Shown here: in pieces, positions 1-64,000 of the stretch | How the letters are laid out: each line of letters starts with the position of its first letter | How positions within the stretch are numbered: the first letter of the stretch is position 1 | Source: Spironucleus salmonicida | Taxonomy: Eukaryota | Direction of reading: 5' to 3' | NCBI RefSeq assembly: GCF_000497125.1 | Contig: NC_090598.1 | Span: 248,001-312,000, forward strand | Length of the DNA: 64,000 bases | Position numbers and translations under genes: made by a program | The notes under the pieces: model-generated | The model's input: only the letters and a program-made list of their open reading frames with translations | Databases searched by the model: none | Told to the model about the DNA's origin: nothing

Positions 1-586
1 ATATGCCATAATATAAAATTTTAGGTACCATAAAATTGACTATTTAAAATAGTATGGATGTTTAATATTTTATTGAGAATTATAAATTAATTTAGTTTTA
101 AGTAACTCATTTAAGTAGATTTAACATCTCATTAATGGGTCTTGGTTGGCTTGATGACCATAAGCTTTAATAACTTATATTTGAATGAAATATAAATTTA
201 AACTATTATTTATATTATCATAGAATTTCCATCTTTGGTTCGACAGTTATTTTTAAAATCTTTGTAGTATATTTTAACAATTATTTTATATCTTATTTTT
301 ATTAAGCCATGTTATGATATCTTATTAGTAAAATGACTAATTTAATTTTTTTAATAAGTTATAGCAAATTCATAATTAAAATATGCATTAGTATAAAACT
401 ATTTATTATATAAAGTAACAAATAGTATGATACAATTAGAATTTTAAACCAAAACCTGATTAAGAAAAAGATATTATTAGCAAAGGTGAAAAATAATACA
501 ATGTCAGAACTAAGTTTTAAGTAAATATTTACACTAATAATAAATTATTAATATAATAAATATCTTATATAATAGTATATTGCTTA

Positions 587-1063
587 TCAATATACATTAT
601 CACTATCATCCTATAACTCTTAAGGTGTTTTATTTAAATCAATAATATTTAATGCTAATAAATCTTTTAGTAAACGATCCGGTATAAGGCGTTTCCAGCT
701 TTTAATTTAGTTATTAAAAGCTATGTTAAAAGTAATTTTATCATATGATCTTGATAACTTAGACTAAATTAACTATTTATAACTCTTATCCCAAATACAA
801 CCGTTATCTAAAAGTTCAAATACCATTATCCTCATAAGTTTAGAATCTTATGTACTTAATGGAATTAACTTACATCTTAAATAAGTTTCATTATACCATC
901 TCTTGAGTTTATTAAAATCATACTTTAAATAAGCTGAGGCTTGCTTCCAATCCATTCTATTACTCAAGTAATAATCAAATTATGTTTCAGATAATTCATT
1001 GATTTTTAAATCCTATAACACGTATGAAAATACTTTTTTTAAAATTTAATTTTTAAAGTTCAT
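587..1063 (-). CDS. Hypothetical protein, 158 aa (possible divergent Myb/HTH-like fold)
   Basis: Table-6 ORF from ATG 1063 to TGA 587: MNFKNQILKKVFSYVLQDLK...MDWKQASAYLKYDFNKLKRWYNETYLR. The Trp spacing is reminiscent of Myb-like helices (inference). Confidence 0.6.
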
Positions 1064-1115
1064 TTTAATAAAATGAAACTACACATAATATTAGAATGAT
1101 TTGATTCACTAATAA

Positions 1116-1505
1116 TCAATTTTATGAAGATGTATCAAATACACATAACACATCCTAAATGAAAAATGTAGTTCCTTTATCTTCAGATATCCATTGGTTA
1201 CATGCAACAAAAATCGCTGCTCGAATGATTATTTTAAAATTTTCTGACTTATCCTTATCATAAAACATAAAAATTTATTCTACTACATTTTCTCTTGATG
1301 TTATATCTTCCATTGACATAACTAAATCTCTTTCATAATTAATAGCGTTAAAACAATGAATATCAGTGTAAAATTTAAAAATTTTATTGAAAATAAAAGA
1401 AATAAGTGCTTAAAATTCTTACTTAGAAGAATGCTTTTATAAATATATTTATATAGTATGTATTTTATACTCAGGAGCATAATTTTTCAAATATAACATT
1501 TACAT
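1116..1505 (-). CDS. Hypothetical protein, 129 aa
   Basis: Table-6 ORF MQMLYLKNYAPEY...FDTSSQN*, divergent from the next gene across a 49-nt spacer. Confidence 0.5.
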
Positions 1506-1554
1506 TTTAATAGAAATCAACTTTTTAAATAATATTATCTCATATACTAAATAA

Positions 1555-2547
1555 ATGTATTTCTCTAAAATGGCTGGTTTTTCTATTTGTATTAAACCTT
1601 CCTCATAGCAAGTTAAAAAACAACCAACACCAAATATTAACCTTTCACCAAACTACACATTTTTTCCTACGACTTCGCCATAATTATCTCATCAGTGTTT
1701 TCCTACCATTTTCAAAAATAAAAATTCATAGTATTTTTTGATCGAAAACTCTTCAGAATTTAGAGCTGAAAATTGTCAAAATTGCTCATTTGTAGTTATT
1801 TCAAATATTCAGGCTGTATCTATAGATGAGTGTAAAAACTGTTCATTTGTAATTCTAGCGTGTGCAGGATCTACTTTCATTCGAGACTGTATAAACTGTT
1901 CTTTTGCCATGGCTACTGCATAAACACGTACTAGAGACGTTTATGATAGTACATTTTGGCTTTGGTCACTCACTGGAATGATAGTAGAAGGATGTAAGAA
2001 TCTAGGAATATATAGCTTTTTAGTAAGAGTTATTCCTGAAACAGCTGAAAAATTAGTTAATGGAGCATAAAAAGTCATTTCCGATGCTAAGATTTACTAT
2101 AATAAGTATGACTAAACCCATGATTTCACTAATGGCTAAAGCACATATTCATGCATAACTTTTCCAGAGTTGAAGGCAGGAATGCCAAGTTGGTAACTTC
2201 CGCCAATTTGTGGTGATTTTGATGACAAAAATGGTAATTTTTCAACTCTTAATATCCCATGTATTTTTAAAAATGAAAATACCAATAATAGCATTGCTAT
2301 TAACTGTACCAAGTAAGTGGCGTGTTATATCGCTAGCCCAATTTTCTTTAAGTAGAATCAATTGAAATGCATAAAAGCAATTTTTGATAGAAACAAAATA
2401 ATGAAAGTTGGAAAGAAAATGTTTGACTATTATGTAGTAGTGGAGGGTAATATTAATATGGATACACTATTAGAGAAACTTGACTTTACATAATAAGCAT
2501 TAGTATGTGATGAGGTTGATTTAAAAATTATTTAGAATATTGAGTGA
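1555..2547 (+). CDS. Tubulin-binding cofactor C domain protein (RP2/XRP2-like), ~330 aa
   Basis: Beta-helix motifs ENCQNCS, IDECKNCS, STFIRDCINCS, then AQTRTRD (TBCC Q-x-R-x-R-D, with Q encoded by TAA) and IVEGCKNL. Ends GAG TGA. Alternative ATG at 1570. Confidence 0.85.
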
Positions 2548-2900
2548 TATGGATTGTATAATCTTAAATAATAAAATGTTCATTAAGAAATAATAACTCA
2601 AAATATTTAATGTTTGCATTAAAAGTTGTTCAATGTTCACGGTTGACCATATAACAGTTAAACAGTCAGGAGTGGAAATATATTTAGATGTTGATTAGTA
2701 TATTTATAGAGAACTAATTTCGTTGATTCTAGAATTTATTTTATTTTAGATCAATGTTAAATTATAACATAAAAACAAACATACCCAACAGTTAGGCATA
2801 TATAATAATTTATAAATACTTAGAGTTTATGTTTTTAACTAAATATATATTATTTTATTATATGATATTATATATTATTTTATTATTTGTATCCTCTAAA

Positions 2901-3263
2901 ATGTTACTATTACTTGCTGAATTACAAATTGAAACTATTCATGAAGGCGATAATACTCATTTCCCTAAGAAAGGTGATAAAATTACAGTTCATTACACTG
3001 GTACACTTTTAGATGGTACCTAATTTGATTCTTCTGTTGATCGTAATCAACCGTTTGATTTTACTGTTGGTGTAGGTTAAGTTATCAAAGGATGGGATGA
3101 AGGTCTTTTAAAGATGTCAATAGGATAAAAAACTAAACTTATCATCCCTAGTAACATGGCATATGGTTCAAGAGGTGCAGGATCTATTATTCCTCCCAAT
3201 GCCGATTTAGTATTTTATGTTGAATTGCTTAAAATCAATGGTAAAGCATAAGATGAACTTTGA
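2901..3263 (+). CDS. FKBP: FKBP-type peptidyl-prolyl isomerase, ER-type (C-terminal QDEL), 120 aa
   Basis: [49 protein letters not shown]. Short hydrophobic N-terminus MLLLLA; ends AQDEL*. Confidence 0.95.
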
Positions 3264-3979
3264 TACTATTATTTTATTGTGTTTATTTTAATAGATTTTT
3301 GACCATTGTATATTGCTAATATTAAATTTTATAATAAATACTTAAATTTATAAAACTTATCAACATGGTGATATAATAGTATAATACTACAATATATTAT
3401 ATATTGTCATAATTATCGTCAATTATATAACTATCTTCACTTCAAAAATATCAAATAGTTTATTTCAGAGATTATAATGATTTGCAGTTTCGATAATAAA
3501 AATCACTTGCTTACATAATATTATTTCAGCAAATATATAAAAGTCTATTTTTATTGCAGATAGAACAAACGATGAACAATTGATATAAAATAGTATTATA
3601 ATTTGTAAAATTGTAATTTATGAGTTGAAATATAAAAATTTGGTTATATAGTTATACACAGATTTTACTATTAGAAAATAATGCGTATCAAATCTAATTC
3701 TTCTGATGTCTTTAAATTTCAACAATAATTCATATTAAGAAAATATACCTATACTCAAGTTTAACTGTTCTATGAAAAATAATAGAATTAAGTGAAACGA
3801 TAATAATAATATTAAATTGTAAATACATTTTCAATATAAATATTTTATCATAATTACTAGAAATACAAAAGCCTCAATTATAATCAATATTGAAATAGTC
3901 AAAACATAACAGTAAAGTAATTAAGATTGTTCTCTTAGAAATATAAAATTATATAAATACATTCCGTGATGATACTAAG

Positions 3980-5002
3980 TCAGTCCAGTATTTCTATTAC
4001 CTCAAGCGCGCCATCCCCACTGCCTGCCCATAGCTAGCTTCCTAGCATGCACGCAGAAGTAAGACCACTGATGCTGGGAGTTACTGCATGGTGCTGTGTG
4101 AAGAGGCTGGTGATAGCGAACACGCGAATGCTGCTGTGGTGTACCAGAACGACCCGCCCGTCGGAAACTCCCGCGGACACCACTGTATGCCCGCTCGCGA
4201 AGGACTTCACCAGTTTCAGCCCCAGTTCCTCGATGGCAAAGATGGAACCGTCTCGCGATACCACGATCACCAGTGTGGGCTGCTGGGTGGCCTGTGATAC
4301 CTGGATGGAAAACTCGCCCTTTGGAACGGCGCAGATAGCCATAATTGAGGATTTGCATACGCTGGCCTGTTCGGGCTGAGTACCCGCGCACCGCACCACC
4401 ACCGTGCCGTTGCTTAGACCAAGGAACGCGGACCCGTTTACCAGGTGGCAGCAGGTCACTGTACTGTGCTCTGGGATCTGTGGGCAGAAGCGGTCGATAG
4501 CTGCTCCGGCCATGCCTAGGTGGTGCACGGTGCCCCCTCGCTCCACCACAAGTACCGAGCCACCGGATGCGGCGCATTGCTCCACCAATCCCACCCTCGC
4601 AACTTGGGTTTGATCCTCAGTGCAGATGGTGCCGTCCAAGAGCAAAAATAGGAAGCTGCCCTCCCTCTCCCACACTTTGACGCAGGCCGCCTTGAATACC
4701 ACGAAACTTTGCTGGAGCAGAACGTGGTCTGTGTATCCCCAGAAGCGCACTACCCCGTCCAGAGAAGAGGTTACTATGCTGCTGCTAAACATTGATATGG
4801 CAACCACAGAGTCCTGGTGCGAGTTGTGGCAAAGGTACGTCCTGCGGAATTTCGTGGTGATCACTTTCACCGGCTTAAAGAGGTCGACCAGCTTGCTCGC
4901 TTATTGGGTAAATTTACGCTAAATTGATTTGGAATTATCTAATAAATGTATATACCCACTAACTTAGTCATCATTTTGGTGATCGATAACTGCTATTTAC
5001 AT
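3980..5002 (-). CDS. WD40-repeat protein, 340 aa, GC-rich
   Basis: Extends track ORF 4034-4870 through TAA/TAG to ATG 5002 and TGA 3980. WD motifs: HQDSVVAISMFSSSIVTSSLDGVVRFW and LWAGSGDGALEV. Confidence 0.8.
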
Positions 5003-5829
5003 TACCAATCAAAATAAAATAATATATTATTATTTAATAAAGTAATATAATTCTACACAACAACTTAGAAATTACGATGTTATTTTTTTAGATCTACATG
5101 CGTAAATTAAATTTAATACTTTGCATTATTATATCTATACTAGTCTGGAGCTAATGATATTTATTATTACATCAGAATATAGATAGATTATTAAATTTAA
5201 CAGTGTTATAAAATTACTATATACATTTAATTATCTATAAACTTTGAAGAACGATATAAGTTAATTTAATAATTATTATATTAAAAAATTAAAACCTTAG
5301 AACAGACTAAATTAGAGCATCAAAATAGAGTAGTAAAAACAGGTTAAAAAGTTAAAAAATATTTTGAAAATGGCAGAGTTATTTGGCACCAAGAGATACG
5401 AGTCACCTAGCTTCCTAAACCCCCTGTTGTGGACTGAAACTGGCAATCGGAAGCCACATGGCTAGAGATCGATAAATCAGTCGTTTTTTTGATTTCTTTG
5501 TCAAGGGAATGAAAATAAAAAATAGAATCACACTGAATTTTTAATAATTATTTATCTATATAATAATGATATAAATACTTAAAAAATTATACTAACTTGT
5601 GTAATTATTAATATTTTATTGCATTATCCTTTATTTTTATTTTTATTGATTAAATACAATGGTTTTCAAATAAAAACTAGAGCACTATAATACTGTATGA
5701 ATATATGTAAAAATTATGCACAGTGAGCATAATCTATTACCATTTATATAAGTATTTATTATATTTTAGAAATTTTACACATTATTTTTAGCTAAAATCA
5801 TTACCTCTTTATCTTTTCTACTCCATAAA

Positions 5830-6546
5830 ATGATCACCCCAGAAATAATGATCAAAGCTCTTAAAAAGTAAATGATAGCAAAGCGTGGCAATGTTACTTT
5901 TATTGGAATTGCAGGAGGATCTGCTTCAGGTAAGACTACTATAGGATAACTTATTCGTGATTATTTTGATACAAAATCTGTATCTCATCTTTCTGTTGAT
6001 TTGTTTTACAAGGATCAGACGCCTGAAATAATTACTAGGTATGATGGAAAAGTTGATTATGATGATCCATTTATGTTGGATGAGAGAGAACTTCTTAATA
6101 CCATCAACTAGTTAAAAGAGCGAAAGTCAGTTAACTGTCCGATTTATGATTACTCGCTTTCCAAACATGTTGAACAATATGAAAAAATTGAAGCAGCTGA
6201 TATTATCATAATCGAAGGTATCTATTCTTATTATTGGAAGATCATTGCCGAAGTTTGTAATCTTAGAATTTTCGTTGATTGCTCTGGTGAATAAAGACTT
6301 ATCAGGCGTATCAGAAGAGACATAGCTGAGCGTGGTAGAGATCTTGATGGCATACTTTCTTAATACGAATAATAAGTTAAACCTGCTTATGACAAATGGG
6401 TAGTATCCTAGAAAAAGAACGCAAATCTTGTTATTCCTTGGGATGCAATCGATGAGCAAGCTAATTTTGAAGCAGTTGAATTGCTTGTTAATCATATTTC
6501 AGTTTTATGCGAAACAAGACCAAATTCACCTAAAAAATCTGAGTGA
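5830..6546 (+). CDS. udk: Uridine kinase family protein, 238 aa
   Basis: IGIAGGSASGKTT (P-loop), VDLFYKD, CPIYDYS, IIIIEGI, RIFVD, RLIRRIRRDIAERGRDLDG, VKPAYDKWV. Ends GAG TGA. Confidence 0.95.
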
Positions 6547-6844
6547 TATTCTTTCGCAAATAGGACTTATTGCAAATATTACTTTTAAGATGTTAATTTC
6601 TAATTATTTTTCTATTTAATTATGATAGTTACTGTACTTTTCTATCTTAATCAGGAAATCAAATTATATGTAGTTTCAAGTATCAACCATTATTATTGTT
6701 ATACTTCAATAAATTGGTAGATAATGAGAATCTATACAAACTAAACATTAATTTATTTCTTTGTCTTATTACCCTTTTCTTCTTTTATTTAACTTTTTCT
6801 ATATGATATCCAATATTATATGATTATTTAAAGTTACTTTTTAA

Positions 6845-7561
6845 ATGGACCCAAAGTTCAAGCGCTTGAAGCCTATCTCTAATGATGATTTAGTTCTATT
6901 ATAATCACTAACTAAGTAAACTACACCAGAAATTATTACTAAAACACATGAGCTTAACGAAATTCTTAATTTATTAAAAGAATTAAAACATGTTCTTTAG
7001 ACTAAATTACCATAGGTTATGACTCCAACTACGTCAGTTTAGTAATCAGTATGGACACCATAAAATCACAGGAAATTTCTGGAACTTTAGTCCTAGTAGA
7101 TGTCATGGTAACAAATGCATGAATTATTAAAACCTTTGACGATATAGTAAATTCGATCTCATAACTAAAAATTCTAAGTTAAATTATAGCGAGTTGTTAA
7201 GTAAATAGGAATACCTAGAACTGATGGTATTCATGCTTTATTTGCTAGTTATTTAGGAATAGTAGTAATTGGAGACAGGATAATCTTTGACGATTCTTAG
7301 TTAATAGAAAAGAAAGCAGGAAGAATAGATAGTTATTCAGATTCGTGTTAAACTATTTAGCATGAAATGAGGCTTCCATAAAAAACGATTAAAATATTAG
7401 ATACTCCTCATGGCTAAAATGTGGCAGGATTAATAGGAAGTTTAGTTATTAGTAAAGAACCAGCATAAAATTGGGATCTCTGTGTTATGATATAGTTTTA
7501 GATTGAATAACAAGAAGCTAGGGAGATAATTGCCAATGTTTTATATGAATCCTTGAAATGA
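6845..7561 (+). CDS. Myb/SANT-domain protein (SHAQKYF class), 238 aa
   Basis: WTPQNHRKFLE...SWQQMHELLKPLTIQQIRSHNQKF matches the WTxxEHxxFL...TxxQxxSHAQKY pattern. Confidence 0.8.
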
Positions 7562-7611
7562 GTTATAAGTTTATTATATATTGATAATTTTAAAACTAAT
7601 ACAATAAAGAA

Positions 7612-8871
7612 ATGGAAGTGGTGACAATAAGTTACGGAAAGAACCCAGCCTTTATGGACTAACATTTTTGGAACATATTATAAAAAAATCCCGAACAATT
7701 TAATTGTAATTTCTATCAGAAAAATGACGAGTTCATACCAAGAGCTGTTACATTTTGCAATGCAGATGATATCGGTCCAACACCATGGGGTCTAGATCTC
7801 CCTGAAATTGATCAATAGGATGATTCCCAAATTATTAATAATTAAAAACCTCTATCAGACTATCACTAAAACTATTTTAAAAAAAGTAGTGAGATTTATA
7901 ATTAGGCATATGCTTAGTCTGGTGCATTACTATATACTGCCTGGTAGAACAATCAGTTAAATTTTATAGAAGATGCTAGAGTCAAATTAAATAATATTTA
8001 ACTCCCGACGGACTTTATGGAAAACAAACGGACTTTCATACCATTTACGGATTTTGATCATGAAAAAGTTAATTTATTGGACAATATAAGAATTTAACTT
8101 GAAAAATGTGATTCTATTGATACTTTTTTCATGTTTTAGGAGCCAGATTATCAGTCTAGTTAACTTGAAATTCTAGATTTTTTGTCTTAAAACACACCAA
8201 AAACATCAATTTTTGTTTATGATATTGACCATTCTGAGATGAAATTTAAATAGATTTATCAGTCAAAATTTTAATATGATTTAAATGATTTCAGTACTCA
8301 CGGAGTGCTTGTGAGATAGGCGTAGCAAGATGTATATTAGGACTCGTCAATTTCTGCTATTTAATTAGCTTAATTTATTAAAAAGTTATCGACTGATAAA
8401 TACGAAATTGATAATATTTTAAGAGGAATCTAAACCAGCCCTATTCAAAATTTATTGAAATCTTATTAGGTATTAGAAGGGGATTTGAACGAAGAAGTTG
8501 ACCTTGAAGATATGATACAAAATAGTTTTTCGAGCGTTTTATTAAAAGATGAAAAAGTTAATGCTCGACATAATAGATGGCTTTAAATTTAATAGGCTGA
8601 TATTGAATTATCAGATACCTTTCCATTCTTATTTAAAAAAATTTTAGGAATTGATTGGAGGACCCAAGTAAGGTAAGAATAATTATTATACAATGGAAAA
8701 TAGAATAAAACAATGTTAGATAGTTCTATTGATTTATTCTAAAGAGTACGTTAATAGCTTGTCTTTGGAATTGATGAAGATTAGTATTAACAATCTAAAG
8801 AGTTTATTTTGAATTAGTACGAAGCATATGGTGGTTGCGTTGATCATGACTTTTTAAGTGATAGTGAGTGA
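7612..8871 (+). CDS. Misato/DML1-like tubulin-related protein, 419 aa
   Basis: N-terminus MEVVTISYG...QHFWNIL...FIPRAV and internal LEKCDSIDTF resemble Misato/tubulin segments. No GGGTGSG signature. Acidic end DFLSDSE*. Confidence 0.65.
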
Positions 8872-9342
8872 TACATAATACGTAAGTATTAATTTAACAC
8901 ACGAGTTGTGCCAAGATGATAGCATTTAACTTACATAAATAGTGTATTTTCTATTTATCTTTAGTCTTATGTTAGTTAATATAATAATTAAATATCAATA
9001 TATTACTTAGTTAATATCTTTACTCCTATTGTGTATTGCTAATATCTGTAGTCACAATTTTTTTATTTCATGTTAAAAACAATATTTTAAATTTATATGA
9101 TATAGGCTTAATATTATGTATTATACTATAATACCCTATCTAACTCTTTTTTTTCAGTATCTGAACTATATTTCGTCGATAAGTATTTGTAACAGTTAAC
9201 CATTAAAATTCAATTTTATATATCAATATATTTTGTTCACTAAAATAATAAATTATATATTATTATAATATAAAATGCAGATCTTTACAATTTAAATTAT
9301 TAAATATTAAAACAGAATTATTAAATTATAATTAATACAAAA

Positions 9343-9921
9343 ATGTCTTCTATAAATTACTCAACATCGAAATCTGTTGGTAAATCAATAGTAACAAAAT
9401 CCCAAATTACAAACAAACAATTCATAAAAGCAGCAAAGTAGCTTTAATAAAAATTTTCCATTTATGAAGATGCACATGCGGCAGCTCTTGGAGTATTACT
9501 TTAGCTAGATGAATCAAAACCATCTGATTACGATACTATTATTTATAATAAAGTATTTAATAGTATTTTGGAGATTTTAGCCTAGGAAACATCACTGTCA
9601 TAGTTTACTCTTCTCGAGGCTGCAAATAAAATATTAAAATATTAAAAGTCCTAATACTAATAGTATTCTTATGCAGCGCTATCCTATATAAATAGATGTG
9701 GGTTTAAGTCTGTCTGGGAATCTAATGCAAATTGCTTTAAAGGCCCAAATTTCTAGTTACTGTTAGATGAAGGTGTGAGGATTGAAATTTGCGGAGTCTA
9801 AAAACTAGTATAAGCAGATATTGAGTCTATTGTTATCAAAGATAATCTTGGTCTCCCTAGAGAATGGGAAAATCGTAAGAATGATTATAAGACAGCTTAA
9901 TTTATTAGTGATTTACTTTGA
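9343..9921 (+). CDS. Hypothetical protein, 192 aa
   Basis: Table-6 ORF MSSINYSTSKSVGK...FISDLL* with AAAATG start context. Confidence 0.7.
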
Positions 9922-10058
9922 TGTAGAATCGACTATTTTCAATATATCTTTATTTTTTTATGTTTTACTACAATACCTAATATTCAATATATATAATATT
10001 CAAAAATAATTAATATACATTATTATATTGAGTAATAACAATACCTCTCGATTTAAAT

Positions 10059-13000
10059 ATGCTTGAATCCTTAATAGTCAATAAGCTATAAGATTTAGCA
10101 ACAAAATATTTGGATAATTTTGATAAAAATATGCTTAATATTTCAATTGGTAAAGGTGATGTTGAAATCAGAAACCTTTCTTTAAAGTCTGATGCACTTT
10201 CAGAAGTTTTGCCTGGATTGGGGGTAAAAGCAGGTTTTCTATCAAAATTAAATCTTAAATTTTCAATAACAAAACTTAAAACGGAACCTATCTAGGTATT
10301 TATCGAGGATTTATTAATTCTAGCCGTTTCAAAAGATGAGTTAGAGCTAGATACAAAAACTTTATAGGATTAGCTGCAACTAAAAATTAAAGAGAAGATT
10401 AAACATGTATTTTAAGCAGAGTTATTTGAAGAGGAAAAGATTGCTAATGGAGATAAAGCTGGGAAAAAATCTAAGTTTGTTTCAGGTTTAATAAATTCAG
10501 TATTGAATAATCTAAAAATTTAAATTAAAAATTTTCATATAAGATTTGAGAATTAAAAACGTTAACTTTGTGTAGGTTTAGCAGTTGAATCTATTAGTAT
10601 CGATACTGTTCAAATCATAAAAGATGAAGGCACAATTAAAGAAATTCCAATTGTTTTAAAAGAAGATGTAACGATTTTAAGCAAACGATTACAACTCCAA
10701 TCAATGTCTCTCTATATAGATAACTCATTTGAGTGTCTTTCTAATTGTAAGGAGAAGAACGAGGTTAAATAGTTTTTACTGAAAAACATAGCGACAAACA
10801 AGTAAATCCCATCCTTCTCATATGTCATCCACCCAATGTCTGTAAAACTAATTGTGAATTACGACAAAACTGAAAATAATTTCCAGTTCATGGGACCAAA
10901 ATTTTCTGTTACCGCCTCAGTTTCAAACTGCAATTTCAACATTTCGTGTCTTTAACTGGCGAAAACTCTCCACTAGGCCAAAGAACTATCAAAAATCATT
11001 ATCGTGGGCCATATCGAAAACCGCCCATCCCAGCCCATATTATCAGAGCCCTGGTGGTCCTACATGCTCTTAGACACCTACGAACATCCATTCGAGAATC
11101 GCCTAATGTACCCCCTCTACTGCTCTTTGTACGCACAGCACTACATCAATTTTAAGACCAAATTCGCGACTCAGAAGCAGCAGGACGCGTTCGACCGGGA
11201 GGGCTCTGTACTACTAGATTAGAAGCAGAAGGAGTTGATGATTTTGCTGCAGCAGCAATTCAGCGAATAGGAGCTCATATTTTGCAAGGGGCTGGTGCTG
11301 CGCCAACTCGTCGGCGAGAACTTCTAGAAACTCAAAAAGGCGGAATTCAAGTTCAGCGTCCGGGATGAAGAAATCGATTAGCAGATTATGTAGCAAAATG
11401 GAGTCCTCAAAAAGGATGAGTATCCTGTCGGTTTTAAGCTGCTTGATGTTTGCATGAAATTCAATGATATTTAAGTGGCACTGAACGATTCTCAGACTGA
11501 TCAACAGCTTGTGCGGCTTGTCTTAACAAGTGTTTAGGTTGATTTAAAGAAATAATAGCCAGATGTGATTAAATGCGGGCTTCTGATCGGAAATTTCGAA
11601 TTATTTGATTTATCGCATGGGGTGTAGCGCTATAACACGCTGATAAGGAAATTGCCACATAATCCACAAAATATTCTATAATCTATCAAAGATATTGATT
11701 ATAAGGAGAGCAATAGCGATATTTTGTTCGCATTTTCATTTGTTATGCCAAATGTAGATAATTATTACTGTGGTACGTTGGAACTGGATAGTTAGCCGCT
11801 GTCAATAGTTTTAACATCAGAACTATTAGAAATGCTTGTGTTGTTATAGTAATAGTTTGCTGTTTTTTAAAATTAAGAGAAATAAGAAATTATGAATGAA
11901 TAGACGTAATTAGAGGATAAATTTTCATAGATTTAAGATTATTCTGCAAATGCATTGAAACTATCAAAGTAAAATCACAAAAGAATTTAAATTTAGTTAT
12001 CCTTAAATGGATCGATGATAATATTCCCTACGAAATAAGAATAATATATTGTTATTAATCTAGGAAGATTTTTGTTTTAAACTATAAAATAGTAAGACAA
12101 AAATAGTTTTTATGATGAATATGAATTGTTTATGAATAATACATCAATTTTTTCTTTATAAAATAATTTAGATTTCACAGAATTGGTATCATTTTTATAT
12201 TAATTAAATTAAAATAGTGTTTCTAATAATGATTAGAGTAATGAAAAATTTGATCTTTTCAAGCCATTTAATTGTAAAATTAATTTTATTCGTTCTATTC
12301 TATCAAATTATGTATCTACTACTCGATTTTAAGTACATGCTGATTTATCTTAAATAAATTTAAATATAAACGATTATAATTGTTAAGTTATTTATAATAT
12401 TTATTAAGAAATGTTTAACAAGAAAAAAGCTTAAAACTACAATAAAGATAATAAAGATGAAGACAATAGCTTAAAAATTGATTATTAAGATTAGAGTGAA
12501 TAACAACTATCTGAAAAAATACTTAAAATTTAGGATTTTATTGTTTTAGATTTGCAAATATAAATATAACAATTAAAATTAGTGTTGGGAAACTTCTTAA
12601 AGTAGTAATTTAATCCAAATGCAGAAATAATATTAAATATCATGCAAGCTAATTTTTGTCATAAGGTTTATGATAAATAGGTTTCTTTATCGGTAAATGA
12701 TATAATTGTAAATGATCTTATTACAAATGTTAAATTTTTTGAACTATAGAAAGGATTATACGTCGATTTAAAGTTAAAGGATAAAAATTATGACTTAGAT
12801 AATAGATAATTACTTAATTTTGATGTTTAAGATTTAATGTTTAACTATTAGCCCTAGTTTATTTTAAAAATAATAGATTTGTTATTAGGATTTTCAAAAT
12901 AAATATTTAGTGATAATTAAAAATCAGACTCATAAATTTAATTATCAGGAGAAAAATTAAAAACGGGTAAAAATATTGCTAATATTTCTAGAGTAAATGC

Positions 13001-16000
13001 ACCATCATAAATTATTTATAATTCCAAGATTAATATTAGTCTTAATAGTGTGATATTAAATTTATATACATATGATAAATAGCTTCTTTTAAATTCTAAT
13101 ATAAATAAATTATAGATATCATTATCTTAGAAATAATCATTGAATGTTATTTTATTTAAAATCTAGTCGTCTGATCTAAATTATTCTGAAAACAAGGTAA
13201 ATATATGCTCGTCATTAGACAATTAAGATTTATTTGATTTACAGTTAGTTATTAGCAAAGAGTAGATACGATATGACTTTGATGTGGAAGGCAAAATTAG
13301 TGGTGTTACTTTTTATATTTTAAAATTATCATTATTGGATATTGTTTAAAAAGTTTAATATCATATTAAATAGGTATATATATTATTATCTAACTAATAG
13401 AAGTAAAAGTCAAAACAAATAAAAAAATAATAAGATTTACCTCTTATTTATATAGCTTGTCAATTAAATGAAATCAACGTTATTATACCAGAATCAATTA
13501 AATAAATGGATAATTTTGTTAAAGTAAGTATATAAAATACTATTATTAGAACCTAACCTGTAATAAATTTCTAATAGAATTTCTCGACAATTTTAAATTC
13601 TATAATAATTAGTACTAAAGAAGATCTTATAATTAATCTACAAATGTTATAACTTATAGCAATTATTGATATGAACACATAAAATAAAAAATTTTAAATT
13701 AAAACATAATCAGATATTATTCTTAATATAAAGGACAACTATTTAATTAATCTTACTTCTGTAATGAACTAGAATTTATTATTTACTAATACAACAATTG
13801 TAGAAGATAAGTAAGTTCAATAACTTTAGACGTAATTTGATTCTTTTGTTTATGATAATTATTCTTAGATAAAGTTGCGTACAGATAATTTAGATTTTGA
13901 GACATTATTAGAACCATATAGTTAATTCAAGACATAAAAGAAATAAATTAACATTAGGAATATATTATCTACTATTAAGTAAGTCTCCAAATAAGAATAA
14001 ACAAATATCACTAACATATCAAGTTTTGAGTTCTCAATTGACATTTAATCTATTTAAGGCTCGATTAAAATTGATTAATATTATTATAAAATATTTTTAA
14101 ATTCTTTTAACTTGACTTCCATTATTGATACAAAGAAAACTATCTATATACAAACAGATAAAATCAAATTACATTTTTAACAATCTGAAGATTAGGATTA
14201 AAAACCAGTTTTTTCTTCTAGGGGGCTATATTTTACTTTAATTTCGGATAAAAATAATATTTAGCTTATTCTAGATATACGTTAGTAATTATTTTTAACA
14301 ATTAATCCGCAATAAATTTATAATATTGGTAAATTTTTATTAAAGTAAAAATAGGCGGAAGACTATAAAGATAAAAAGATGAAATAACTCCAAGCATAGT
14401 AGAAGAATTATTATTAGGACATGTAAGCGTAATTTTAAATAATCACTGTAGACATATCAAAGATTAATAATTTGGGTATAATCTAGAATAAAACTTTACA
14501 TTCCAATAAGAAAATAGAATTTAAGATTAATTTATTAAATACCACTCTCTCTGTAATAGTATCATCAACATTTTAATTTTATCTTAAGCTAAATTCTTCT
14601 ATTAATTTACAAATTTTAAGCAGACTTAGATAAAGATTTAGTAAGTCTTTAGATATTAAGAAATATGTCAAGGATTTAACAATGATTACGGATGTTTGCT
14701 TAATGAATATATCAATAAGTGCACTAACAGGAACAAAAGTAAATGAAATTATAGATATATTAGACATGGAGATTGCAACACAAATAAAATTACAAGATCA
14801 ATTCATATATTAAGACTAGGCAATTGATAGTAATATATTTGTTAAAATCAAAACTAAGTCATAATAAATACTTTTTAATTTAGGAATAGGTAGTATATTG
14901 TAAATTATTGAATAATATAATTTAAATAATGATATTTTTAAGGTTCAACTTAAATATTTAACTTAGCTTTAAGATAGTATCCTCAATAAAACATTTTATG
15001 AGTCCTTTTAATCTATATAATAACACAAAAACTTTTAGAAAACTATTATACCTTCGCAGTCTAATTAAGGTTAACCTGCTATTATAGGACACTTACCATA
15101 TTGTACATTTTGTAGTTTATAGGACTTATAGATTGAAGTATAATGTGTGAAGATATAGATTGTTTTCTTTGATAGACAAGTCACTCCACAACCACTTTTT
15201 GTGTTAAAATTAACAGAAAGTTAAGTTAGTTTAATAAAATTTTTGAATAGGTATTAAAATATAGACAACAATAATATTTAATTATATTTATTTCCAATTT
15301 TACAATCTTATAACTAAAATAATTTTTATTTCGACAAAATTATTGATATTAATAAATTAGAAATTTCTATAAATTAAATATCTGAGAAAAAAGAACAATG
15401 TATTGTTGTAGATGAATTATAAGTTAATCTTAATCCTTCTATTACTTCAAACGTCTAATAAGTTTATTAATTTACCCAATAAATTAATAGTTTAATAAAG
15501 AATTTAGAGAATACTGATGATACTGTTTTATAACTTGTTCATGATAGAATTTTATTAGTGAATTCTACGAATTACATAGTTTAAGTTTAATAGTTTGGCA
15601 CTACTGCATTAATACATGAATTACTACCGTATTCATAAAATTCAATAGATAAATTTAATAATGAATTTACGCTGTTAATTATTGAAAATAATACAATATT
15701 AAAAAGTATTGATATTTAAATCAATTAAGTGGAATTGTTTTCTAGTTTACTTGATGACTTGTTCTTTTAAATTATTAACGAAAATGGTCAATTAATTTAT
15801 ATATTTAGATACTAGAAAGCTATTTATAATTTATCTCATTTAAAAATCTCTATTTAAAATTAGAATTAATTTGAATTATAGTAGTATATTAACTCTTTTA
15901 ATGATACACTGATTTTTATATTTGAGGAGTAAAGGTAGATTGTTAAAAATTTAGAAAATATTTAGGAAATTTAGATTTCTCCTAATAAATTTACTCTCGT

Positions 16001-18638
16001 AAAATAAAATAAAATATCATCTAACCATAATGAGCTCATAAATTATTATTTACACCCAACATTTATAGTTTAAAATTTATGTTAAAATATACTAAATATT
16101 GATGCTTAAAATATTTTACCCATGAATTATTATTACATATATACCACAATTAAACAGGACGTCAAAGTTTAAAAGCTTAGCTATTAAGGCTATTTTTAGT
16201 AATATTGTGATATTGTTAGTGTTTTTATGTTATAATCTAATTTAGATTATAAAAATTAAATAGTTTTAAATAATTAACAAAGTCAATCAATATTACTTAA
16301 TATTTCTTAAGATAAGTCATTTACACATTATTAGTCTGTGTTTAAAATTTATCCATAATTTATGATTTAAAATCTTTTTTATCTAACTAATTATTAAGTG
16401 TATATAGTTATTAGTGAAAAAGTGATTGATTTAACAGGGTTATAGTTTGTAGAGCTTTTAGGTGTAAACACAATACATGATGCCCGTCTTATAGTATAAT
16501 AAGGTAAAGATAAGAAGCAATGGAACAATATACACATTCAAAAGATCAAATCAAAGTAAAAATTTAGTGAAGACTAACTAACAGTTACTTTTTTGAAATC
16601 TTCATCTATCACATTAACTTCTACAATATTAACAATTTAGCCAGAAATTCTTATTAGAAACTAATCAAATTATTTCTTTAATTATTATTTTTGTAGCAAT
16701 GATAATAAGAATGATATTTATCCAGTTCTTAATTCTATTGATAAAATAACACCAATTTTTGTTAACTAGTAATATATTTATCTTTAATATGAAGAAAATA
16801 GTTAGTATTCATCTATAATTGATTTAAGTTAAAAATGTTCTTTATGCTTATTTATTCCAGGTCTTAATTAATTTATATCTATTTAAACTTTTCATCAGAG
16901 CGGGATTCTTATTATTGATATCTTCAACAAAACAGATGAATCAGATGCAATAAAAATTATCAATCTTACATCATAGTAAATTTAAGTATAATAACAATTA
17001 GACTTTACTATTTCATCAAAAAATAAGCAAAAAATGTGTAGTGAATCTATGAGCAAGGATTATTTATAAAAAATAATGATTGAATAAAACTCCGAGAGTT
17101 ATTATTAATTATATGATGTATAACTGGTCCCCGTAATTTAGATCTTTATTAACGATAAAGATTACGTTAATGTATCATTAACAAAAATAGGTAAGCGGAA
17201 GCCAATTAAAATAAATAATATTACTATTTTTATAAGTTTAGATTGCCATATTAACACGAAAATAATTAAGATTAGTTTTAGACCAATTTTAGATGATACG
17301 GTTCTATAGAAAGTTTGGCTTAAATTAGACGACAAAAATATATATACAAAAAGAGTATTGACATTCAATTCATGTACTATTTCAGTTTATATCCCACATA
17401 TAGAATTTTAAAATAATGTAAACTAGTCTGTTTAAAATGAATAGTTAAGAATATTTATTTCTAACACAAAATTAGCATAGTTTATTTATAATGAACAAAC
17501 GATAGTTTCTGTATCAATATCACACATTAGTATTTAAAATTTTATCAGCAATAGTTATTTTGAATTTATTTTAACGTTTGCTTTATCTTAGAATCCATCA
17601 TTTATGTTAACATGTACTTATTAGAATAATACTAGACATTTTATCAATACCGTTATTTAAATTTAACCAATTATATTAAACGTTGAATAGACACTTTATG
17701 ATTTTGTGTTTACAATTAAAAATATTATTTTTGTCCAAAATGCTATACCAAATTTTGCACAAACTAACACAGATCTATTAGATTAAAAGCTATTTATCGT
17801 TGATAATATTATAGGTAAACCGTTTTTGCTTAAATAAAAAAAGCTAGATTTCTCTTAAGTGTATTTTGGGAATTTTTAAATTAATTAAATAGAACTTACA
17901 GTTTCTTTTTCTTTAGAAAAAATTGTATTATCGTAAACTAGAACTATTAACTCATTACTATCTACTGTAATAGATCCTTTTATGCATCTTTCAGACATAA
18001 GAATTTTACTACCATCGTTTACTATTAGTAATAAATTTATTTCATTAAGAGAAACTATTACTGAATTTTAAAAATTCTATTTTCCATAACTTATTTCAAA
18101 CGTTTCATCTCTTATTTCTGGTACAGAGCTTCCTGCATCTATTTAACGAGCATTTGAACCGTTTGATAATTGTATTGATGATATTCATACAGACGCTAAA
18201 AATCTTAAATTTCTACCTCGCAAACTATAAATATCGCTCACTAATTCTATTTTCGCATTTCCAGCCTCTGTTGCCAGAATCCTTGAGATTTTAACTTTTG
18301 ATGGATCATTTAAAGCTAGACAACTTAAATTACGAAGAATGAGTGAAAAACACCCTAAACTAGCCGTTAAAAATGCATTTTTATCCCTTAAAGATGGATT
18401 TATAGATGGTATATATGGAGTTGTAAAACAGCCTTAAAAAGGATTATCGCGACAAGGAAAATCAGGCTTAGCAAAAGGGATCGGAAAAGGTATTATTGGT
18501 ATTTTATTAAAGCCTGCTTCTGGTATCACAAGTATGATTGCTTGTCTAGGTATGAGTTGTGGTAATTAATAAATAAAAGAATTAGTACACAGAAAATAGT
18601 GGCGATAAGGTATAGATGAAGAAGAGAGCTTTATGTGA
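10059..18638 (+). CDS. VPS13: VPS13 family lipid-transfer protein (paralogue 1), ~2859 aa
   Basis: Chorein-N: MLESLIVNKLQDLATKYLDNFDKNMLNISIGKGDVEIRNLSLKSDAL, KNFHIRFE. C-terminal Gly-rich helices GFIDGIYGVVKQPQKG...GIGKGIIGILLKPASG. Start and stop are in the same frame; the interior was only spot-checked. Confidence 0.9.
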
Positions 18639-18669
18639 TATTATTTATTTTATTAGCGTTCATAAATTT

Positions 18670-19425
18670 TCACTCGTAAAATTCTCCCAACTAGTTCATA
18701 CTGTTCTGCAAAGTTTCCATAGCAATAGATATTGTCTTATTTAAATTATTACTTGAAACCTTTCGAGTCGAAATTTCATCTTCAAGTTACTTTTTGAGCT
18801 TTCCTGACCACCGCTCAAAGTCTTATAAGTCATCTTTGTTTCCATTTTCATAACTTTTCTCAATATTTTAGCCATACACAACCATATTAACTAAAGATTA
18901 TTCAACTGAGTTTTGCCAAAATAAGATTTTTTAATTAAAAGAGCGATGCTATGTTTCTTAGATATCACGAAGATCAGATACTCGTTGAATTCTCTCAGCA
19001 CGTTTAGTATCTAGATTCGTTTTAATCATTGCTGTAGATTTTGTGTTCGATGATTTCCATTCTAAAAGTGTATTATTTAAAAGAATTTTCTGATTTTATA
19101 GTTCAGATATTAATTCGTTGTTTTATTCATTCAGAGATGTGAAAAATATATGATTTTATACTTTTACATCTTCAATTTATTCTAAAAATTGAACTTCAAT
19201 ATCTTTAGCCTGTTATTAAATTCTAGCTTTGACATCTAGGAAGTTTTAATCACGTTATCTAGATTCAATTTATAATACTCTGTCTAAGTGCTGCAATGTA
19301 CTTTAAATAAGCTTAATCAGACTAGCATTATGTAAGTTAAATTTTTTAACTTATTAATAAAGACTTTCATTAAAAGATAATAAATCATCATTAAGTACAT
19401 CAAGGTGGGTAGAAAAATGCGTCAT
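18670..19425 (-). CDS. Coiled-coil protein, SF-assemblin/beta-giardin-like, 251 aa
   Basis: Coiled coil throughout. The C-terminus LKKQLEDEISTRKVSSNNLNKTISIAMETLQNSM resembles the SF-assemblin end, and the size fits. Ends GAG TGA. Confidence 0.55.
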
Positions 19426-19525
19426 TTTTATAAAGAAGATAGAAGATATATTATGTTAATATTAATAAAAACTGATTCTGATAACTAAAAATTAGTATAA
19501 TAATATAAATCAAGCTATATATAAA

Positions 19526-21415
19526 ATGGATAAGTCTTTAAGAACGAGTTAACTCGGCCAAGCAAGTAAACCTGTTTAACCATTACCAAATAGCTAAATT
19601 AGCAATTCATAGATATAGCTGTTTGAATAATTTTAGCATGAAAAGATAACTAAAACTAGGTTAGAAAAATAGTTACGAAGCTCTAAACTTTAGATTCCAG
19701 TGTCCATTAATTCAGATATTTAAAATAGAATGGTTAACTTATGGGATGCACTGGAAGTATCTGTAAAAGAGAGGCATTATGCATATACAGTTCTAAGAGA
19801 ATCGTAAGAATAAGCACTTAATTATATTAATAAGATGCGTTAAATCTTATTTCATAGACGAAGGTTTGAGGAATTAACATCACGAAGAGAATAAATCGCA
19901 GAGTAGTTGCGGGTTATGCTTTAATAAGGTAAAGGTTCAAAAAAAGATCTTTTAACTAATGCAATTTAAGTTAGAATGATGACACTAGAATTATTTACTA
20001 TATTTAATTCAGCTAGAAAGTATGTGAAAAAACCCATTGATCTACCTTCTTTAAATGTACTTAATTATTCTTTTCCCAAACGTTTACTAGGAGAGTCTGT
20101 ATTTTCTCGTGAAAATTTGATAGTCGCTATGTGTGTTGTAAGATTTTTTGGAAAATCTTCTTATAACAGTGTTAAATCATAAGTTAACTAGATATTTGAT
20201 CAACTTATCATTGATGGGTCTAATGAAAATGAGGTTTCTTTTAGTTTTATGATAGGGCAATAATTACTGAACAGTTCTATACCTTTATAATTTCATTAAT
20301 TTTTGGTTTAAACGTTTTAAGATCTATATGATGTTAATTTAGATTAATATTTGCCAAGAAATTTAATTAAATTAGATTTAGTCAAGAATATTATGAAGTA
20401 AGAAAACCAAGCTTATAGCGAATATATTAAAAAAGTTACTACAATTTAAAATTAGGATTTAGATATTTGTGTTGTGCCTATTAAGGATGATATATTATTC
20501 GATCCAAATATTAGTTATATAGATGGTTGGAGTATTGAGGAAATAAATAAAATTAATTTAACGTTTAAACATACTCTATCTAAAAAATTTTCTCCATAAA
20601 GATTACTTCAGGATATGAGAAATAGTAAACTTAATATAACAAAAACATAAGTTTAAAATGTAAATAAATAAAAAATATAAGCTACATTATAGTTACAAGA
20701 AGATTTATTACCTTTTGAAGAAATTGAGCCTGAAATTATGTAGTAACCATAGATATTCACGTGTCAAATGGCTAAGCCTGCTAAGATCGAAGCTGCCTTC
20801 ACTGAGGAAGCATTTGACGAAGAACCAGCAATGCCTGCTAAGATCGAAGCTGCCTTCACTGAGGAAGCATTTGACGAAGAACCAGCAATGCCTGCTAAGA
20901 TCGAAGCTGCCTTCGATGAGGAAGCATTTGACGAAGAACCAGCAATGCCTGCTAAGATCGAAGCTGCCTTCACTGAGGAAGCATTTGACGAAGAACCAGC
21001 AATGCCTGCTAAGATCGAAGCTGCCTTCACTGAGGAAGCATTTGACGAAGAACCAGCAATGCCTGCTAAGATCGAAGCTGCCTTCGATGAGGAAGCATTT
21101 GACGAAGAACCAGCAATGCCTGCTAAGATCGAAGCTGCCTTCGATGAGGAAGCATTTGACGAAGAACCAGCAATGCCTGCTAAGATCGAAGCTGCCTTCA
21201 CTGAGGAAGCATTTGACGAAGAACCAGCAATGCCTGCTAAGATCGAAGCTGCCTTCGATGAGGAAGCATTTGACGAAGAACCAGCAATGCCTGTTACGGT
21301 TGACGCTGCTTTAGAAGAAATTATAGTATAATCACATACTGACAATCGATTAGGATTAAATAACGTTAGTTATCATTTTGATCAGGAATTTGAGGCGAAT
21401 GGATTTGAAGACTGA
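19526..21415 (+). CDS. Unknown helical-domain protein with 9 x 19-aa acidic repeat tail (family member A), 629 aa
   Basis: In frame with track ORFs 19976 and 20768. The N-domain NLWDALEVSVKERHYAY...MRQILFHRRRF...RMMTLELF...PIDLPSL is shared with the adjacent gene. Confidence 0.85.
20777..21289 (+). repeat. Coding tandem repeat, 9 x 57 bp, PAKIEAAF(T/D)EEAFDEEPAM
   Basis: Units are identical except ACT/GAT at one codon (order T,T,D,T,T,D,D,T,D). Confidence 0.97.
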
Positions 21416-21493
21416 ATGATTTTTGAAATACTGCATATTTTATTTTTTATATTATATTGTATGTAATATTCAGAAGATCTCCATTTCATACAA

Positions 21494-24325
21494 ATGTAAC
21501 CGCAAAAACCACTCATTGAGTAAACAGCCAGAACGACACCTCTTTAACCTCTTTCAAATAATATTACAATTTAAAGGACTAATTATAATCTTTGGACTGC
21601 TTCATAGTAGCAGAAAAATGTCGATCTCACAATTCGCAAGTCATTAAGGAAAGCCCAGAAGTCTCAAAATTATTCTCCAACTAGGCCGTCTAATAATGTC
21701 CTTATGTAACGCTTAATTAACCTTTGGGATGCTCTATAATGTCCCTAATAAGAGCGTGATTACGCATATTCAGAAATTCTCAAAGAGCCAGCTTTGGCCA
21801 ACGATTATGCCCGCACAATGCGTTAAATACTCTTCCATCGAAGACGGTTTTAGGAGTTAGAGACAGAGCGGACGTAGTTGGCTGAAAATGTGCGAACAAC
21901 CCTCCAAGCTGGGCGTGGCTCAAAGCGAGCGCTTTTAGCTGATCTAATAAAGTTACGTGTTATGACCCTCGAACTATTCAGCCTCATGAATTCTGCTCGA
22001 CGGTTTTCAGCTCGTCCGATTGACCTCCCTACACTAGAAGTACTCGAGTTTAGCTAGATAAAACGAATTTTTAGTGAAGGAATTCTATCCAGGGAAAACT
22101 TGAGTGTTGCATTTTGTGTGATGAGGTTTATCGACGGGAACTATGACGAGGTGTCCGCTTAGGTCAATGATGTTTTCGACTAGTTGATTGTTCAGGGGAC
22201 TAACGATGAGGAGATTTAGGTAGCTTTTTTACTCGGTAGTCCAATTCTTGAGAGCCAGATACCATCCCAATTTTAAAAATTTTTGGTAAGAAAATTCGAT
22301 GAAATTTTCGAAGTCAAACTAGAAAAATACGAACCTAAAGATTATGTTAAACCTAGTTAAGTACTTGAAATGATTAAAGGGGAAACAAAAGGATATAACT
22401 AGTATATTAGATTAATTTAGTAGTTGTAGGCAAAAGAAATGGAAATATGCACAGTTCCAATTCATCATAGTGAAAAGAGTTACGATGCATACTCTGTATC
22501 TGTTGAATATTTGAAAGATATACCTGCTGAAGAAGTAAAACAAGTAAGGAAAAATTTTACAAAACAATTATAGAGCAAATTTAATGAGAAAAGTTAAAGC
22601 CAAATTGACGATAGGATTTTATAATTAAGCTAAAATAGTAAAATGTAATAATAACAAGTGTATAGGCCGGTACTTAAGGTTAGGAATGATAATGTGATTA
22701 AAAAATAAGAATATGAGTAAAAGAGAGAATCTGAAATTTTGATAAAAGAGGAAATCCAAGCCGATGTTCCCATGACTCTAGAAGCACCACCGCATGACGA
22801 GTTTGATGAATTCCCAGCGGATGTGCCTACCACGTTAGAGCTGAAGCCGTAGGAGGAGGATGATTTCGAAGACACTCCCTAGCATGTTCCTGCGACGCTA
22901 GAGGAGCCGATGCATGACGATCAGTTTGATGATGCTCCAGCAGTCGATAGCCGCTAATTCGTTTAGAATATGCCTTCTCCATTTGAATATAACAATGACG
23001 ATATTATTGCATATGCAGTAGATACGGGTAACTCTAATTCTGTTGCTAACTTAATTACTGAGGCGCCAGCAGATGAATATGATTTCGAGGAAACCCCAGC
23101 CGATGTTCCCATGACTCTAGAAGCACCACCGCATGACGAGTTTGATGAATTCCCAGCGGATGTGCCTACCACGTTAGAGCTGAAGCCGTAGGAGGAGGAT
23201 GATTTCGAAGACACTCCCTAGCATGTTCCTGCGACGCTAGAGGAGCCGATGCATGACGATGAGTTTGATGATGCTCCAGCAGTCGATAGCCGCTAATTCG
23301 TTTAGAATATGCCTTCTCCATTTGAATATAACAATGACGATATTATTGCATATGCAGTAGATACGGGTAACTCTAATTCTGTTGCTAACTTAATTACTGA
23401 GGCGCCAGCAGATGAATATGATTTCGAGGAAACCCCAGCCGATGTTCCCATGACTCTAGAAGCACCACCGCATGACGAGTTTGATGAATTCCCAGCGGAT
23501 GTGCCTACCACGTTAGAGCTGAAGCCGTAGGAGGAGGATGATTTCGAAGACACTCCCTAGCATGTTCCTGCGACGCTAGAGGAGCCGATGCATGACGATG
23601 AGTTTGATGATGCTCCAGCAGTCGATAGCCGCTAATTCGTTTAGAATATGCCTTCTCCATTTGAATATAACAATGACGATATTATTGCATATGCAGTAGA
23701 TACGGGTAACTCTAATTCTGTTGCTAACTTAATTACTGAGGCGCCAGCAGATGAATATGATTTCGAGGAAACCCCAGCCGATGTTCCCATGACTCTAGAA
23801 GCACCACCGCATGACGAGTTTGATGAATTCCCAGCGGATGTGCCTACCACGTTAGAGCTGAAGCCGTAGGAGGAGGATGATTTCGAAGACACTCCCTAGC
23901 ATGTTCCTGCGACGCTAGAGGAGCCGATGCATGACGATGAGTTTGATGATGCTCCAGCAGTCGATAGCCGCTAATTCGTTTAGAATATGCCTTCTCCATT
24001 TGAATATAACAATGACGATATTATTGCATATGCAGTAGATACGGGTAACTCTAATTCTGTTGCTAACTTAATTACTGAGGCGCCAGCAGATGAATATGAT
24101 TTCGAGGAAACCCCAGCCGATGTTCCCATGACTCTAGAAGCACCACCGCATGACGAGTTTGATGAATTCCCAGCGGATGTGCCTACCACGTTAGAGCTGA
24201 AGCCGTAGGAGGAGGATGATTTCGAAGACACTCCCTAGCATGTTCCTGCGACGCTAGAGGAGACGATGTAAGAAATATATACATCACCATTTACTTTCAT
24301 TATAAATGAAACTGAATTTATATGA
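21494..24325 (+). CDS. Unknown helical-domain protein with ~4.4 x 113-aa acidic repeat tail (family member B), 943 aa
   Basis: NLWDALQCPQQERDYAY...MRQILFHRRRF...RVMTLELF...PIDLPTL, a paralogue of 19526-21415. Same frame as track ORFs 22970/23309/23648/23987. Confidence 0.85.
22760..24262 (+). repeat. Coding tandem repeat, 339-bp period, ~4.4 copies
   Basis: Identical track ORFs recur every 339 nt. Copies are near-identical; one C/G difference was seen near 22922. Confidence 0.97.
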
Positions 24326-24385
24326 CATTTGAACATTATATTTAATATTCTTATTATATCTTGTTTTTATTTATTTATTTATATA

Positions 24386-24982
24386 ATGAAAGATCTATCC
24401 CAATCTTTAGATTTTTATAGGCGAGGAGGAATAAAACAGGATAATTATAACCACAACGATATTGCCAAACGATTTTAAAAAACTGTATATGATCGATCCT
24501 TTACATATACAAATAAAAAGGCACTTTCCCCAGTAAAACTAAAAGGTGCTAATTTCTTTACACATATAAAAAATGGCGTGGTCGTCAATGATCTAGTTTA
24601 AGATAAAGTTGACTCCATTAATTCCGAAAAAGATGTTGCTATGCTTACCTGCGATTCACAAGAGCTATTCTTTAAACTAAAACGTGAATAGTACGCATTT
24701 GTTGCAACAAGGCAGCCGAAGGATTATATTAGTAGTGAATTTATGATAAGTTATGCAAAAAGTTCCCGTACTAAGCTTAACCCTGTTGAATTGAGCATCC
24801 ACCAAATACGCGAGCATAAATAAAAATGGGCGAAAAGCTAAACTATAGGCAGTATAAAACTTCCAATTTTTACTGATAGAATAAGGTCTGCTAGCTTTTT
24901 TCTAGATACTAAATTGGGTGCTTCAAATTATAAGCAGGTTGGTAAAAATGCATTTTTTGAAACAAAATATCATATATAATGA
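24386..24982 (+). CDS. Hypothetical basic protein, 198 aa
   Basis: Table-6 ORF MKDLSQSLDFYRRGG...ETKYHIQ*. Confidence 0.7.
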
Positions 24983-25036
24983 TATTTTATATTAACACAA
25001 ATTATTACAATATTATTTTCCACTTCTTTTTGTAGT

Positions 25037-25563
25037 ATGGCTGACGATTTTGAATTTGATGCAGTGGAGATCAACAACATAGAGAATGCTCAATCGACTT
25101 AGGTAGAATCTATACCTCGCTAAGGGCCCTATACAATTTAACTAAAAGATATGTCATTTAATGAGGCAGATCTTAAATTGCTTATTAAGAGCCTTAATTT
25201 ACCTGAACTAGATATTCGTACTAAAGTGTACGAACCTAAGACTGGAGGAATATTTTATACGTATTATATCGAAGTTACGGAATATGAATAAGCGGTTTCT
25301 CTTGTTTCTACTAATAACTTAAAATATAAAGACTGCCTACTAAACACTCGTTATTTACCACCTAGAACTGACTAAAAGCCTAGATATGAAAGAAAAGAAT
25401 TTTCTTTCAATAGAGCTGAAATGGGTTAGCAGTCATAAGTTGTATAGTAATAGGAGTAATAATCCTTCAATTAGTTTAATAGAGCTGATATGGGTACTAA
25501 CTAACCTTTATAACAATAAAGTTTGAACGGATTTAGCAGGGGTAGTATGGGTACATTGAAGGT

Positions 25564-25596
<33 letters not shown>

Positions 25597-25753
25597 GAAC
25601 GTGTAAAAGTTTGATAGAAGTCAAATGGGAATCTAATAAAAGCCTTAATAAAATAATTTCAGCAGAAATTAAATGGGTTAATCATAGAAAAAAAATGCAT
25701 TTGAAGATCTCAAAAGAAGCAACGAATAAACTGTAACTTTGAACTTTAAGTGA
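25037..25753 (+). CDS. RRM-like protein with Q-rich FxRxxMG repeats (possible eIF4B/eIF4H-like), 238 aa
   Basis: IPRQGPYTIQLKDMSF...YYIEVTEYEQAVSLV resembles the eIF4B/H RRM. Five FxRxxMG repeats and a polyQ tract. Ends AAG TGA. Confidence 0.55.
25565..25597 (+). repeat. (TAA)10TAG microsatellite encoding poly-Gln (Q11)
   Basis: In frame within CDS 25037-25753. Confidence 0.9.
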
Positions 25754-25762
25754 ATTCAATAA

Positions 25763-26065
25763 TCATTTCATAATTTACTTCTTTTTATTTCTTAAATATT
25801 CGTAGGATTTCAGCTCTTAGAGTTGAAAATCCCGCATTTAAGATAACTATTACGCGAACTAGGCGTTATCTTTACGTAGTTGTTGCTATACAAGTTTAAA
25901 TTCTAATTGTGACCTATTTGAGTTGAGTTGGGATAGCTGATTATGCTCACGTATGAAGACCTCACTGATCTTACGATCAAGTTCTTATGTTTATCGTTTG
26001 TGAATCAATTAAATATGTGTGTCTAGATCTTAAAGAGATTCAAACTTTGTGCGGATTTTATTCAT
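25763..26065 (-). CDS. Small coiled-coil protein, 100 aa
   Basis: MNKIRTKFESLQDLDTHIQLIHKRQTQELDRKISE...KKKQIMK*. Confidence 0.7.
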
Positions 26066-26583
26066 TTGGAGATTTAGTATGTCTTATATTAATAAAATTA
26101 TATATAAATATTTTATCTACTTCTACAATAAATTCATTCTATAATCAGCTAATAATCTAAGCTCTGTAATATAATATTGATTGTATTTCTAACATCTTTA
26201 TAATAAAATAATAAAGATTATTTTACTAATGTAAAAAGATCATAAGGTTCATCGTATATAATAATTTAGGATAAATAAACACATGAAAATAGGGATAGTA
26301 TGTGTTACTCTAATGATAATTCATGTTTAAATAAGCATGTAAATTTTTAACATAATTTTGTAGAATATTAAACCAATACGTTATCATTATGAAAAATATT
26401 ATTAATACAATTATAGAAATTTCTATATTCTATAGGTTATGATAGAGTTAAGGTTTATTTCAATAAATGATCTGAATGAGTTTATTGATACGTCATTAAT
26501 AGATCATCTACTATTTTTGTCATTTAATCAAGGATTACTAAAAATAGATTTAATATATACTAATAGAAAGTCTGTTGTAAAAA

Positions 26584-27087
26584 TCACTTTACATTTTTCT
26601 ACTTTTTTAACGTTTACTTAATTATATAATCATTTATAATTTCCTCTTTTGATCTATTAATCGTGATTTCCTCTGCATGACAGTAATATTTTATTTTTAA
26701 GAAAATAATAAAGACCAATGGTAAGATTAAACTATAGACTAAACTAAAAATGACTAGATATAATTCATATCTATGGAATTGTTTCTCAATAATTATAATA
26801 ACTATTACTATAAGTTCATTAACTATTTATATAATAAGTGTAATAAACTTTATTATATCAAGGACTGTAGCTATCAATCCAGATTTATCTCTATTCCATT
26901 TTGATATAACTGTAAAGATGCGTAAAACTATTTTAACTAAAAGAACAATCATTAAATTTAATATTTTAACTTGGTTATGAAAAAAATATCCTAATGCAAT
27001 AGCAGTAAAATAAAATGATTCAATAATGACCATAACTATATTATGAATAGCCATCTTAAATAAATATTTTGGTTAGGATGGCCTCAT
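26584..27087 (-). CDS. Hypothetical membrane protein (~4 TM), ~167 aa
   Basis: Extends track ORF 26827-27054. Four hydrophobic segments; ends AAG TGA. Start at 27087 or 27054. Confidence 0.65.
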
Positions 27088-27143
27088 CTTCACAAATCCA
27101 ATACCAATAACAATTATATAGTATATTAAATATTATTTATAAA

Positions 27144-27650
27144 ATGAGCTAAAAAAATATAATTTTATAATCTCACCTCAGATCTCCCACAAGATTATTG
27201 TAGATACGGAATTAAGCGACTAGATAAAGTATTTCACCACTTTATCATATGTCTCCCCCTATCCGATATGAAAAACCAAAAACTGTTAACTATCCCATTC
27301 GAACTACCTCGCCTGATAAACTTGATTTAATGTATGACTGTATGTCTAAAGTGTAAAAACAAGTCCCAGGAGCAACTGCACCTAAAAAATTAAGATATAT
27401 TCCAAAGCCTAAAAAGCCAGAAATAACATTTGAGCATAGACTTGCTTATATTAAAAGCCTTGGTAGTACAAAGAAAGTCCCTAAGACAGAAGAATTGGCA
27501 GCAAATTATTTCAAAATTATGGAAATTGAAAAAGTTGTTCTGGAGAAGCAGTAAGAAGTAACATAGATATTCAACGAGCTTATCAAGTAGTGGTAAGACC
27601 TAAATAACAAGGATTGGCCGTAAAAACAGGACCTACATTAATTTTAGTGA
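27144..27650 (+). CDS. Hypothetical protein, 168 aa
   Basis: MSQKNIILQSHLRSPTRLL...QDLHQFQ*; ends TAG TGA. Confidence 0.7.
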
Positions 27651-27659
27651 TTATTTATT

Positions 27660-28538
27660 TCACTTTATATTTGATTTCTGCTTAGCAGCCCATTTTTTCA
27701 TTATTACTGCTCTATCTCCGCGAATCCAGCTCATTTCATCAAATTTTTGCGATATATTGAATTGACAAAGCAAGTAATCTGCCTATTGCGTGCTAATGAC
27801 GTCTAGATTCTTATATCTCCACTGACAAAACCCATTAGAAACTGACGGCAATTTCAGTGGGTTCCTGTCGATCTGAAGCCACATTTTCGAAATACTGTCG
27901 AAAACCCAAGCATCATTGATTATTTACTAATTAATATTGATACCATCAGCCAGAAAGAGGATTCTAGGAGTCAAATTTATCAAAAGTGCACTAGTTCTAG
28001 GTGACGGACATCCAACAGAATTGATGTATATTCTTGTCAATTATTTGTTTTCCAATATAAATAAATCTGAAGTAAGCTAACTTTGGAGCATTCCACTAAA
28101 AATATAGCACTTACCAGTTTAGGAGAATGAAAATTCTGACCAAATATACTTATTTGTGTTGATTATTTCAAAGGTAGCAGTGATAGGATCAAATGTTAAA
28201 ATAAATGACATCGATTCTGATGTTGCAAAAATGTAATAGTGGTCGGATTTTACGACTTGCTGGATTTCGTACATCGATGTGACTTGAGTTTTTATAATTT
28301 GCTACTTCTCCATGTCAAAAACTGATATATTTCCCTTATTATTAGTTGAAAATGCATAGGCTCCAGCTACAAATTAAAATCCGTTAGGTGGGGTAACAGA
28401 TAGTTTTGCATCTTAAAGTGGGGCTGGGAAACGAAAATCAGGGATCCTAAAGTGTATTCTTTATTGATCATGATGATTCAAATAAGCAATCGCCTCTTAT
28501 GTTGGGAACATTGTTGATCCTGGAGTTAATGGATACAT
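27660..28538 (-). CDS. Kelch/beta-propeller-like protein, 292 aa
   Basis: CYIFSGMLQSQLTSDLFIL...PSPRTSA...LFLADG...INDAWVFDSISKMWLQI is kelch-like. Ends AAG TGA. Confidence 0.65.
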
Positions 28539-28615
28539 TTGTCGTGAAATTTTATATTACTTTCAAATTTATATAATAATACTTATAAAAGTTTATAAAA
28601 ACTAAATAAAATAAT

Positions 28616-28996
28616 TCACGAGTCTTTTTCGTTTTTCCATAGATTATAGTTTGCTACAAACATATTATCAGTATTATTATCATTAAATTATCTTTAATAG
28701 TTTTCCTTGACTTTATTTTGCTTTAATTTATTCAATCTTCGTATTTTATCAAGCCTCGCCTTTTATAGTGATAACGCTTCGTTCTTTTCTAATAAGGCCA
28801 ATTGGTCTGTTAGATAGGGATCTGTTTTCATTTTTTATCTCCAGACATTTTTTCTCCTTAATTCTGCTTACCATAAAATTTATTCTTACTCCTTCCGTTA
28901 TTAGACATAAGTATTCAATGGCGACTTTACTGGCGCCGTTGAAGGACGCTTTTTAGTAGGGGTTTTGATTGAAATTATAGATTCTAAAGTCTTCAT
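28616..28996 (-). CDS. Hypothetical basic protein, 126 aa
   Basis: MKTLESIISIKTPTKKRPSTAPVKSP...WKNEKDS*. Confidence 0.55.
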
Positions 28997-29053
28997 TTAA
29001 ATTTTACTTAAGTTTTTTATACATATTATTTATTATATTGTTACATAATGAAT

Positions 29054-29998
29054 TCACTTAATGTCTTCTTTCTCTATTGTCACATATAATTATAATATTT
29101 ATTGTAGTTTTAATATACTGGCTTCTGAATCGTTATGTTTTTTGTGTAAAAGAGAGTCTGTAAACTCTTTGAAAAATTCTATAATATCTAGTCTATATCT
29201 CGATAATCTAGAAGAAGAATTTTATTAATACATACTTAATGCATGCTATATATTTTCAATCTAATAATTTAATTTTTATAACTACTTCTGTGATAAGCCT
29301 GTTTATAAATCACAACTATTATTATGCATAATAAGCTATTAATTAAAAATATTAAGTTAGTTTACGTATTAAATACATTTTTGCGACTGAAAGTCATTAT
29401 TTATTTCATGCAATAAGCTAGATGAAAAATTAGTTAATAAATTTAGAATATCATGTTAGATATCTGTGTCAAGTTACTATTGTAAATCTCCTATATTTGT
29501 AATAATATCTGATGAATGTTGTGCATCTATAGTAAGAAGATTTTTTTACATTAAAACAATATCATTTTGCGAAACAAATTACTCAACTGGAGATTTTGGA
29601 GTAATTCTTATCTTTGGTTTTTATACTCTTAATAAACATTAACTTTAAACAATATCTTACGTCTAAATTAAATTCGTAGAATCATCAGAAGTTGATATTC
29701 TTTTAGTTTTTATAAATACTTTTGGTTTTTAACTTTGCTATGATTTCATCATACCTGATTCATTATTAGTAGTCTCTTAGCTAGATTTTTAAAACTCTAA
29801 ACCTATTATCGAAACAGTTTATGTAGAAGCCATATTTTAGAATTCCTAAAAAGTGACTATTTTTGGGTCACTTAGCTTTATTTTAGGTGGAGATGGAGAA
29901 AATTATCTCTCATTTTTAATTTAATATTGTTATAGGTTAGTTAAAATTTGAGCTGTTTTTAGCTTACTTTAGTCTGTCCAAGCATCGAACCTTAACAT
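29054..29998 (-). CDS. Hypothetical protein, 314 aa
   Basis: MLRFDAWTDQSKLK...IEKEDIK*; TGA-free frame ending AAG TGA. Confidence 0.65.
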
Positions 29999-30047
29999 TT
30001 TTGGTATTTTATAATAATATAGAATAGATAAATTTTTTGACTTGAAA

Positions 30048-31736
30048 ATGTTGTTAAATCTTTCTAATAATGCAGTTACAGTATAACCTATGTAGATCAG
30101 TTTTCATAATCCGTCAACACTTTATTATAGTTATAATAGTACTTTAGTGCAAGTTAGGGACTCTATATAGCCAAAACTTTTAAAACTTGATGGTAAAGTA
30201 AGTTTGACATAGAATTTTGCATATGCTTAGGATTTAAATACTATATACTAGTTACCAAATCTTGTGAATGCAGGAATTGTGACATCATTTGAACCATTAC
30301 TTAATCTTTTTGAGTTTAACAAATCATTAATTCTCCATTTTAAGGATAGAGTCATCTGTTTTAGTGATTCTTAAACTTAAACCTAAGTTGAAATCCAAGC
30401 AACCACATCAACTTCTTTCAACAATACCATTATATTTGGTTCTGGTGTAACACTGTTCACTTACTCTCCGTCTTTAAAACTTGTTCAGTCTATCGAATTA
30501 GAACTTCAAATGACCGAATAAATACAGTAAATCCAGGTAATTGATAAGTACATTCTTGTCCTTTCTACCATAGGGCGTGTTTTACTTGCTGATAATATTA
30601 GAAGCAGCCCAATTGAAATTTTCAAAGGCGATGTAACAAAAATCGTCGCAGGACCAGTTATTTAGGGTCTAATAATTGCAATCATCGAATCCAATAAACT
30701 TAATATAGTGAAAGTCTCTAACTCCGGAAATGGTGTTTAAACGCTCTACCAGAACACTTTTGAAGAAAATATTCGCGATTTTTTGTTCATTCCAGAATTT
30801 TAAATGCAGCGTTTTTTAAACGATATAAATGCGATAGCTATCGTTTTGACCTCAAAACTTTAGGCCATAATACTTGAAAATACAGACCTTTTCCTCTCAA
30901 AAACTCTTTTTAGAAACATTGAATCAGAATATGTCCAGCTCTAAAAGCTAAAAAATGGAATTTTGAAGGCCAAATCCCCAACTGAGGAGTGCATTGCTCC
31001 TGTTTCGCTCAATATTGAACTCATAAGATCATCTACAGAAATCTCTTTACAGATAACATCACCTTAATTTTGCGTTTATTTTGACGTTATTTTCCCATCT
31101 GGCCTCTTCGTAAGCTAAGGTGAATTTAACAATATTTAGCCGAATTCAATTCGTATTTTCGCTAAAGAAAAAGCAAATTTGACGTTTAAAATGATGCCTG
31201 GGTTTTAGTATTGGAAAGAGTCGAAATTCTAAATCTATGCTATTTCGGAAAGTTACTAAACTGGTTATAAATAAATTATTTTAGATAGTTTTAGTAGTTT
31301 TAAATAAATATAAAAATTACCGAAAATTGATGCTTTTTTAACTGCTGAAATAGATGAAAAGCTTGCAAATTTAAGCATTTCGACACCTGCTGATTTTTTG
31401 AATGTTAAAGTTGACGGCGAAAAAACAATAATTAAAGGAAGTAGTTATATCACTGTAAATGGTTATATGAATGAAAAGAGCCAACTAAAAAATTTGCAAA
31501 TTAAGTTTGATCAGAAAGGAATGGTTACCAGAATTAATGCATTTGTAAAAGTTTTTTCAGGAGTAGAAAATCCATTTGAATATGAAAAGATGTTTTAGGA
31601 TCTCGTATAGAGTTAAAAAGTATAGAACAAAAAATATGATGATAATTTGATCAGAAAAGGACTCAATTTGATTAAAAGTGGGTTATCAGGAAGCAATGAA
31701 ATGGGAATTGCGATGATTAAAAAAGCGTTAGAGTGA
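30048..31736 (+). CDS. Beta-propeller + short coiled coil + beta-sandwich protein, possibly divergent BBSome subunit (BBS2/BBS7-like), 562 aa
   Basis: The ORF is solid and includes track ORF 31398; ends GAG TGA. The family call rests on architecture and weak motifs (VIFPSGLFVSQGE, ILDSFSSF). Confidence 0.45.
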
Positions 31737-33294
31737 AATTTTGTCGTTTTTTAGTATTATAAACCTTTATGAGGCATCAATATATTGATTAAGATTAATA
31801 GATTAGATTATTCAATGTATGAATAAATCAATAGTATAACTTAAATTTATCCATCGAATAAGTATCTCCGGAATAATATTTATTTACATGTACATAATAC
31901 ATCAATATATGTGTATCATTAGTAATAGTTAATTATAAATATATTTTGTCTGAAGTGTTAAATAAAGATTATATCAACTAAAATTAAGTAATAAGTATTA
32001 GAGCCTGTATTTAATTTATAATTAAAAGTGCATTTAATTTTAATACATTGATGGCTTCCTGGTACTATCATACATATATCCAAAAATCAAGCTTAAATAT
32101 TTCAATTAAAAATATAAAGAGCTTTGTTTCCAATTAAATGATATAAAAATATTGTACAATGTATTAGATTTTATAAAATTAATATAAATGATAAATTGAT
32201 CGAATATGAATTCAAAAATATTATAATTATCATAGTATATAGATTATGATTAATGTTTAAAAATAAAATCTATATCATAATACTAACATTTTATTTATAT
32301 TCTAAGTAATTATAGATTACCTAAAGGTAAATTAATTTCAAATATTTTCAGATATTTCATTTTTATATTTATATTATTGAAAATTTAACTTACATTATTT
32401 ATATTATAAATAAAATGTAATATGAATATTTTAATATCTATCTAATATAATATTAGGTAGAATATGAAATTTGAATTCAAGTAAAAAATTAGTAAGATTT
32501 AAAATTACTATATAAATCAATATAAAAGTATAATATACCAAGTTACAATCAAATTAATAGGAAATGATCATATTCAGATATAAAGTGATAACTAGAATTA
32601 AAAATAGTAGATACTCCGTTTTTATTTTAAAATAAATACAAACAAAACTTAAATTGACTAAAACATTCAGTAAATATACATTCAAATATTAATATTATTG
32701 TCATCCAATGGTTATGAAAGTAGTGTGCTTTTAAAGAAATAATTAGTAAATAAAAATATTAATTAATTCAATGCAAACTAATTTTTGTTAAAAATAAAAT
32801 AATATGTCTATAATGAAAGTCATACTATTGTTTTGAAATGACAAAAAGTAGATAGTGGAACATGGATATAATCTTCTTACACATCCATGATACTTTATAT
32901 TTCTAGGCAACATTATATTTTTCAACTAAATTTGTGAAGAATTCATAAATTTATGCATTTTCATATTATTTCATATTAGATTATAAACCAACTTAGCTAG
33001 TTATTAATAAAAGTTTTAAGTATTTAAAAACACAGGAATATCAATACATACAAAGTAATAATAATGGAATACTATAGTAATAATCATAAAATATTGGTTA
33101 ATCTCCATAGTACTCGTTTTTATTGTAACCTTTAACTTTAGCACAAAACCGATTAAATAGATAGTAAAACTATTGAAAAAATTAAGTTCCGGATATAAAA
33201 TAAACTATTCTTCAAAAACAATATTGGTTGTACATTTGTACTAAATCATAATTATTACGTAAAATATGTTTTTAGCCAATTATATTATTTTCAC

Positions 33295-34251
33295 TCAAAT
33301 TATACCATTCGTTCTTCCGCTGTTCTTATTACTTCCAATAATTACACTACGAGCACTACGTAATTTTCTGCTTTCGCCACTTTTCATACTAGCTAGTTCC
33401 TCAACTATTTCCCTACGTGTCATACTTGGAAAAATGAGTAAATCGCTATCTTCCTCTACTTAAATCTCATTTACCTCTAACTCTTTAAAGTTGTTATTTG
33501 GATCGTTTTCTGTTGTTCTGTAACAATCTCTCAAGTTGAAAAAAATACAGGAAAGAAAAATTGATATGAAAATTACTTTAAAAAATTGATGTGATATCGT
33601 TGCAACATGGACATCATTATAAGCAAAATTATCAAACGTAGAAGCGAAGTATTAACGCGTAAATCGTATTATTCCTGTACTTAAGTCGGAGTCCATATAT
33701 GATGTTAAATTTTCAAAATAGGAAGGAAACCGTACTACTATTGGTGCAAAAATTGCAATAGAAACATTCTCCTAGGGATCAACTACTGACCAGCGCCTAC
33801 ATCGGTCAGATGATGATACAAACCAAGTACAGAGGAGAAGTGAGTCGATCATACAAGTTTGATTGTTAAAATTAACTATCAGTCCATGAATTTAAAGAAT
33901 ATTTTATTATTATCCTGCAGTGCATTTAGTTTCTAATAGATATTCGGTTAAGAGGTTATGTAGATTTGCAATTTTCATATTGTAGATTTTAAATGAGGAA
34001 TTATCAAGTATAAGAGACTGGAGATATTTTGCATTTACTTACCCTGCTGGAATCATACCGCTGATCGCTTCTGAGGCTGATAGAACGACTAGAACATTCG
34101 TTTGTAAGCGTACACCTTCTAAAAATGGATGATGGAACTCCGAATGAGGTTCTGGTATATATTTAACTGATTACTATAAAAGGATATATGGATCTTGAAT
34201 GTAGTTGAATTAGTAGTCTATGGCTGATTCTGTTGCAAATAACATAAACAT
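33295..34251 (-). CDS. Hypothetical type-I membrane protein, 318 aa
   Basis: Short hydrophobic start MFMLFA, a single TM FFKVIFISIFLSCIFF and a charged tail. Stop is followed by GTGA (TGAGTGA). Confidence 0.7.
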
Positions 34252-34309
34252 TTCTTGTTAAACTATGAAATTATAAGTATATAATAATTATATATAGACA
34301 AAATTAAAG

Positions 34310-35575
34310 ATGAGAAGTATCTTTCTGACTAAAAAAAGATAGGATATAGTATTTATGCTTGATGACGACTCTGATTTAGAAAGATAGTAATTATTAGAAT
34401 AAAACAAAGGATATAGTTAGATTAAATTGATTTAAGAGTTATAAAAAAATTTAGTGAATTGGAATTCTGTAGCAGATGTATACCGGCGAGCTTTTTCTAA
34501 TCTAGATAGTTTGGTGGCATAATAGACATTCTTAACTATAGTTTAAAAAAAGAATAAAATTTAGATGGAGGTATATATTCATTGCTTGTTACGTTTTTCA
34601 ACAAATGATAATATTTTAGATTTTATAGATTACTATTTGTAGATTCTAGAGGAAGCAATATCCACTAGAGATGATTAAATTCTTGTACGGATATTAAAAA
34701 TATTATTTAATCTATTCATCGATATAAGTTTTATAGATATAAATAGTAGAAATAAGTTAATTGAAATTCACAATACATATTTCGATAAGAATATTAATTC
34801 GTAAAATATAAAAGTTATAAAATTATTAGCAGAAATATAAATTATTTTGGTAAAATCATCAATTATTTGTACCTAGTAAATATTGTTATTATTTAACTAA
34901 ATTCATCCAGAGAGTAATATCTTAGCATATAAGATATTTCTTTTAAACGAACTTATAATTTTAAAGTTTATAGATAAAAATTCAAATTATAGTTAAATAT
35001 TACACGATACACTATAATTTGGTTTTTAGAGACTTCTATTGTAATAAATTGATTTAAAACTAATAGAAGCCTTAACACTTACAATGATAAGTTCAGTCTA
35101 GTTTTTAAATTGCTCATTTTATGATAAAATATAATGCTTATTTTAATTATCTATTAAAAATTTAGCAGTTAATAAATTGTTTTTTGAATTTTTATTAGTT
35201 CAAGTTAAAGATGAACCTATAACAAAAATAATGAAAAATATTGACATCTAGATAGTAAATTATTTAGTAAGTTAGTTTAATACTCCTATATCAGAATTAT
35301 GTTTAGATGTGTTCTTAGAGCTACAAGATTCATTCGAACCACAGTTTTTATGGTTTTAAGCTGTTGTTTATGCAGATATTAAAACAGAAAATGGAGCTGA
35401 TGCAATATCTATAATTTTAGCAAGTTTCTTAGAAGCTGATGAAATTTTTTGGGGTGTATTAATCGAATCATTTGATATGATTTGTGAAAAACTAAGCAGA
35501 TTCGATAGAAGCAAACTTGTAATGGAGTTTTTAGAAGATTGCTAGGTTGGAATTTGTTAAAGAGATGAATTTTGA
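34310..35575 (+). CDS. Alpha-helical repeat (ARM/HEAT-like) protein, 421 aa
   Basis: Leu/Ile-rich helical ORF with basic N-terminus MRSIFLTKKR. The fold is inferred. Confidence 0.55.
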
Positions 35576-35615
35576 TATTATGTATATATTATTCATATTT
35601 ATCTATTATCAATTA

Positions 35616-37241
35616 ATGCAGTCTCCTTTACTAAAAAAATAATGTTTAAGATAGGCTAGGCCAGTTTTATTCATTAATAACTCACAACACAATAAGACCA
35701 AATATAAATTGTATAATGAAGTTAATTAAGAAAAAAATATAGACTTATCTATCAAGCGGTAATAAATAAATAACGAAGCAGTAATTGAGATGGATTAAAT
35801 GCCATCAAGAATCTATCTACATGAACTTCAATATGTTTGGACGTAATTAGACATGTCCTAATAAGAAAGATCATATGCAACCTATTAACTTGCTGTAGAC
35901 TCCTAGCAAATTTCAACATATTTAAAATTAGCTAATTAGGTAATACAGACTAGATTGACTGGTAAATAGTCACTTGAAAAAATTCGATAATTAGATTTCT
36001 CGTCTAATATTCATGATGCATTTTCAGAATTATAAACTCTAATATTAATTTTATTAGAATCACTTAACACATTTAGGTCAATTATTGAATAGCCTTTGAA
36101 TTTTGATTTCGAAATTTAGAATATTTTCACTAGTTTGATTTAATAAATGCCTACCACTGAATAGCTACTATAGTTTATGACTTCATTCGGTTATACATAA
36201 GATGCAGCAGAGAAGTAACTTTAAAACTACTTTTTATAGACATAACCGACATACAAAATAGAATAATCTATTTTTATACTATTTTTATGTCCAGAAAATT
36301 TCAAAGCAACTAATTTTCCCAGTAATTTTTCGAAGTGGGCACACCGTATGGCATCTACAAATTAACATGATTTCGCTGGGTAAAAAGCATTTATTATGTA
36401 CTAAAACGAGAGGCAACATATATAATAATTTAAATAAATTAATGACAAAATTCAATCAGAAAATTTTAGATTTGCCACAGTTCCAACAAAGAAGTCATCA
36501 ACTGTTTATGATCTTTACAATGTTCAACAGAAGTATGTTAGCGATATCATAGCTGAAAAAATTAATGAAAATGTGTAGAATTCGGCTAAGTAATCGCGTG
36601 CTATTTCGAGGATGAACTCTAGCTTTAAAATTACCTAAAAAGAAGTTAATTTCTCACAATAAATAATGAAAAGAAATGCTAATTAAGCTATTTTAAATTA
36701 TAAAAGGATATCATCAAGTTGTGTTGTATTAGAAGAGTTTTCTTAGTTTTATATTGCGTTACGGATTGATAATGTAGAATAAAGGTATATAAATTAAATT
36801 TGTTCAAAAAGCGAAAATTTACGTATAATGTTCATAAAAAATGCAAGATAGCTTATTAAAATCTAGGATGAGTATAAAATAAATTTTGTACAATTAAAAA
36901 ATTATATATAGAATAGCATAATTGACAATTAATTAATTGATTTAATTAATAGATAAATCTAGCTAGTATATTAAGCTAGAATCATATGCAATAGACCCAT
37001 TTCACTACCAGAATTGATTATTGGAACAGATTTCATTTTTCTATACTTTAATAAGCAAAAACATTTATTCAGTAGTGAACATATTAATATGTTAAATCAA
37101 AAATATTTAAGTTAACTTTAGCATGAAAACGAAGTCATTTACAAATTTATTGCTGATTAAGAGTTTTTTATTGAAAAGGAATACAGAATTTTTACTTTAA
37201 AATTCGAGCTGAATGAATACGATATCTATAGGCTAGAATGA
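35616..37241 (+). CDS. Unknown helical-domain protein (family member C, domain internally duplicated), 541 aa
   Basis: EKNIDLSIKR (cf. QKNVDLTIRK in B), VWTQLDMSQQERSYA (cf. LWDALQCPQQERDYA), and a second copy ending ARIICNRPISLPEL (cf. ARRFSARPIDLPTL). Confidence 0.7.
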
Positions 37242-37245
37242 TATA

Positions 37246-38091
37246 TCAATAGGAGTGACCGTATTCAGTTAAACCGATGTTATTCATTTCTAATTTAATA
37301 AATTTTAAGCTATTGGGAATAAAATAATTTTCGGCAATTTTATTAATAACAAAAAGTATTATATCTACATCAACATCAAGGTAATTATTAAAATAAATTC
37401 TAGCAAAAAATTATTAATAATCATCAGTATTTTTTAAATTATAATGATTTATTTCATTTTAAATTTACTAATAGAACTCTTACTACCAAAGGGCTTTATT
37501 TTAGGCATCCTTAATATAGCAAGAGCGCATGGTTAGTTAAATCTCTTTACTTTAATACATCTAAGTATTCTTTTAATGTTTTGAATTTTTTTCTAAATGC
37601 TATATCCTAAATTTCTGATAGTCTTAATAAATAAATATTTCACGTTTATTCCTTTAAGATAAGTTAATGTTTGATTACATAGACTGCCTGTATGGAGACT
37701 ATACTTATCTAACGTTATTATGTAAATAATTAAGCTAAATATTATGAAGCCTGCTTTCTTCATCACGTTATTTATAACGAACATTAACATAGGTGCAGAT
37801 AGGTTTTTCATGATAGGATTTAATAGACGGTTTTGAATTATTGATACTTTGCTTCAAATAATGCATTTAAATTTAGTGTTTTCTTGAGATTTCAGCTCTT
37901 TCATTAGTAGTTAAGTTCTAAGTTAAAGGATCATATTGTTTATAATTCTTAATTATCGGATTTCGGATTGAGTAAGGTATTGTTGAATCAACAACAGATT
38001 TAGGGTTATTAACTTTCTGTAAATGATGATAATACCTATAATTTAGGCAATCTTGTTCTTAATAGTTTAATTCCACTTGTTCGATTTTCAT
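37246..38091 (-). CDS. Hypothetical protein, 281 aa
   Basis: MKIEQVELNYQEQDCL...EYGHSY*; TGA-free frame. Confidence 0.65.
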
Positions 38092-38129
38092 TATATATAA
38101 ATATTAAAAAGATTATATTAATTATAATA

Positions 38130-39860
38130 TCACATATCGATGTTTGTTTACCTAACTTCAGTTGGAACTTCATTCTCTCTAGGACTGGAATTGTTCTTTG
38201 AAGATCTTGACATATCATTTAATATTTTACTAGCAGAAGCATTCTAGCTGACTGAATTATCAACAGTTGAATGAACTATTAACTAACTAGTCTATACTTA
38301 ATAAGGCGCCTGAGCAATATCAAACAGTGGTTGATCATCTTCATGTCCATGATCACTTCCCTATTCATTATTAAATGCTTCATTCTTAGATTTATACAGA
38401 ACAACTATTTTTTCTAAAACTTCATACACTAATATATAAGATGTTAAATTTTTGATTAACTAATTCCACATGAGAATAACCTCGAAGTCGCCAAAAACAG
38501 TTTTCGTGGCTTAAATTGCAAGCAAGGCAGCATCTTAAAGAGCTAAATATCCCTAGAAAAACCATAAAGATGTGGAACCTGCAAATGATTGTTAGGACAA
38601 CAAAATAGAGAATCCAGTAGAGAAGAGATATGGTACTGACGCATTTTTAATGAACGCTAAAGAATGGATGTATTGTTCATAATATTAATAATCATAAAAA
38701 GTTCTTGAATTTCGGAGCATCAAATTTATAAAAATTGGGGTGAAAAGATAAACCACACATGCTAAAATAAAGCTTATTACTGATTATACAATTATAACTT
38801 CTTTATAAATATGTTTGATTCTATCATATTAGAGGGTTTTATGACAATTTTCTGCAAAGAAGCCTAAATGATCAGTTATTGCGTCTTAAAAACTTCCAGT
38901 CATTTGCCTAATTAGTTCAAATATCATAATACACATTTGAGCATAAAATTTTCTTAGTGGAAGTTTACCATCATAATCAATATTTATGCAAATGATGCTT
39001 ATAGCAGACATAATTCTTGGCTATATGGTAAAATAAAAATTGCTAGACGCTCTATATAAAATATCAACTAAAATTTAAGGCCTAAAAGGTAAGAAAAGCT
39101 TAAAATTAAGTTTAAACGTTTTATTCTTAGTAGGAAGGATATATGTAAAATAATAAGCTGACGGTATGAATGTACTTATACATTTAGCTGCCAGGAACAT
39201 ATATTAATTAAGTTATAATCCTTCATTAGGATAAAGAATTAGAGTACCAAAAAGTAATATCGTTATTGAAAGAATAGCTTCCGAAATAACAAGAATACTG
39301 ATCTCGTTAATCCTATGAATTGAGAGTAATATTTGTTGCATGAATTATGATAATACACCAGTAAAATTAATCAATATCGTATACAGAGTATAAAAAGATG
39401 ATACTTTTTCAGTGAAAACAAAAAATATTGATAGTATTTATTATTTAAATACAAGTAGAACGACGGTAAGTAAAAAGTTTAACATTATGAGTAAAAAGAA
39501 TATCATGATCAAATAAACACACGCCACTCTATGAGTACCTGCACCTACATGTTTAGAGACAACTTTACTAATTGATGTTGTAAGAATTTTGGTGATTGAG
39601 TAGAAGAAAGCTTCTATAAGAAAAGACACTATTAATGGGTATAAAGCATCTGAACCTTAAATATGAAATAATAAAGAAAATTCAATTATTTATTTTATGA
39701 CTGGAGTCAAGTAACTAAACCAAAGAATAAAAATCTCTTTTCTTTATTGCGGAATATCCGATTAAAGGTATGTTTCGGCCACTAACTTTCTAACTGAGTT
39801 AGTGTTAGCTGAAGAACAGGAAGATTAATTGTCAAAATTATCCAGGTTTACATTGTACAT
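38130..39860 (-). CDS. Multi-pass membrane transporter, MATE (MatE)-like, 576 aa
   Basis: Many TM segments; SISKVVSKHVGAGTHRVA matches the MATE 'S+xxGAxxxxxA' loop. Polar N- and C-terminal tails. Confidence 0.7.
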
Positions 39861-40347
39861 TTTATACTATTGGTTTTTTCTATAGATTTGTATTATATTA
39901 TATTTACTATAAAATTTAAGGAAAACAGTTTTTATAGTTATAGTAAAATTATTATAAATTATTTAATAAAATAATGATCTTATTTTAATTAAATTTTCAT
40001 CTCTCAAATTTTGCTTTAAATCATAGCATTAGACGTAGAAATTCGTATATATAAAATTTTGAGAATATTAGTATGCACAATAAATAATATTAGATAATAT
40101 TTCTTATTAAATGAATATGAGGTTTAAAATGTTTATGTTATAATTTATATGATAATACGTAACCAGATTGATGTTGTTAAATCTACCGACTACTATATAT
40201 GTACTTGTATAAACATAATAACAAAAGAACATATCTTAATTATATTACAGTATTCACGTCGAAACTTAGTTCTAACCCAATAAAATAACATCGAGATAAA
40301 TATTTTATATAAATATATTATTATACACAACTATATCTGTTACAAAA

Positions 40348-40671
40348 ATGTCACTTTCGCAAACGTATCTAAACCATATTTTCGCAGTCCCGTAAAAATA
40401 GTTTTACGAGAATCGCTTTCTTGAGATACCATCTGATCTAACAAAAAATGAATCCATTGAAGAGTTATAACAAACTCGATAGTTCCGGAGCTTGATATAT
40501 TTGCGCAAGAAAAAACATACTTTCAATGTAGAAAAGGCTGAAAGATTTATTAAAAAATGGTAGTATAAGCATGATGTTTCTGTCACTAGGGCATTAAGTT
40601 ACCAGACACAACGCATTATATTGAAAAGAGACCTACCAATGGTAACGGGATAATCTTGGGACTTTAAGTGA
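40348..40671 (+). CDS. Hypothetical protein, 107 aa
   Basis: MSLSQTYLNHIFAVP...QSWDFK*; ends AAG TGA. Confidence 0.65.
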
Positions 40672-40680
40672 AAAAGTCAA

Positions 40681-41535
40681 TCACTAGGCCATTCTCCTTT
40701 AGTCACCATGTTCTATTAAACTAACTTCCAAATTATCATCATCGTCTAATATGATACCGCTGTTCTCGCTTTTAGATCTTGATTTTAGAGAATCCATCTT
40801 CACGCCTGTGATATCTTGAACTTGATTAATTATTTCATTCTATACAATAAGTTCCATTTCAAGATCTTTAATTCTATAGTAATTTCGTATAACTTCTGTG
40901 AGTTCAGTTTAATCAGCTTGACAGAAATCGTCTAATTCATTTAGATATTTGTTTTGAATTTATAGCTTTTGTGTCATTTCTACTAAACTTGTTGGAAAGA
41001 CTGAGTGCTCGCTTTTATATAGCTCCTAAATAATTTTTAGTTGCTATACTGCAATCTTCTGCTTTGCTTTGTCATAAAGCAGTTTCCTGGCACCATCAGT
41101 TAGAAGATTTTCATTCTCCAATAGTTACTTTGCATCAATTGTAGCAGGACGTTTTTCTAGTTCATCTAACGCTTCTTGCTTACTTTTGTAAAGGTGTTCA
41201 AATTCTCTTTATTTTTAAAGTAACTCCATTTCCTGCGTTTTTTAAAGTTCTTTAAGCGAAATTTTTTGCATCATTTACTGTTCTTCAAGTCGTTTATTGA
41301 GGTCGTCAATAAGATCTTCCTTACCATTTTGTTATTTTGATGCATTTTAAAGCTCAATTCTCGTTTATGTGAGTTCTTTATTTACACGATCCAATTCTAA
41401 AAATGCTCTATCCATGTACATTTTATACTTAGCAGATTCATCTTAATTGGATTAAGCCTTTCGTTCCTTGTACTCTTCTTCTTCTTCAAAAAGCCTAGGT
41501 TATTTTACGATTTTATCATAAATAGTTTTGGGCAT
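40681..41535 (-). CDS. Coiled-coil protein, 284 aa
   Basis: MPKTIYDKIVKQPRLFEEEEEY..., E/K/Q/L-rich heptads; ends TAG TGA. Confidence 0.8.
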
Positions 41536-41632
41536 TTTAGTAAATATATTATATATTAAAAAGATATTATAATATATATAAGTTTAAAATTATTTAATAT
41601 TTTATTTTTTTAATAATGAAGTTAAGTGTAAT

Positions 41633-42442
41633 TCATTGTTCATTATAATCATAAATTTTAATATAATTAAGATTACAATAATTTTATTCTCCACATTTCC
41701 AATCAATCTCTTTATTGTCGAATTTACACATAAATCCTTTAAAGTCCTTATCAATTTTGTTTGCTAAGTCTTTGATGTTCTTTTTATTAAAGGCAACAAA
41801 TTTATTATTAGATAAACTTATTTAACTTGGTGGAAGCAACCGTAGCATTAATGCTGCTCTGGCCATAAAATTTTATCCACAGTCAGCAATTTTTGCACCT
41901 TTTTGTATTAATCCTCGCATAACGCTAACAAATTCTCCTTCTGAAAAGAATTAAATATTTTAACGTCTTGTGATATAGATTTATTTTGTTTATTAATTTA
42001 TTTTTAATTTTCTAATATTTTACCTATGTTTGAATAATGGAATTTATTTAGCAGAGTTTTCTAACACAGATTGTTATATAAAAGTTTGAAGAGGCATTGA
42101 TTACATCGTAAGTGGACTCGCTTATTCAGTTGAGTCATCTCCAGAATAGTCTCCAATATCTTCACAATCTTAGGTTGAAAATAACATGTGTGAAACTTTA
42201 TAGTTTTACACTAGAGTAGGTGAAGGAAATCTAATATATGACCGAGTTCCTACATTCTATTTATCTATCTGTCTCTATAATGAGATAAACACGTCCTTTG
42301 TTTAATCAAATATTTTCTCAAGGTTAGTGCTTTAAACTAGATTATCTAATCCTAATATCTTCTATATATTACAAGTAAATTATTTGTACATTATTAACTC
42401 ATCCTCAAGGATAGAAACTTATAAATACTGCAATTATTCCAT
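41633..42442 (-). CDS. Hypothetical protein, 269 aa
   Basis: MEQLQYLQVSILEDEL...YDYNEQ*; TGA-free frame. Confidence 0.65.
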
Positions 42443-42518
42443 TTACTTGAGAATTATTATCGCTTAATTAATATAATTATATATAAAATTGTTTCTTCAC
42501 AATCAGAAGAATTTAGTA

Positions 42519-44075
42519 TCACTCATTCGCTAAAATCTCATCAGCATTTTTTTTCTTTTAGGTTGATCCTTTGCTCTTAGACTTCTTCTTATTACCACCT
42601 TCTTCTTTACAAAAGAATTTAAACTTGATGAAGTACATTATTAAGAAAATAAGACTAGTTCCAATGGAGTTGCATTCTGTGAATAATAGAACCAGTAGAT
42701 AGTCTGCTTTATCGCCATTATTTTTCTTTAAATTATAGCTAGAAAGTATAGCCTGAATAATTTTACCAATTGCAATCAATACACTAACTATAAAATGATT
42801 TTGAATAACTGAAAGAGATAAAGCTAATTCTGTTAAAATTTAACCTGCACCAACAATAGCACTATATAAAATAGCTTCTTGCATTCTACCATTAATTTTA
42901 TAGGCCTAAAATTCTTTATTTGTTCCTATGAAAACATCAATAATCGGTAAGAAAACAAATAAAAGAGCAATTATTCCATTAAATACTAAAGCAATAATAA
43001 ATCCTTTTAATATCATTTCTCTGATACGAGCCCATCGATTTAATTTCATACATACAATAGAAGCTTAAACAAACGCTTAATTAATAGAATAAGGAATAAC
43101 TCTGAATACAGATCCAAAGTAATAAAAAATAAAAATATCTGTAATGCCATTGAATATGTCGGTTTCACTAATAAAAGTAGTTTAAATCGATTGCACACAT
43201 AAAAGAACAGCTAAAGGCAAAGCCATATTTAAGATTGACATTACGAGTCCATAAATAGTATATTAACCAACAGATTTAAGAGATTCTTTGGAAAAGAATT
43301 TTTTGGGGGAATAAAGTTCTTTTAAAGAGTTCTTAAATACCTCTTTAGTAGTAACACCTAATGCAGTATATCCTGCAGATAATAGAATATTCCATGTAGT
43401 ACATATTAATTAAGTCAAACAATAAGCAAGGGTAGTAGGCCAATTAGATTCCAATTTAGATTCTTCTCCAAATTTACCGAAAAAGAAATTATAACAAAAT
43501 GATTCAATAGCTGCAAAAATAATGGTAGTAATTAAACCTCTAGCAAAGACCAATAATCTACGAGATTCCATATTATAACGGCCGGACTATGAAAAATTCC
43601 AAGTGTTTACAAAAAATCCAAAAACTAATTAAACAATATAATTCGTTTGAAATTATGCTCCAATCTTGAAAGTATTTATTTAAAATGTAGACCATGAAGC
43701 AAAGCCAACAGTGAATATAATAGCTAAAATTAAAGCTGAACGAGTATAGTATTCATATTGTTCTGCAGCAAGCTCAGTCTTATGTTATGACAGTAGCCAT
43801 CCGGTTTTAATCTAGAAATAAGTAGTGATAGCCATAGGCATAACCATAGTAAAAATATTAAGCATAGGAATAGTAGATGCATATGCTATAATAAAACTCA
43901 TTCCGAAAAGGCTAATTTAAAAATATGCAGAAATATAATCAATGAAAACTTAACATATACCAGAAATAATAAAAGGTACTCCATACGAAAATAACATTTT
44001 AAGCACATTATGTGTAGTAAGAAAAACTCCATGTGTAGACAATTCGGACTTAACAACATCTGGGTTATCTGTCAT
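42519..44075 (-). CDS. MATE (MatE) family transporter, 518 aa
   Basis: LKMLFSYGVPFIISG...; many TMs in two halves; Lys-rich tail; ends GAG TGA. Confidence 0.75.
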
Positions 44076-44239
44076 TTGTAAAATCAATACTTTTGAGAAT
44101 AATATTATTATATTTTAATTATGTATAATTTTTACACAACGAAAAAACTGTTTCTATATTTATTTTTTGAATCAAATTTAATGTAATTTTATATTATGTA
44201 ATATAATATAAGAATAAATATATAAATATTGAATTTGAA

Positions 44240-45442
44240 ATGGAAATATAGTATAAAAAGTTAATATATGATTTGATGAATAATGATAACCCATAGTATA
44301 TTAACCAATCTCTTAAAGAAATGCATTTATTTATCACTGAATATTATCTTTAGCCTTTCTTAAATACACCTAATTTTCTAAAGAGATTTTTATTATTTCC
44401 AACATTTTAATCTCCAGAAATAGTTTCAGAATCTCTATTCCTATTAGTAAAAATAACTGAATTACGTTCAGAAACCACAATTTCTTATCTCGTAGCTTCT
44501 GGTTTATTAAATCTACTTCAATATTTTTATTCTACTAGTTATTATTCAACTACAGAGTCCTTCGGAAATTATACTGATATTTAGCGCCTGAAATACATTT
44601 TCACATCAAATCTTCTTCTATTTACTTCATCATCTTAACTTATTATTAGAAATTTAGATAAAGCAATTGAGTCAGATATTAAAATAATTAATAAGACATC
44701 AAAAATTTTCAAGTACGCAGCATTTTTAATGGCTGGAATTGTTCAATTCGGATAAATTTCTATTGAAACACTTATTTATTTATACTATCCAGAAATGGAT
44801 AATGATGTAGCTTTTGCAGTACTTAACGCAATTTATGACTATTAATGTCATTATTTGATTAAAAATCTTCCTATCACTAAATTTGGGAAACATTTATAGC
44901 TATTTTCCATTAAAAGATAGTCCCCAGATGCTCGTAAAGTTATTAATGCAATCCTAAAAATACTTATAAACATATAACTAGATCTTAATACAGTATAACA
45001 ACTAGCACAGATTACAGAGCAGATTATTGAATTAATTAAAAATGAAGATCCAGTTATTTAAATTGCTGGTTGGCAACTCACATTAACTTTGTCTTGTTTC
45101 TAAGAAGGTGCAGAATCTCTAGCAATGACCTGGTTACTTAGATATATTTTGCGTGGAATTAGTGTCATAAACCGCCAAGAGCCTATTTAAATACTTTAAA
45201 ATTTATATTTTCATAATGTTATTGTTCTCACGACTCCAGAAATGGTTGTTTAAATTTGCGATTATTTTAGGTCTCTTTAACGTAGCAACGATAAGGAGAA
45301 ATAGATTGAAATAGTGGAAATACTTAAATTTATGGGATCAGATTACGCGGTTCATTAACACCTTTTAAATTGTGATATTGTGACAGATTTACGGGTATCA
45401 GGATTTGAGTATGATGCGACTTATATAGAAAATTAAAAATGA
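44240..45442 (+). CDS. ARM-repeat-like protein, 400 aa
   Basis: Helical repeats, e.g. EDPVIQIAGWQLTLTLSCFQEGAESLAMTWLLRYIL. Confidence 0.65.
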
Positions 45443-45443
45443 G

Positions 45444-45923
45444 TCATATCTGCATTGCATTCCATATTTTCAGTACCTCTGCCTTTTCTTCCTCTCTTTA
45501 TTCGCAAATCGATGCGAATGAATACCATTCTTGTTTGTCTCCATCAGATAGCTTACTCCATTCTCTAAGTAATATTTCACCTTACCTAGCATCCATTTTG
45601 ATGTCAGAACCTAGTTCGATCACGCGGATTGCATAGCAGACCATAAAGAAAATTCGAGTGAATTCGTGTCTTTATCTGTTGAATTCTTCATCAACTTTTT
45701 GCTCTGGATGACGTGCATACCATGCTGAAAGCTAGCGTTCGTAAATCTACGAATCTTCATTAGCTTTACGTTTCCAAATAGTTCTCTCTTTTTCTGACAT
45801 TACTTTCCATTCAGCACCTAATTTTTATTATCTTGCTTTAAATTCCATATTCATAAGTGTTTTCTTTCTATCTTCAGCCCATTAGAAGTATGCTGAAAAG
45901 GGCTTCTTGGGCTTTTAATCCAT
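45444..45923 (-). CDS. HMG-box protein (two boxes), 159 aa
   Basis: KPKKPFSAYFQWA...KLGAEWKVMSEKERTIWKRKANEDSQIYE; second degenerate box REWSKLSDGDKQEWY. Confidence 0.9.
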
Positions 45924-46035
45924 TTAAATTAGGAAAGAAATTATATAAGCGTAATAATACAATATAATAGTATTTATTAATGTTTAACTATAAAATATTT
46001 TATAAATATAATATAGTATATTTTATATCTAAAAA

Positions 46036-46476
46036 ATGTTTCACGGAAAGTATTTCATTATCAGATTTAATTGCAATTTTTATAAGGTTTATAATATAAT
46101 TAGTGAATAAAATATGTTTTAAAAAGAGCTTTTTGATAATAATAATTGCAAATCCAATGTTTTCTAGCATAATAATAATTATTTTTATTTTACTAGAAAT
46201 ATGGTTATTAATATATTCACGGATAAAATATTATATTTAGATACTCATTTTGATTTCTTAGAGGTAATAGATTAAAACATAATCGGAACAATTGGAGAAT
46301 CATAATATATACTTAATTAATTATTCAATATTATTTAGTTCTATGATTAAAAAGTATAAAATTCACAAATTTCTTTGTCCTTTAATAATAATGACTTGAA
46401 TACTACTTAATAGTTATTATTTTCAACCTTAACTGATGCAATAAAAACAAAAAAGTACTTATCTATATTTGACTGA
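46036..46476 (+). CDS. Possible hypothetical protein, 146 aa
   Basis: ATG-to-TGA frame in very AT-rich DNA; no motif. Confidence 0.35.
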
Positions 46477-46734
46477 ATTTTGTGATTATATTATTAGTTT
46501 ACCCATATATTACTTGTTGTGGAATAAGTTATAACTAGCAACTACTTTATAATTATTCTATATTTAATGGTAATAGAATGAATAAATATAGAGTGAAGAA
46601 ACATTCTTATAATCAAAATATATTATTAATAATTATTAATTCTAGAGAGATATTTAAAGTAAATTTGATTGTAAAAATAAAACTTAAACAAACTATATAA
46701 TAAATTATAATACATGAAAATAAACTTATAACAA

Positions 46735-47202
46735 TCATTTATTTTCGTATTTTAACCATGGTTATAGTACATTTTATCCTTTTAGACTTTCTCCGGATAC
46801 AATCATTTTTAATCTTCTTTCTGGTAATTTATTCTGAATCTAATTTCTAACACATTTTCCATCTCGGCCAATTTAATTAATAAATCCTCTTTACGGAGTT
46901 GTCATTCCTCTCTTTATTTCACTTCTAAAGTTTCGTTCACATCGTTAGATTGCATAATTATCTACGTTAAAATCAACATTACGATCATAATATTCTTTAT
47001 AAATTTACACATCTGTTTATGTCTACTTTAATGTTGCAATAGTTTATGTTGTTACAATTTCTAAATTTTCAGGTGTTTCCAATAATTTTTACTGACATCT
47101 TCGGTAACAGGTTTTCTGCATTTCTTTGGCAATTTAGCTTATTGATTAGCGTTATTCTAAAGTTAAATCTAAAATACTAAGTTACTTTGAGGATTTTTGC
47201 AT
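46735..47202 (-). CDS. Hypothetical protein, 155 aa
   Basis: MQKSSKQLSILDLTLEQRQ...PWLKYENK*. Confidence 0.55.
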
Positions 47203-47256
47203 TATGTAACAATTTATATATAATTATATAATAATTATATAATATTTCAGTCTAAA

Positions 47257-47793
47257 ATGTTAGAAATTTCTGACCCTTTTTCAACAAATAGTTCAACTTT
47301 AATCTTTTAAAAAGATGTGCTTTGTTAAATAAGACGTTCTGATGATCCGGATACTACAATATTAGAGGAATATCTTAATATTCGACTTATTTCAGATTTT
47401 AATTCACAAATTATTATTGCATCCTCCGATAAAGATTTATTTTTTTCATATTATATGAACATAGATTAAGAGTAATTTATTGAGATAAAAACAAAGTAGA
47501 ATATTATGATCACATTTTAGGATTTTTCGTCCTTTATTGCGAAATTAGTAAACTAATCTATTAAAGATGGTAGTATCAAAGTAGTATTTATTATAGACGA
47601 ATAAGGATAATGTAGAATTAAATTTATAGAAAATTTTAAAGGTTATAAATTTGTGGATATACTTGATATTGAAATTCAGATAATGCCAGAATAATTATTA
47701 AGATAAGATATCACTTATAAATATTTATCTTTGAAATAGAGTAATATCTAGTTGAGTAAATAGGTTCATGATCTGTAGAGAGTAAGCTAATGA
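47257..47793 (+). CDS. SAS6L: SAS-6 head-domain protein, SAS6-like type with very short coiled coil, 178 aa
   Basis: DLFFSYYMNIDQEQFIEIKTKQNIMITFQDFSSFIAKLVN...KFIENFKGYKFVDILDI...RQDITYKYLSLK. Confidence 0.8.
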
Positions 47794-47859
47794 TTTTTCA
47801 TATGTTATATAATTTGTAGAATATAATAATGAATATTCTTTGTCTTTCCAATACTATCA

Positions 47860-50800
47860 ATGTTGGAATCTTTTGTAGTTAATTTACTATAGGATTACGC
47901 TGAGAAATACTTAGAACAATTTGATAAAAAGATGCTTTAGATATCCTTAGTAAAAGGAGATGTACAAATTAATCATTTATAGCTTAAAGCAGATGCTCTA
48001 CAAGAAATACACCCGGCTTTATGTATATAACATGGTTTTATTAGTTAACTACAAATAAAGTTTTCTATTCTCAAATTAAAGTCTGAACCAGTTTCAATTC
48101 GAATTTAAGATTTTGTAGTGCTGTTGAAATCAAGTAAGGATAAAATTATTACTAAAGAATTTATTTCGTAATAAATATAAGATGGTTTAGAAGAAAAAAT
48201 AAAAAGTTCTTTTAAGTATATGCTTTTTAAAGAAGAAGTATTAAAGGAGCCAACTAAATAAAAAAATGGATACATTAAAACTTTAATAAAAACTATTTTA
48301 ACTAATTTGAAAATTGAAATAAATAATATTCATATACGATATGAAGATAATGATTTAAAACATTGCGTAGGTTTAACAGTACAGAGTATATGTTTAAAAA
48401 CTATCAAATATGTAGAAATTAACAAATAATTGATAGAAAAAGAGTAATTTGTCAATGAGAACGCGTAATCTTTTATCAAAAAAATAGATATTACTAATTT
48501 TTCTGTTTATTTAAATTTAGGTTATATACCAGTTAATTTATTTCATGATTCGACAAATATTAAGTAATTTTTAGTTAATACCGTTTAATTTTAAGATAAT
48601 TATAATTATTTGATAAGACCAACAACATTTAAGATGTATCTAGAAACAGGTGTGTAATCTGATATTTAAAAATTTAATATTTAAGCTAGCATAGATAACT
48701 TAAATTTTTAATTTACAACTAATTAATTAGACGCAATTATTTAGCAAGTACAGTAATTATACTCGAAGAATTAACTAGGTAATATAATTTATTACCCAGA
48801 AGATAAATTACTAATAAATAAGCATTAGTGGTGGTCCTATATTATGGCATCATATGACAGCGTCGACACTTTATGGTAATAAAAGGCATCTTTTTCTGCA
48901 TTCATACATTTATATTCAAAACATTATATTTAATATTAATAGATGTCATAGAAATAAAAAGATTCTACTATAAATGTTTTTTAATTGACGAAAGTAGAAG
49001 AAGAATATATTTATTTATTTTATCAAACTTTTTCATAAAAAGAGATAAATTTTTGTATAGAAACGACATTAAAACAGTTGAAACAAAGAAGTGGAAAATT
49101 TTTTAAATCATACTAATAGCTTATATTAGATGATACAATAATAGAAGAATTATTATTATAATTCATAGCGGATAATTAAACTAGAGATTATAATTTGGAT
49201 AGTAGTTAATTTAATATTACTTTCAAAATAAACTAAATTAATGTAAGTCTTTGTTAACATTAAAAGCAAATTAGTATTAAGACTTAATATGGTTGTTAGG
49301 CAATCGGATAATAGCATTTATAAGAAAATATATTATCAGTGGAGATTATTTAAACAAATTTCAAATTTATTTTTAACAATACAGGATTTTAGGTGGATCT
49401 TTAAATTAATAATTTTATTTTAATTGATAATTTTAGCCTCAAAGAACCATATATAATAATTTAACAATTTATTGGTTTACCTTTTTAAGACAAAAAATAA
49501 GTTATAGCGTTAGATATATAATTATTAACTCTGTAATTTATCAAAAGTAATGTTGATTAATAATATAACTTAAAATTATAGGCGTAGCCGTTATTTATTT
49601 AGTATTAATAATGTATTTTAAATCTTGTTAGTAGGCTGATTTTACTTTTCAAGACTCTAAATAAGTATAAAAATCTAGAATCGTTATAGTAAATCTCTAA
49701 CTTAGTTGAAAAATCATTTAACTAGATCTAGTAACATTCATAAAACGCTATCAAGATTGCAATTGATAATCATTTAAAGTTAAAACTTCAGTTAAAATTG
49801 TAAGCCCCTATATTATCACTTTGTATTGATGAGAGAAATTTATTAATTAATTTAGGCATGGTATCTATTAATACTTCTATGCCAAATTTAGATAAGTTAT
49901 ATGATAATTATTAAGTTAAGCTGGATAATGTATATGTGTTTTCATCTGAATCAAAAGTATTGACTAATTAAATTTTCAGTTATTTGAAAAATAAAGAGAC
50001 AGAATTAGATCACAAATTAGACAATATGTATGAATAATCTATAATCTTATTCCCATTTAAATTAATTGTAGATTTAAATATATGTATATTAAGAAATATA
50101 GAAGATAAGCCTTAAATTATAGTAAAATCATAAATTGAGAATATAAATGTTAATATAAATGAAAATAATATTATATGCACATTGTAATTATTATAGCATT
50201 TATTAAAATATTAGTCATCATAGAGAATCTCTATTTTAAGCACACAGACTAACATTTCTAGTTTAAATATTACTGATAGTGATAAAAGTGTAGTTTAATT
50301 ATCATAATAATAAGAAATTGATATAGTTGTCACTAAATTAGTATTTTCGTTCGATATTAAATCATTTGTCATCGTTTTTAGTTAATAGTATAAATCTTTT
50401 GAGCTAAAAGTTGAAGGTTTCTAAGTATAGATAAATTAATTTTCATATAATACTTAAGCTTTCTGCATACTTAATTGTCTTACATTTATTGATTTGTCTA
50501 GTAATAAATAAATATTTTGTATAGGAGCTTAAGATAGTGCACTTGATATAAAAGTTTAAACATATGATCACTTGCATCTATCATTTTAAGGAAATGCTCT
50601 AGAGACTTAAATTTGTATCGGCTCTGTAAATATATATTATGAACTCTAAAGATGTTAATAAATTTTAGATTGCTTGAGTTCTTTTGTTTAATTATTTTAG
50701 CTTAATGTGGAATCTCTAGACCCTAAACTGAAAGTGTAAAATTTTAGTAATTAATCTATAAAAACTAAAATGGATAACATATAATCTAATTATTCATTAA

Positions 50801-53800
50801 AATTAGTAATAAAATTTAATTCTATATCAGTATTTATTGAACAATAGGCTTCGTTGTTAACAGTAGTTATGATAAGATAAATAATTATTAAATATTAATA
50901 AAATGATGAAAAGGTTGAAATTAATTTAGCTTTATAAGAATTTTTAATTAAATCTCTTCTTAATGACGAAAAATATATAGTTTCTTTTAATTCATAAGAT
51001 GATAAAAACCTTAATGTATCATTTATTTTATTTAATAACCCATCAAATATTTAGCCAGATATACTAGTGAATTGTAATATTTTATCTAGAATAGAAATTA
51101 TAATTGATTTAAGATTTTTACTTCTGTTAAAATACGAATTTGATAATATTCTTAAAATACTAAGCGACTAGTTTTCAAGTTCAAATATTAGGCAAAGTTA
51201 ATCAGTATAATAAATAAATATATAATAGGTGTTTTAAATCGATGCAAATATTATTGCTCCAATAATAATTATTCCTATTTCTCAAGGAAACGAAAAATCT
51301 TTATTTGTAGATTTTGGTCGTATAAAAATTTCTAGTTCGTTCACTAAAGCTAAAGATCTCGAAATGTGTTAGTAATTCTTTTTATCATTTGCAAATTTAA
51401 TGATATTATCACATTTGCATGAAAATATATTAACCCCTGTATCATTAGAGTGTTACATATAACTATGTACTAATTAGTAGAACTAAAATATTATGATAGA
51501 ATTAGTAATAAATTAAGTTACATTTACTGTAACCAAAGATATTATTTATTTCATATAGGATTTATTCCTAATATAAAACAATTTTGGTTACAATATTTTA
51601 TAAGATATTTTTAAACAATAATCCGACATTGATTTAATAGATAAAAAAATAAAGAATAAATAATTATAAATTGATAGTTTTTAATACTCTGATGCGATTA
51701 TTAAAGAGAAAATGTTAACAGCTATAAATAAAAATACAGTTCTTAATTTAACAGAATAAATATAAAAAATAAAAGACAGAAAGATAGAAATTAATATTGA
51801 AAAAATTAAATTAAAATTAAAATTAAAATAAGATACTTTAAACTAAAATAAAGTTAAAAAATAAATTAGATAATGGAATATTATTTTTAGTACTTAATTT
51901 AAAGGGTTTTAATTAATGATAGATGATAAAGTAAGTATAAATTTCAAAGGATTTAATCTTAATTATTAGAACTAATAAAATATTTCAAATATTGTATTAT
52001 TAATTGGATCATTTAATATTTTGTTAGACTAAACACCAATTCTCTAATCAGAATAATAAGTATAGTTTAAGTGTGAGAAAATTCTTAATAAGTTTAACAT
52101 AGAATCTAATTCTTAGTCTAAAATTTAAATTAATTTGCTTTTAGTGTAATTTATAAACTATTTTTATTCATATAAGAGTCCAGAAACTAATGATTTGACA
52201 TTATATCAATTAATATAGGAACGATCTCTTTTTATGGACTCTTTTAAGATAGCAAATAATTTATTTGATGAAAAATGTTAAATATTTTCACTACTATAGA
52301 ATCATTAGTATGTTCATACTTATACTTTAAAAAGAATTTAACCCTATTAAAAATCCAGGTGTGATGAAGTTAATCTAAATCTAACGTTTCCATAAGTAGA
52401 GATATAAATACCGACCATTGAAAATAATTAATATTTGTTAATTTATTTTTAACCTATGATTTCTATAAATATGGTACACAATCTAAAATTAAATATAGAC
52501 AAAAAAGGAATTTATGTATCTTTTAAAATGGATAAACTATTAGAAACTAAATGTTAGATCGATGGTTTTAATTTATAATTAGTAAATAAGGAAATAAAAT
52601 AATCTATTATTGATAATTTATCATTGGATATCTGTTATTTAATGACACAAAACTAAATATTAGTATAAAATCCTTTACAATTTATTAGAGAAGAATAAAC
52701 AACTTAGATTGAATGTAAATTTTTAAGCTAAATTCAAGTTACTATTACTACTTAATAATGCAAAACAATACAATAAACATTAAATTCGTTACTGAAATAG
52801 ATATAGAACTCTTAATAGAATGTATAACCTGTTCAAGTGAAAGCAACACAAAATAATTATGTTGATAATTTAGATATTATAAAGGAAGATGCGCTGAATA
52901 AAACTCTTCTACCTGAAACTTGTTATTTAAGTAATGATGTTTCATTTAACAATAAATCACTAAATATATATAATACATTGCATTAAACTGATATATAAGT
53001 TGCTATCACATTCGCCTCTAGTATAAAATTCTTTGATGACTTCAACGATTTCTAACCATTGGTGAAAATAGATATTTTAAATATATACTTAAGTATGGCT
53101 TAAATTTAGCAATATTCTGATAAAAATGATATAGTTATATCTGGAAATTTGGAATTAAAAGTGTCACATTACAATTAACCATTTTAAAATTGGGAAACCT
53201 TAATACCAGGTTTGAAATTATAGGTAAATATTGAAAAATTATTCTCCACAGTAAACAATTAGTTTATTACAAAATGCAATGTATTGATCCCATAGGTGCA
53301 ATTTAATTTATCTAATTTAATTTTTTTGTCTATAAACAATATAATATAAGTTTCACAATTAATCGTTTAGAATGAACCTGAGAAGAAAGTGGAATTTTTA
53401 TCTAATTATAAAATCCACTAGTAAAAGATAATTCATAAAAAACTTTCAATAAAAATTGAAAACAACCTTGATATTGATATAGGTCTATAAAATTATAATA
53501 TTTAGCCTTTAAATTATGTTGAAATTTCTTATTAGGATAATATTAGTTTTGTTATTGGAGATTAAACTATAGATATACCAGTAAAGATGTAATATCAATA
53601 AAGGACAAGTGTAAATAATTAAGATATATTTATTTATGTAGAATATATAGATAAATTATACTAAGTTTGCTTCAGACCATTATATAAGATTGTTAATATG
53701 ACGAAAATAAAACTTTATATTTAAAATACCCAATTTAAAACATTCTATACGGGATAGTGTTTAATGTAGTTATCATTAATAGATAAATCTAGTAAATGCA

Positions 53801-56523
53801 CATAGATAGATTTTAACAATATAAGCGAGTCTATTCTTATTGATGATAAATATTTTAGGTTAGAATACTCACGACGAACTTTTGAAGAAGTGTAGCTTAT
53901 AAATATGTTTATTTACCCATCTTTTATCATAACTAGTTACTGCAATTATTAATTACTATTTGATGATTATAACTTAAATCCTCTTACATCTATTGAATTG
54001 TATGTAAATCCTTATAACTCATTATCTTTTAAAACTATATATTATTATGAATAATTCACTGCTAAAAACTAAAAATTATTTGAGTATTATAGTAAAGTTC
54101 CTGTATTATCCGACTAGTCTAAAAAAGCAAAAAGATTAAGGATAGACTATCTTATTAATAAATGTATTTACCACACTCCTACCACATTATAATTAGCTTC
54201 TTCAAGTAAAGAATCTTACTATTTAGGTGTTAAACGTTTAGTTTCATAGAAGGAAAATACTTCAAATACGTTTAATTACTAAATTATATTCTACCCGTAT
54301 TATATTTTGGTAAATAGATTATTTATTGAAAGATAAGTAACTTCTAACTATATTTAAATTAATTGTTAACATAACACAAAATATTAGTGTTAATAAGGTG
54401 ATTATATGGAACTAGGTATAATGAAATCATAAAAATGCGAAATTTAAATTTATCAAAACAACAAAACTTTCAAAATTAAATAATATGAAATTAATAATGA
54501 GAATACTATGGTTTAGTTAGCTTAAGAATAAGAGTTCTTATAGACTAGAATATAGTATACTAATTCAAAGTAGTAATTAACAAGAATAATTACAGTATAT
54601 CCAATATTGATATTGAGAAATAATTCTACTCTTCATTTTTTTTATGAATTTAATGATAATTATTCTAATATCGTATCAAGAAAACAATAAGCACATATAA
54701 ATAGTTAGTAGATAGTTAGTAGTTTCTAATTAACAAATTATTTTTATTTGCAACATAATAATATATGGTCTTCTCCAATATCATTAGACTAATAGGGGTC
54801 TTTTACTATTCTTTTCTAAGATATTGATCTAAAATGTGGATTACAAGTTAAAAATATAAATGATATAGTACTAATAGATATTTTTGAGGAAATTTCTGGA
54901 TAACAAATTCTTATTAGTAATTTAACATCTGTAGATTTTAGAATTTCATAAACTACAGAAGGAGATATAAAAATTTACAATCAGTATTATAATCCTGTTT
55001 GCAAAGCGAATTAAATTATTAATTTCTAAGTGTATGATTTAGGTATTCCATAATAGATAAAATTATAGTAAGATGAAGATTTTGTAATAATTTCCTTAAA
55101 TAAAATAGGTAAATGGTAACCTAAAAAATTTGGCAACCACCTTATCTTTGCTTAAGTTGATATCAATGCTAATACAGTTAAGGTTTCATTTAGCTTCCAT
55201 AAAATAGAAGAATTAACAATTTTATAAAAAGCAACAAAAAAATTTAGTGAAGAACTTATTAATGCTAATATTGAAATTTAAATTGAGTAAATTTAAATAT
55301 AAGTTTATCTTAATTGCCACAATTATAAGAAAACCTAACAGAATGTAACTGTTTAGATATTTACATTTTAGTTAAACAATGTCAAAGCAACTCTATTTGA
55401 TTTATAAGAAACGTAAGCTTTAAATTTGGAGGTTCAATAAATTTACCTATATAATTTAGATAAGGCTGCAGATTTCCCTGTTACTGTTAAGTTTTAGCCC
55501 AATAGTTATGATATTAGTGCTCTTAGTATTTAGCTAGAGAAAATTAAACAATACAATCAGTTTATTAATATTAATGTTGCCATTTAGCCTATTTAACTTA
55601 ATATAGATCAGTCATTTTTAGAGAATATATTACTATTTATAAATTCACTTACAGTATCCGAAAATATATTTAGGCTCCCTTAGTAGCAAATGGATATAGA
55701 TGATAAGGAATTAATGTACCAGACTGTATTTAAACCTTTCATTAATATTGAATAATCAAAATTTAATGTCTAAAAAATGTTTATTGCTTTCTTTAATATA
55801 TCTGATATTTATGCAAATGTTAATGTAGCTATTAATGATCTTACATTTTTAGAAAATAATTTTTGGTATTAATTGTTTAGTAATATTGCGTCACCATTCA
55901 TGAATATTACTTCAGCGAATATAAAATTTCAATATTATAAAAAGAAATCATTTATCACAGAGTAATTTGCCTTAATAAATGAAGTAAAGAGATTTTATTT
56001 GGGATAGATTAAGAAAAATATAGGAAATCTCATTAAGTCTTCTATTATTAGTGGATAAACAGCATCTTATGTTGAAGAATAATCTAGTCGTATGTAGGAC
56101 ATTAAAACCTAATCAAGAAAATTAGTAGGAAATTCAGTTTCTAATATTGCAGGCACTGTTTCTTCTGTAGCTAGTTTCATATCAGGAGACTTAAATTACA
56201 AAAAGACTAGTTAAAAACTAATTAGAGACTCATAATAAAATGGCAAAAATGCTATGAGAAATGCTGGAAAAGCACTTACAAATGGTTTCGTAGAGGGATT
56301 AATTGGAATAGTTAAATAACCAATAGTTGGTGGATAGTAAAAGGGTTTTGGTGGTGCTATATCAGGAATTGGTAAAGGTATTGTTGGTATTTTTGCTAAA
56401 CCTGTTTAAGGAATATCTGACTTTGTAGAGCATGTAGGTATTGCAGTAGAAACTGGAGGGAAAAACTAAATGAAAGATTAGATTCCTGATCAATTAATAT
56501 TTAAAAATGGAATTATTGAGTGA
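47860..56523 (+). CDS. VPS13: VPS13 family lipid-transfer protein (paralogue 2), ~2887 aa
   Basis: MLESFVVNLLQDYAEKYLEQFDKKMLQISLVKGDVQI, NNIHIRYED, WEPLIP. C-terminal GFVEGLIGIVKQPIVGGQQKGFGGAISGIGKGIVGIFAKPV. Ends GAG TGA. Confidence 0.9.
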
Positions 56524-56532
56524 AGTGTTAAA

Positions 56533-58905
56533 TCATATAATGCAGCTTATCCCAAGCAGACTGCACAATACAAAAATATAAACTGCTGGCCAGATTTATA
56601 CTTCGTCTCTTTCCACTTTTTCAGAAGGAAAACATCCACCGGCAAATATAATTTCAGAGCAAGTTTGAACACATTTTCCTGTCTTAAAATCAGCAAATTT
56701 ATCACAATATGAGACACACTTACCACCACTAACAAAAAGCCCATCAGAGCATTTTTAGACACACTTCTTAACTCTGGCATCTTGCAAAAGACCGTCACTA
56801 CAGCGCCAAACACACATTCTCGAAAAAGGGTCACCATACATACCACTATCACATTGTTCAACACACATTTTTGTTTCAGGGTTTCCGTAATTAGAACATT
56901 TAAAGACGCATGTTTTAGTTTTAAAATCAGTAAATCTACTACATTCTGATACACACCTGGTATTCTCTGTAAAATTAGCACATTTACTAACACAAGAACC
57001 ATTTTAAGTAATAAAAAGATTATCAGGACAAAGATATTCACATACATTATTATGGTTCTTAAAAGAAAAATTAGGACAAACATCAACACATGTAGAAGTT
57101 CTTTAATCTAAAATTTTATTAGCAGGACATTCTTAAACACAAAGGTTAGAACTATTAAAAAGTTAATAACAAGTTTTACTACAAAAATTTTTATATTATA
57201 GTAAATTGTCTGGACATTTTATGACACATTGCCGAGCCTATAAATCATCAAAATGATATTTATCACATTAATTTTTAGACTCGTTAAATAGACTGTTATA
57301 AAATTCAATTTCTTGGATACAAATAGATTCATTAACAGTAACAAAATTTTCAGGACATACTCGAGTACAATTTCTTTAGAAAATATCAGTTAGGTAAGAT
57401 TTTGGACAATGGTTAACACAGATTCCATTTAGGTTAAATTTTAAATTTGGACAGGAAGTAAGACAAGAATTATCATTTTAAATTAATGGGTAACAATTTT
57501 CTTAACAAATCATTGAGTAATTATTATAAAATGTGTTCGTTGGACAGATTTTTACACATTATAAATTATATTTGTATTCTGTTTTACCACAATTTTCTAC
57601 GCAGGTTTATTACTGTAAATTAAAATAGTATGGACATTTTATAAAACATTTTCTTAATGTAATATCTGCAAAGTAACCGTGTGAACACTTGTCAACACAA
57701 AGCTAATGCTCTTAGAACAAGTTGTTTAAACATACTACTTCTAAAACTTAAGATTAATCTAAAAATGAATTTTAAATATATAATTTATTAATTTCTGCTT
57801 TTTATATTTATCTGCATATTTTGTTCTCCTCAATATACCCTAAAGGACAATTTGTTACGCAAACGGTTCCAAAAATAAATGTACATTCTTAAAATAAAAT
57901 ACATTTTCTATTTTCAACCATTAATATCTTATCTGCAGGACATTACTTGACACAATAATCATCATTATAAAGAAATGGAAAATCGCAAAAAAATTAATTT
58001 TAGTTAACTTAATTTTTTAATATACACTATCCATCCATGGGAATAAAGTTATCATCACAAAATATTTAACATACACCAGATTAGTTATAGGAATTATAAG
58101 GACAGATAGGAACACAACTACCATACCAATATACATAATTATTTTAACATCTATAAAATGTCTGGTTATCATAAGCATGAAAAAAAATTTCACCAAGGTG
58201 AATTTGATAATGGGATGTATTAAACTGATTTTCTATAATATTCTTGTTTTCTGGTTATTATCTATTAAATTTATCTACATTTTACTATAAAAAGTTAGTT
58301 TTCGGCCCAGAAAGTGTATCAGAAATAGTAAATGGTAATAAAATAGATCTATTAAAAATAAAATGTTCACCAATAAAATGGTTATAATAATATTTTACAT
58401 GTTATTAAACTATATCCTATCTACCAATATAATAATAAGTTAATGTCTTATTATAAAGTTAAATCGTTGATATTAAAAACTCAGGATTAATAGTTTACTG
58501 TATAATAAATTCAATAGGTTTAACACTATCTTTGCTTAGGCTGTAATCTTAAACCATATATTTAAAATTATTATTATCAATACAGCTGCCATAAAATAAG
58601 ACGTTATTAAATATATTTTGGCCTAAATCTAGAATAATAGTAGAATTAACGGTTGCTGGTTTTTAGCAATTAATATATATTTAAAGATTAGATATATTAC
58701 ACCTATGAAAAGCGAAAACTGCAGTCTAGTAATGCTAAGAAAATTAAAGCTAGCTTTTCATATTTAATGATATTTCAAATATGTTGAATACTTATTATCC
58801 AAAATCAATAGCTTCTTAAAAACTTACACAATAGTCATTTTAAGTCAAAATTGACTAGTGAATTATATGACTGCAAGGTTAGTAGAATGTTAGCGTCAGC
58901 AGCAT
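56533..58905 (-). CDS. Cysteine-rich membrane/surface protein with CxxxC (furin-like) repeats, 790 aa
   Basis: Short signal MLLTLT, a Cys-poor N-terminal region, many CVxxCP repeats and a terminal hydrophobic segment IWPAVYIFVLCSLLGISCII*. Confidence 0.85.
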
Positions 58906-58996
58906 TAATTAGCGAATTACTTTTTTAATATGGTATAATAACCATATTAAATAAAACCCTTATTTTTCCTTAAAAAGATAATTCATTAATATTAAA

Positions 58997-59653
58997 TCAT
59001 TCTCTGACCAAATAAAATCTTCCACATACATTATTTTCCCAAATAGCAGGACAAACAAGTCCGCAGCCTTCACAATCTGAGTTTCCACACACAACATTTT
59101 TCATATTCCCACACTCTTGAATCTCTTTATTACATCCTAAAAACACCTTTTTAATGCTCTTATAATACTATGGGATGGGTCCATAAAAATCATTACATGA
59201 CCCAATAAATTCGTTTAGAAACTCAAATTTACAATTTGGAAGTTTTTACTATATTTAATTGTTATCAATATGAAGAAACTGCAGGAACTTAAAGTCACAT
59301 ATACAATCATGTAACCTGCTCATATTTGTGTTAGAGAGTTACAAAAATTGCAAATTTTAGGCATAAGAGCAAATTTAAGAAGGGAAAATCGAAATTAAAT
59401 TATTATTTAAATAAAGAGACTTCAATTCGTTAAAACAAGAAAGCTCGGGTGACAAAAAGGTAATACCAAAGTCTGAAAGATCAAGTTCTATAACCTCATT
59501 ATTCAGACCACACTTTACGCCTTAAAAGGCACAATAATCATTAGAATAACGCCAATCGTGTCCTTTTGACCATTTTGAGCCATTAGAATTATGATATAAG
59601 GCCTATAGATTTTCTAATGGTGAAGGGAAGCAAGCAAGGCTTAGTATGAGCAT
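58997..59653 (-). CDS. Secreted leucine-rich-repeat protein with N-terminal cap and Cys-rich end, 218 aa
   Basis: LQALYHNSNGSKWSKGHDW...YCAFQGVKC...VIELDLSDFG; LRRs LKSLYLNNNLI, LQFLQLSNTNM, LQFLHIDNNQI. Confidence 0.85.
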
Positions 59654-60166
59654 TTTATCGATAGTTTAACATTAAAAATAGGGTGTAGAGTTTATAGATA
59701 GGGATATTTGATGCATATTATATTATACTTTTGAAATTAAATATTTATAATTGTTATAAAATTAATAAAATTATATATTATACAACATATATAATTTATG
59801 ATTTGTAGCTATTCCAATACACTGCCAAAATATTACAAACTTCTGTAAAAACTTATTTAGAAAGTAGAACTATACTAATTATCTATAATGTTTTAAATTT
59901 GAATGGAATTATAAATCAACTAGAAGTGTTATTTACATATTTCTTAGTAAAGTAATTGCTTTATTTTATAGTATTAACTATTTTAGATATTTTCAACGTA
60001 AAAATTAATAAACTAACATTCTATTTACTTAACATTGGTATTATATATATTTATATATCAATAAGTAAAATAAAAGATAAGCCATATTCAGTATTGAATT
60101 TTACATTAATTTATAAAACTTTTACTTTTTATAAAAATTTCTTAGCAAAATTAGAAAAGATAATAG

Positions 60167-63043
60167 TCAAAAATAATCATATATGCTCTTTATATCGTCA
60201 TCAGTTAAAAGGCTCGATAATGCATTCCTCTTGTCAGGATCGATCTCCATTTTTGGAACTTTTTCTTTCAAATTAAGGTATTTAGATTTCCACTTTTTAA
60301 TTTCTATCATGCTTTTTTCCAATTATTCACCAGATTTTTTGCTCATTTCTAATGATTCTCTAGCATTAACTTTTTATTTCAATAGATCCTCTTTCATAAT
60401 TGCAACTTTTTTCTCATTTTCACCAAGCTTTTTTAAGTTTTACTATTAATGTTTCAGTAATTCATCATATGCAGTAGTAATAGCTTTCAGTTCTTATTTA
60501 TTATTATAACTATCTGTATTTATAGCTTAAATTTGAGCTTATGTTCCCTAATTTTTGTTTTATAACTCTTGATAAGATTATGTTAATTATTTATTATCAT
60601 CTGAAAGTACTAATGTGCGTTTTCTGAACTATTTAGACTCCTATTAATGCTTAATACAATCTTTTTAAATTTTTCGGACTAAAGCTTTCGAAATCAATAA
60701 TTTTTTCTTATATCCATCGTTAGATTAAGCTATTTCATCTAATTATGATTATTGCTCTTTAATGATTTATTTTCGCTCCTAAAGTTATATCTTGAATTTT
60801 TCATTATCCTAAGATATCTAAGCATATATCTCTCTAGCTGCTGAGCAGTATTCACAAATTGACTCAACTTATACTTATTAGTGTTGCTTCTCCTTTTATG
60901 GTTCAGTTTCAGTAAATTTATCATTTTAAATAAAGGAAACCTAAATTTCAGCATTGATGTAACTAAGTTCATCAGTTATCACAGAAACTGATTTTTTCTC
61001 AATTTCCATTAATTCTTTTAAAGTATGGCGGTACTATCTCAGTTTAATATTTTAACTACCATAAGATGCATTTATATTTAAAAATTATTTCTCTAATGGT
61101 CTCAATTTGTTGCTTAAATTTTCCAATTTTCCTATCTTGTCAGCCAGTTTAATGTTATTATCAATAAACGATTCGAATAACCCTTGTAAAGTAATATTCA
61201 TAAATTAGTACTATCCTTTTTGTTTTCCTCTTTCTTCTTTAACACCGTTCAGAACTTATTTCAGTTTATCCTCCATTATCTAGTTCTTTGTGTTGACATC
61301 ATCATACATTTTCTTTAATTTAATATTCTCTTTAATAACGAGAAAACTCTCTAAATTATCAATTTGGCATTCGACTTCAACTTTTTCAATCTAATAAATT
61401 TCTAGTGCATTTTTCATGTCTTTGATTAAAACATTCTAATTATTCACTAAATTTTATAGTTAATTCTGCTTAATTAATGGAAAATGTGCCTCTTAGTGTC
61501 GTTTTATTTTGATCAAATCAACTTCGATTATATTTTTGAGTGAGTTTGAAAATTCTTTTAACTTTTATATTATATTCTCCATTCCAAAAATTTTGATCTC
61601 CAATTTTTATATTTAAGCGTCTTTCTGAATAATTTTTTCGTGCAGCATTTCTCCATTTGAAGGTAAAGTCTCTAAGTTAAGTAAAAAACTCAAAATTATG
61701 TTATAATTTTCCATTTTAGATGCATTTTCATTTACATAATTACGTATTTTTAATGGTTTTTCTGGTAGATTAACTATATGCTATGATTCATTTTTAGCAT
61801 TTAAATGTGCTATTTGGATGCCAACACCTTTTTAGAAAATTTCGTCATAAACCTAGCATATAGATTTATAGTAAACTATCACCTTGTTGGTACAATTAAA
61901 ATCTTAGCAATGTTCGAACGCTGTAACTTTAGCTTTCAAAATAACATTTTCACTTTCTATTTAATTTAACTAAGTAGAATTTTTATTAACATTAGGAGTG
62001 AAAAACTAATATAAGTTTTAGTTCTTCAGCATTTGCTTTAAATTCTCTATTTCAGTAAGCAAAATTTTGACGATTTCAGCTTTATCAAATTGCATCAAAA
62101 GGGTAAGTTTAGAAAGATTTTGTGTTTCATATTTCTATAAAAGTAGGTTTTTGGCGCTAAAAAGTTCTTCCTATAACAGATAAATAAGGTGGATTTGCTA
62201 ATTTTGTGATAAATTTTCTGGTGAAATAAAATGATTCTACGAACTTTAATTTGATTCATTTTATGTTCCAGTTGATTCTTGTGCACAATGATCAGTTTAC
62301 GTGATAGAATCCATATGTATCTAGTTTTCTGTAGAAATTTATTGTTAAACTAAATCCTAGGATGCTTAAATCTCGCGATTAATGCGTAGAATATTTATCA
62401 CCGATATTTGACCATAATTATGGTCTTGCTAAACTGACAAATCTAGCTGCTTCTTATCACCGTTTCCCGCCTAATTTTGCTTGTCAGAAATCGATGCGCT
62501 ACACTCCAAAACGGACGCACGCAGCACAGTTGAAGAAAGTTGGTTTTCGTGCTTCTGAGCGGCATTTTCCCGTTTCAATTCAGCAATGACGGACTGCTAA
62601 ACGGACATCTGGGCCTGCGATTTAATGAGCAGCTCCTTGTACTTTTCGAGCTGCACTTTTTGGCTGTTCACGTCCGAACCCAGAGAGTCGCGCAGCGAGT
62701 GCAAAGTACTGTTCAGGGAGTCAATCTCGCGATTTTTGGATGCCAGCTGCTGCTGGATCTGCTGGATCGCCAAGTTTTGATCAAAAACAGCGCGTTTTGC
62801 GAGCGCCAGCTCGGTTTTGAGGTCGAAACCCTGCTTGGAGAGCGTGCTGTGCATCTGGTCGTACTGCTGCTCAAACTGCTTTTTCTGGTTAATTAGCAGG
62901 TTCTTATCGTAGGTCAAATCCTTGAATTACTGCCCAATTGTTATAATTGTGTGTAGGCACCCGATCAGGTTTCCGTCTTAGAGTAGGTCAACGCAGCACT
63001 TTAACTGGTCTGGCAGCTCGTTGATTTACTAGGAAATTTGCAT
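60167..63043 (-). CDS. Long coiled-coil protein, ~958 aa
   Basis: In frame with track ORF 62597-62917, ATG 63043 to TGA 60167. Heptad-rich; interior spot-checked. Confidence 0.75.
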
Positions 63044-63099
63044 TTTATTATTATTCGATTCATAATATAATAAATATAATAAATATTTTTGGTGTAATG

Positions 63100-63340
63100 T
63101 CACCAAAGTGTGAACACCATCATGACGATATTCCACACTACCACGATGTATCTTAACAGTTAGATCGCATTGATAATGCTGTAGACTTTGGCCTTCAGCG
63201 TGTTCTCTTCTCCTGGTTTTCTAGTTTGTTAGTAAAAGTTGTATTTATTGAGTTAAAACATACAGAGTAAAGTCTAAAATTGCTGCTGCATTAACGAACA
63301 GTGTGCATGACCATAAAATATCCGTTAGAGATAGAATCAT
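63100..63340 (-). CDS. YOS1: Yos1/IER3IP1 family ER-Golgi membrane protein, two exons (63340-63264, 63220-63100), 65 aa
   Basis: Spliced product MILSLTDILWSCTLFVNAAAILDFTLKPGEENTLKAKVYSIINAIQLLRYIVVVWNIVMMVFTLW* matches the Yos1 pattern (LxxNAxAIL...LKxxxxxLIxAxxxLR...NI). Confidence 0.85.
63221..63263 (-). other. Spliceosomal (U2-type) intron, 43 nt, phase 2
   Basis: GTATGT-TTTAACTCAATAAATACAACTTTT-ACTAAC-AAAC-TAG. Canonical 5' site, and a branch point fused to the 3' site as in diplomonad introns. Removal restores the Yos1 frame. Confidence 0.92.
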
Positions 63341-63454
63341 TTTCTGATAGATACGAATGATATCTAAATAGTATATAACTAATAAGTAAAACTTTATATT
63401 ATTCATATTATAAAATATTTGTTTATAGAACTATATACCACTCCAATTTCTAAA

Positions 63455-63826
63455 ATGGAAGAAATCAAGCAACTTATTTTGTAAGAAATGAAAGTTCGTG
63501 GTATTTACTAAGCCCTTTAATAAAAGATTGCATAGAATTTAGAATCTGCACTCTGTTCGGCATCTACTACTGCTCCCACGTCTCCCTCTTAGGATACACT
63601 GGTTTTGTTAGAAATTTGTGGTGAATTTTTACGCTGGTTAGGACTTAAATCCACCGCGGCAACACTTGAAGCAGAAGCTGGCATATCCACTGCATCTATT
63701 AGGCGTGAGTTCTTAGTAAGCCAGGTAGGACTTAAAATAAGTGCATGTGACTCAGACCTTAGTATTTTGCATTGTATATTACTATTTTGCTAGCAGTTTG
63801 GTGGTGTCGCACCAGTTGAAGTGTGA
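63455..63826 (+). CDS. LisH-domain centrosomal protein, FOP/FOR20 (CEP20)-like, 123 aa
   Basis: MEEIKQLILQEMKVRGIYQALQQKI (TOF-like) followed by LEICGEFLRWLGLKSTAATLEAEAG (LisH) and an SILH end motif. Confidence 0.8.
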
Positions 63827-64000
63827 TCATATATTATCATTATTTTTTACATTTTATACATCATTAATAAAAGATTTTAATCTAGGTAAATTTACAAAAA
63901 TCTGATCAGGTATACTCAATAGCTATTACATGCGTAGTTATATCTATTTTTATTATTTATGTTGAAAGATTGTCTTAACCTTCAAAGTTATGCAACTAAC

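What the first reader, a model, noticed from the sequence alone, without database searches (positions are those of the whole stretch)
25748..56535. Convergent genes end on a symmetric TGA-N9-TCA element: candidate shared bidirectional terminator
Seen: four tail-to-tail pairs have exactly 9 nt between their stop codons: 25753/25763, 27650/27660, 40671/40681 and 56523/56533. The other three close pairs have gaps of 31, 4 and 1 nt. In all four the + gene ends in AGTGA, and in two both genes do. Inference: if AGTGA is the poly(A) signal, the partner's stop (TCA on this strand) could supply the CA cleavage site at a fixed distance, so one 15-nt element would end both mRNAs. The sample is small.
Basis: partly seen in the sequence, partly recalled or inferred. 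Interest (0 to 1): 0.75.

Follow-up and report, generated by a model that had tools for sequence, protein, structure and literature searches.

The report
Tail-to-tail genes share poly(A) spacer
In this fish-parasite-type protist, genes that face each other often end nine bases apart, so that each message gets its poly(A) tail on the neighbour's stop codon; this is a very compact, measurable layout of an already known stop-plus-poly(A) signal.

Summary
The window reads under NCBI table 6 (TGA the only stop), like Spironucleus salmonicida, where AGTGA is a published dual stop/poly(A) signal and 3' UTRs are 9-14 nt. All four 9-nt gaps are real.

Genome-wide, AGTGA-Nk-TCACT counts per spacing are 12.5 (k0-7), 41 (k8), 97 (k9), 46 (k10), 35 (k11-13), 17.5 (k14-17) and 8.5 (k40-45); controls average about 7. 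After removing duplicated copies, 9 is still the mode, about 1.8 times a plateau at 10-13.

RNA-type contigs show untemplated tails on the partner's TC^A at two 9-nt sites (27662 +, 40669 -).

CA is not obligatory. A tandem gene is tailed at +10 and +14 without CA, genes without a close partner show no CA peak, and other gaps (0-5, 10-14) occur.

Best reading: two independently read RNA signals squeezed together until each cut site falls on the partner's stop, with TCA sharpening the cut. It is not a DNA terminator or a strict 9-nt rule. I did not find it in print. It is a new variant of known dual-use signals.

The parts
25749..25765 (.). AGTGA-N9-TCA junction, asymmetric (partner ends AATGA)
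   Evidence: no tail listed
25037..25753 (+). 238-aa Gln-rich protein gene ending in AGTGA; only a weak TFIIA hit (E 0.004, below cut-off)
   Evidence: covered by contigs of high depth
25763..26137 (-). 124-aa ORF, no Pfam hit, weak coding score (4.7); start uncertain
27646..27664 (.). Symmetric AGTGA-N9-TCACT junction
27078..27650 (+). Up to 190-aa ORF ending in AGTGA, no Pfam hit; start uncertain
27662..27662 (+). Poly(A) site of the + gene: 8 untemplated A behind the A of the partner's TCA (+12; cut after +11 or +12)
   Evidence: run X4, one contig; the genome behind it is not A-rich
27660..28538 (-). 292-aa Kelch-repeat-like gene ending in AGTGA
   Evidence: PF24681 E 2e-8, below cut-off; contigs in all four runs
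27648..27648 (-). End of the X4 contig of the - gene at +12, the A of the opposing TCA; no tail listed
   Evidence: table 8 record 26
40667..40685 (.). Symmetric AGTGA-N9-TCACT junction
40171..40671 (+). Up to 166-aa ORF ending in AGTGA, no Pfam hit; not picked by my gene model, start uncertain
40681..41535 (-). About 284-aa gene ending in AGTGA, no Pfam hit (frame has an ATG as far up as 42402)
   Evidence: contigs in all four runs
40669..40669 (-). Poly(A) site of the - gene: 9 untemplated T on the + strand before the position that is the A of TCA on the - strand (+12)
   Evidence: run X4 record 31
56519..56535 (.). AGTGA-N9-TCA junction, asymmetric (partner ends TATGA); outside the stretch laid with RNA
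47860..56523 (+). VPS13-family gene, 2887 aa, ending in AGTGA
   Evidence: PF12624 E 1e-32
56533..59097 (-). Cysteine-rich protein gene with a hydrophobic C-terminus (resembles the genus's cysteine-rich membrane proteins)
   Evidence: PF00757 E 1.5e-6; C-terminal sequence
31732..31750 (+). Control: tandem gene ending AGTGA at 31736, tailed at +10 (after G) and +14 (after T), no CA
   Evidence: X2 31746, X4 31750
37239..37248 (.). Control: 4-nt convergent gap, neither stop in GTGA context; an AGTGA lies 13 nt behind the + stop
45440..45446 (.). Control: 1-nt convergent gap, neither stop in GTGA context

Best explanation
The junction is two dual-use stop/poly(A) signals back to back, sharing one UTR-length spacer. 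On each strand the reduced cleavage and polyadenylation machinery reads AGUGA at the stop and cuts about 9-14 nt downstream (published). Compaction shortens convergent intergenic DNA until each cut site reaches the partner's signal (inferred). At 9 nt the partner's stop, read antisense as UCA, puts a pyrimidine-A step at +11/+12, mid-window, and the cut is made there (shown for two mRNAs, suggested for a third). The two mRNAs then overlap by the 15 nt TGA-N9-TCA and by no sense codon. The TCA tunes the cut but is not required (shown by the control gene). That this tuning is why 9 is the mode is inferred. The spacer sequence is free; its length is what recurs.
For: Spacing profile with a leading edge at 8-9, a peak at 9 and a plateau to 13, matching the 9-14 nt stop-to-tail distance in 122 of 134 ESTs (PMC1805757). 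2 of 2 tails at 9-nt sites lie on TC^A, plus one contig end at +12, while the control gene with no A in +3..+16 is cut at two sites. The spacing follows the signal, not the stop: in L034 an AGTGA just behind a TTTGA stop lies 9 nt from the partner's TCAC, and in L032 an internal AGTGA does so in a 43-nt gap. Gaps under 8 nt go with weak stop contexts: 6 of 7 pairs with no GTGA stop vs 2 of 13 with one (Fisher p=0.004 including the window, 0.09 for C1 alone). Giardia cleavage sites have an A peak directly downstream and U-rich flanks (PMC9014877).
Against: The tails come from single contigs of one run (X4), and all four runs are of one study. There is no general CA or A peak behind AGTGA: CA at +11 in 4 of 65 solo genes, VCAC 139 vs control 128, A at +12 7754 vs A at +15 7514, while the upstream controls differ by more (7934 vs 7399). 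The one-sided form AGTGA-N9-TCAW, which offers the same CA, is only modestly enriched (266 vs 215 at N15, p=0.011), less than a pure CA benefit predicts. Two AGTGA-ended genes have partners 2 and 3 nt away (L020, L019). Only 5 of 9 distinct N9 sites inspected have ATG-ORFs of 80 aa or more on both sides. Contigs of X1, X2 and X3 bridge 40671/40681.
Confidence: 0.5

Rival explanations
1. Pile-up at a lower wall with no benefit from TCA. Deletions shrink the gap until something else forbids less than 8-9 nt, for example a 5-bp AGUGA/UCACU hairpin hiding the signal. The cut on TCA is then coincidence, since +11/+12 is where most mRNAs end anyway.
For: The excess is strongest for symmetric pairs (97 vs 17.5 per spacing at k14-17) and weak for TCAW (266 vs 215). 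There is no CA preference in solo genes. The hairpin is the MFE fold at both symmetric sites, -2.2 to -3.1 kcal/mol. The shape is an edge, a peak and a decaying tail.
Against: Hairpin energy has no threshold that fits: k=8 is as stable as k=4-6 (-3.3 vs -3.2 to -3.4), yet k=8 is already enriched. RNA interference cannot be the wall, since Dicer, Argonaute and RdRP were not found in this species (PMC3916229). Overlap into the partner's coding sequence is tolerated in pairs with 0-5 nt gaps. After de-duplication 9 still exceeds the flat 10-13 plateau by about 1.8-fold (p=0.02).
Confidence: 0.32
2. One reading: one 15-nt element with a fixed 9-nt spacer, in which the partner's CA is the required cleavage site.
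For: Mode at 9; both observed tails on TC^A.
Against: Tails at +10 and +14 without CA; excess also at k=8 and 10-13; most genes have no opposing stop nearby and no CA peak.
Confidence: 0.06
3. A DNA-level palindromic site (5-9-5) bound by a dimeric protein that stops RNA polymerase II from both sides.
For: Perfect dyad symmetry with a free spacer; stronger excess for symmetric sites; some N9 sites have a credible ORF on one side only (L012-L015).
Against: The symmetry follows by itself from two identical signals on opposite strands. Spacer lengths 8-13 are all enriched, the mRNAs are cut inside the site, and contigs cross one junction. No candidate protein was looked for or found.
Confidence: 0.05
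4. An artefact of recent duplications or chance.
For: 19 of the first 50 N9 sites are repeat copies (arms 99.5-100% identical). About 19% of this species' genome is reported as duplicated (PMC9509377). The window is richer in 9-nt pairs than the C1 sample.
Against: 31 distinct spacers among those 50 sites; the peak survives de-duplication (p=0.007 and 0.02), as does the step from k1-7 to k8-13 (p=6e-7).
Confidence: 0.04

Closest known systems
Dual-use stop codon / poly(A) signal of Spironucleus (AGTGA; PMC1805757, PMC2874811, PMC3916229)
   Same: Same motif (47 of 105 modelled genes end in AGTGA), same code, tails at +10 to +14.
   Different: These papers treat one gene end at a time. The passages I read do not mention a preferred convergent spacing or tails landing on the partner's stop.
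Giardia AGURAA/WGURAA signals and dual-use stops (PMC9014877, PMC11529991, PMC7641422)
   Same: Short signal-to-cut distance (13-15 nt from the first A; here 15-19), few auxiliary elements, an A directly after the cut, very short intergenic DNA.
   Different: Three stop codons and dual use in only about 7-18% of genes; no convergent-spacing rule in the passages read.
Yeast bidirectional termination zones (bioRxiv 10.1101/2022.11.02.514956, abstract)
   Same: One region ends transcripts from both strands of convergent genes.
   Different: About 120 bp wide and centred on a shared self-complementary UAUAUA element. Here it is 15-19 bp, made of two separate signals that are also the stop codons.
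Overlapping 3' ends of convergent yeast mRNAs (bioRxiv 10.1101/551689, abstract)
   Same: Complementary 3' ends of close convergent genes.
   Different: Here the overlap is predicted to be only 15 nt, covering both stop codons; duplex formation in vivo is untested.
Entamoeba stop codons acting as initiator for antisense RNAs (PMC8874941)
   Same: A stop codon re-used as a processing landmark on the opposite strand in a compact protist genome.
   Different: There it marks a transcription start; here it marks the 3' cut of the neighbour's mRNA.

Membership tests
Diplomonad dual-use stop/poly(A) signal | TGA the only stop; TAA/TAG read as Gln | tested here: met
   10 ORFs of 80 aa or more under table 1; under table 6 full-length VPS13, SF-assemblin and others
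Diplomonad dual-use stop/poly(A) signal | AGTGA enriched at gene ends | tested here: met
   47 of 105 modelled stops
Diplomonad dual-use stop/poly(A) signal | Poly(A) tail 9-14 nt after the stop | tested here: met
   4 of 4 tails at +10, +12, +12, +14
Diplomonad dual-use stop/poly(A) signal | Mutating AGUGA abolishes cleavage | not testable with these tools
   needs a reporter
Bidirectional termination zone (yeast type) | 3' ends of both strands in the same region | tested here: inconclusive
   At 27650/27660 a + tail and a - contig end, both at +12; at 40671/40681 only the - tail
Bidirectional termination zone (yeast type) | One shared self-complementary element read from both strands | tested here: not met
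   Spacers are unrelated in sequence; each strand has its own AGTGA
Bidirectional termination zone (yeast type) | Polymerase release and nucleosome depletion at the site | not testable with these tools
   No nascent-RNA or chromatin data; contigs cross one junction
CA-directed cleavage (metazoan-type CA preference, recalled) | CA preferred at the cut site across genes | tested here: inconclusive
   2 of 4 tails at CA, both at convergent sites; no CA peak in 65 solo genes or in VCAC counts
Hairpin-type terminator (bacterial intrinsic or giant-virus hairpin rule, recalled) | Stable stem-loop at the 3' end | tested here: not met
   MFE of the 19-nt junctions is 0 to -3.1 kcal/mol

The most novel reading that the evidence does not exclude
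A reciprocal 3'-end code. The sole stop codon does a further job: read antisense, UCA(CU) is the selected cleavage site for the facing gene. Several hundred convergent pairs would then be held at a ruler distance of 9 nt, with each mRNA ending exactly on its partner's stop codon and the 15-bp overlap possibly coupling the two mRNAs' termination or decay.
Probability: 0.2. Interest if true: 0.75.

Novelty: new variant of a known kind. Interest (0 to 1): 0.55.

Why it matters
The spacing histogram is a genome-encoded ruler for the signal-to-cut distance of one of the most reduced polyadenylation machineries known. It gives natural spacer variants (k=8-13) with which to test whether the cut is placed by distance or by a local YA step. 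That bears on the published idea that stop/poly(A) overlap drove the TAA/TAG-to-Gln reassignment. It also helps annotation: an AGTGA-N8-13-TCACT marks likely gene ends on both strands, including short ORFs that gene models miss.

Tried and rejected
Standard-code ORF calling gave almost nothing.

No RNA holder on record was listed; X1-X4 are guessed RNA. Their untemplated tails and gene-shaped cover fit RNA, but DNA may be mixed in. Of 16 loose ends, 12 were adapter and 4 were A/T tails; 44 of 76 contig pieces were not shown. No tail was listed for either gene at 25753/25763 or for the + gene at 40671, and 56523/56533 lay outside the laid stretch; these blanks are no evidence.

My first gene model missed one partner in three of the four 9-nt pairs. 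The relaxed filter kept 2 of the 4, so gene-level counts are lower bounds. An apparent T excess at +15 in solo genes (40 of 65) was not borne out at the predicted size genome-wide. Raw motif profiles in the 264-kb sample were too noisy for AATGA and TCAW pairs. Hairpin energy vs loop length gave no wall at 8/9. RNAi-based dsRNA avoidance was rejected from the literature.

A full gene-level histogram of the genome, and a check of ORFs around more k=9 and k<8 sites, remain open: only the window, 200 kb of C1 and 15 loci were analysed at gene level. De-duplication was by eye from listed rows (first 50 sites for k0-7, k9, k11-13; all sites for k8, k10); k14-17 and k40-45 are raw counts.
Full report
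Organism and code. The window is 27% G+C and has only 10 ORFs of 80 aa or more under the standard code. With TGA as the only stop (table 6) it fills with genes, among them two VPS13 proteins, an SF-assemblin/beta-giardin and a cysteine-rich furin-like protein. Code, stop context and gene content point to a Spironucleus-type diplomonad, most likely S. salmonicida; this is my inference. For that species AGTGA is the published putative poly(A) signal overlapping the stop (PMC3916229, passages). The stop-to-tail distance was 9-14 nt in 122 of 134 ESTs, mean 13.2, with a U-rich stretch near the tail (PMC1805757, passages). S. barkhanus behaves alike (PMC2874811, passages). The machinery is reduced; the text of Figure S5 lists Yth1, Ysh1, Pap1, Glc7, Pab1, Cft2 and a CstF1. 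The logo itself is a picture I could not see, and 4 of 15 supplementary files were not searched; it may show downstream preferences.

The observation. All four 9-nt gaps, the AGTGA contexts and the three other gaps (31, 4, 1) are as reported. Two of the eight ORFs (25763-26137 and 40171-40671) are weakly supported as genes.

Is it more than chance? I counted AGTGA-Nk-TCACT in all of G000, with the reversed-pattern control in brackets: k0-7 100 in total (59), k8 41 (13), k9 97 (4), k10 46 (11), k11-13 106 (24), k14-17 70 (24), k40-45 51 (29). Per spacing that is 12.5, 41, 97, 46, 35, 17.5 and 8.5 over a control mean near 7.

Many sites are copies in inverted or tandem duplications (arms 99.5-100% identical). 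About 19% of this species' genome is reported as duplicated and GC-rich (PMC9509377, passages). Removing copies by eye leaves 29 of 41 (k8), 33 of 46 (k10) and 31 of the first 50 listed (k9). Over the range that all listings share, distinct sites are 3, 7, 4, 7, 8, 5, 2 for k1-7, then 8, 22, 13, 13, 11, 13 for k8-13. The step from k1-7 to k8-13 has p=6e-7, and 9 against 10-13 has p=0.02. The true shape is therefore an edge at 8-9, a mode at 9 and a plateau to 13, which is the published UTR length range. It is not a lone spike.

At gene level I could examine only the window, 200 kb of C1 and 15 loci. Among 20 close convergent pairs, gaps under 8 nt occurred in 6 of 7 pairs with no GTGA stop and in 2 of 13 pairs with at least one (p=0.004; C1 alone 4 of 5 vs 2 of 10, p=0.09). 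No pair with GTGA on both sides was closer than 9. In two pairs the 9-nt distance runs from a signal that is not the stop: L034 (stop-to-stop 14) and L032 (43). Of 9 distinct k=9 sites inspected, 5 have ATG-ORFs of 80 aa or more on both sides, 3 have a credible gene on one side with a short or absent partner, and 1 has none. So not every motif hit is a live gene pair.

Where do the mRNAs end? Contigs of four runs of one study, guessed to be RNA, were laid on 24300-42700. Of 16 loose ends, 12 were adapter and 4 were untemplated tails. In X4 the + gene stopping at 27650 carries A8 behind 27662, and the - gene stopping at 40681 carries its tail from 40669. Both are +12, the A of the partner's TCA, with no genomic A-run behind; since the base is an A, the cut is after +11 or +12. 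The X4 contig of the - gene stopping at 27660 ends at 27648, again +12, without a listed tail. The other two tails belong to a tandem gene (stop 31736) and lie at +10 (X2) and +14 (X4), after G and T, where no A is available between +3 and +16. Contigs of X1, X2 and X3 bridge the 40671/40681 junction, so some reads cross it (longer isoforms, uncleaved RNA or DNA). This is direct but thin evidence: single contigs, and both TC^A tails from one run.

Is CA a general cleavage motif? Not detectably. Behind 65 AGTGA-ended ORFs without a close partner, CA is flat (4 of 65 at +11). AGTGA-N9-VCAC, a CA that cannot be an opposing stop, counts 139 against a control of 128 built from slightly different words. 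A at +12 is only slightly more common than at +15 (7754 vs 7514; upstream controls 7934 vs 7399). AGTGA-N9-TCAW, the partner with a weak stop context, counts 266 against 215 at N15 (p=0.011). This is a smaller excess than expected if CA alone were the gain. In Giardia an A peak lies directly after the cut, with U-rich flanks (PMC9014877, passages), so a weak YA preference inside a distance-set window is plausible, but here it is inferred.

Mechanism. Shown: the spacing distribution, its tie to GTGA-type signals, and cuts on TC^A at two mRNAs. Published: the signal overlaps the stop and cleavage follows 9-14 nt later. Inferred: compaction drives facing signals together until each cut window meets the partner's signal, and at k=9 the antisense stop offers a YA step in mid-window, which makes 9 the mode (0.5). 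The main rival is a wall with another cause and a coincidental cut on TCA (0.32). A 5-bp AGUGA/UCACU hairpin would explain why symmetric pairs are the constrained ones, but it is weak (-2.2 to -3.1 kcal/mol) and k=8 is no less stable than k=4-6. RNAi avoidance is out, as Dicer, Argonaute and RdRP were not found in this species (PMC3916229). The strict one-element, CA-required form (0.06), a DNA-bound dimer (0.05) and a duplication artefact (0.04) fit worse. The predicted 15-nt overlaps would pair at -14 to -19 kcal/mol; whether they do so in cells is untested.

Comparison and novelty. It works like a miniature of the yeast bidirectional termination zone (10.1101/2022.11.02.514956, abstract and outline only) but lacks the shared central element. 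It is a member of the diplomonad dual-use signal class by the three features I could test (see also PMC11529991 and PMC7641422, passages; PMC9014877). Overlapping convergent 3' ends are known in yeast (10.1101/551689, abstract and outline only), and stop codons re-used on the antisense strand are known in Entamoeba (PMC8874941, passages). Seven library searches and term look-ups in the Spironucleus and Giardia papers found no report of a preferred convergent spacing or of tails on the partner's stop. I read passages, not whole texts, and subscription papers are not covered.

Noticed in passing
G000-wide; L001/L002, L003/L004, L008/L009, L010/L011, L012/L013, L014/L015: Many sites occur as near-identical inverted copies 2-20 kb apart (arms of 0.67 to at least 2.6 kb, 99.5-100% identical, often GC-rich). 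In L010/L011 and L012/L013 one arm boundary lies 2 and 17 nt beyond the element, so a duplicated gene carried its partner's signal with it.
   Followed up: partly
window 37241/37246, 45442/45444; L016, L019, L020, L034: A second class of convergent pairs with 0-5 nt gaps, in which at least one stop (usually both) lacks GTGA; their poly(A) sites are unknown and must lie inside the partner's coding sequence if UTRs are 9 nt or longer.
   Followed up: partly
window 10059-18638 and 47860-56523: Two paralogous VPS13 genes (2859 and 2887 aa), 29 kb apart on the same strand.
   Followed up: partly
window 18670-19425: SF-assemblin/beta-giardin family gene (PF06705, E 7e-13).
   Followed up: partly
window 19526-24325: Two long + ORFs in the same frame separated only by one TGA at 21413-21415, with an ATG directly after; long antisense ORFs overlap the second. 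UGA can encode selenocysteine in this genus, so readthrough is conceivable.
   Followed up: no
window 29852-29872: An AGTGA-N11-TCACT near the 5' ends of divergent genes, not at modelled gene ends: a motif hit without an obvious pair.
   Followed up: no
G000 C1:1910845, C2:6749, C2:1846813, C4:4490: The same AGTGA-N7-TCACT string recurs near contig ends, probably part of a subtelomeric repeat; it makes up 4 of the 5 listed k=7 sites.
   Followed up: no
solo AGTGA-ended ORFs in window and L016-L035: T at +15 in 40 of 65 and A in only 9; the genome-wide A count at +15 vs +12 showed a smaller effect than predicted.
   Followed up: partly
window 40362-41528: Contigs of three runs span the 40671/40681 junction, while X4 shows a clean tail there: possible readthrough or alternative 3' ends.
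   Followed up: no

What the first reader, a model, noticed from the sequence alone, without database searches (positions are those of the whole stretch)
63100..63340. Rare 43-nt spliceosomal intron hiding a Yos1/IER3IP1 gene
Seen: the minus strand reads GTATGTTTTAACTCAATAAATACAACTTTTACTAACAAACTAG, and excising it joins two exons into a 65-aa two-TM protein. The unspliced frame loses the second TM. It is the only convincing intron among about 45 genes here. Established: diplomonads keep only a handful of introns, with GTATGT and ACTAAC-Nx-AG signals. Inference: the host is Yos1 (Yip1/Yif1 complex). The intron may already be catalogued under a 'hypothetical protein', in which case the Yos1 assignment is the new part.
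Basis: partly seen in the sequence, partly recalled or inferred. Interest (0 to 1): 0.8.

Follow-up and report, generated by a model that had tools for sequence, protein, structure and literature searches.

The report
Known Spironucleus intron in small membrane-protein gene
The 43-base intron is real, but it is one of the four introns already published for the salmon parasite Spironucleus salmonicida; the only possibly new point is that its "unknown" 65-residue host protein belongs to the Yos1-like group of tiny secretory-pathway membrane proteins.

Summary
On the minus strand, a 43-nt GT..AG intron (63263-63221) splits a 198-nt CDS: ATG at 63340, TGA at 63102-63100, read with TAA/TAG as Gln. 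A contig from one RNA-like run joins 63264 to 63220 exactly.

The intron is not new. It matches letter for letter the intron of S. salmonicida gene SS50377_18398, printed in Additional file 5 of Hudson 2019. [quoted passage not shown]

The family call is supported only at superfamily level.
- Exon 2 alone hits Pfam Yos1 at E 5.3e-5, 23.8 bits, below the 27-bit cut-off.
- A contiguous 60-aa homologue, P0004, aligns without a gap across the splice junction.
- The script-spliced peptide scores 66.7 bits against P0004, versus 40.4 for exon 2 alone.
- The two homologues carry precomputed SMIM7 (PF27938) hits; P0004 also carries Yos1.
- The two protein-atlas look-ups disagree on SMIM7 versus Yos1/IER3IP1.

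Orthology to Yos1 and a role in the Yip1/Yif1 complex are therefore unproven; SMIM7 is at least as likely. Verdict: already known, low interest.

The parts
63264..63340 (-). Exon 1: ATG at 63340-63338, 25 codons plus the first two bases (CT) of split codon 26. It encodes hydrophobic helix 1, including the motif FVNAAAIL.
   Evidence: P0001. Hydropathy. Aligns to residues 1-20 of homologue P0004. The X1 contig covers 63264-63332.
63221..63263 (-). 43-nt GT..AG spliceosomal intron in phase 2, 23% GC. It is identical to the published intron of S. salmonicida SS50377_18398.
   Evidence: The joint 63220|63264 'skips 43, ends CT..AC' on the + strand. The published sequence is in Hudson 2019 Additional file 5.
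63252..63263 (-). Extended 5' splice site, GTATGTTTTAAC.
   Evidence: Hudson 2019 section 5 gives the S. salmonicida extended 5' splice site as GTATGTTTAAC. The aligned introns in Additional file 5 show GUAUGUUUUAA for this gene.
63233..63240 (-). Pyrimidine motif AACTTTTA, of the form AAC[T/C]3-4R, directly upstream of the branch point.
   Evidence: [quoted passage not shown]
63221..63233 (-). Fused branch point and 3' splice site, ACTAACAAACTAG (the 'AC-repeat motif'). By analogy, the branch adenosine is predicted at 63229, 8 nt before the 3' end of the intron.
   Evidence: the single match in the window. Xu 2014 quotes the motif. The branch position is inferred, not measured.
63100..63220 (-). 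Exon 2: the last base (A) of split codon 26 (CT|A = Leu), 39 codons including one TAA read as Gln, then the stop TGA at 63102-63100. It encodes the polar loop and hydrophobic helix 2 (63103-63180).
   Evidence: P0002. Pfam Yos1 at E 5.3e-5, 23.8 bits, profile positions 43-78 of 81. The X1 contig covers 63126-63220. Hydropathy.

Best explanation
This is the published, RT-PCR-confirmed 43-nt cis-spliced intron of Spironucleus salmonicida gene SS50377_18398, one of only four introns annotated in that genome.

How it works:
- The reduced diplomonad spliceosome recognises a rigid extended 5' splice site (GTATGTTTTAAC), an AAC-pyrimidine motif, and a fused branch point and 3' splice site (ACTAACAAACTAG).
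- Removing the 43 nt, in phase 2 inside Leu codon 26, shifts the frame by one base. The mRNA then encodes a 65-residue protein with two hydrophobic helices joined by a short charged loop.
- Without splicing, helix 2 is lost. Because TGA is the only stop codon, the exon-1 frame has no stop before the next gene.

The protein belongs to the Yos1-like group of tiny two-helix membrane proteins of the early secretory pathway and Golgi (Yos1/IER3IP1 and SMIM7). Which of the two families it is orthologous to remains open, and I lean towards SMIM7.

Shown: the sequence, the splice joint, identity to the published intron, and collinearity with a contiguous homologue. Inferred: membrane topology, cellular location and function.
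For: Identity with the published intron:
- The intron string for 'SS5-377_18398' in Additional file 5 of Hudson 2019 equals window 63263-63221(-) once U is read as T and alignment gaps are removed; compared by eye.
- Xu 2014 (passages read) reports four introns and the motif ACTAACAAACTAG. [quoted passage not shown] S2 names SS50377_18398 as a hypothetical protein and marks only SS50377_17358 as unverified.
- Of 10 window ORFs looked up, 7 are exact entries of a public annotated genome with a 1,815,816-bp contig.

Splicing:
- One contig of X1 joins 63220|64 across exactly 43 nt, with GT..AG ends on the minus strand and no microhomology.

Gene model:
- P0004 (60 aa) aligns without a gap across the junction. 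Exon 1 ends at column 25 and exon 2 starts at column 27, leaving one column for the split codon.
- phmmer against P0004 gives 66.7 bits for the spliced form, 40.4 for exon 2 alone, 38.3 for the unspliced 63-aa ORF, 18.8 for exon 1 alone and 16.7 for the exon-1 read-through.

Family:
- Pfam Yos1 E-values are 5.3e-5 for exon 2, 9.5e-6 for the 63-aa ORF and 1.3e-5 for P0004.
- Precomputed Pfam hits are PF08571 plus PF27938 on P0004, and PF27938 alone on P0005.
- The best atlas clusters are SMIM7, Yos1 and IER3IP1.
- The AlphaFold model of P0004 has two helices, 2-24 and 30-59, at mean pLDDT 68.
Against: - No Pfam Yos1 score reaches the 27-bit gathering cut-off. Exon 1 alone gives no hit.
- The spliced 65-aa peptide itself could not be put to Pfam, the atlas or the fold tools.
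- Atlas scores of 0.78-0.87 are 'lead only' by the tool's own calibration, and the two look-ups rank SMIM7 and Yos1 in opposite order.
- Only 2 proteins out of 1.84 billion representatives match exon 2 at E <= 0.001.
- Word searches found no protein of 22-2000 aa holding the exon-2 peptide. I therefore could not see the public protein record of SS50377_18398, or what it is called now.
- The RNA joint rests on one contig in 1 of 4 runs from one study, and the 'RNA' label is a guess.
- The window's GC content is 27.1%, against 33.5% published for the genome.
Confidence: 0.85

Rival explanations
1. The host gene is the true orthologue of Yos1/IER3IP1. On this reading it acts with Yip1/Yif1-type proteins in ER-to-Golgi transport.
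For: - PF08571 Yos1 is the only Pfam family hit by exon 2, and the better of two hits for P0004 (the other at E 0.15).
- The atlas look-up with the C-terminal part of P0005 ranks a 'Yos1-like domain' cluster at 0.86 and an IER3IP1 fragment cluster at 0.83, above SMIM7 at 0.78.
- IER3IP1 is described as a small ER-membrane protein with a role in ER-Golgi transport (abstract of PMC11335259, seen in the listing).
Against: - All Yos1 scores are below the gathering cut-off.
- The Pfam copy used here appears to lack the SMIM7 model, so Yos1 had no competitor in those scans.
- In the precomputed newer Pfam, P0005 carries SMIM7 only, and P0004 carries both families.
- The full-length atlas look-up ranks two SMIM7-named clusters first.
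- No Yip1/Yif1 partner was examined.
Confidence: 0.3
2. The host gene is the diplomonad orthologue of SMIM7, a roughly 75-aa metazoan-named small integral membrane protein of unknown function.
For: - Precomputed PF27938 (SMIM7) hits sit on both homologues, and it is the only hit on P0005.
- The two top atlas clusters for P0004 are SMIM7-named, at 0.87 with 199 and 200 of 256 shared features.
- Sub-threshold Yos1 scores are what a sister family would give.
- From recall, not tested: the RY...WN..MM signature of helix 2 resembles animal SMIM7 more than IER3IP1.
- SMIM7 overlapped with the marker TGN38 in rodent neurons, and its function was stated as unknown (passages of PMC9938882).
Against: - The window's own peptide was never scored against PF27938.
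- The second atlas look-up ranks SMIM7 third, at 0.78.
- The atlas clusters carry both families in 34-54% of their members, so the two families are not cleanly separated.
Confidence: 0.55
3. There is no functional intron. On this reading the joint is a reverse-transcriptase or assembly artefact, and the real product is an unspliced ORF: either the 63-aa ORF at 63291-63100 or the long read-through ORF.
For: - Under a TGA-only code both unspliced frames stay open.
- The 63-aa ORF still hits Yos1 at 26.2 bits.
- Hudson 2019 warns that most RNA-seq split alignments in this species are template-switching artefacts.
Against: - The joint shows no shared letters at its two sides, so it lacks the template-switch signature, and its ends are GT..AG.
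- The splice signals match the species consensus over 12 + 8 + 13 nt.
- Published RT-PCR with Sanger sequencing confirmed this intron.
- The spliced form gains 26 bits over any unspliced form against P0004.
- Neither unspliced ORF is in the public protein collection, whereas 7 of the 10 ORFs looked up are.
Confidence: 0.02

Closest known systems
Intron of Spironucleus salmonicida SS50377_18398 (Xu et al. 2014, Fig. S2; reprinted in Hudson et al. 2019, Additional file 5)
   Same: All 43 nucleotides are identical. The GT..AG ends, the extended 5' splice site and the ACTAACAAACTAG 3' motif are the same. It is the same object.
   Different: Nothing in the intron differs. The papers call the host an 'unknown' or 'hypothetical' protein. 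Here it is placed in the Yos1-like group.
[quoted passage not shown]
   Same: The two short introns have the same 43-nt length. All share the GT start, the AACTT(A/T)TA motif and the 13-nt 3' end.
   Different: The host gene differs: a tiny membrane protein rather than a ribosomal protein. This intron is in phase 2 inside codon 26. The internal 11 nt also differ.
Yos1 / IER3IP1 family (Pfam PF08571)
   Same: Small size and two hydrophobic helices. It has an NA.A.L-type motif in helix 1, and a basic residue and an Asn in helix 2. Pfam E-values are 5e-5 to 1e-5.
   Different: Scores are below the 27-bit gathering cut-off. At 65 aa it is shorter than the 81-position profile. No link to Yip1/Yif1 was tested.
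SMIM7 family (Pfam PF27938)
   Same: Both homologues of the window's protein carry precomputed PF27938 hits. The top atlas clusters for P0004 are SMIM7-named.
   Different: The window's own peptide was not scored against this model. The function of SMIM7 is unknown, so the assignment predicts little.

Membership tests
S. salmonicida-type cis-spliceosomal intron | GT..AG boundaries with the extended 5' splice site GTATGTTT(T)AA(C) | tested here: met
   The consensus is given.
S. salmonicida-type cis-spliceosomal intron | Fused branch point and 3' splice site ACTAACAAACTAG, preceded by AAC[T/C]3-4R | tested here: met
   Exact 13-mer at 63233-63221. AACTTTTA lies at 63240-63233. The motifs are described.
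S. salmonicida-type cis-spliceosomal intron | Removed from RNA | tested here: met
   One contig of run X1 skips exactly 63221-63263. The other 3 of the 4 runs have no contig there. Published RT-PCR supports it.
S. salmonicida-type cis-spliceosomal intron | Excision restores a conserved reading frame | tested here: met
   A 198-nt CDS encoding 65 aa. Against P0004 it scores 66.7 bits, versus at most 40.4 for the unspliced models. The alignment is gapless across the junction.
Yos1 / IER3IP1 (Pfam PF08571) | Whole-protein score at or above the gathering cut-off of 27 bits | tested here: inconclusive
   Exon 2 scores 23.8 bits, the unspliced 63-aa ORF 26.2, P0004 25.7 and P0005 17.9; exon 1 gives no hit. 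All E-values are at most 0.004, but all scores are under the cut-off. The spliced peptide could not be submitted.
Yos1 / IER3IP1 (Pfam PF08571) | Two transmembrane helices in a protein of about 65-85 aa | tested here: met
   Hydropathy maxima at residues 1-26 and 40-65 of the spliced peptide. The model of P0004 has helices 2-24 and 30-59 at pLDDT 68.
Yos1 / IER3IP1 (Pfam PF08571) | Association with Yip1-Yif1 and a role in ER-to-Golgi transport (recalled from work on yeast Yos1p) | not testable with these tools
   No genome is held for this window, so no partner was sought. This needs co-purification or localisation in the organism.
SMIM7 (Pfam PF27938) | Significant match to the PF27938 model | tested here: inconclusive
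   The model did not appear in any scan with the Pfam copy at hand. Only precomputed hits on the homologues P0004 and P0005 were seen. The window's peptide was not scored.

The most novel reading that the evidence does not exclude
The intron is old rather than a Spironucleus peculiarity.

The evidence is indirect. P0005 is a 52-aa gene call from an unnamed assembly. Its homology to exon 2 begins right after the residues ...ALTHR, at the column where the window's exon 2 begins. Those residues could be the read-through of a Giardia/Trichomonas-type ACTAACACACAG 3' splice signal, the motif quoted. That would put an intron at the same phase-2 site in another lineage.

If the site is also shared with SMIM7 or Yos1 genes of animals, fungi or plants, this tiny membrane-protein gene would join Rps4 and Rps24 as a carrier of an ancient intron kept through near-total intron loss.
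Probability: 0.2. Interest if true: 0.45.

Novelty: already known. Interest (0 to 1): 0.15.

Why it matters
S. salmonicida keeps only four annotated introns, so each is a reference substrate for a drastically reduced spliceosome. This one has been in print since 2014.

The small addition here concerns the host gene. It is not an orphan but a member of the Yos1-like (Yos1/IER3IP1/SMIM7) group of mini membrane proteins. That gives the 'unknown protein' a testable cellular address in the ER/Golgi. It also allows the intron position to be compared with other eukaryotes, as was done for Rps4 and Rps24.

I found no paper in the searched library that holds both 'Yos1' and 'Spironucleus', or both 'SMIM7' and 'Yos1'. 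One review holds 'Yos1' with 'Giardia'. Automatic database annotation may already carry the domain, and I could not see the record.

Tried and rejected
Searches for the protein or its relatives that found nothing:
- Word-index homology searches with exon 2 extended to 40 aa, for lengths 22-70 and 71-2000: no candidates.
- The same tool with alignment A1: only P0004 and P0005 again.
- PDB sequence searches with P0002 and with A1: 0 hits.
- NCBIfam: 0 hits.
- Two scans of metagenome contigs, with A2 and with P0005: 587 and 432 pattern matches, none confirmed by tblastn. No relative's DNA was therefore available to test whether the intron is conserved.

Tools that were not available for this window or sequence:
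- Whole-genome search: no genome is held for this window.
- The atlas look-up of the window's own exon-2 peptide was not accepted because the peptide needs table 6. I used the database homologues instead.
- The earlier-findings look-up returned nothing.

RNA runs: no listed holder is on record as RNA, and the four runs are labelled 'RNA?' as a guess. X2-X4 have no contig over the gene.

Other intron candidates rejected:
- 13979-14023(+) and 14641-14739(+) lie inside the uninterrupted 2859-aa VPS13-like ORF.
- 59029-58871(-), 159 nt, lacks the extended motifs.
- 39768-39802(+) lies antisense at residues 144-155 of a minus-strand ORF.

Hypothesis rejected: I first thought the window might come from another species because its GC content is 27.1%. 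The identical published intron and the exact protein look-ups ruled that out.

Supplements not seen: Fig. S2 of Xu 2014 is a PDF and could not be read. I relied on its reprint in Hudson 2019. Supplementary Table 3 of the Hexamita inflata paper was not opened.

Full report
**1. What is in the sequence**

On the minus strand an ATG at 63340 opens 25 codons plus the dinucleotide CT, ending at 63264. The next 43 nt, 63263-63221, read GTATGTTTTAACTCAATAAATACAACTTTTACTAACAAACTAG. After them come one A, 39 codons and TGA, at 63220-63100.

One codon in exon 2 is TAA, so the gene makes sense only if TAA/TAG encode Gln (NCBI table 6). The window supports that code. ORFs of 2859 and 2887 aa (both VPS13-like) contain 241 and 276 such codons.

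Joining the exons by coordinates in a script gives a 198-nt CDS of 65 codons plus the stop. There is no internal TGA. The product has two hydrophobic segments, at residues about 1-26 and 40-65. The intron is in phase 2, inside Leu codon 26.

**2. Is it more than chance?**

Motif counts alone are weak.
- A loose intron pattern has 2 matches against 0.18 expected.
- The 13-mer ACTAACAAACTAG, with up to one mismatch, has 1 match against 0.22 expected. Of 100 shuffles, 21 gave at least one match.

The case rests on three other results.
- **RNA joint.** A 165-nt contig of run X1 (depth 211) lies on 63332-63264 and 63220-63126 and skips exactly the 43 nt. The skipped ends read CT..AC on the + strand, which is GT..AG on the minus strand. 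No letters fit both sides of the joint, so the microhomology that marks template-switch artefacts is absent. Three of the four runs have no contig over the gene. All four runs belong to one study and are 'RNA?' only as a guess. However, their contigs cover only ORF-sized patches and end in adapter sequence.
- **Collinear homologue.** A search of all 1.84 billion representatives with exon 2 found two proteins at E <= 0.001. P0004 (60 aa) is contiguous. Aligned with it, exon 1 fills columns 1-25 and exon 2 columns 27-65, leaving one column for the split codon, and P0004 has no gap.
- **Score gain on splicing.** Against P0004 the spliced form scores 66.7 bits. Exon 2 alone scores 40.4, the unspliced 63-aa ORF 38.3, exon 1 alone 18.8, and the exon-1 read-through 16.7.

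**3. It is already published**

Xu et al. 2014 (PMC3916229, passages read) report four introns in Spironucleus salmonicida.
- They quote the shared motif ACTAACAAACTAG.
- The Fig. S2 legend names SS50377_18398 and SS50377_17358 as hypothetical proteins, and marks only the latter as unverified.

Hudson et al. 2019 (PMC6679479) reprint that alignment in Additional file 5, which I read in full. The row for SS50377_18398, with U read as T and gaps removed, is the window's intron letter for letter (compared by eye). Hudson's sections 5 and 7 add two points: the short S. salmonicida introns are 43 nt, and a genome-wide RNA-seq search found no new introns. The 2022 chromosome-scale assembly paper again counts four introns and found no new one with the motif.

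The window fits that genome. Of 10 ORFs I looked up, 7 are exact entries from NCBI/UniRef on a 1,815,816-bp contig, and 5 of those 7 are also in EukProt. The window's gene content fits a diplomonad: SF-assemblin/beta-giardin, a cysteine-rich furin-like membrane protein, SAS-6 and TBCC (16 of 39 ORFs had a Pfam hit at E <= 0.001).

**4. What the host protein is**

- Exon 2 alone hits Pfam Yos1 (PF08571) at E 5.3e-5 and 23.8 bits, covering profile positions 43-78 of 81. Exon 1 alone and the exon-1 read-through give no Yos1 hit.
- The unspliced 63-aa ORF scores 26.2 bits. P0004 scores 25.7 and P0005 17.9.
- All these scores are under the 27-bit gathering cut-off. I could not submit the spliced peptide itself.
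- The homology tool's precomputed, newer Pfam lists PF08571 plus PF27938 (SMIM7) for P0004, and PF27938 alone for P0005.
- The atlas puts two SMIM7-named clusters first for P0004 (0.87 each) and a Yos1 cluster third (0.85).
- For the C-terminal part of P0005 the atlas puts Yos1-like (0.86) and IER3IP1 (0.83) above SMIM7 (0.78). By the tool's own calibration all of these are leads only.
- An AlphaFold model of P0004 is a two-helix hairpin, with helices 2-24 and 30-59 at mean pLDDT 68.

My reading is that membership of the Yos1-like group is likely, about 0.85. The subfamily is open, and I lean towards SMIM7 at about 0.55 against 0.3 for Yos1/IER3IP1. The lean rests partly on recall: helix 2's RY...WN..MM signature resembles animal SMIM7. 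I did not test that with any tool.

**5. How it most likely works**

Shown:
- a rigid splice-signal set, namely a 12-nt 5' site, AACTTTTA, and a 13-nt fused branch point and 3' site;
- exact excision of the 43 nt;
- a one-base frame change that brings helix 2 into frame.

Inferred:
- The branch adenosine lies at 63229.
- The protein is a hairpin membrane protein of the ER/Golgi. IER3IP1 is an ER-membrane protein acting in ER-Golgi transport (abstract of PMC11335259 in the listing). SMIM7 overlaps TGN38 in rodent neurons, and its function is unknown.
- An intron-retaining mRNA has no in-frame stop, because the exon-1 frame stays open for 1079 codons from 63406 to 60167. It would therefore be a non-stop message rather than one with a premature stop.

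**6. What remains unexplained**

The exon-2 peptide was not found in any protein of 22-2000 aa in the 5.8-billion-cluster collection, although neighbouring genes are there. I could therefore not see the public record of SS50377_18398 or its present name. The window's GC content, 27.1%, is below the published genome mean of 33.5%.

**7. Novelty and verdict**

The intron and its splicing are already known. The family assignment may be new in print. No paper in the searched library holds 'Yos1' with 'Spironucleus', or 'SMIM7' with 'Yos1', and one review holds 'Yos1' with 'Giardia'. The assignment is a routine annotation step, and databases may already carry it.

One lead is worth a look. P0005 begins its homology directly after ...ALTHR. 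That could be the read-through of an ACTAACACACAG-type 3' splice signal at the same site, which would hint that the intron is conserved beyond Spironucleus. I could not fetch that DNA. Interest is low.

Noticed in passing
window 60167-63406 (-): Because TGA is the only stop codon, the exon-1 frame of the small gene runs on unbroken for 1079 codons. It passes through the intron, exon 2 and the spacer into the downstream coiled-coil gene. Neither this ORF nor the 958-aa version starting at 63043 is in the protein collection, so the annotated start of the coiled-coil gene lies elsewhere. RNA-like contigs over that gene end at 63018-63032.
   Followed up: partly
window 63455-63826 (+): A divergently oriented 123-aa gene lies 114 nt upstream of the small gene's ATG. 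It has weak FOP-dimer and LisH hits (E about 2e-4). It is covered by high-depth contigs in all 4 runs, whose ends match the ORF ends within a few bases. It is an exact entry in the public collection.
   Followed up: partly
P0005 (52 aa, unnamed Logan contig), residues 1-16: The N-terminus MFKYQTDSALTHR has no counterpart in P0004 and ends exactly where exon 2 of the window begins. 'ALTHR' could be a translated ACTAACACACAG-type splice signal. If so, P0005 is a gene call that read through an orthologous intron. The DNA was not obtainable.
   Followed up: partly
window 39768-39802 (+): A second match to GTATGT..CTAAC..AG, 35 nt long. It lies antisense at residues 144-155 of the minus-strand MatE-like ORF and lacks the AC-repeat motif. 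It is probably a chance match.
   Followed up: partly
window 10059-18635 (+) and 47860-56520 (+): Two giant VPS13-like paralogues of 2859 and 2887 aa lie in one 64-kb window. Both have VPS13_N hits (E 1e-45 and 1e-32) and similar N-termini.
   Followed up: no
window 19526-24322 (+): Two adjacent ORFs of 629 and 969 aa share a similar N-terminal domain and end in long acidic tandem repeats. A minus-strand motif recurs every 339 nt between 22838 and 24194. The weak Pfam hits on the repeats look spurious.
   Followed up: no
whole window: The GC content is 27.1%, well under the 33.5% published for the S. salmonicida genome. This looks like a locally AT-rich stretch of the chromosome.
   Followed up: no
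window 63100-63340 (-), protein collection: The public collection holds neighbouring genes of this locus but no protein containing the exon-2 peptide. Yet the gene is described as annotated in the 2014 paper. Unexplained.
   Followed up: partly
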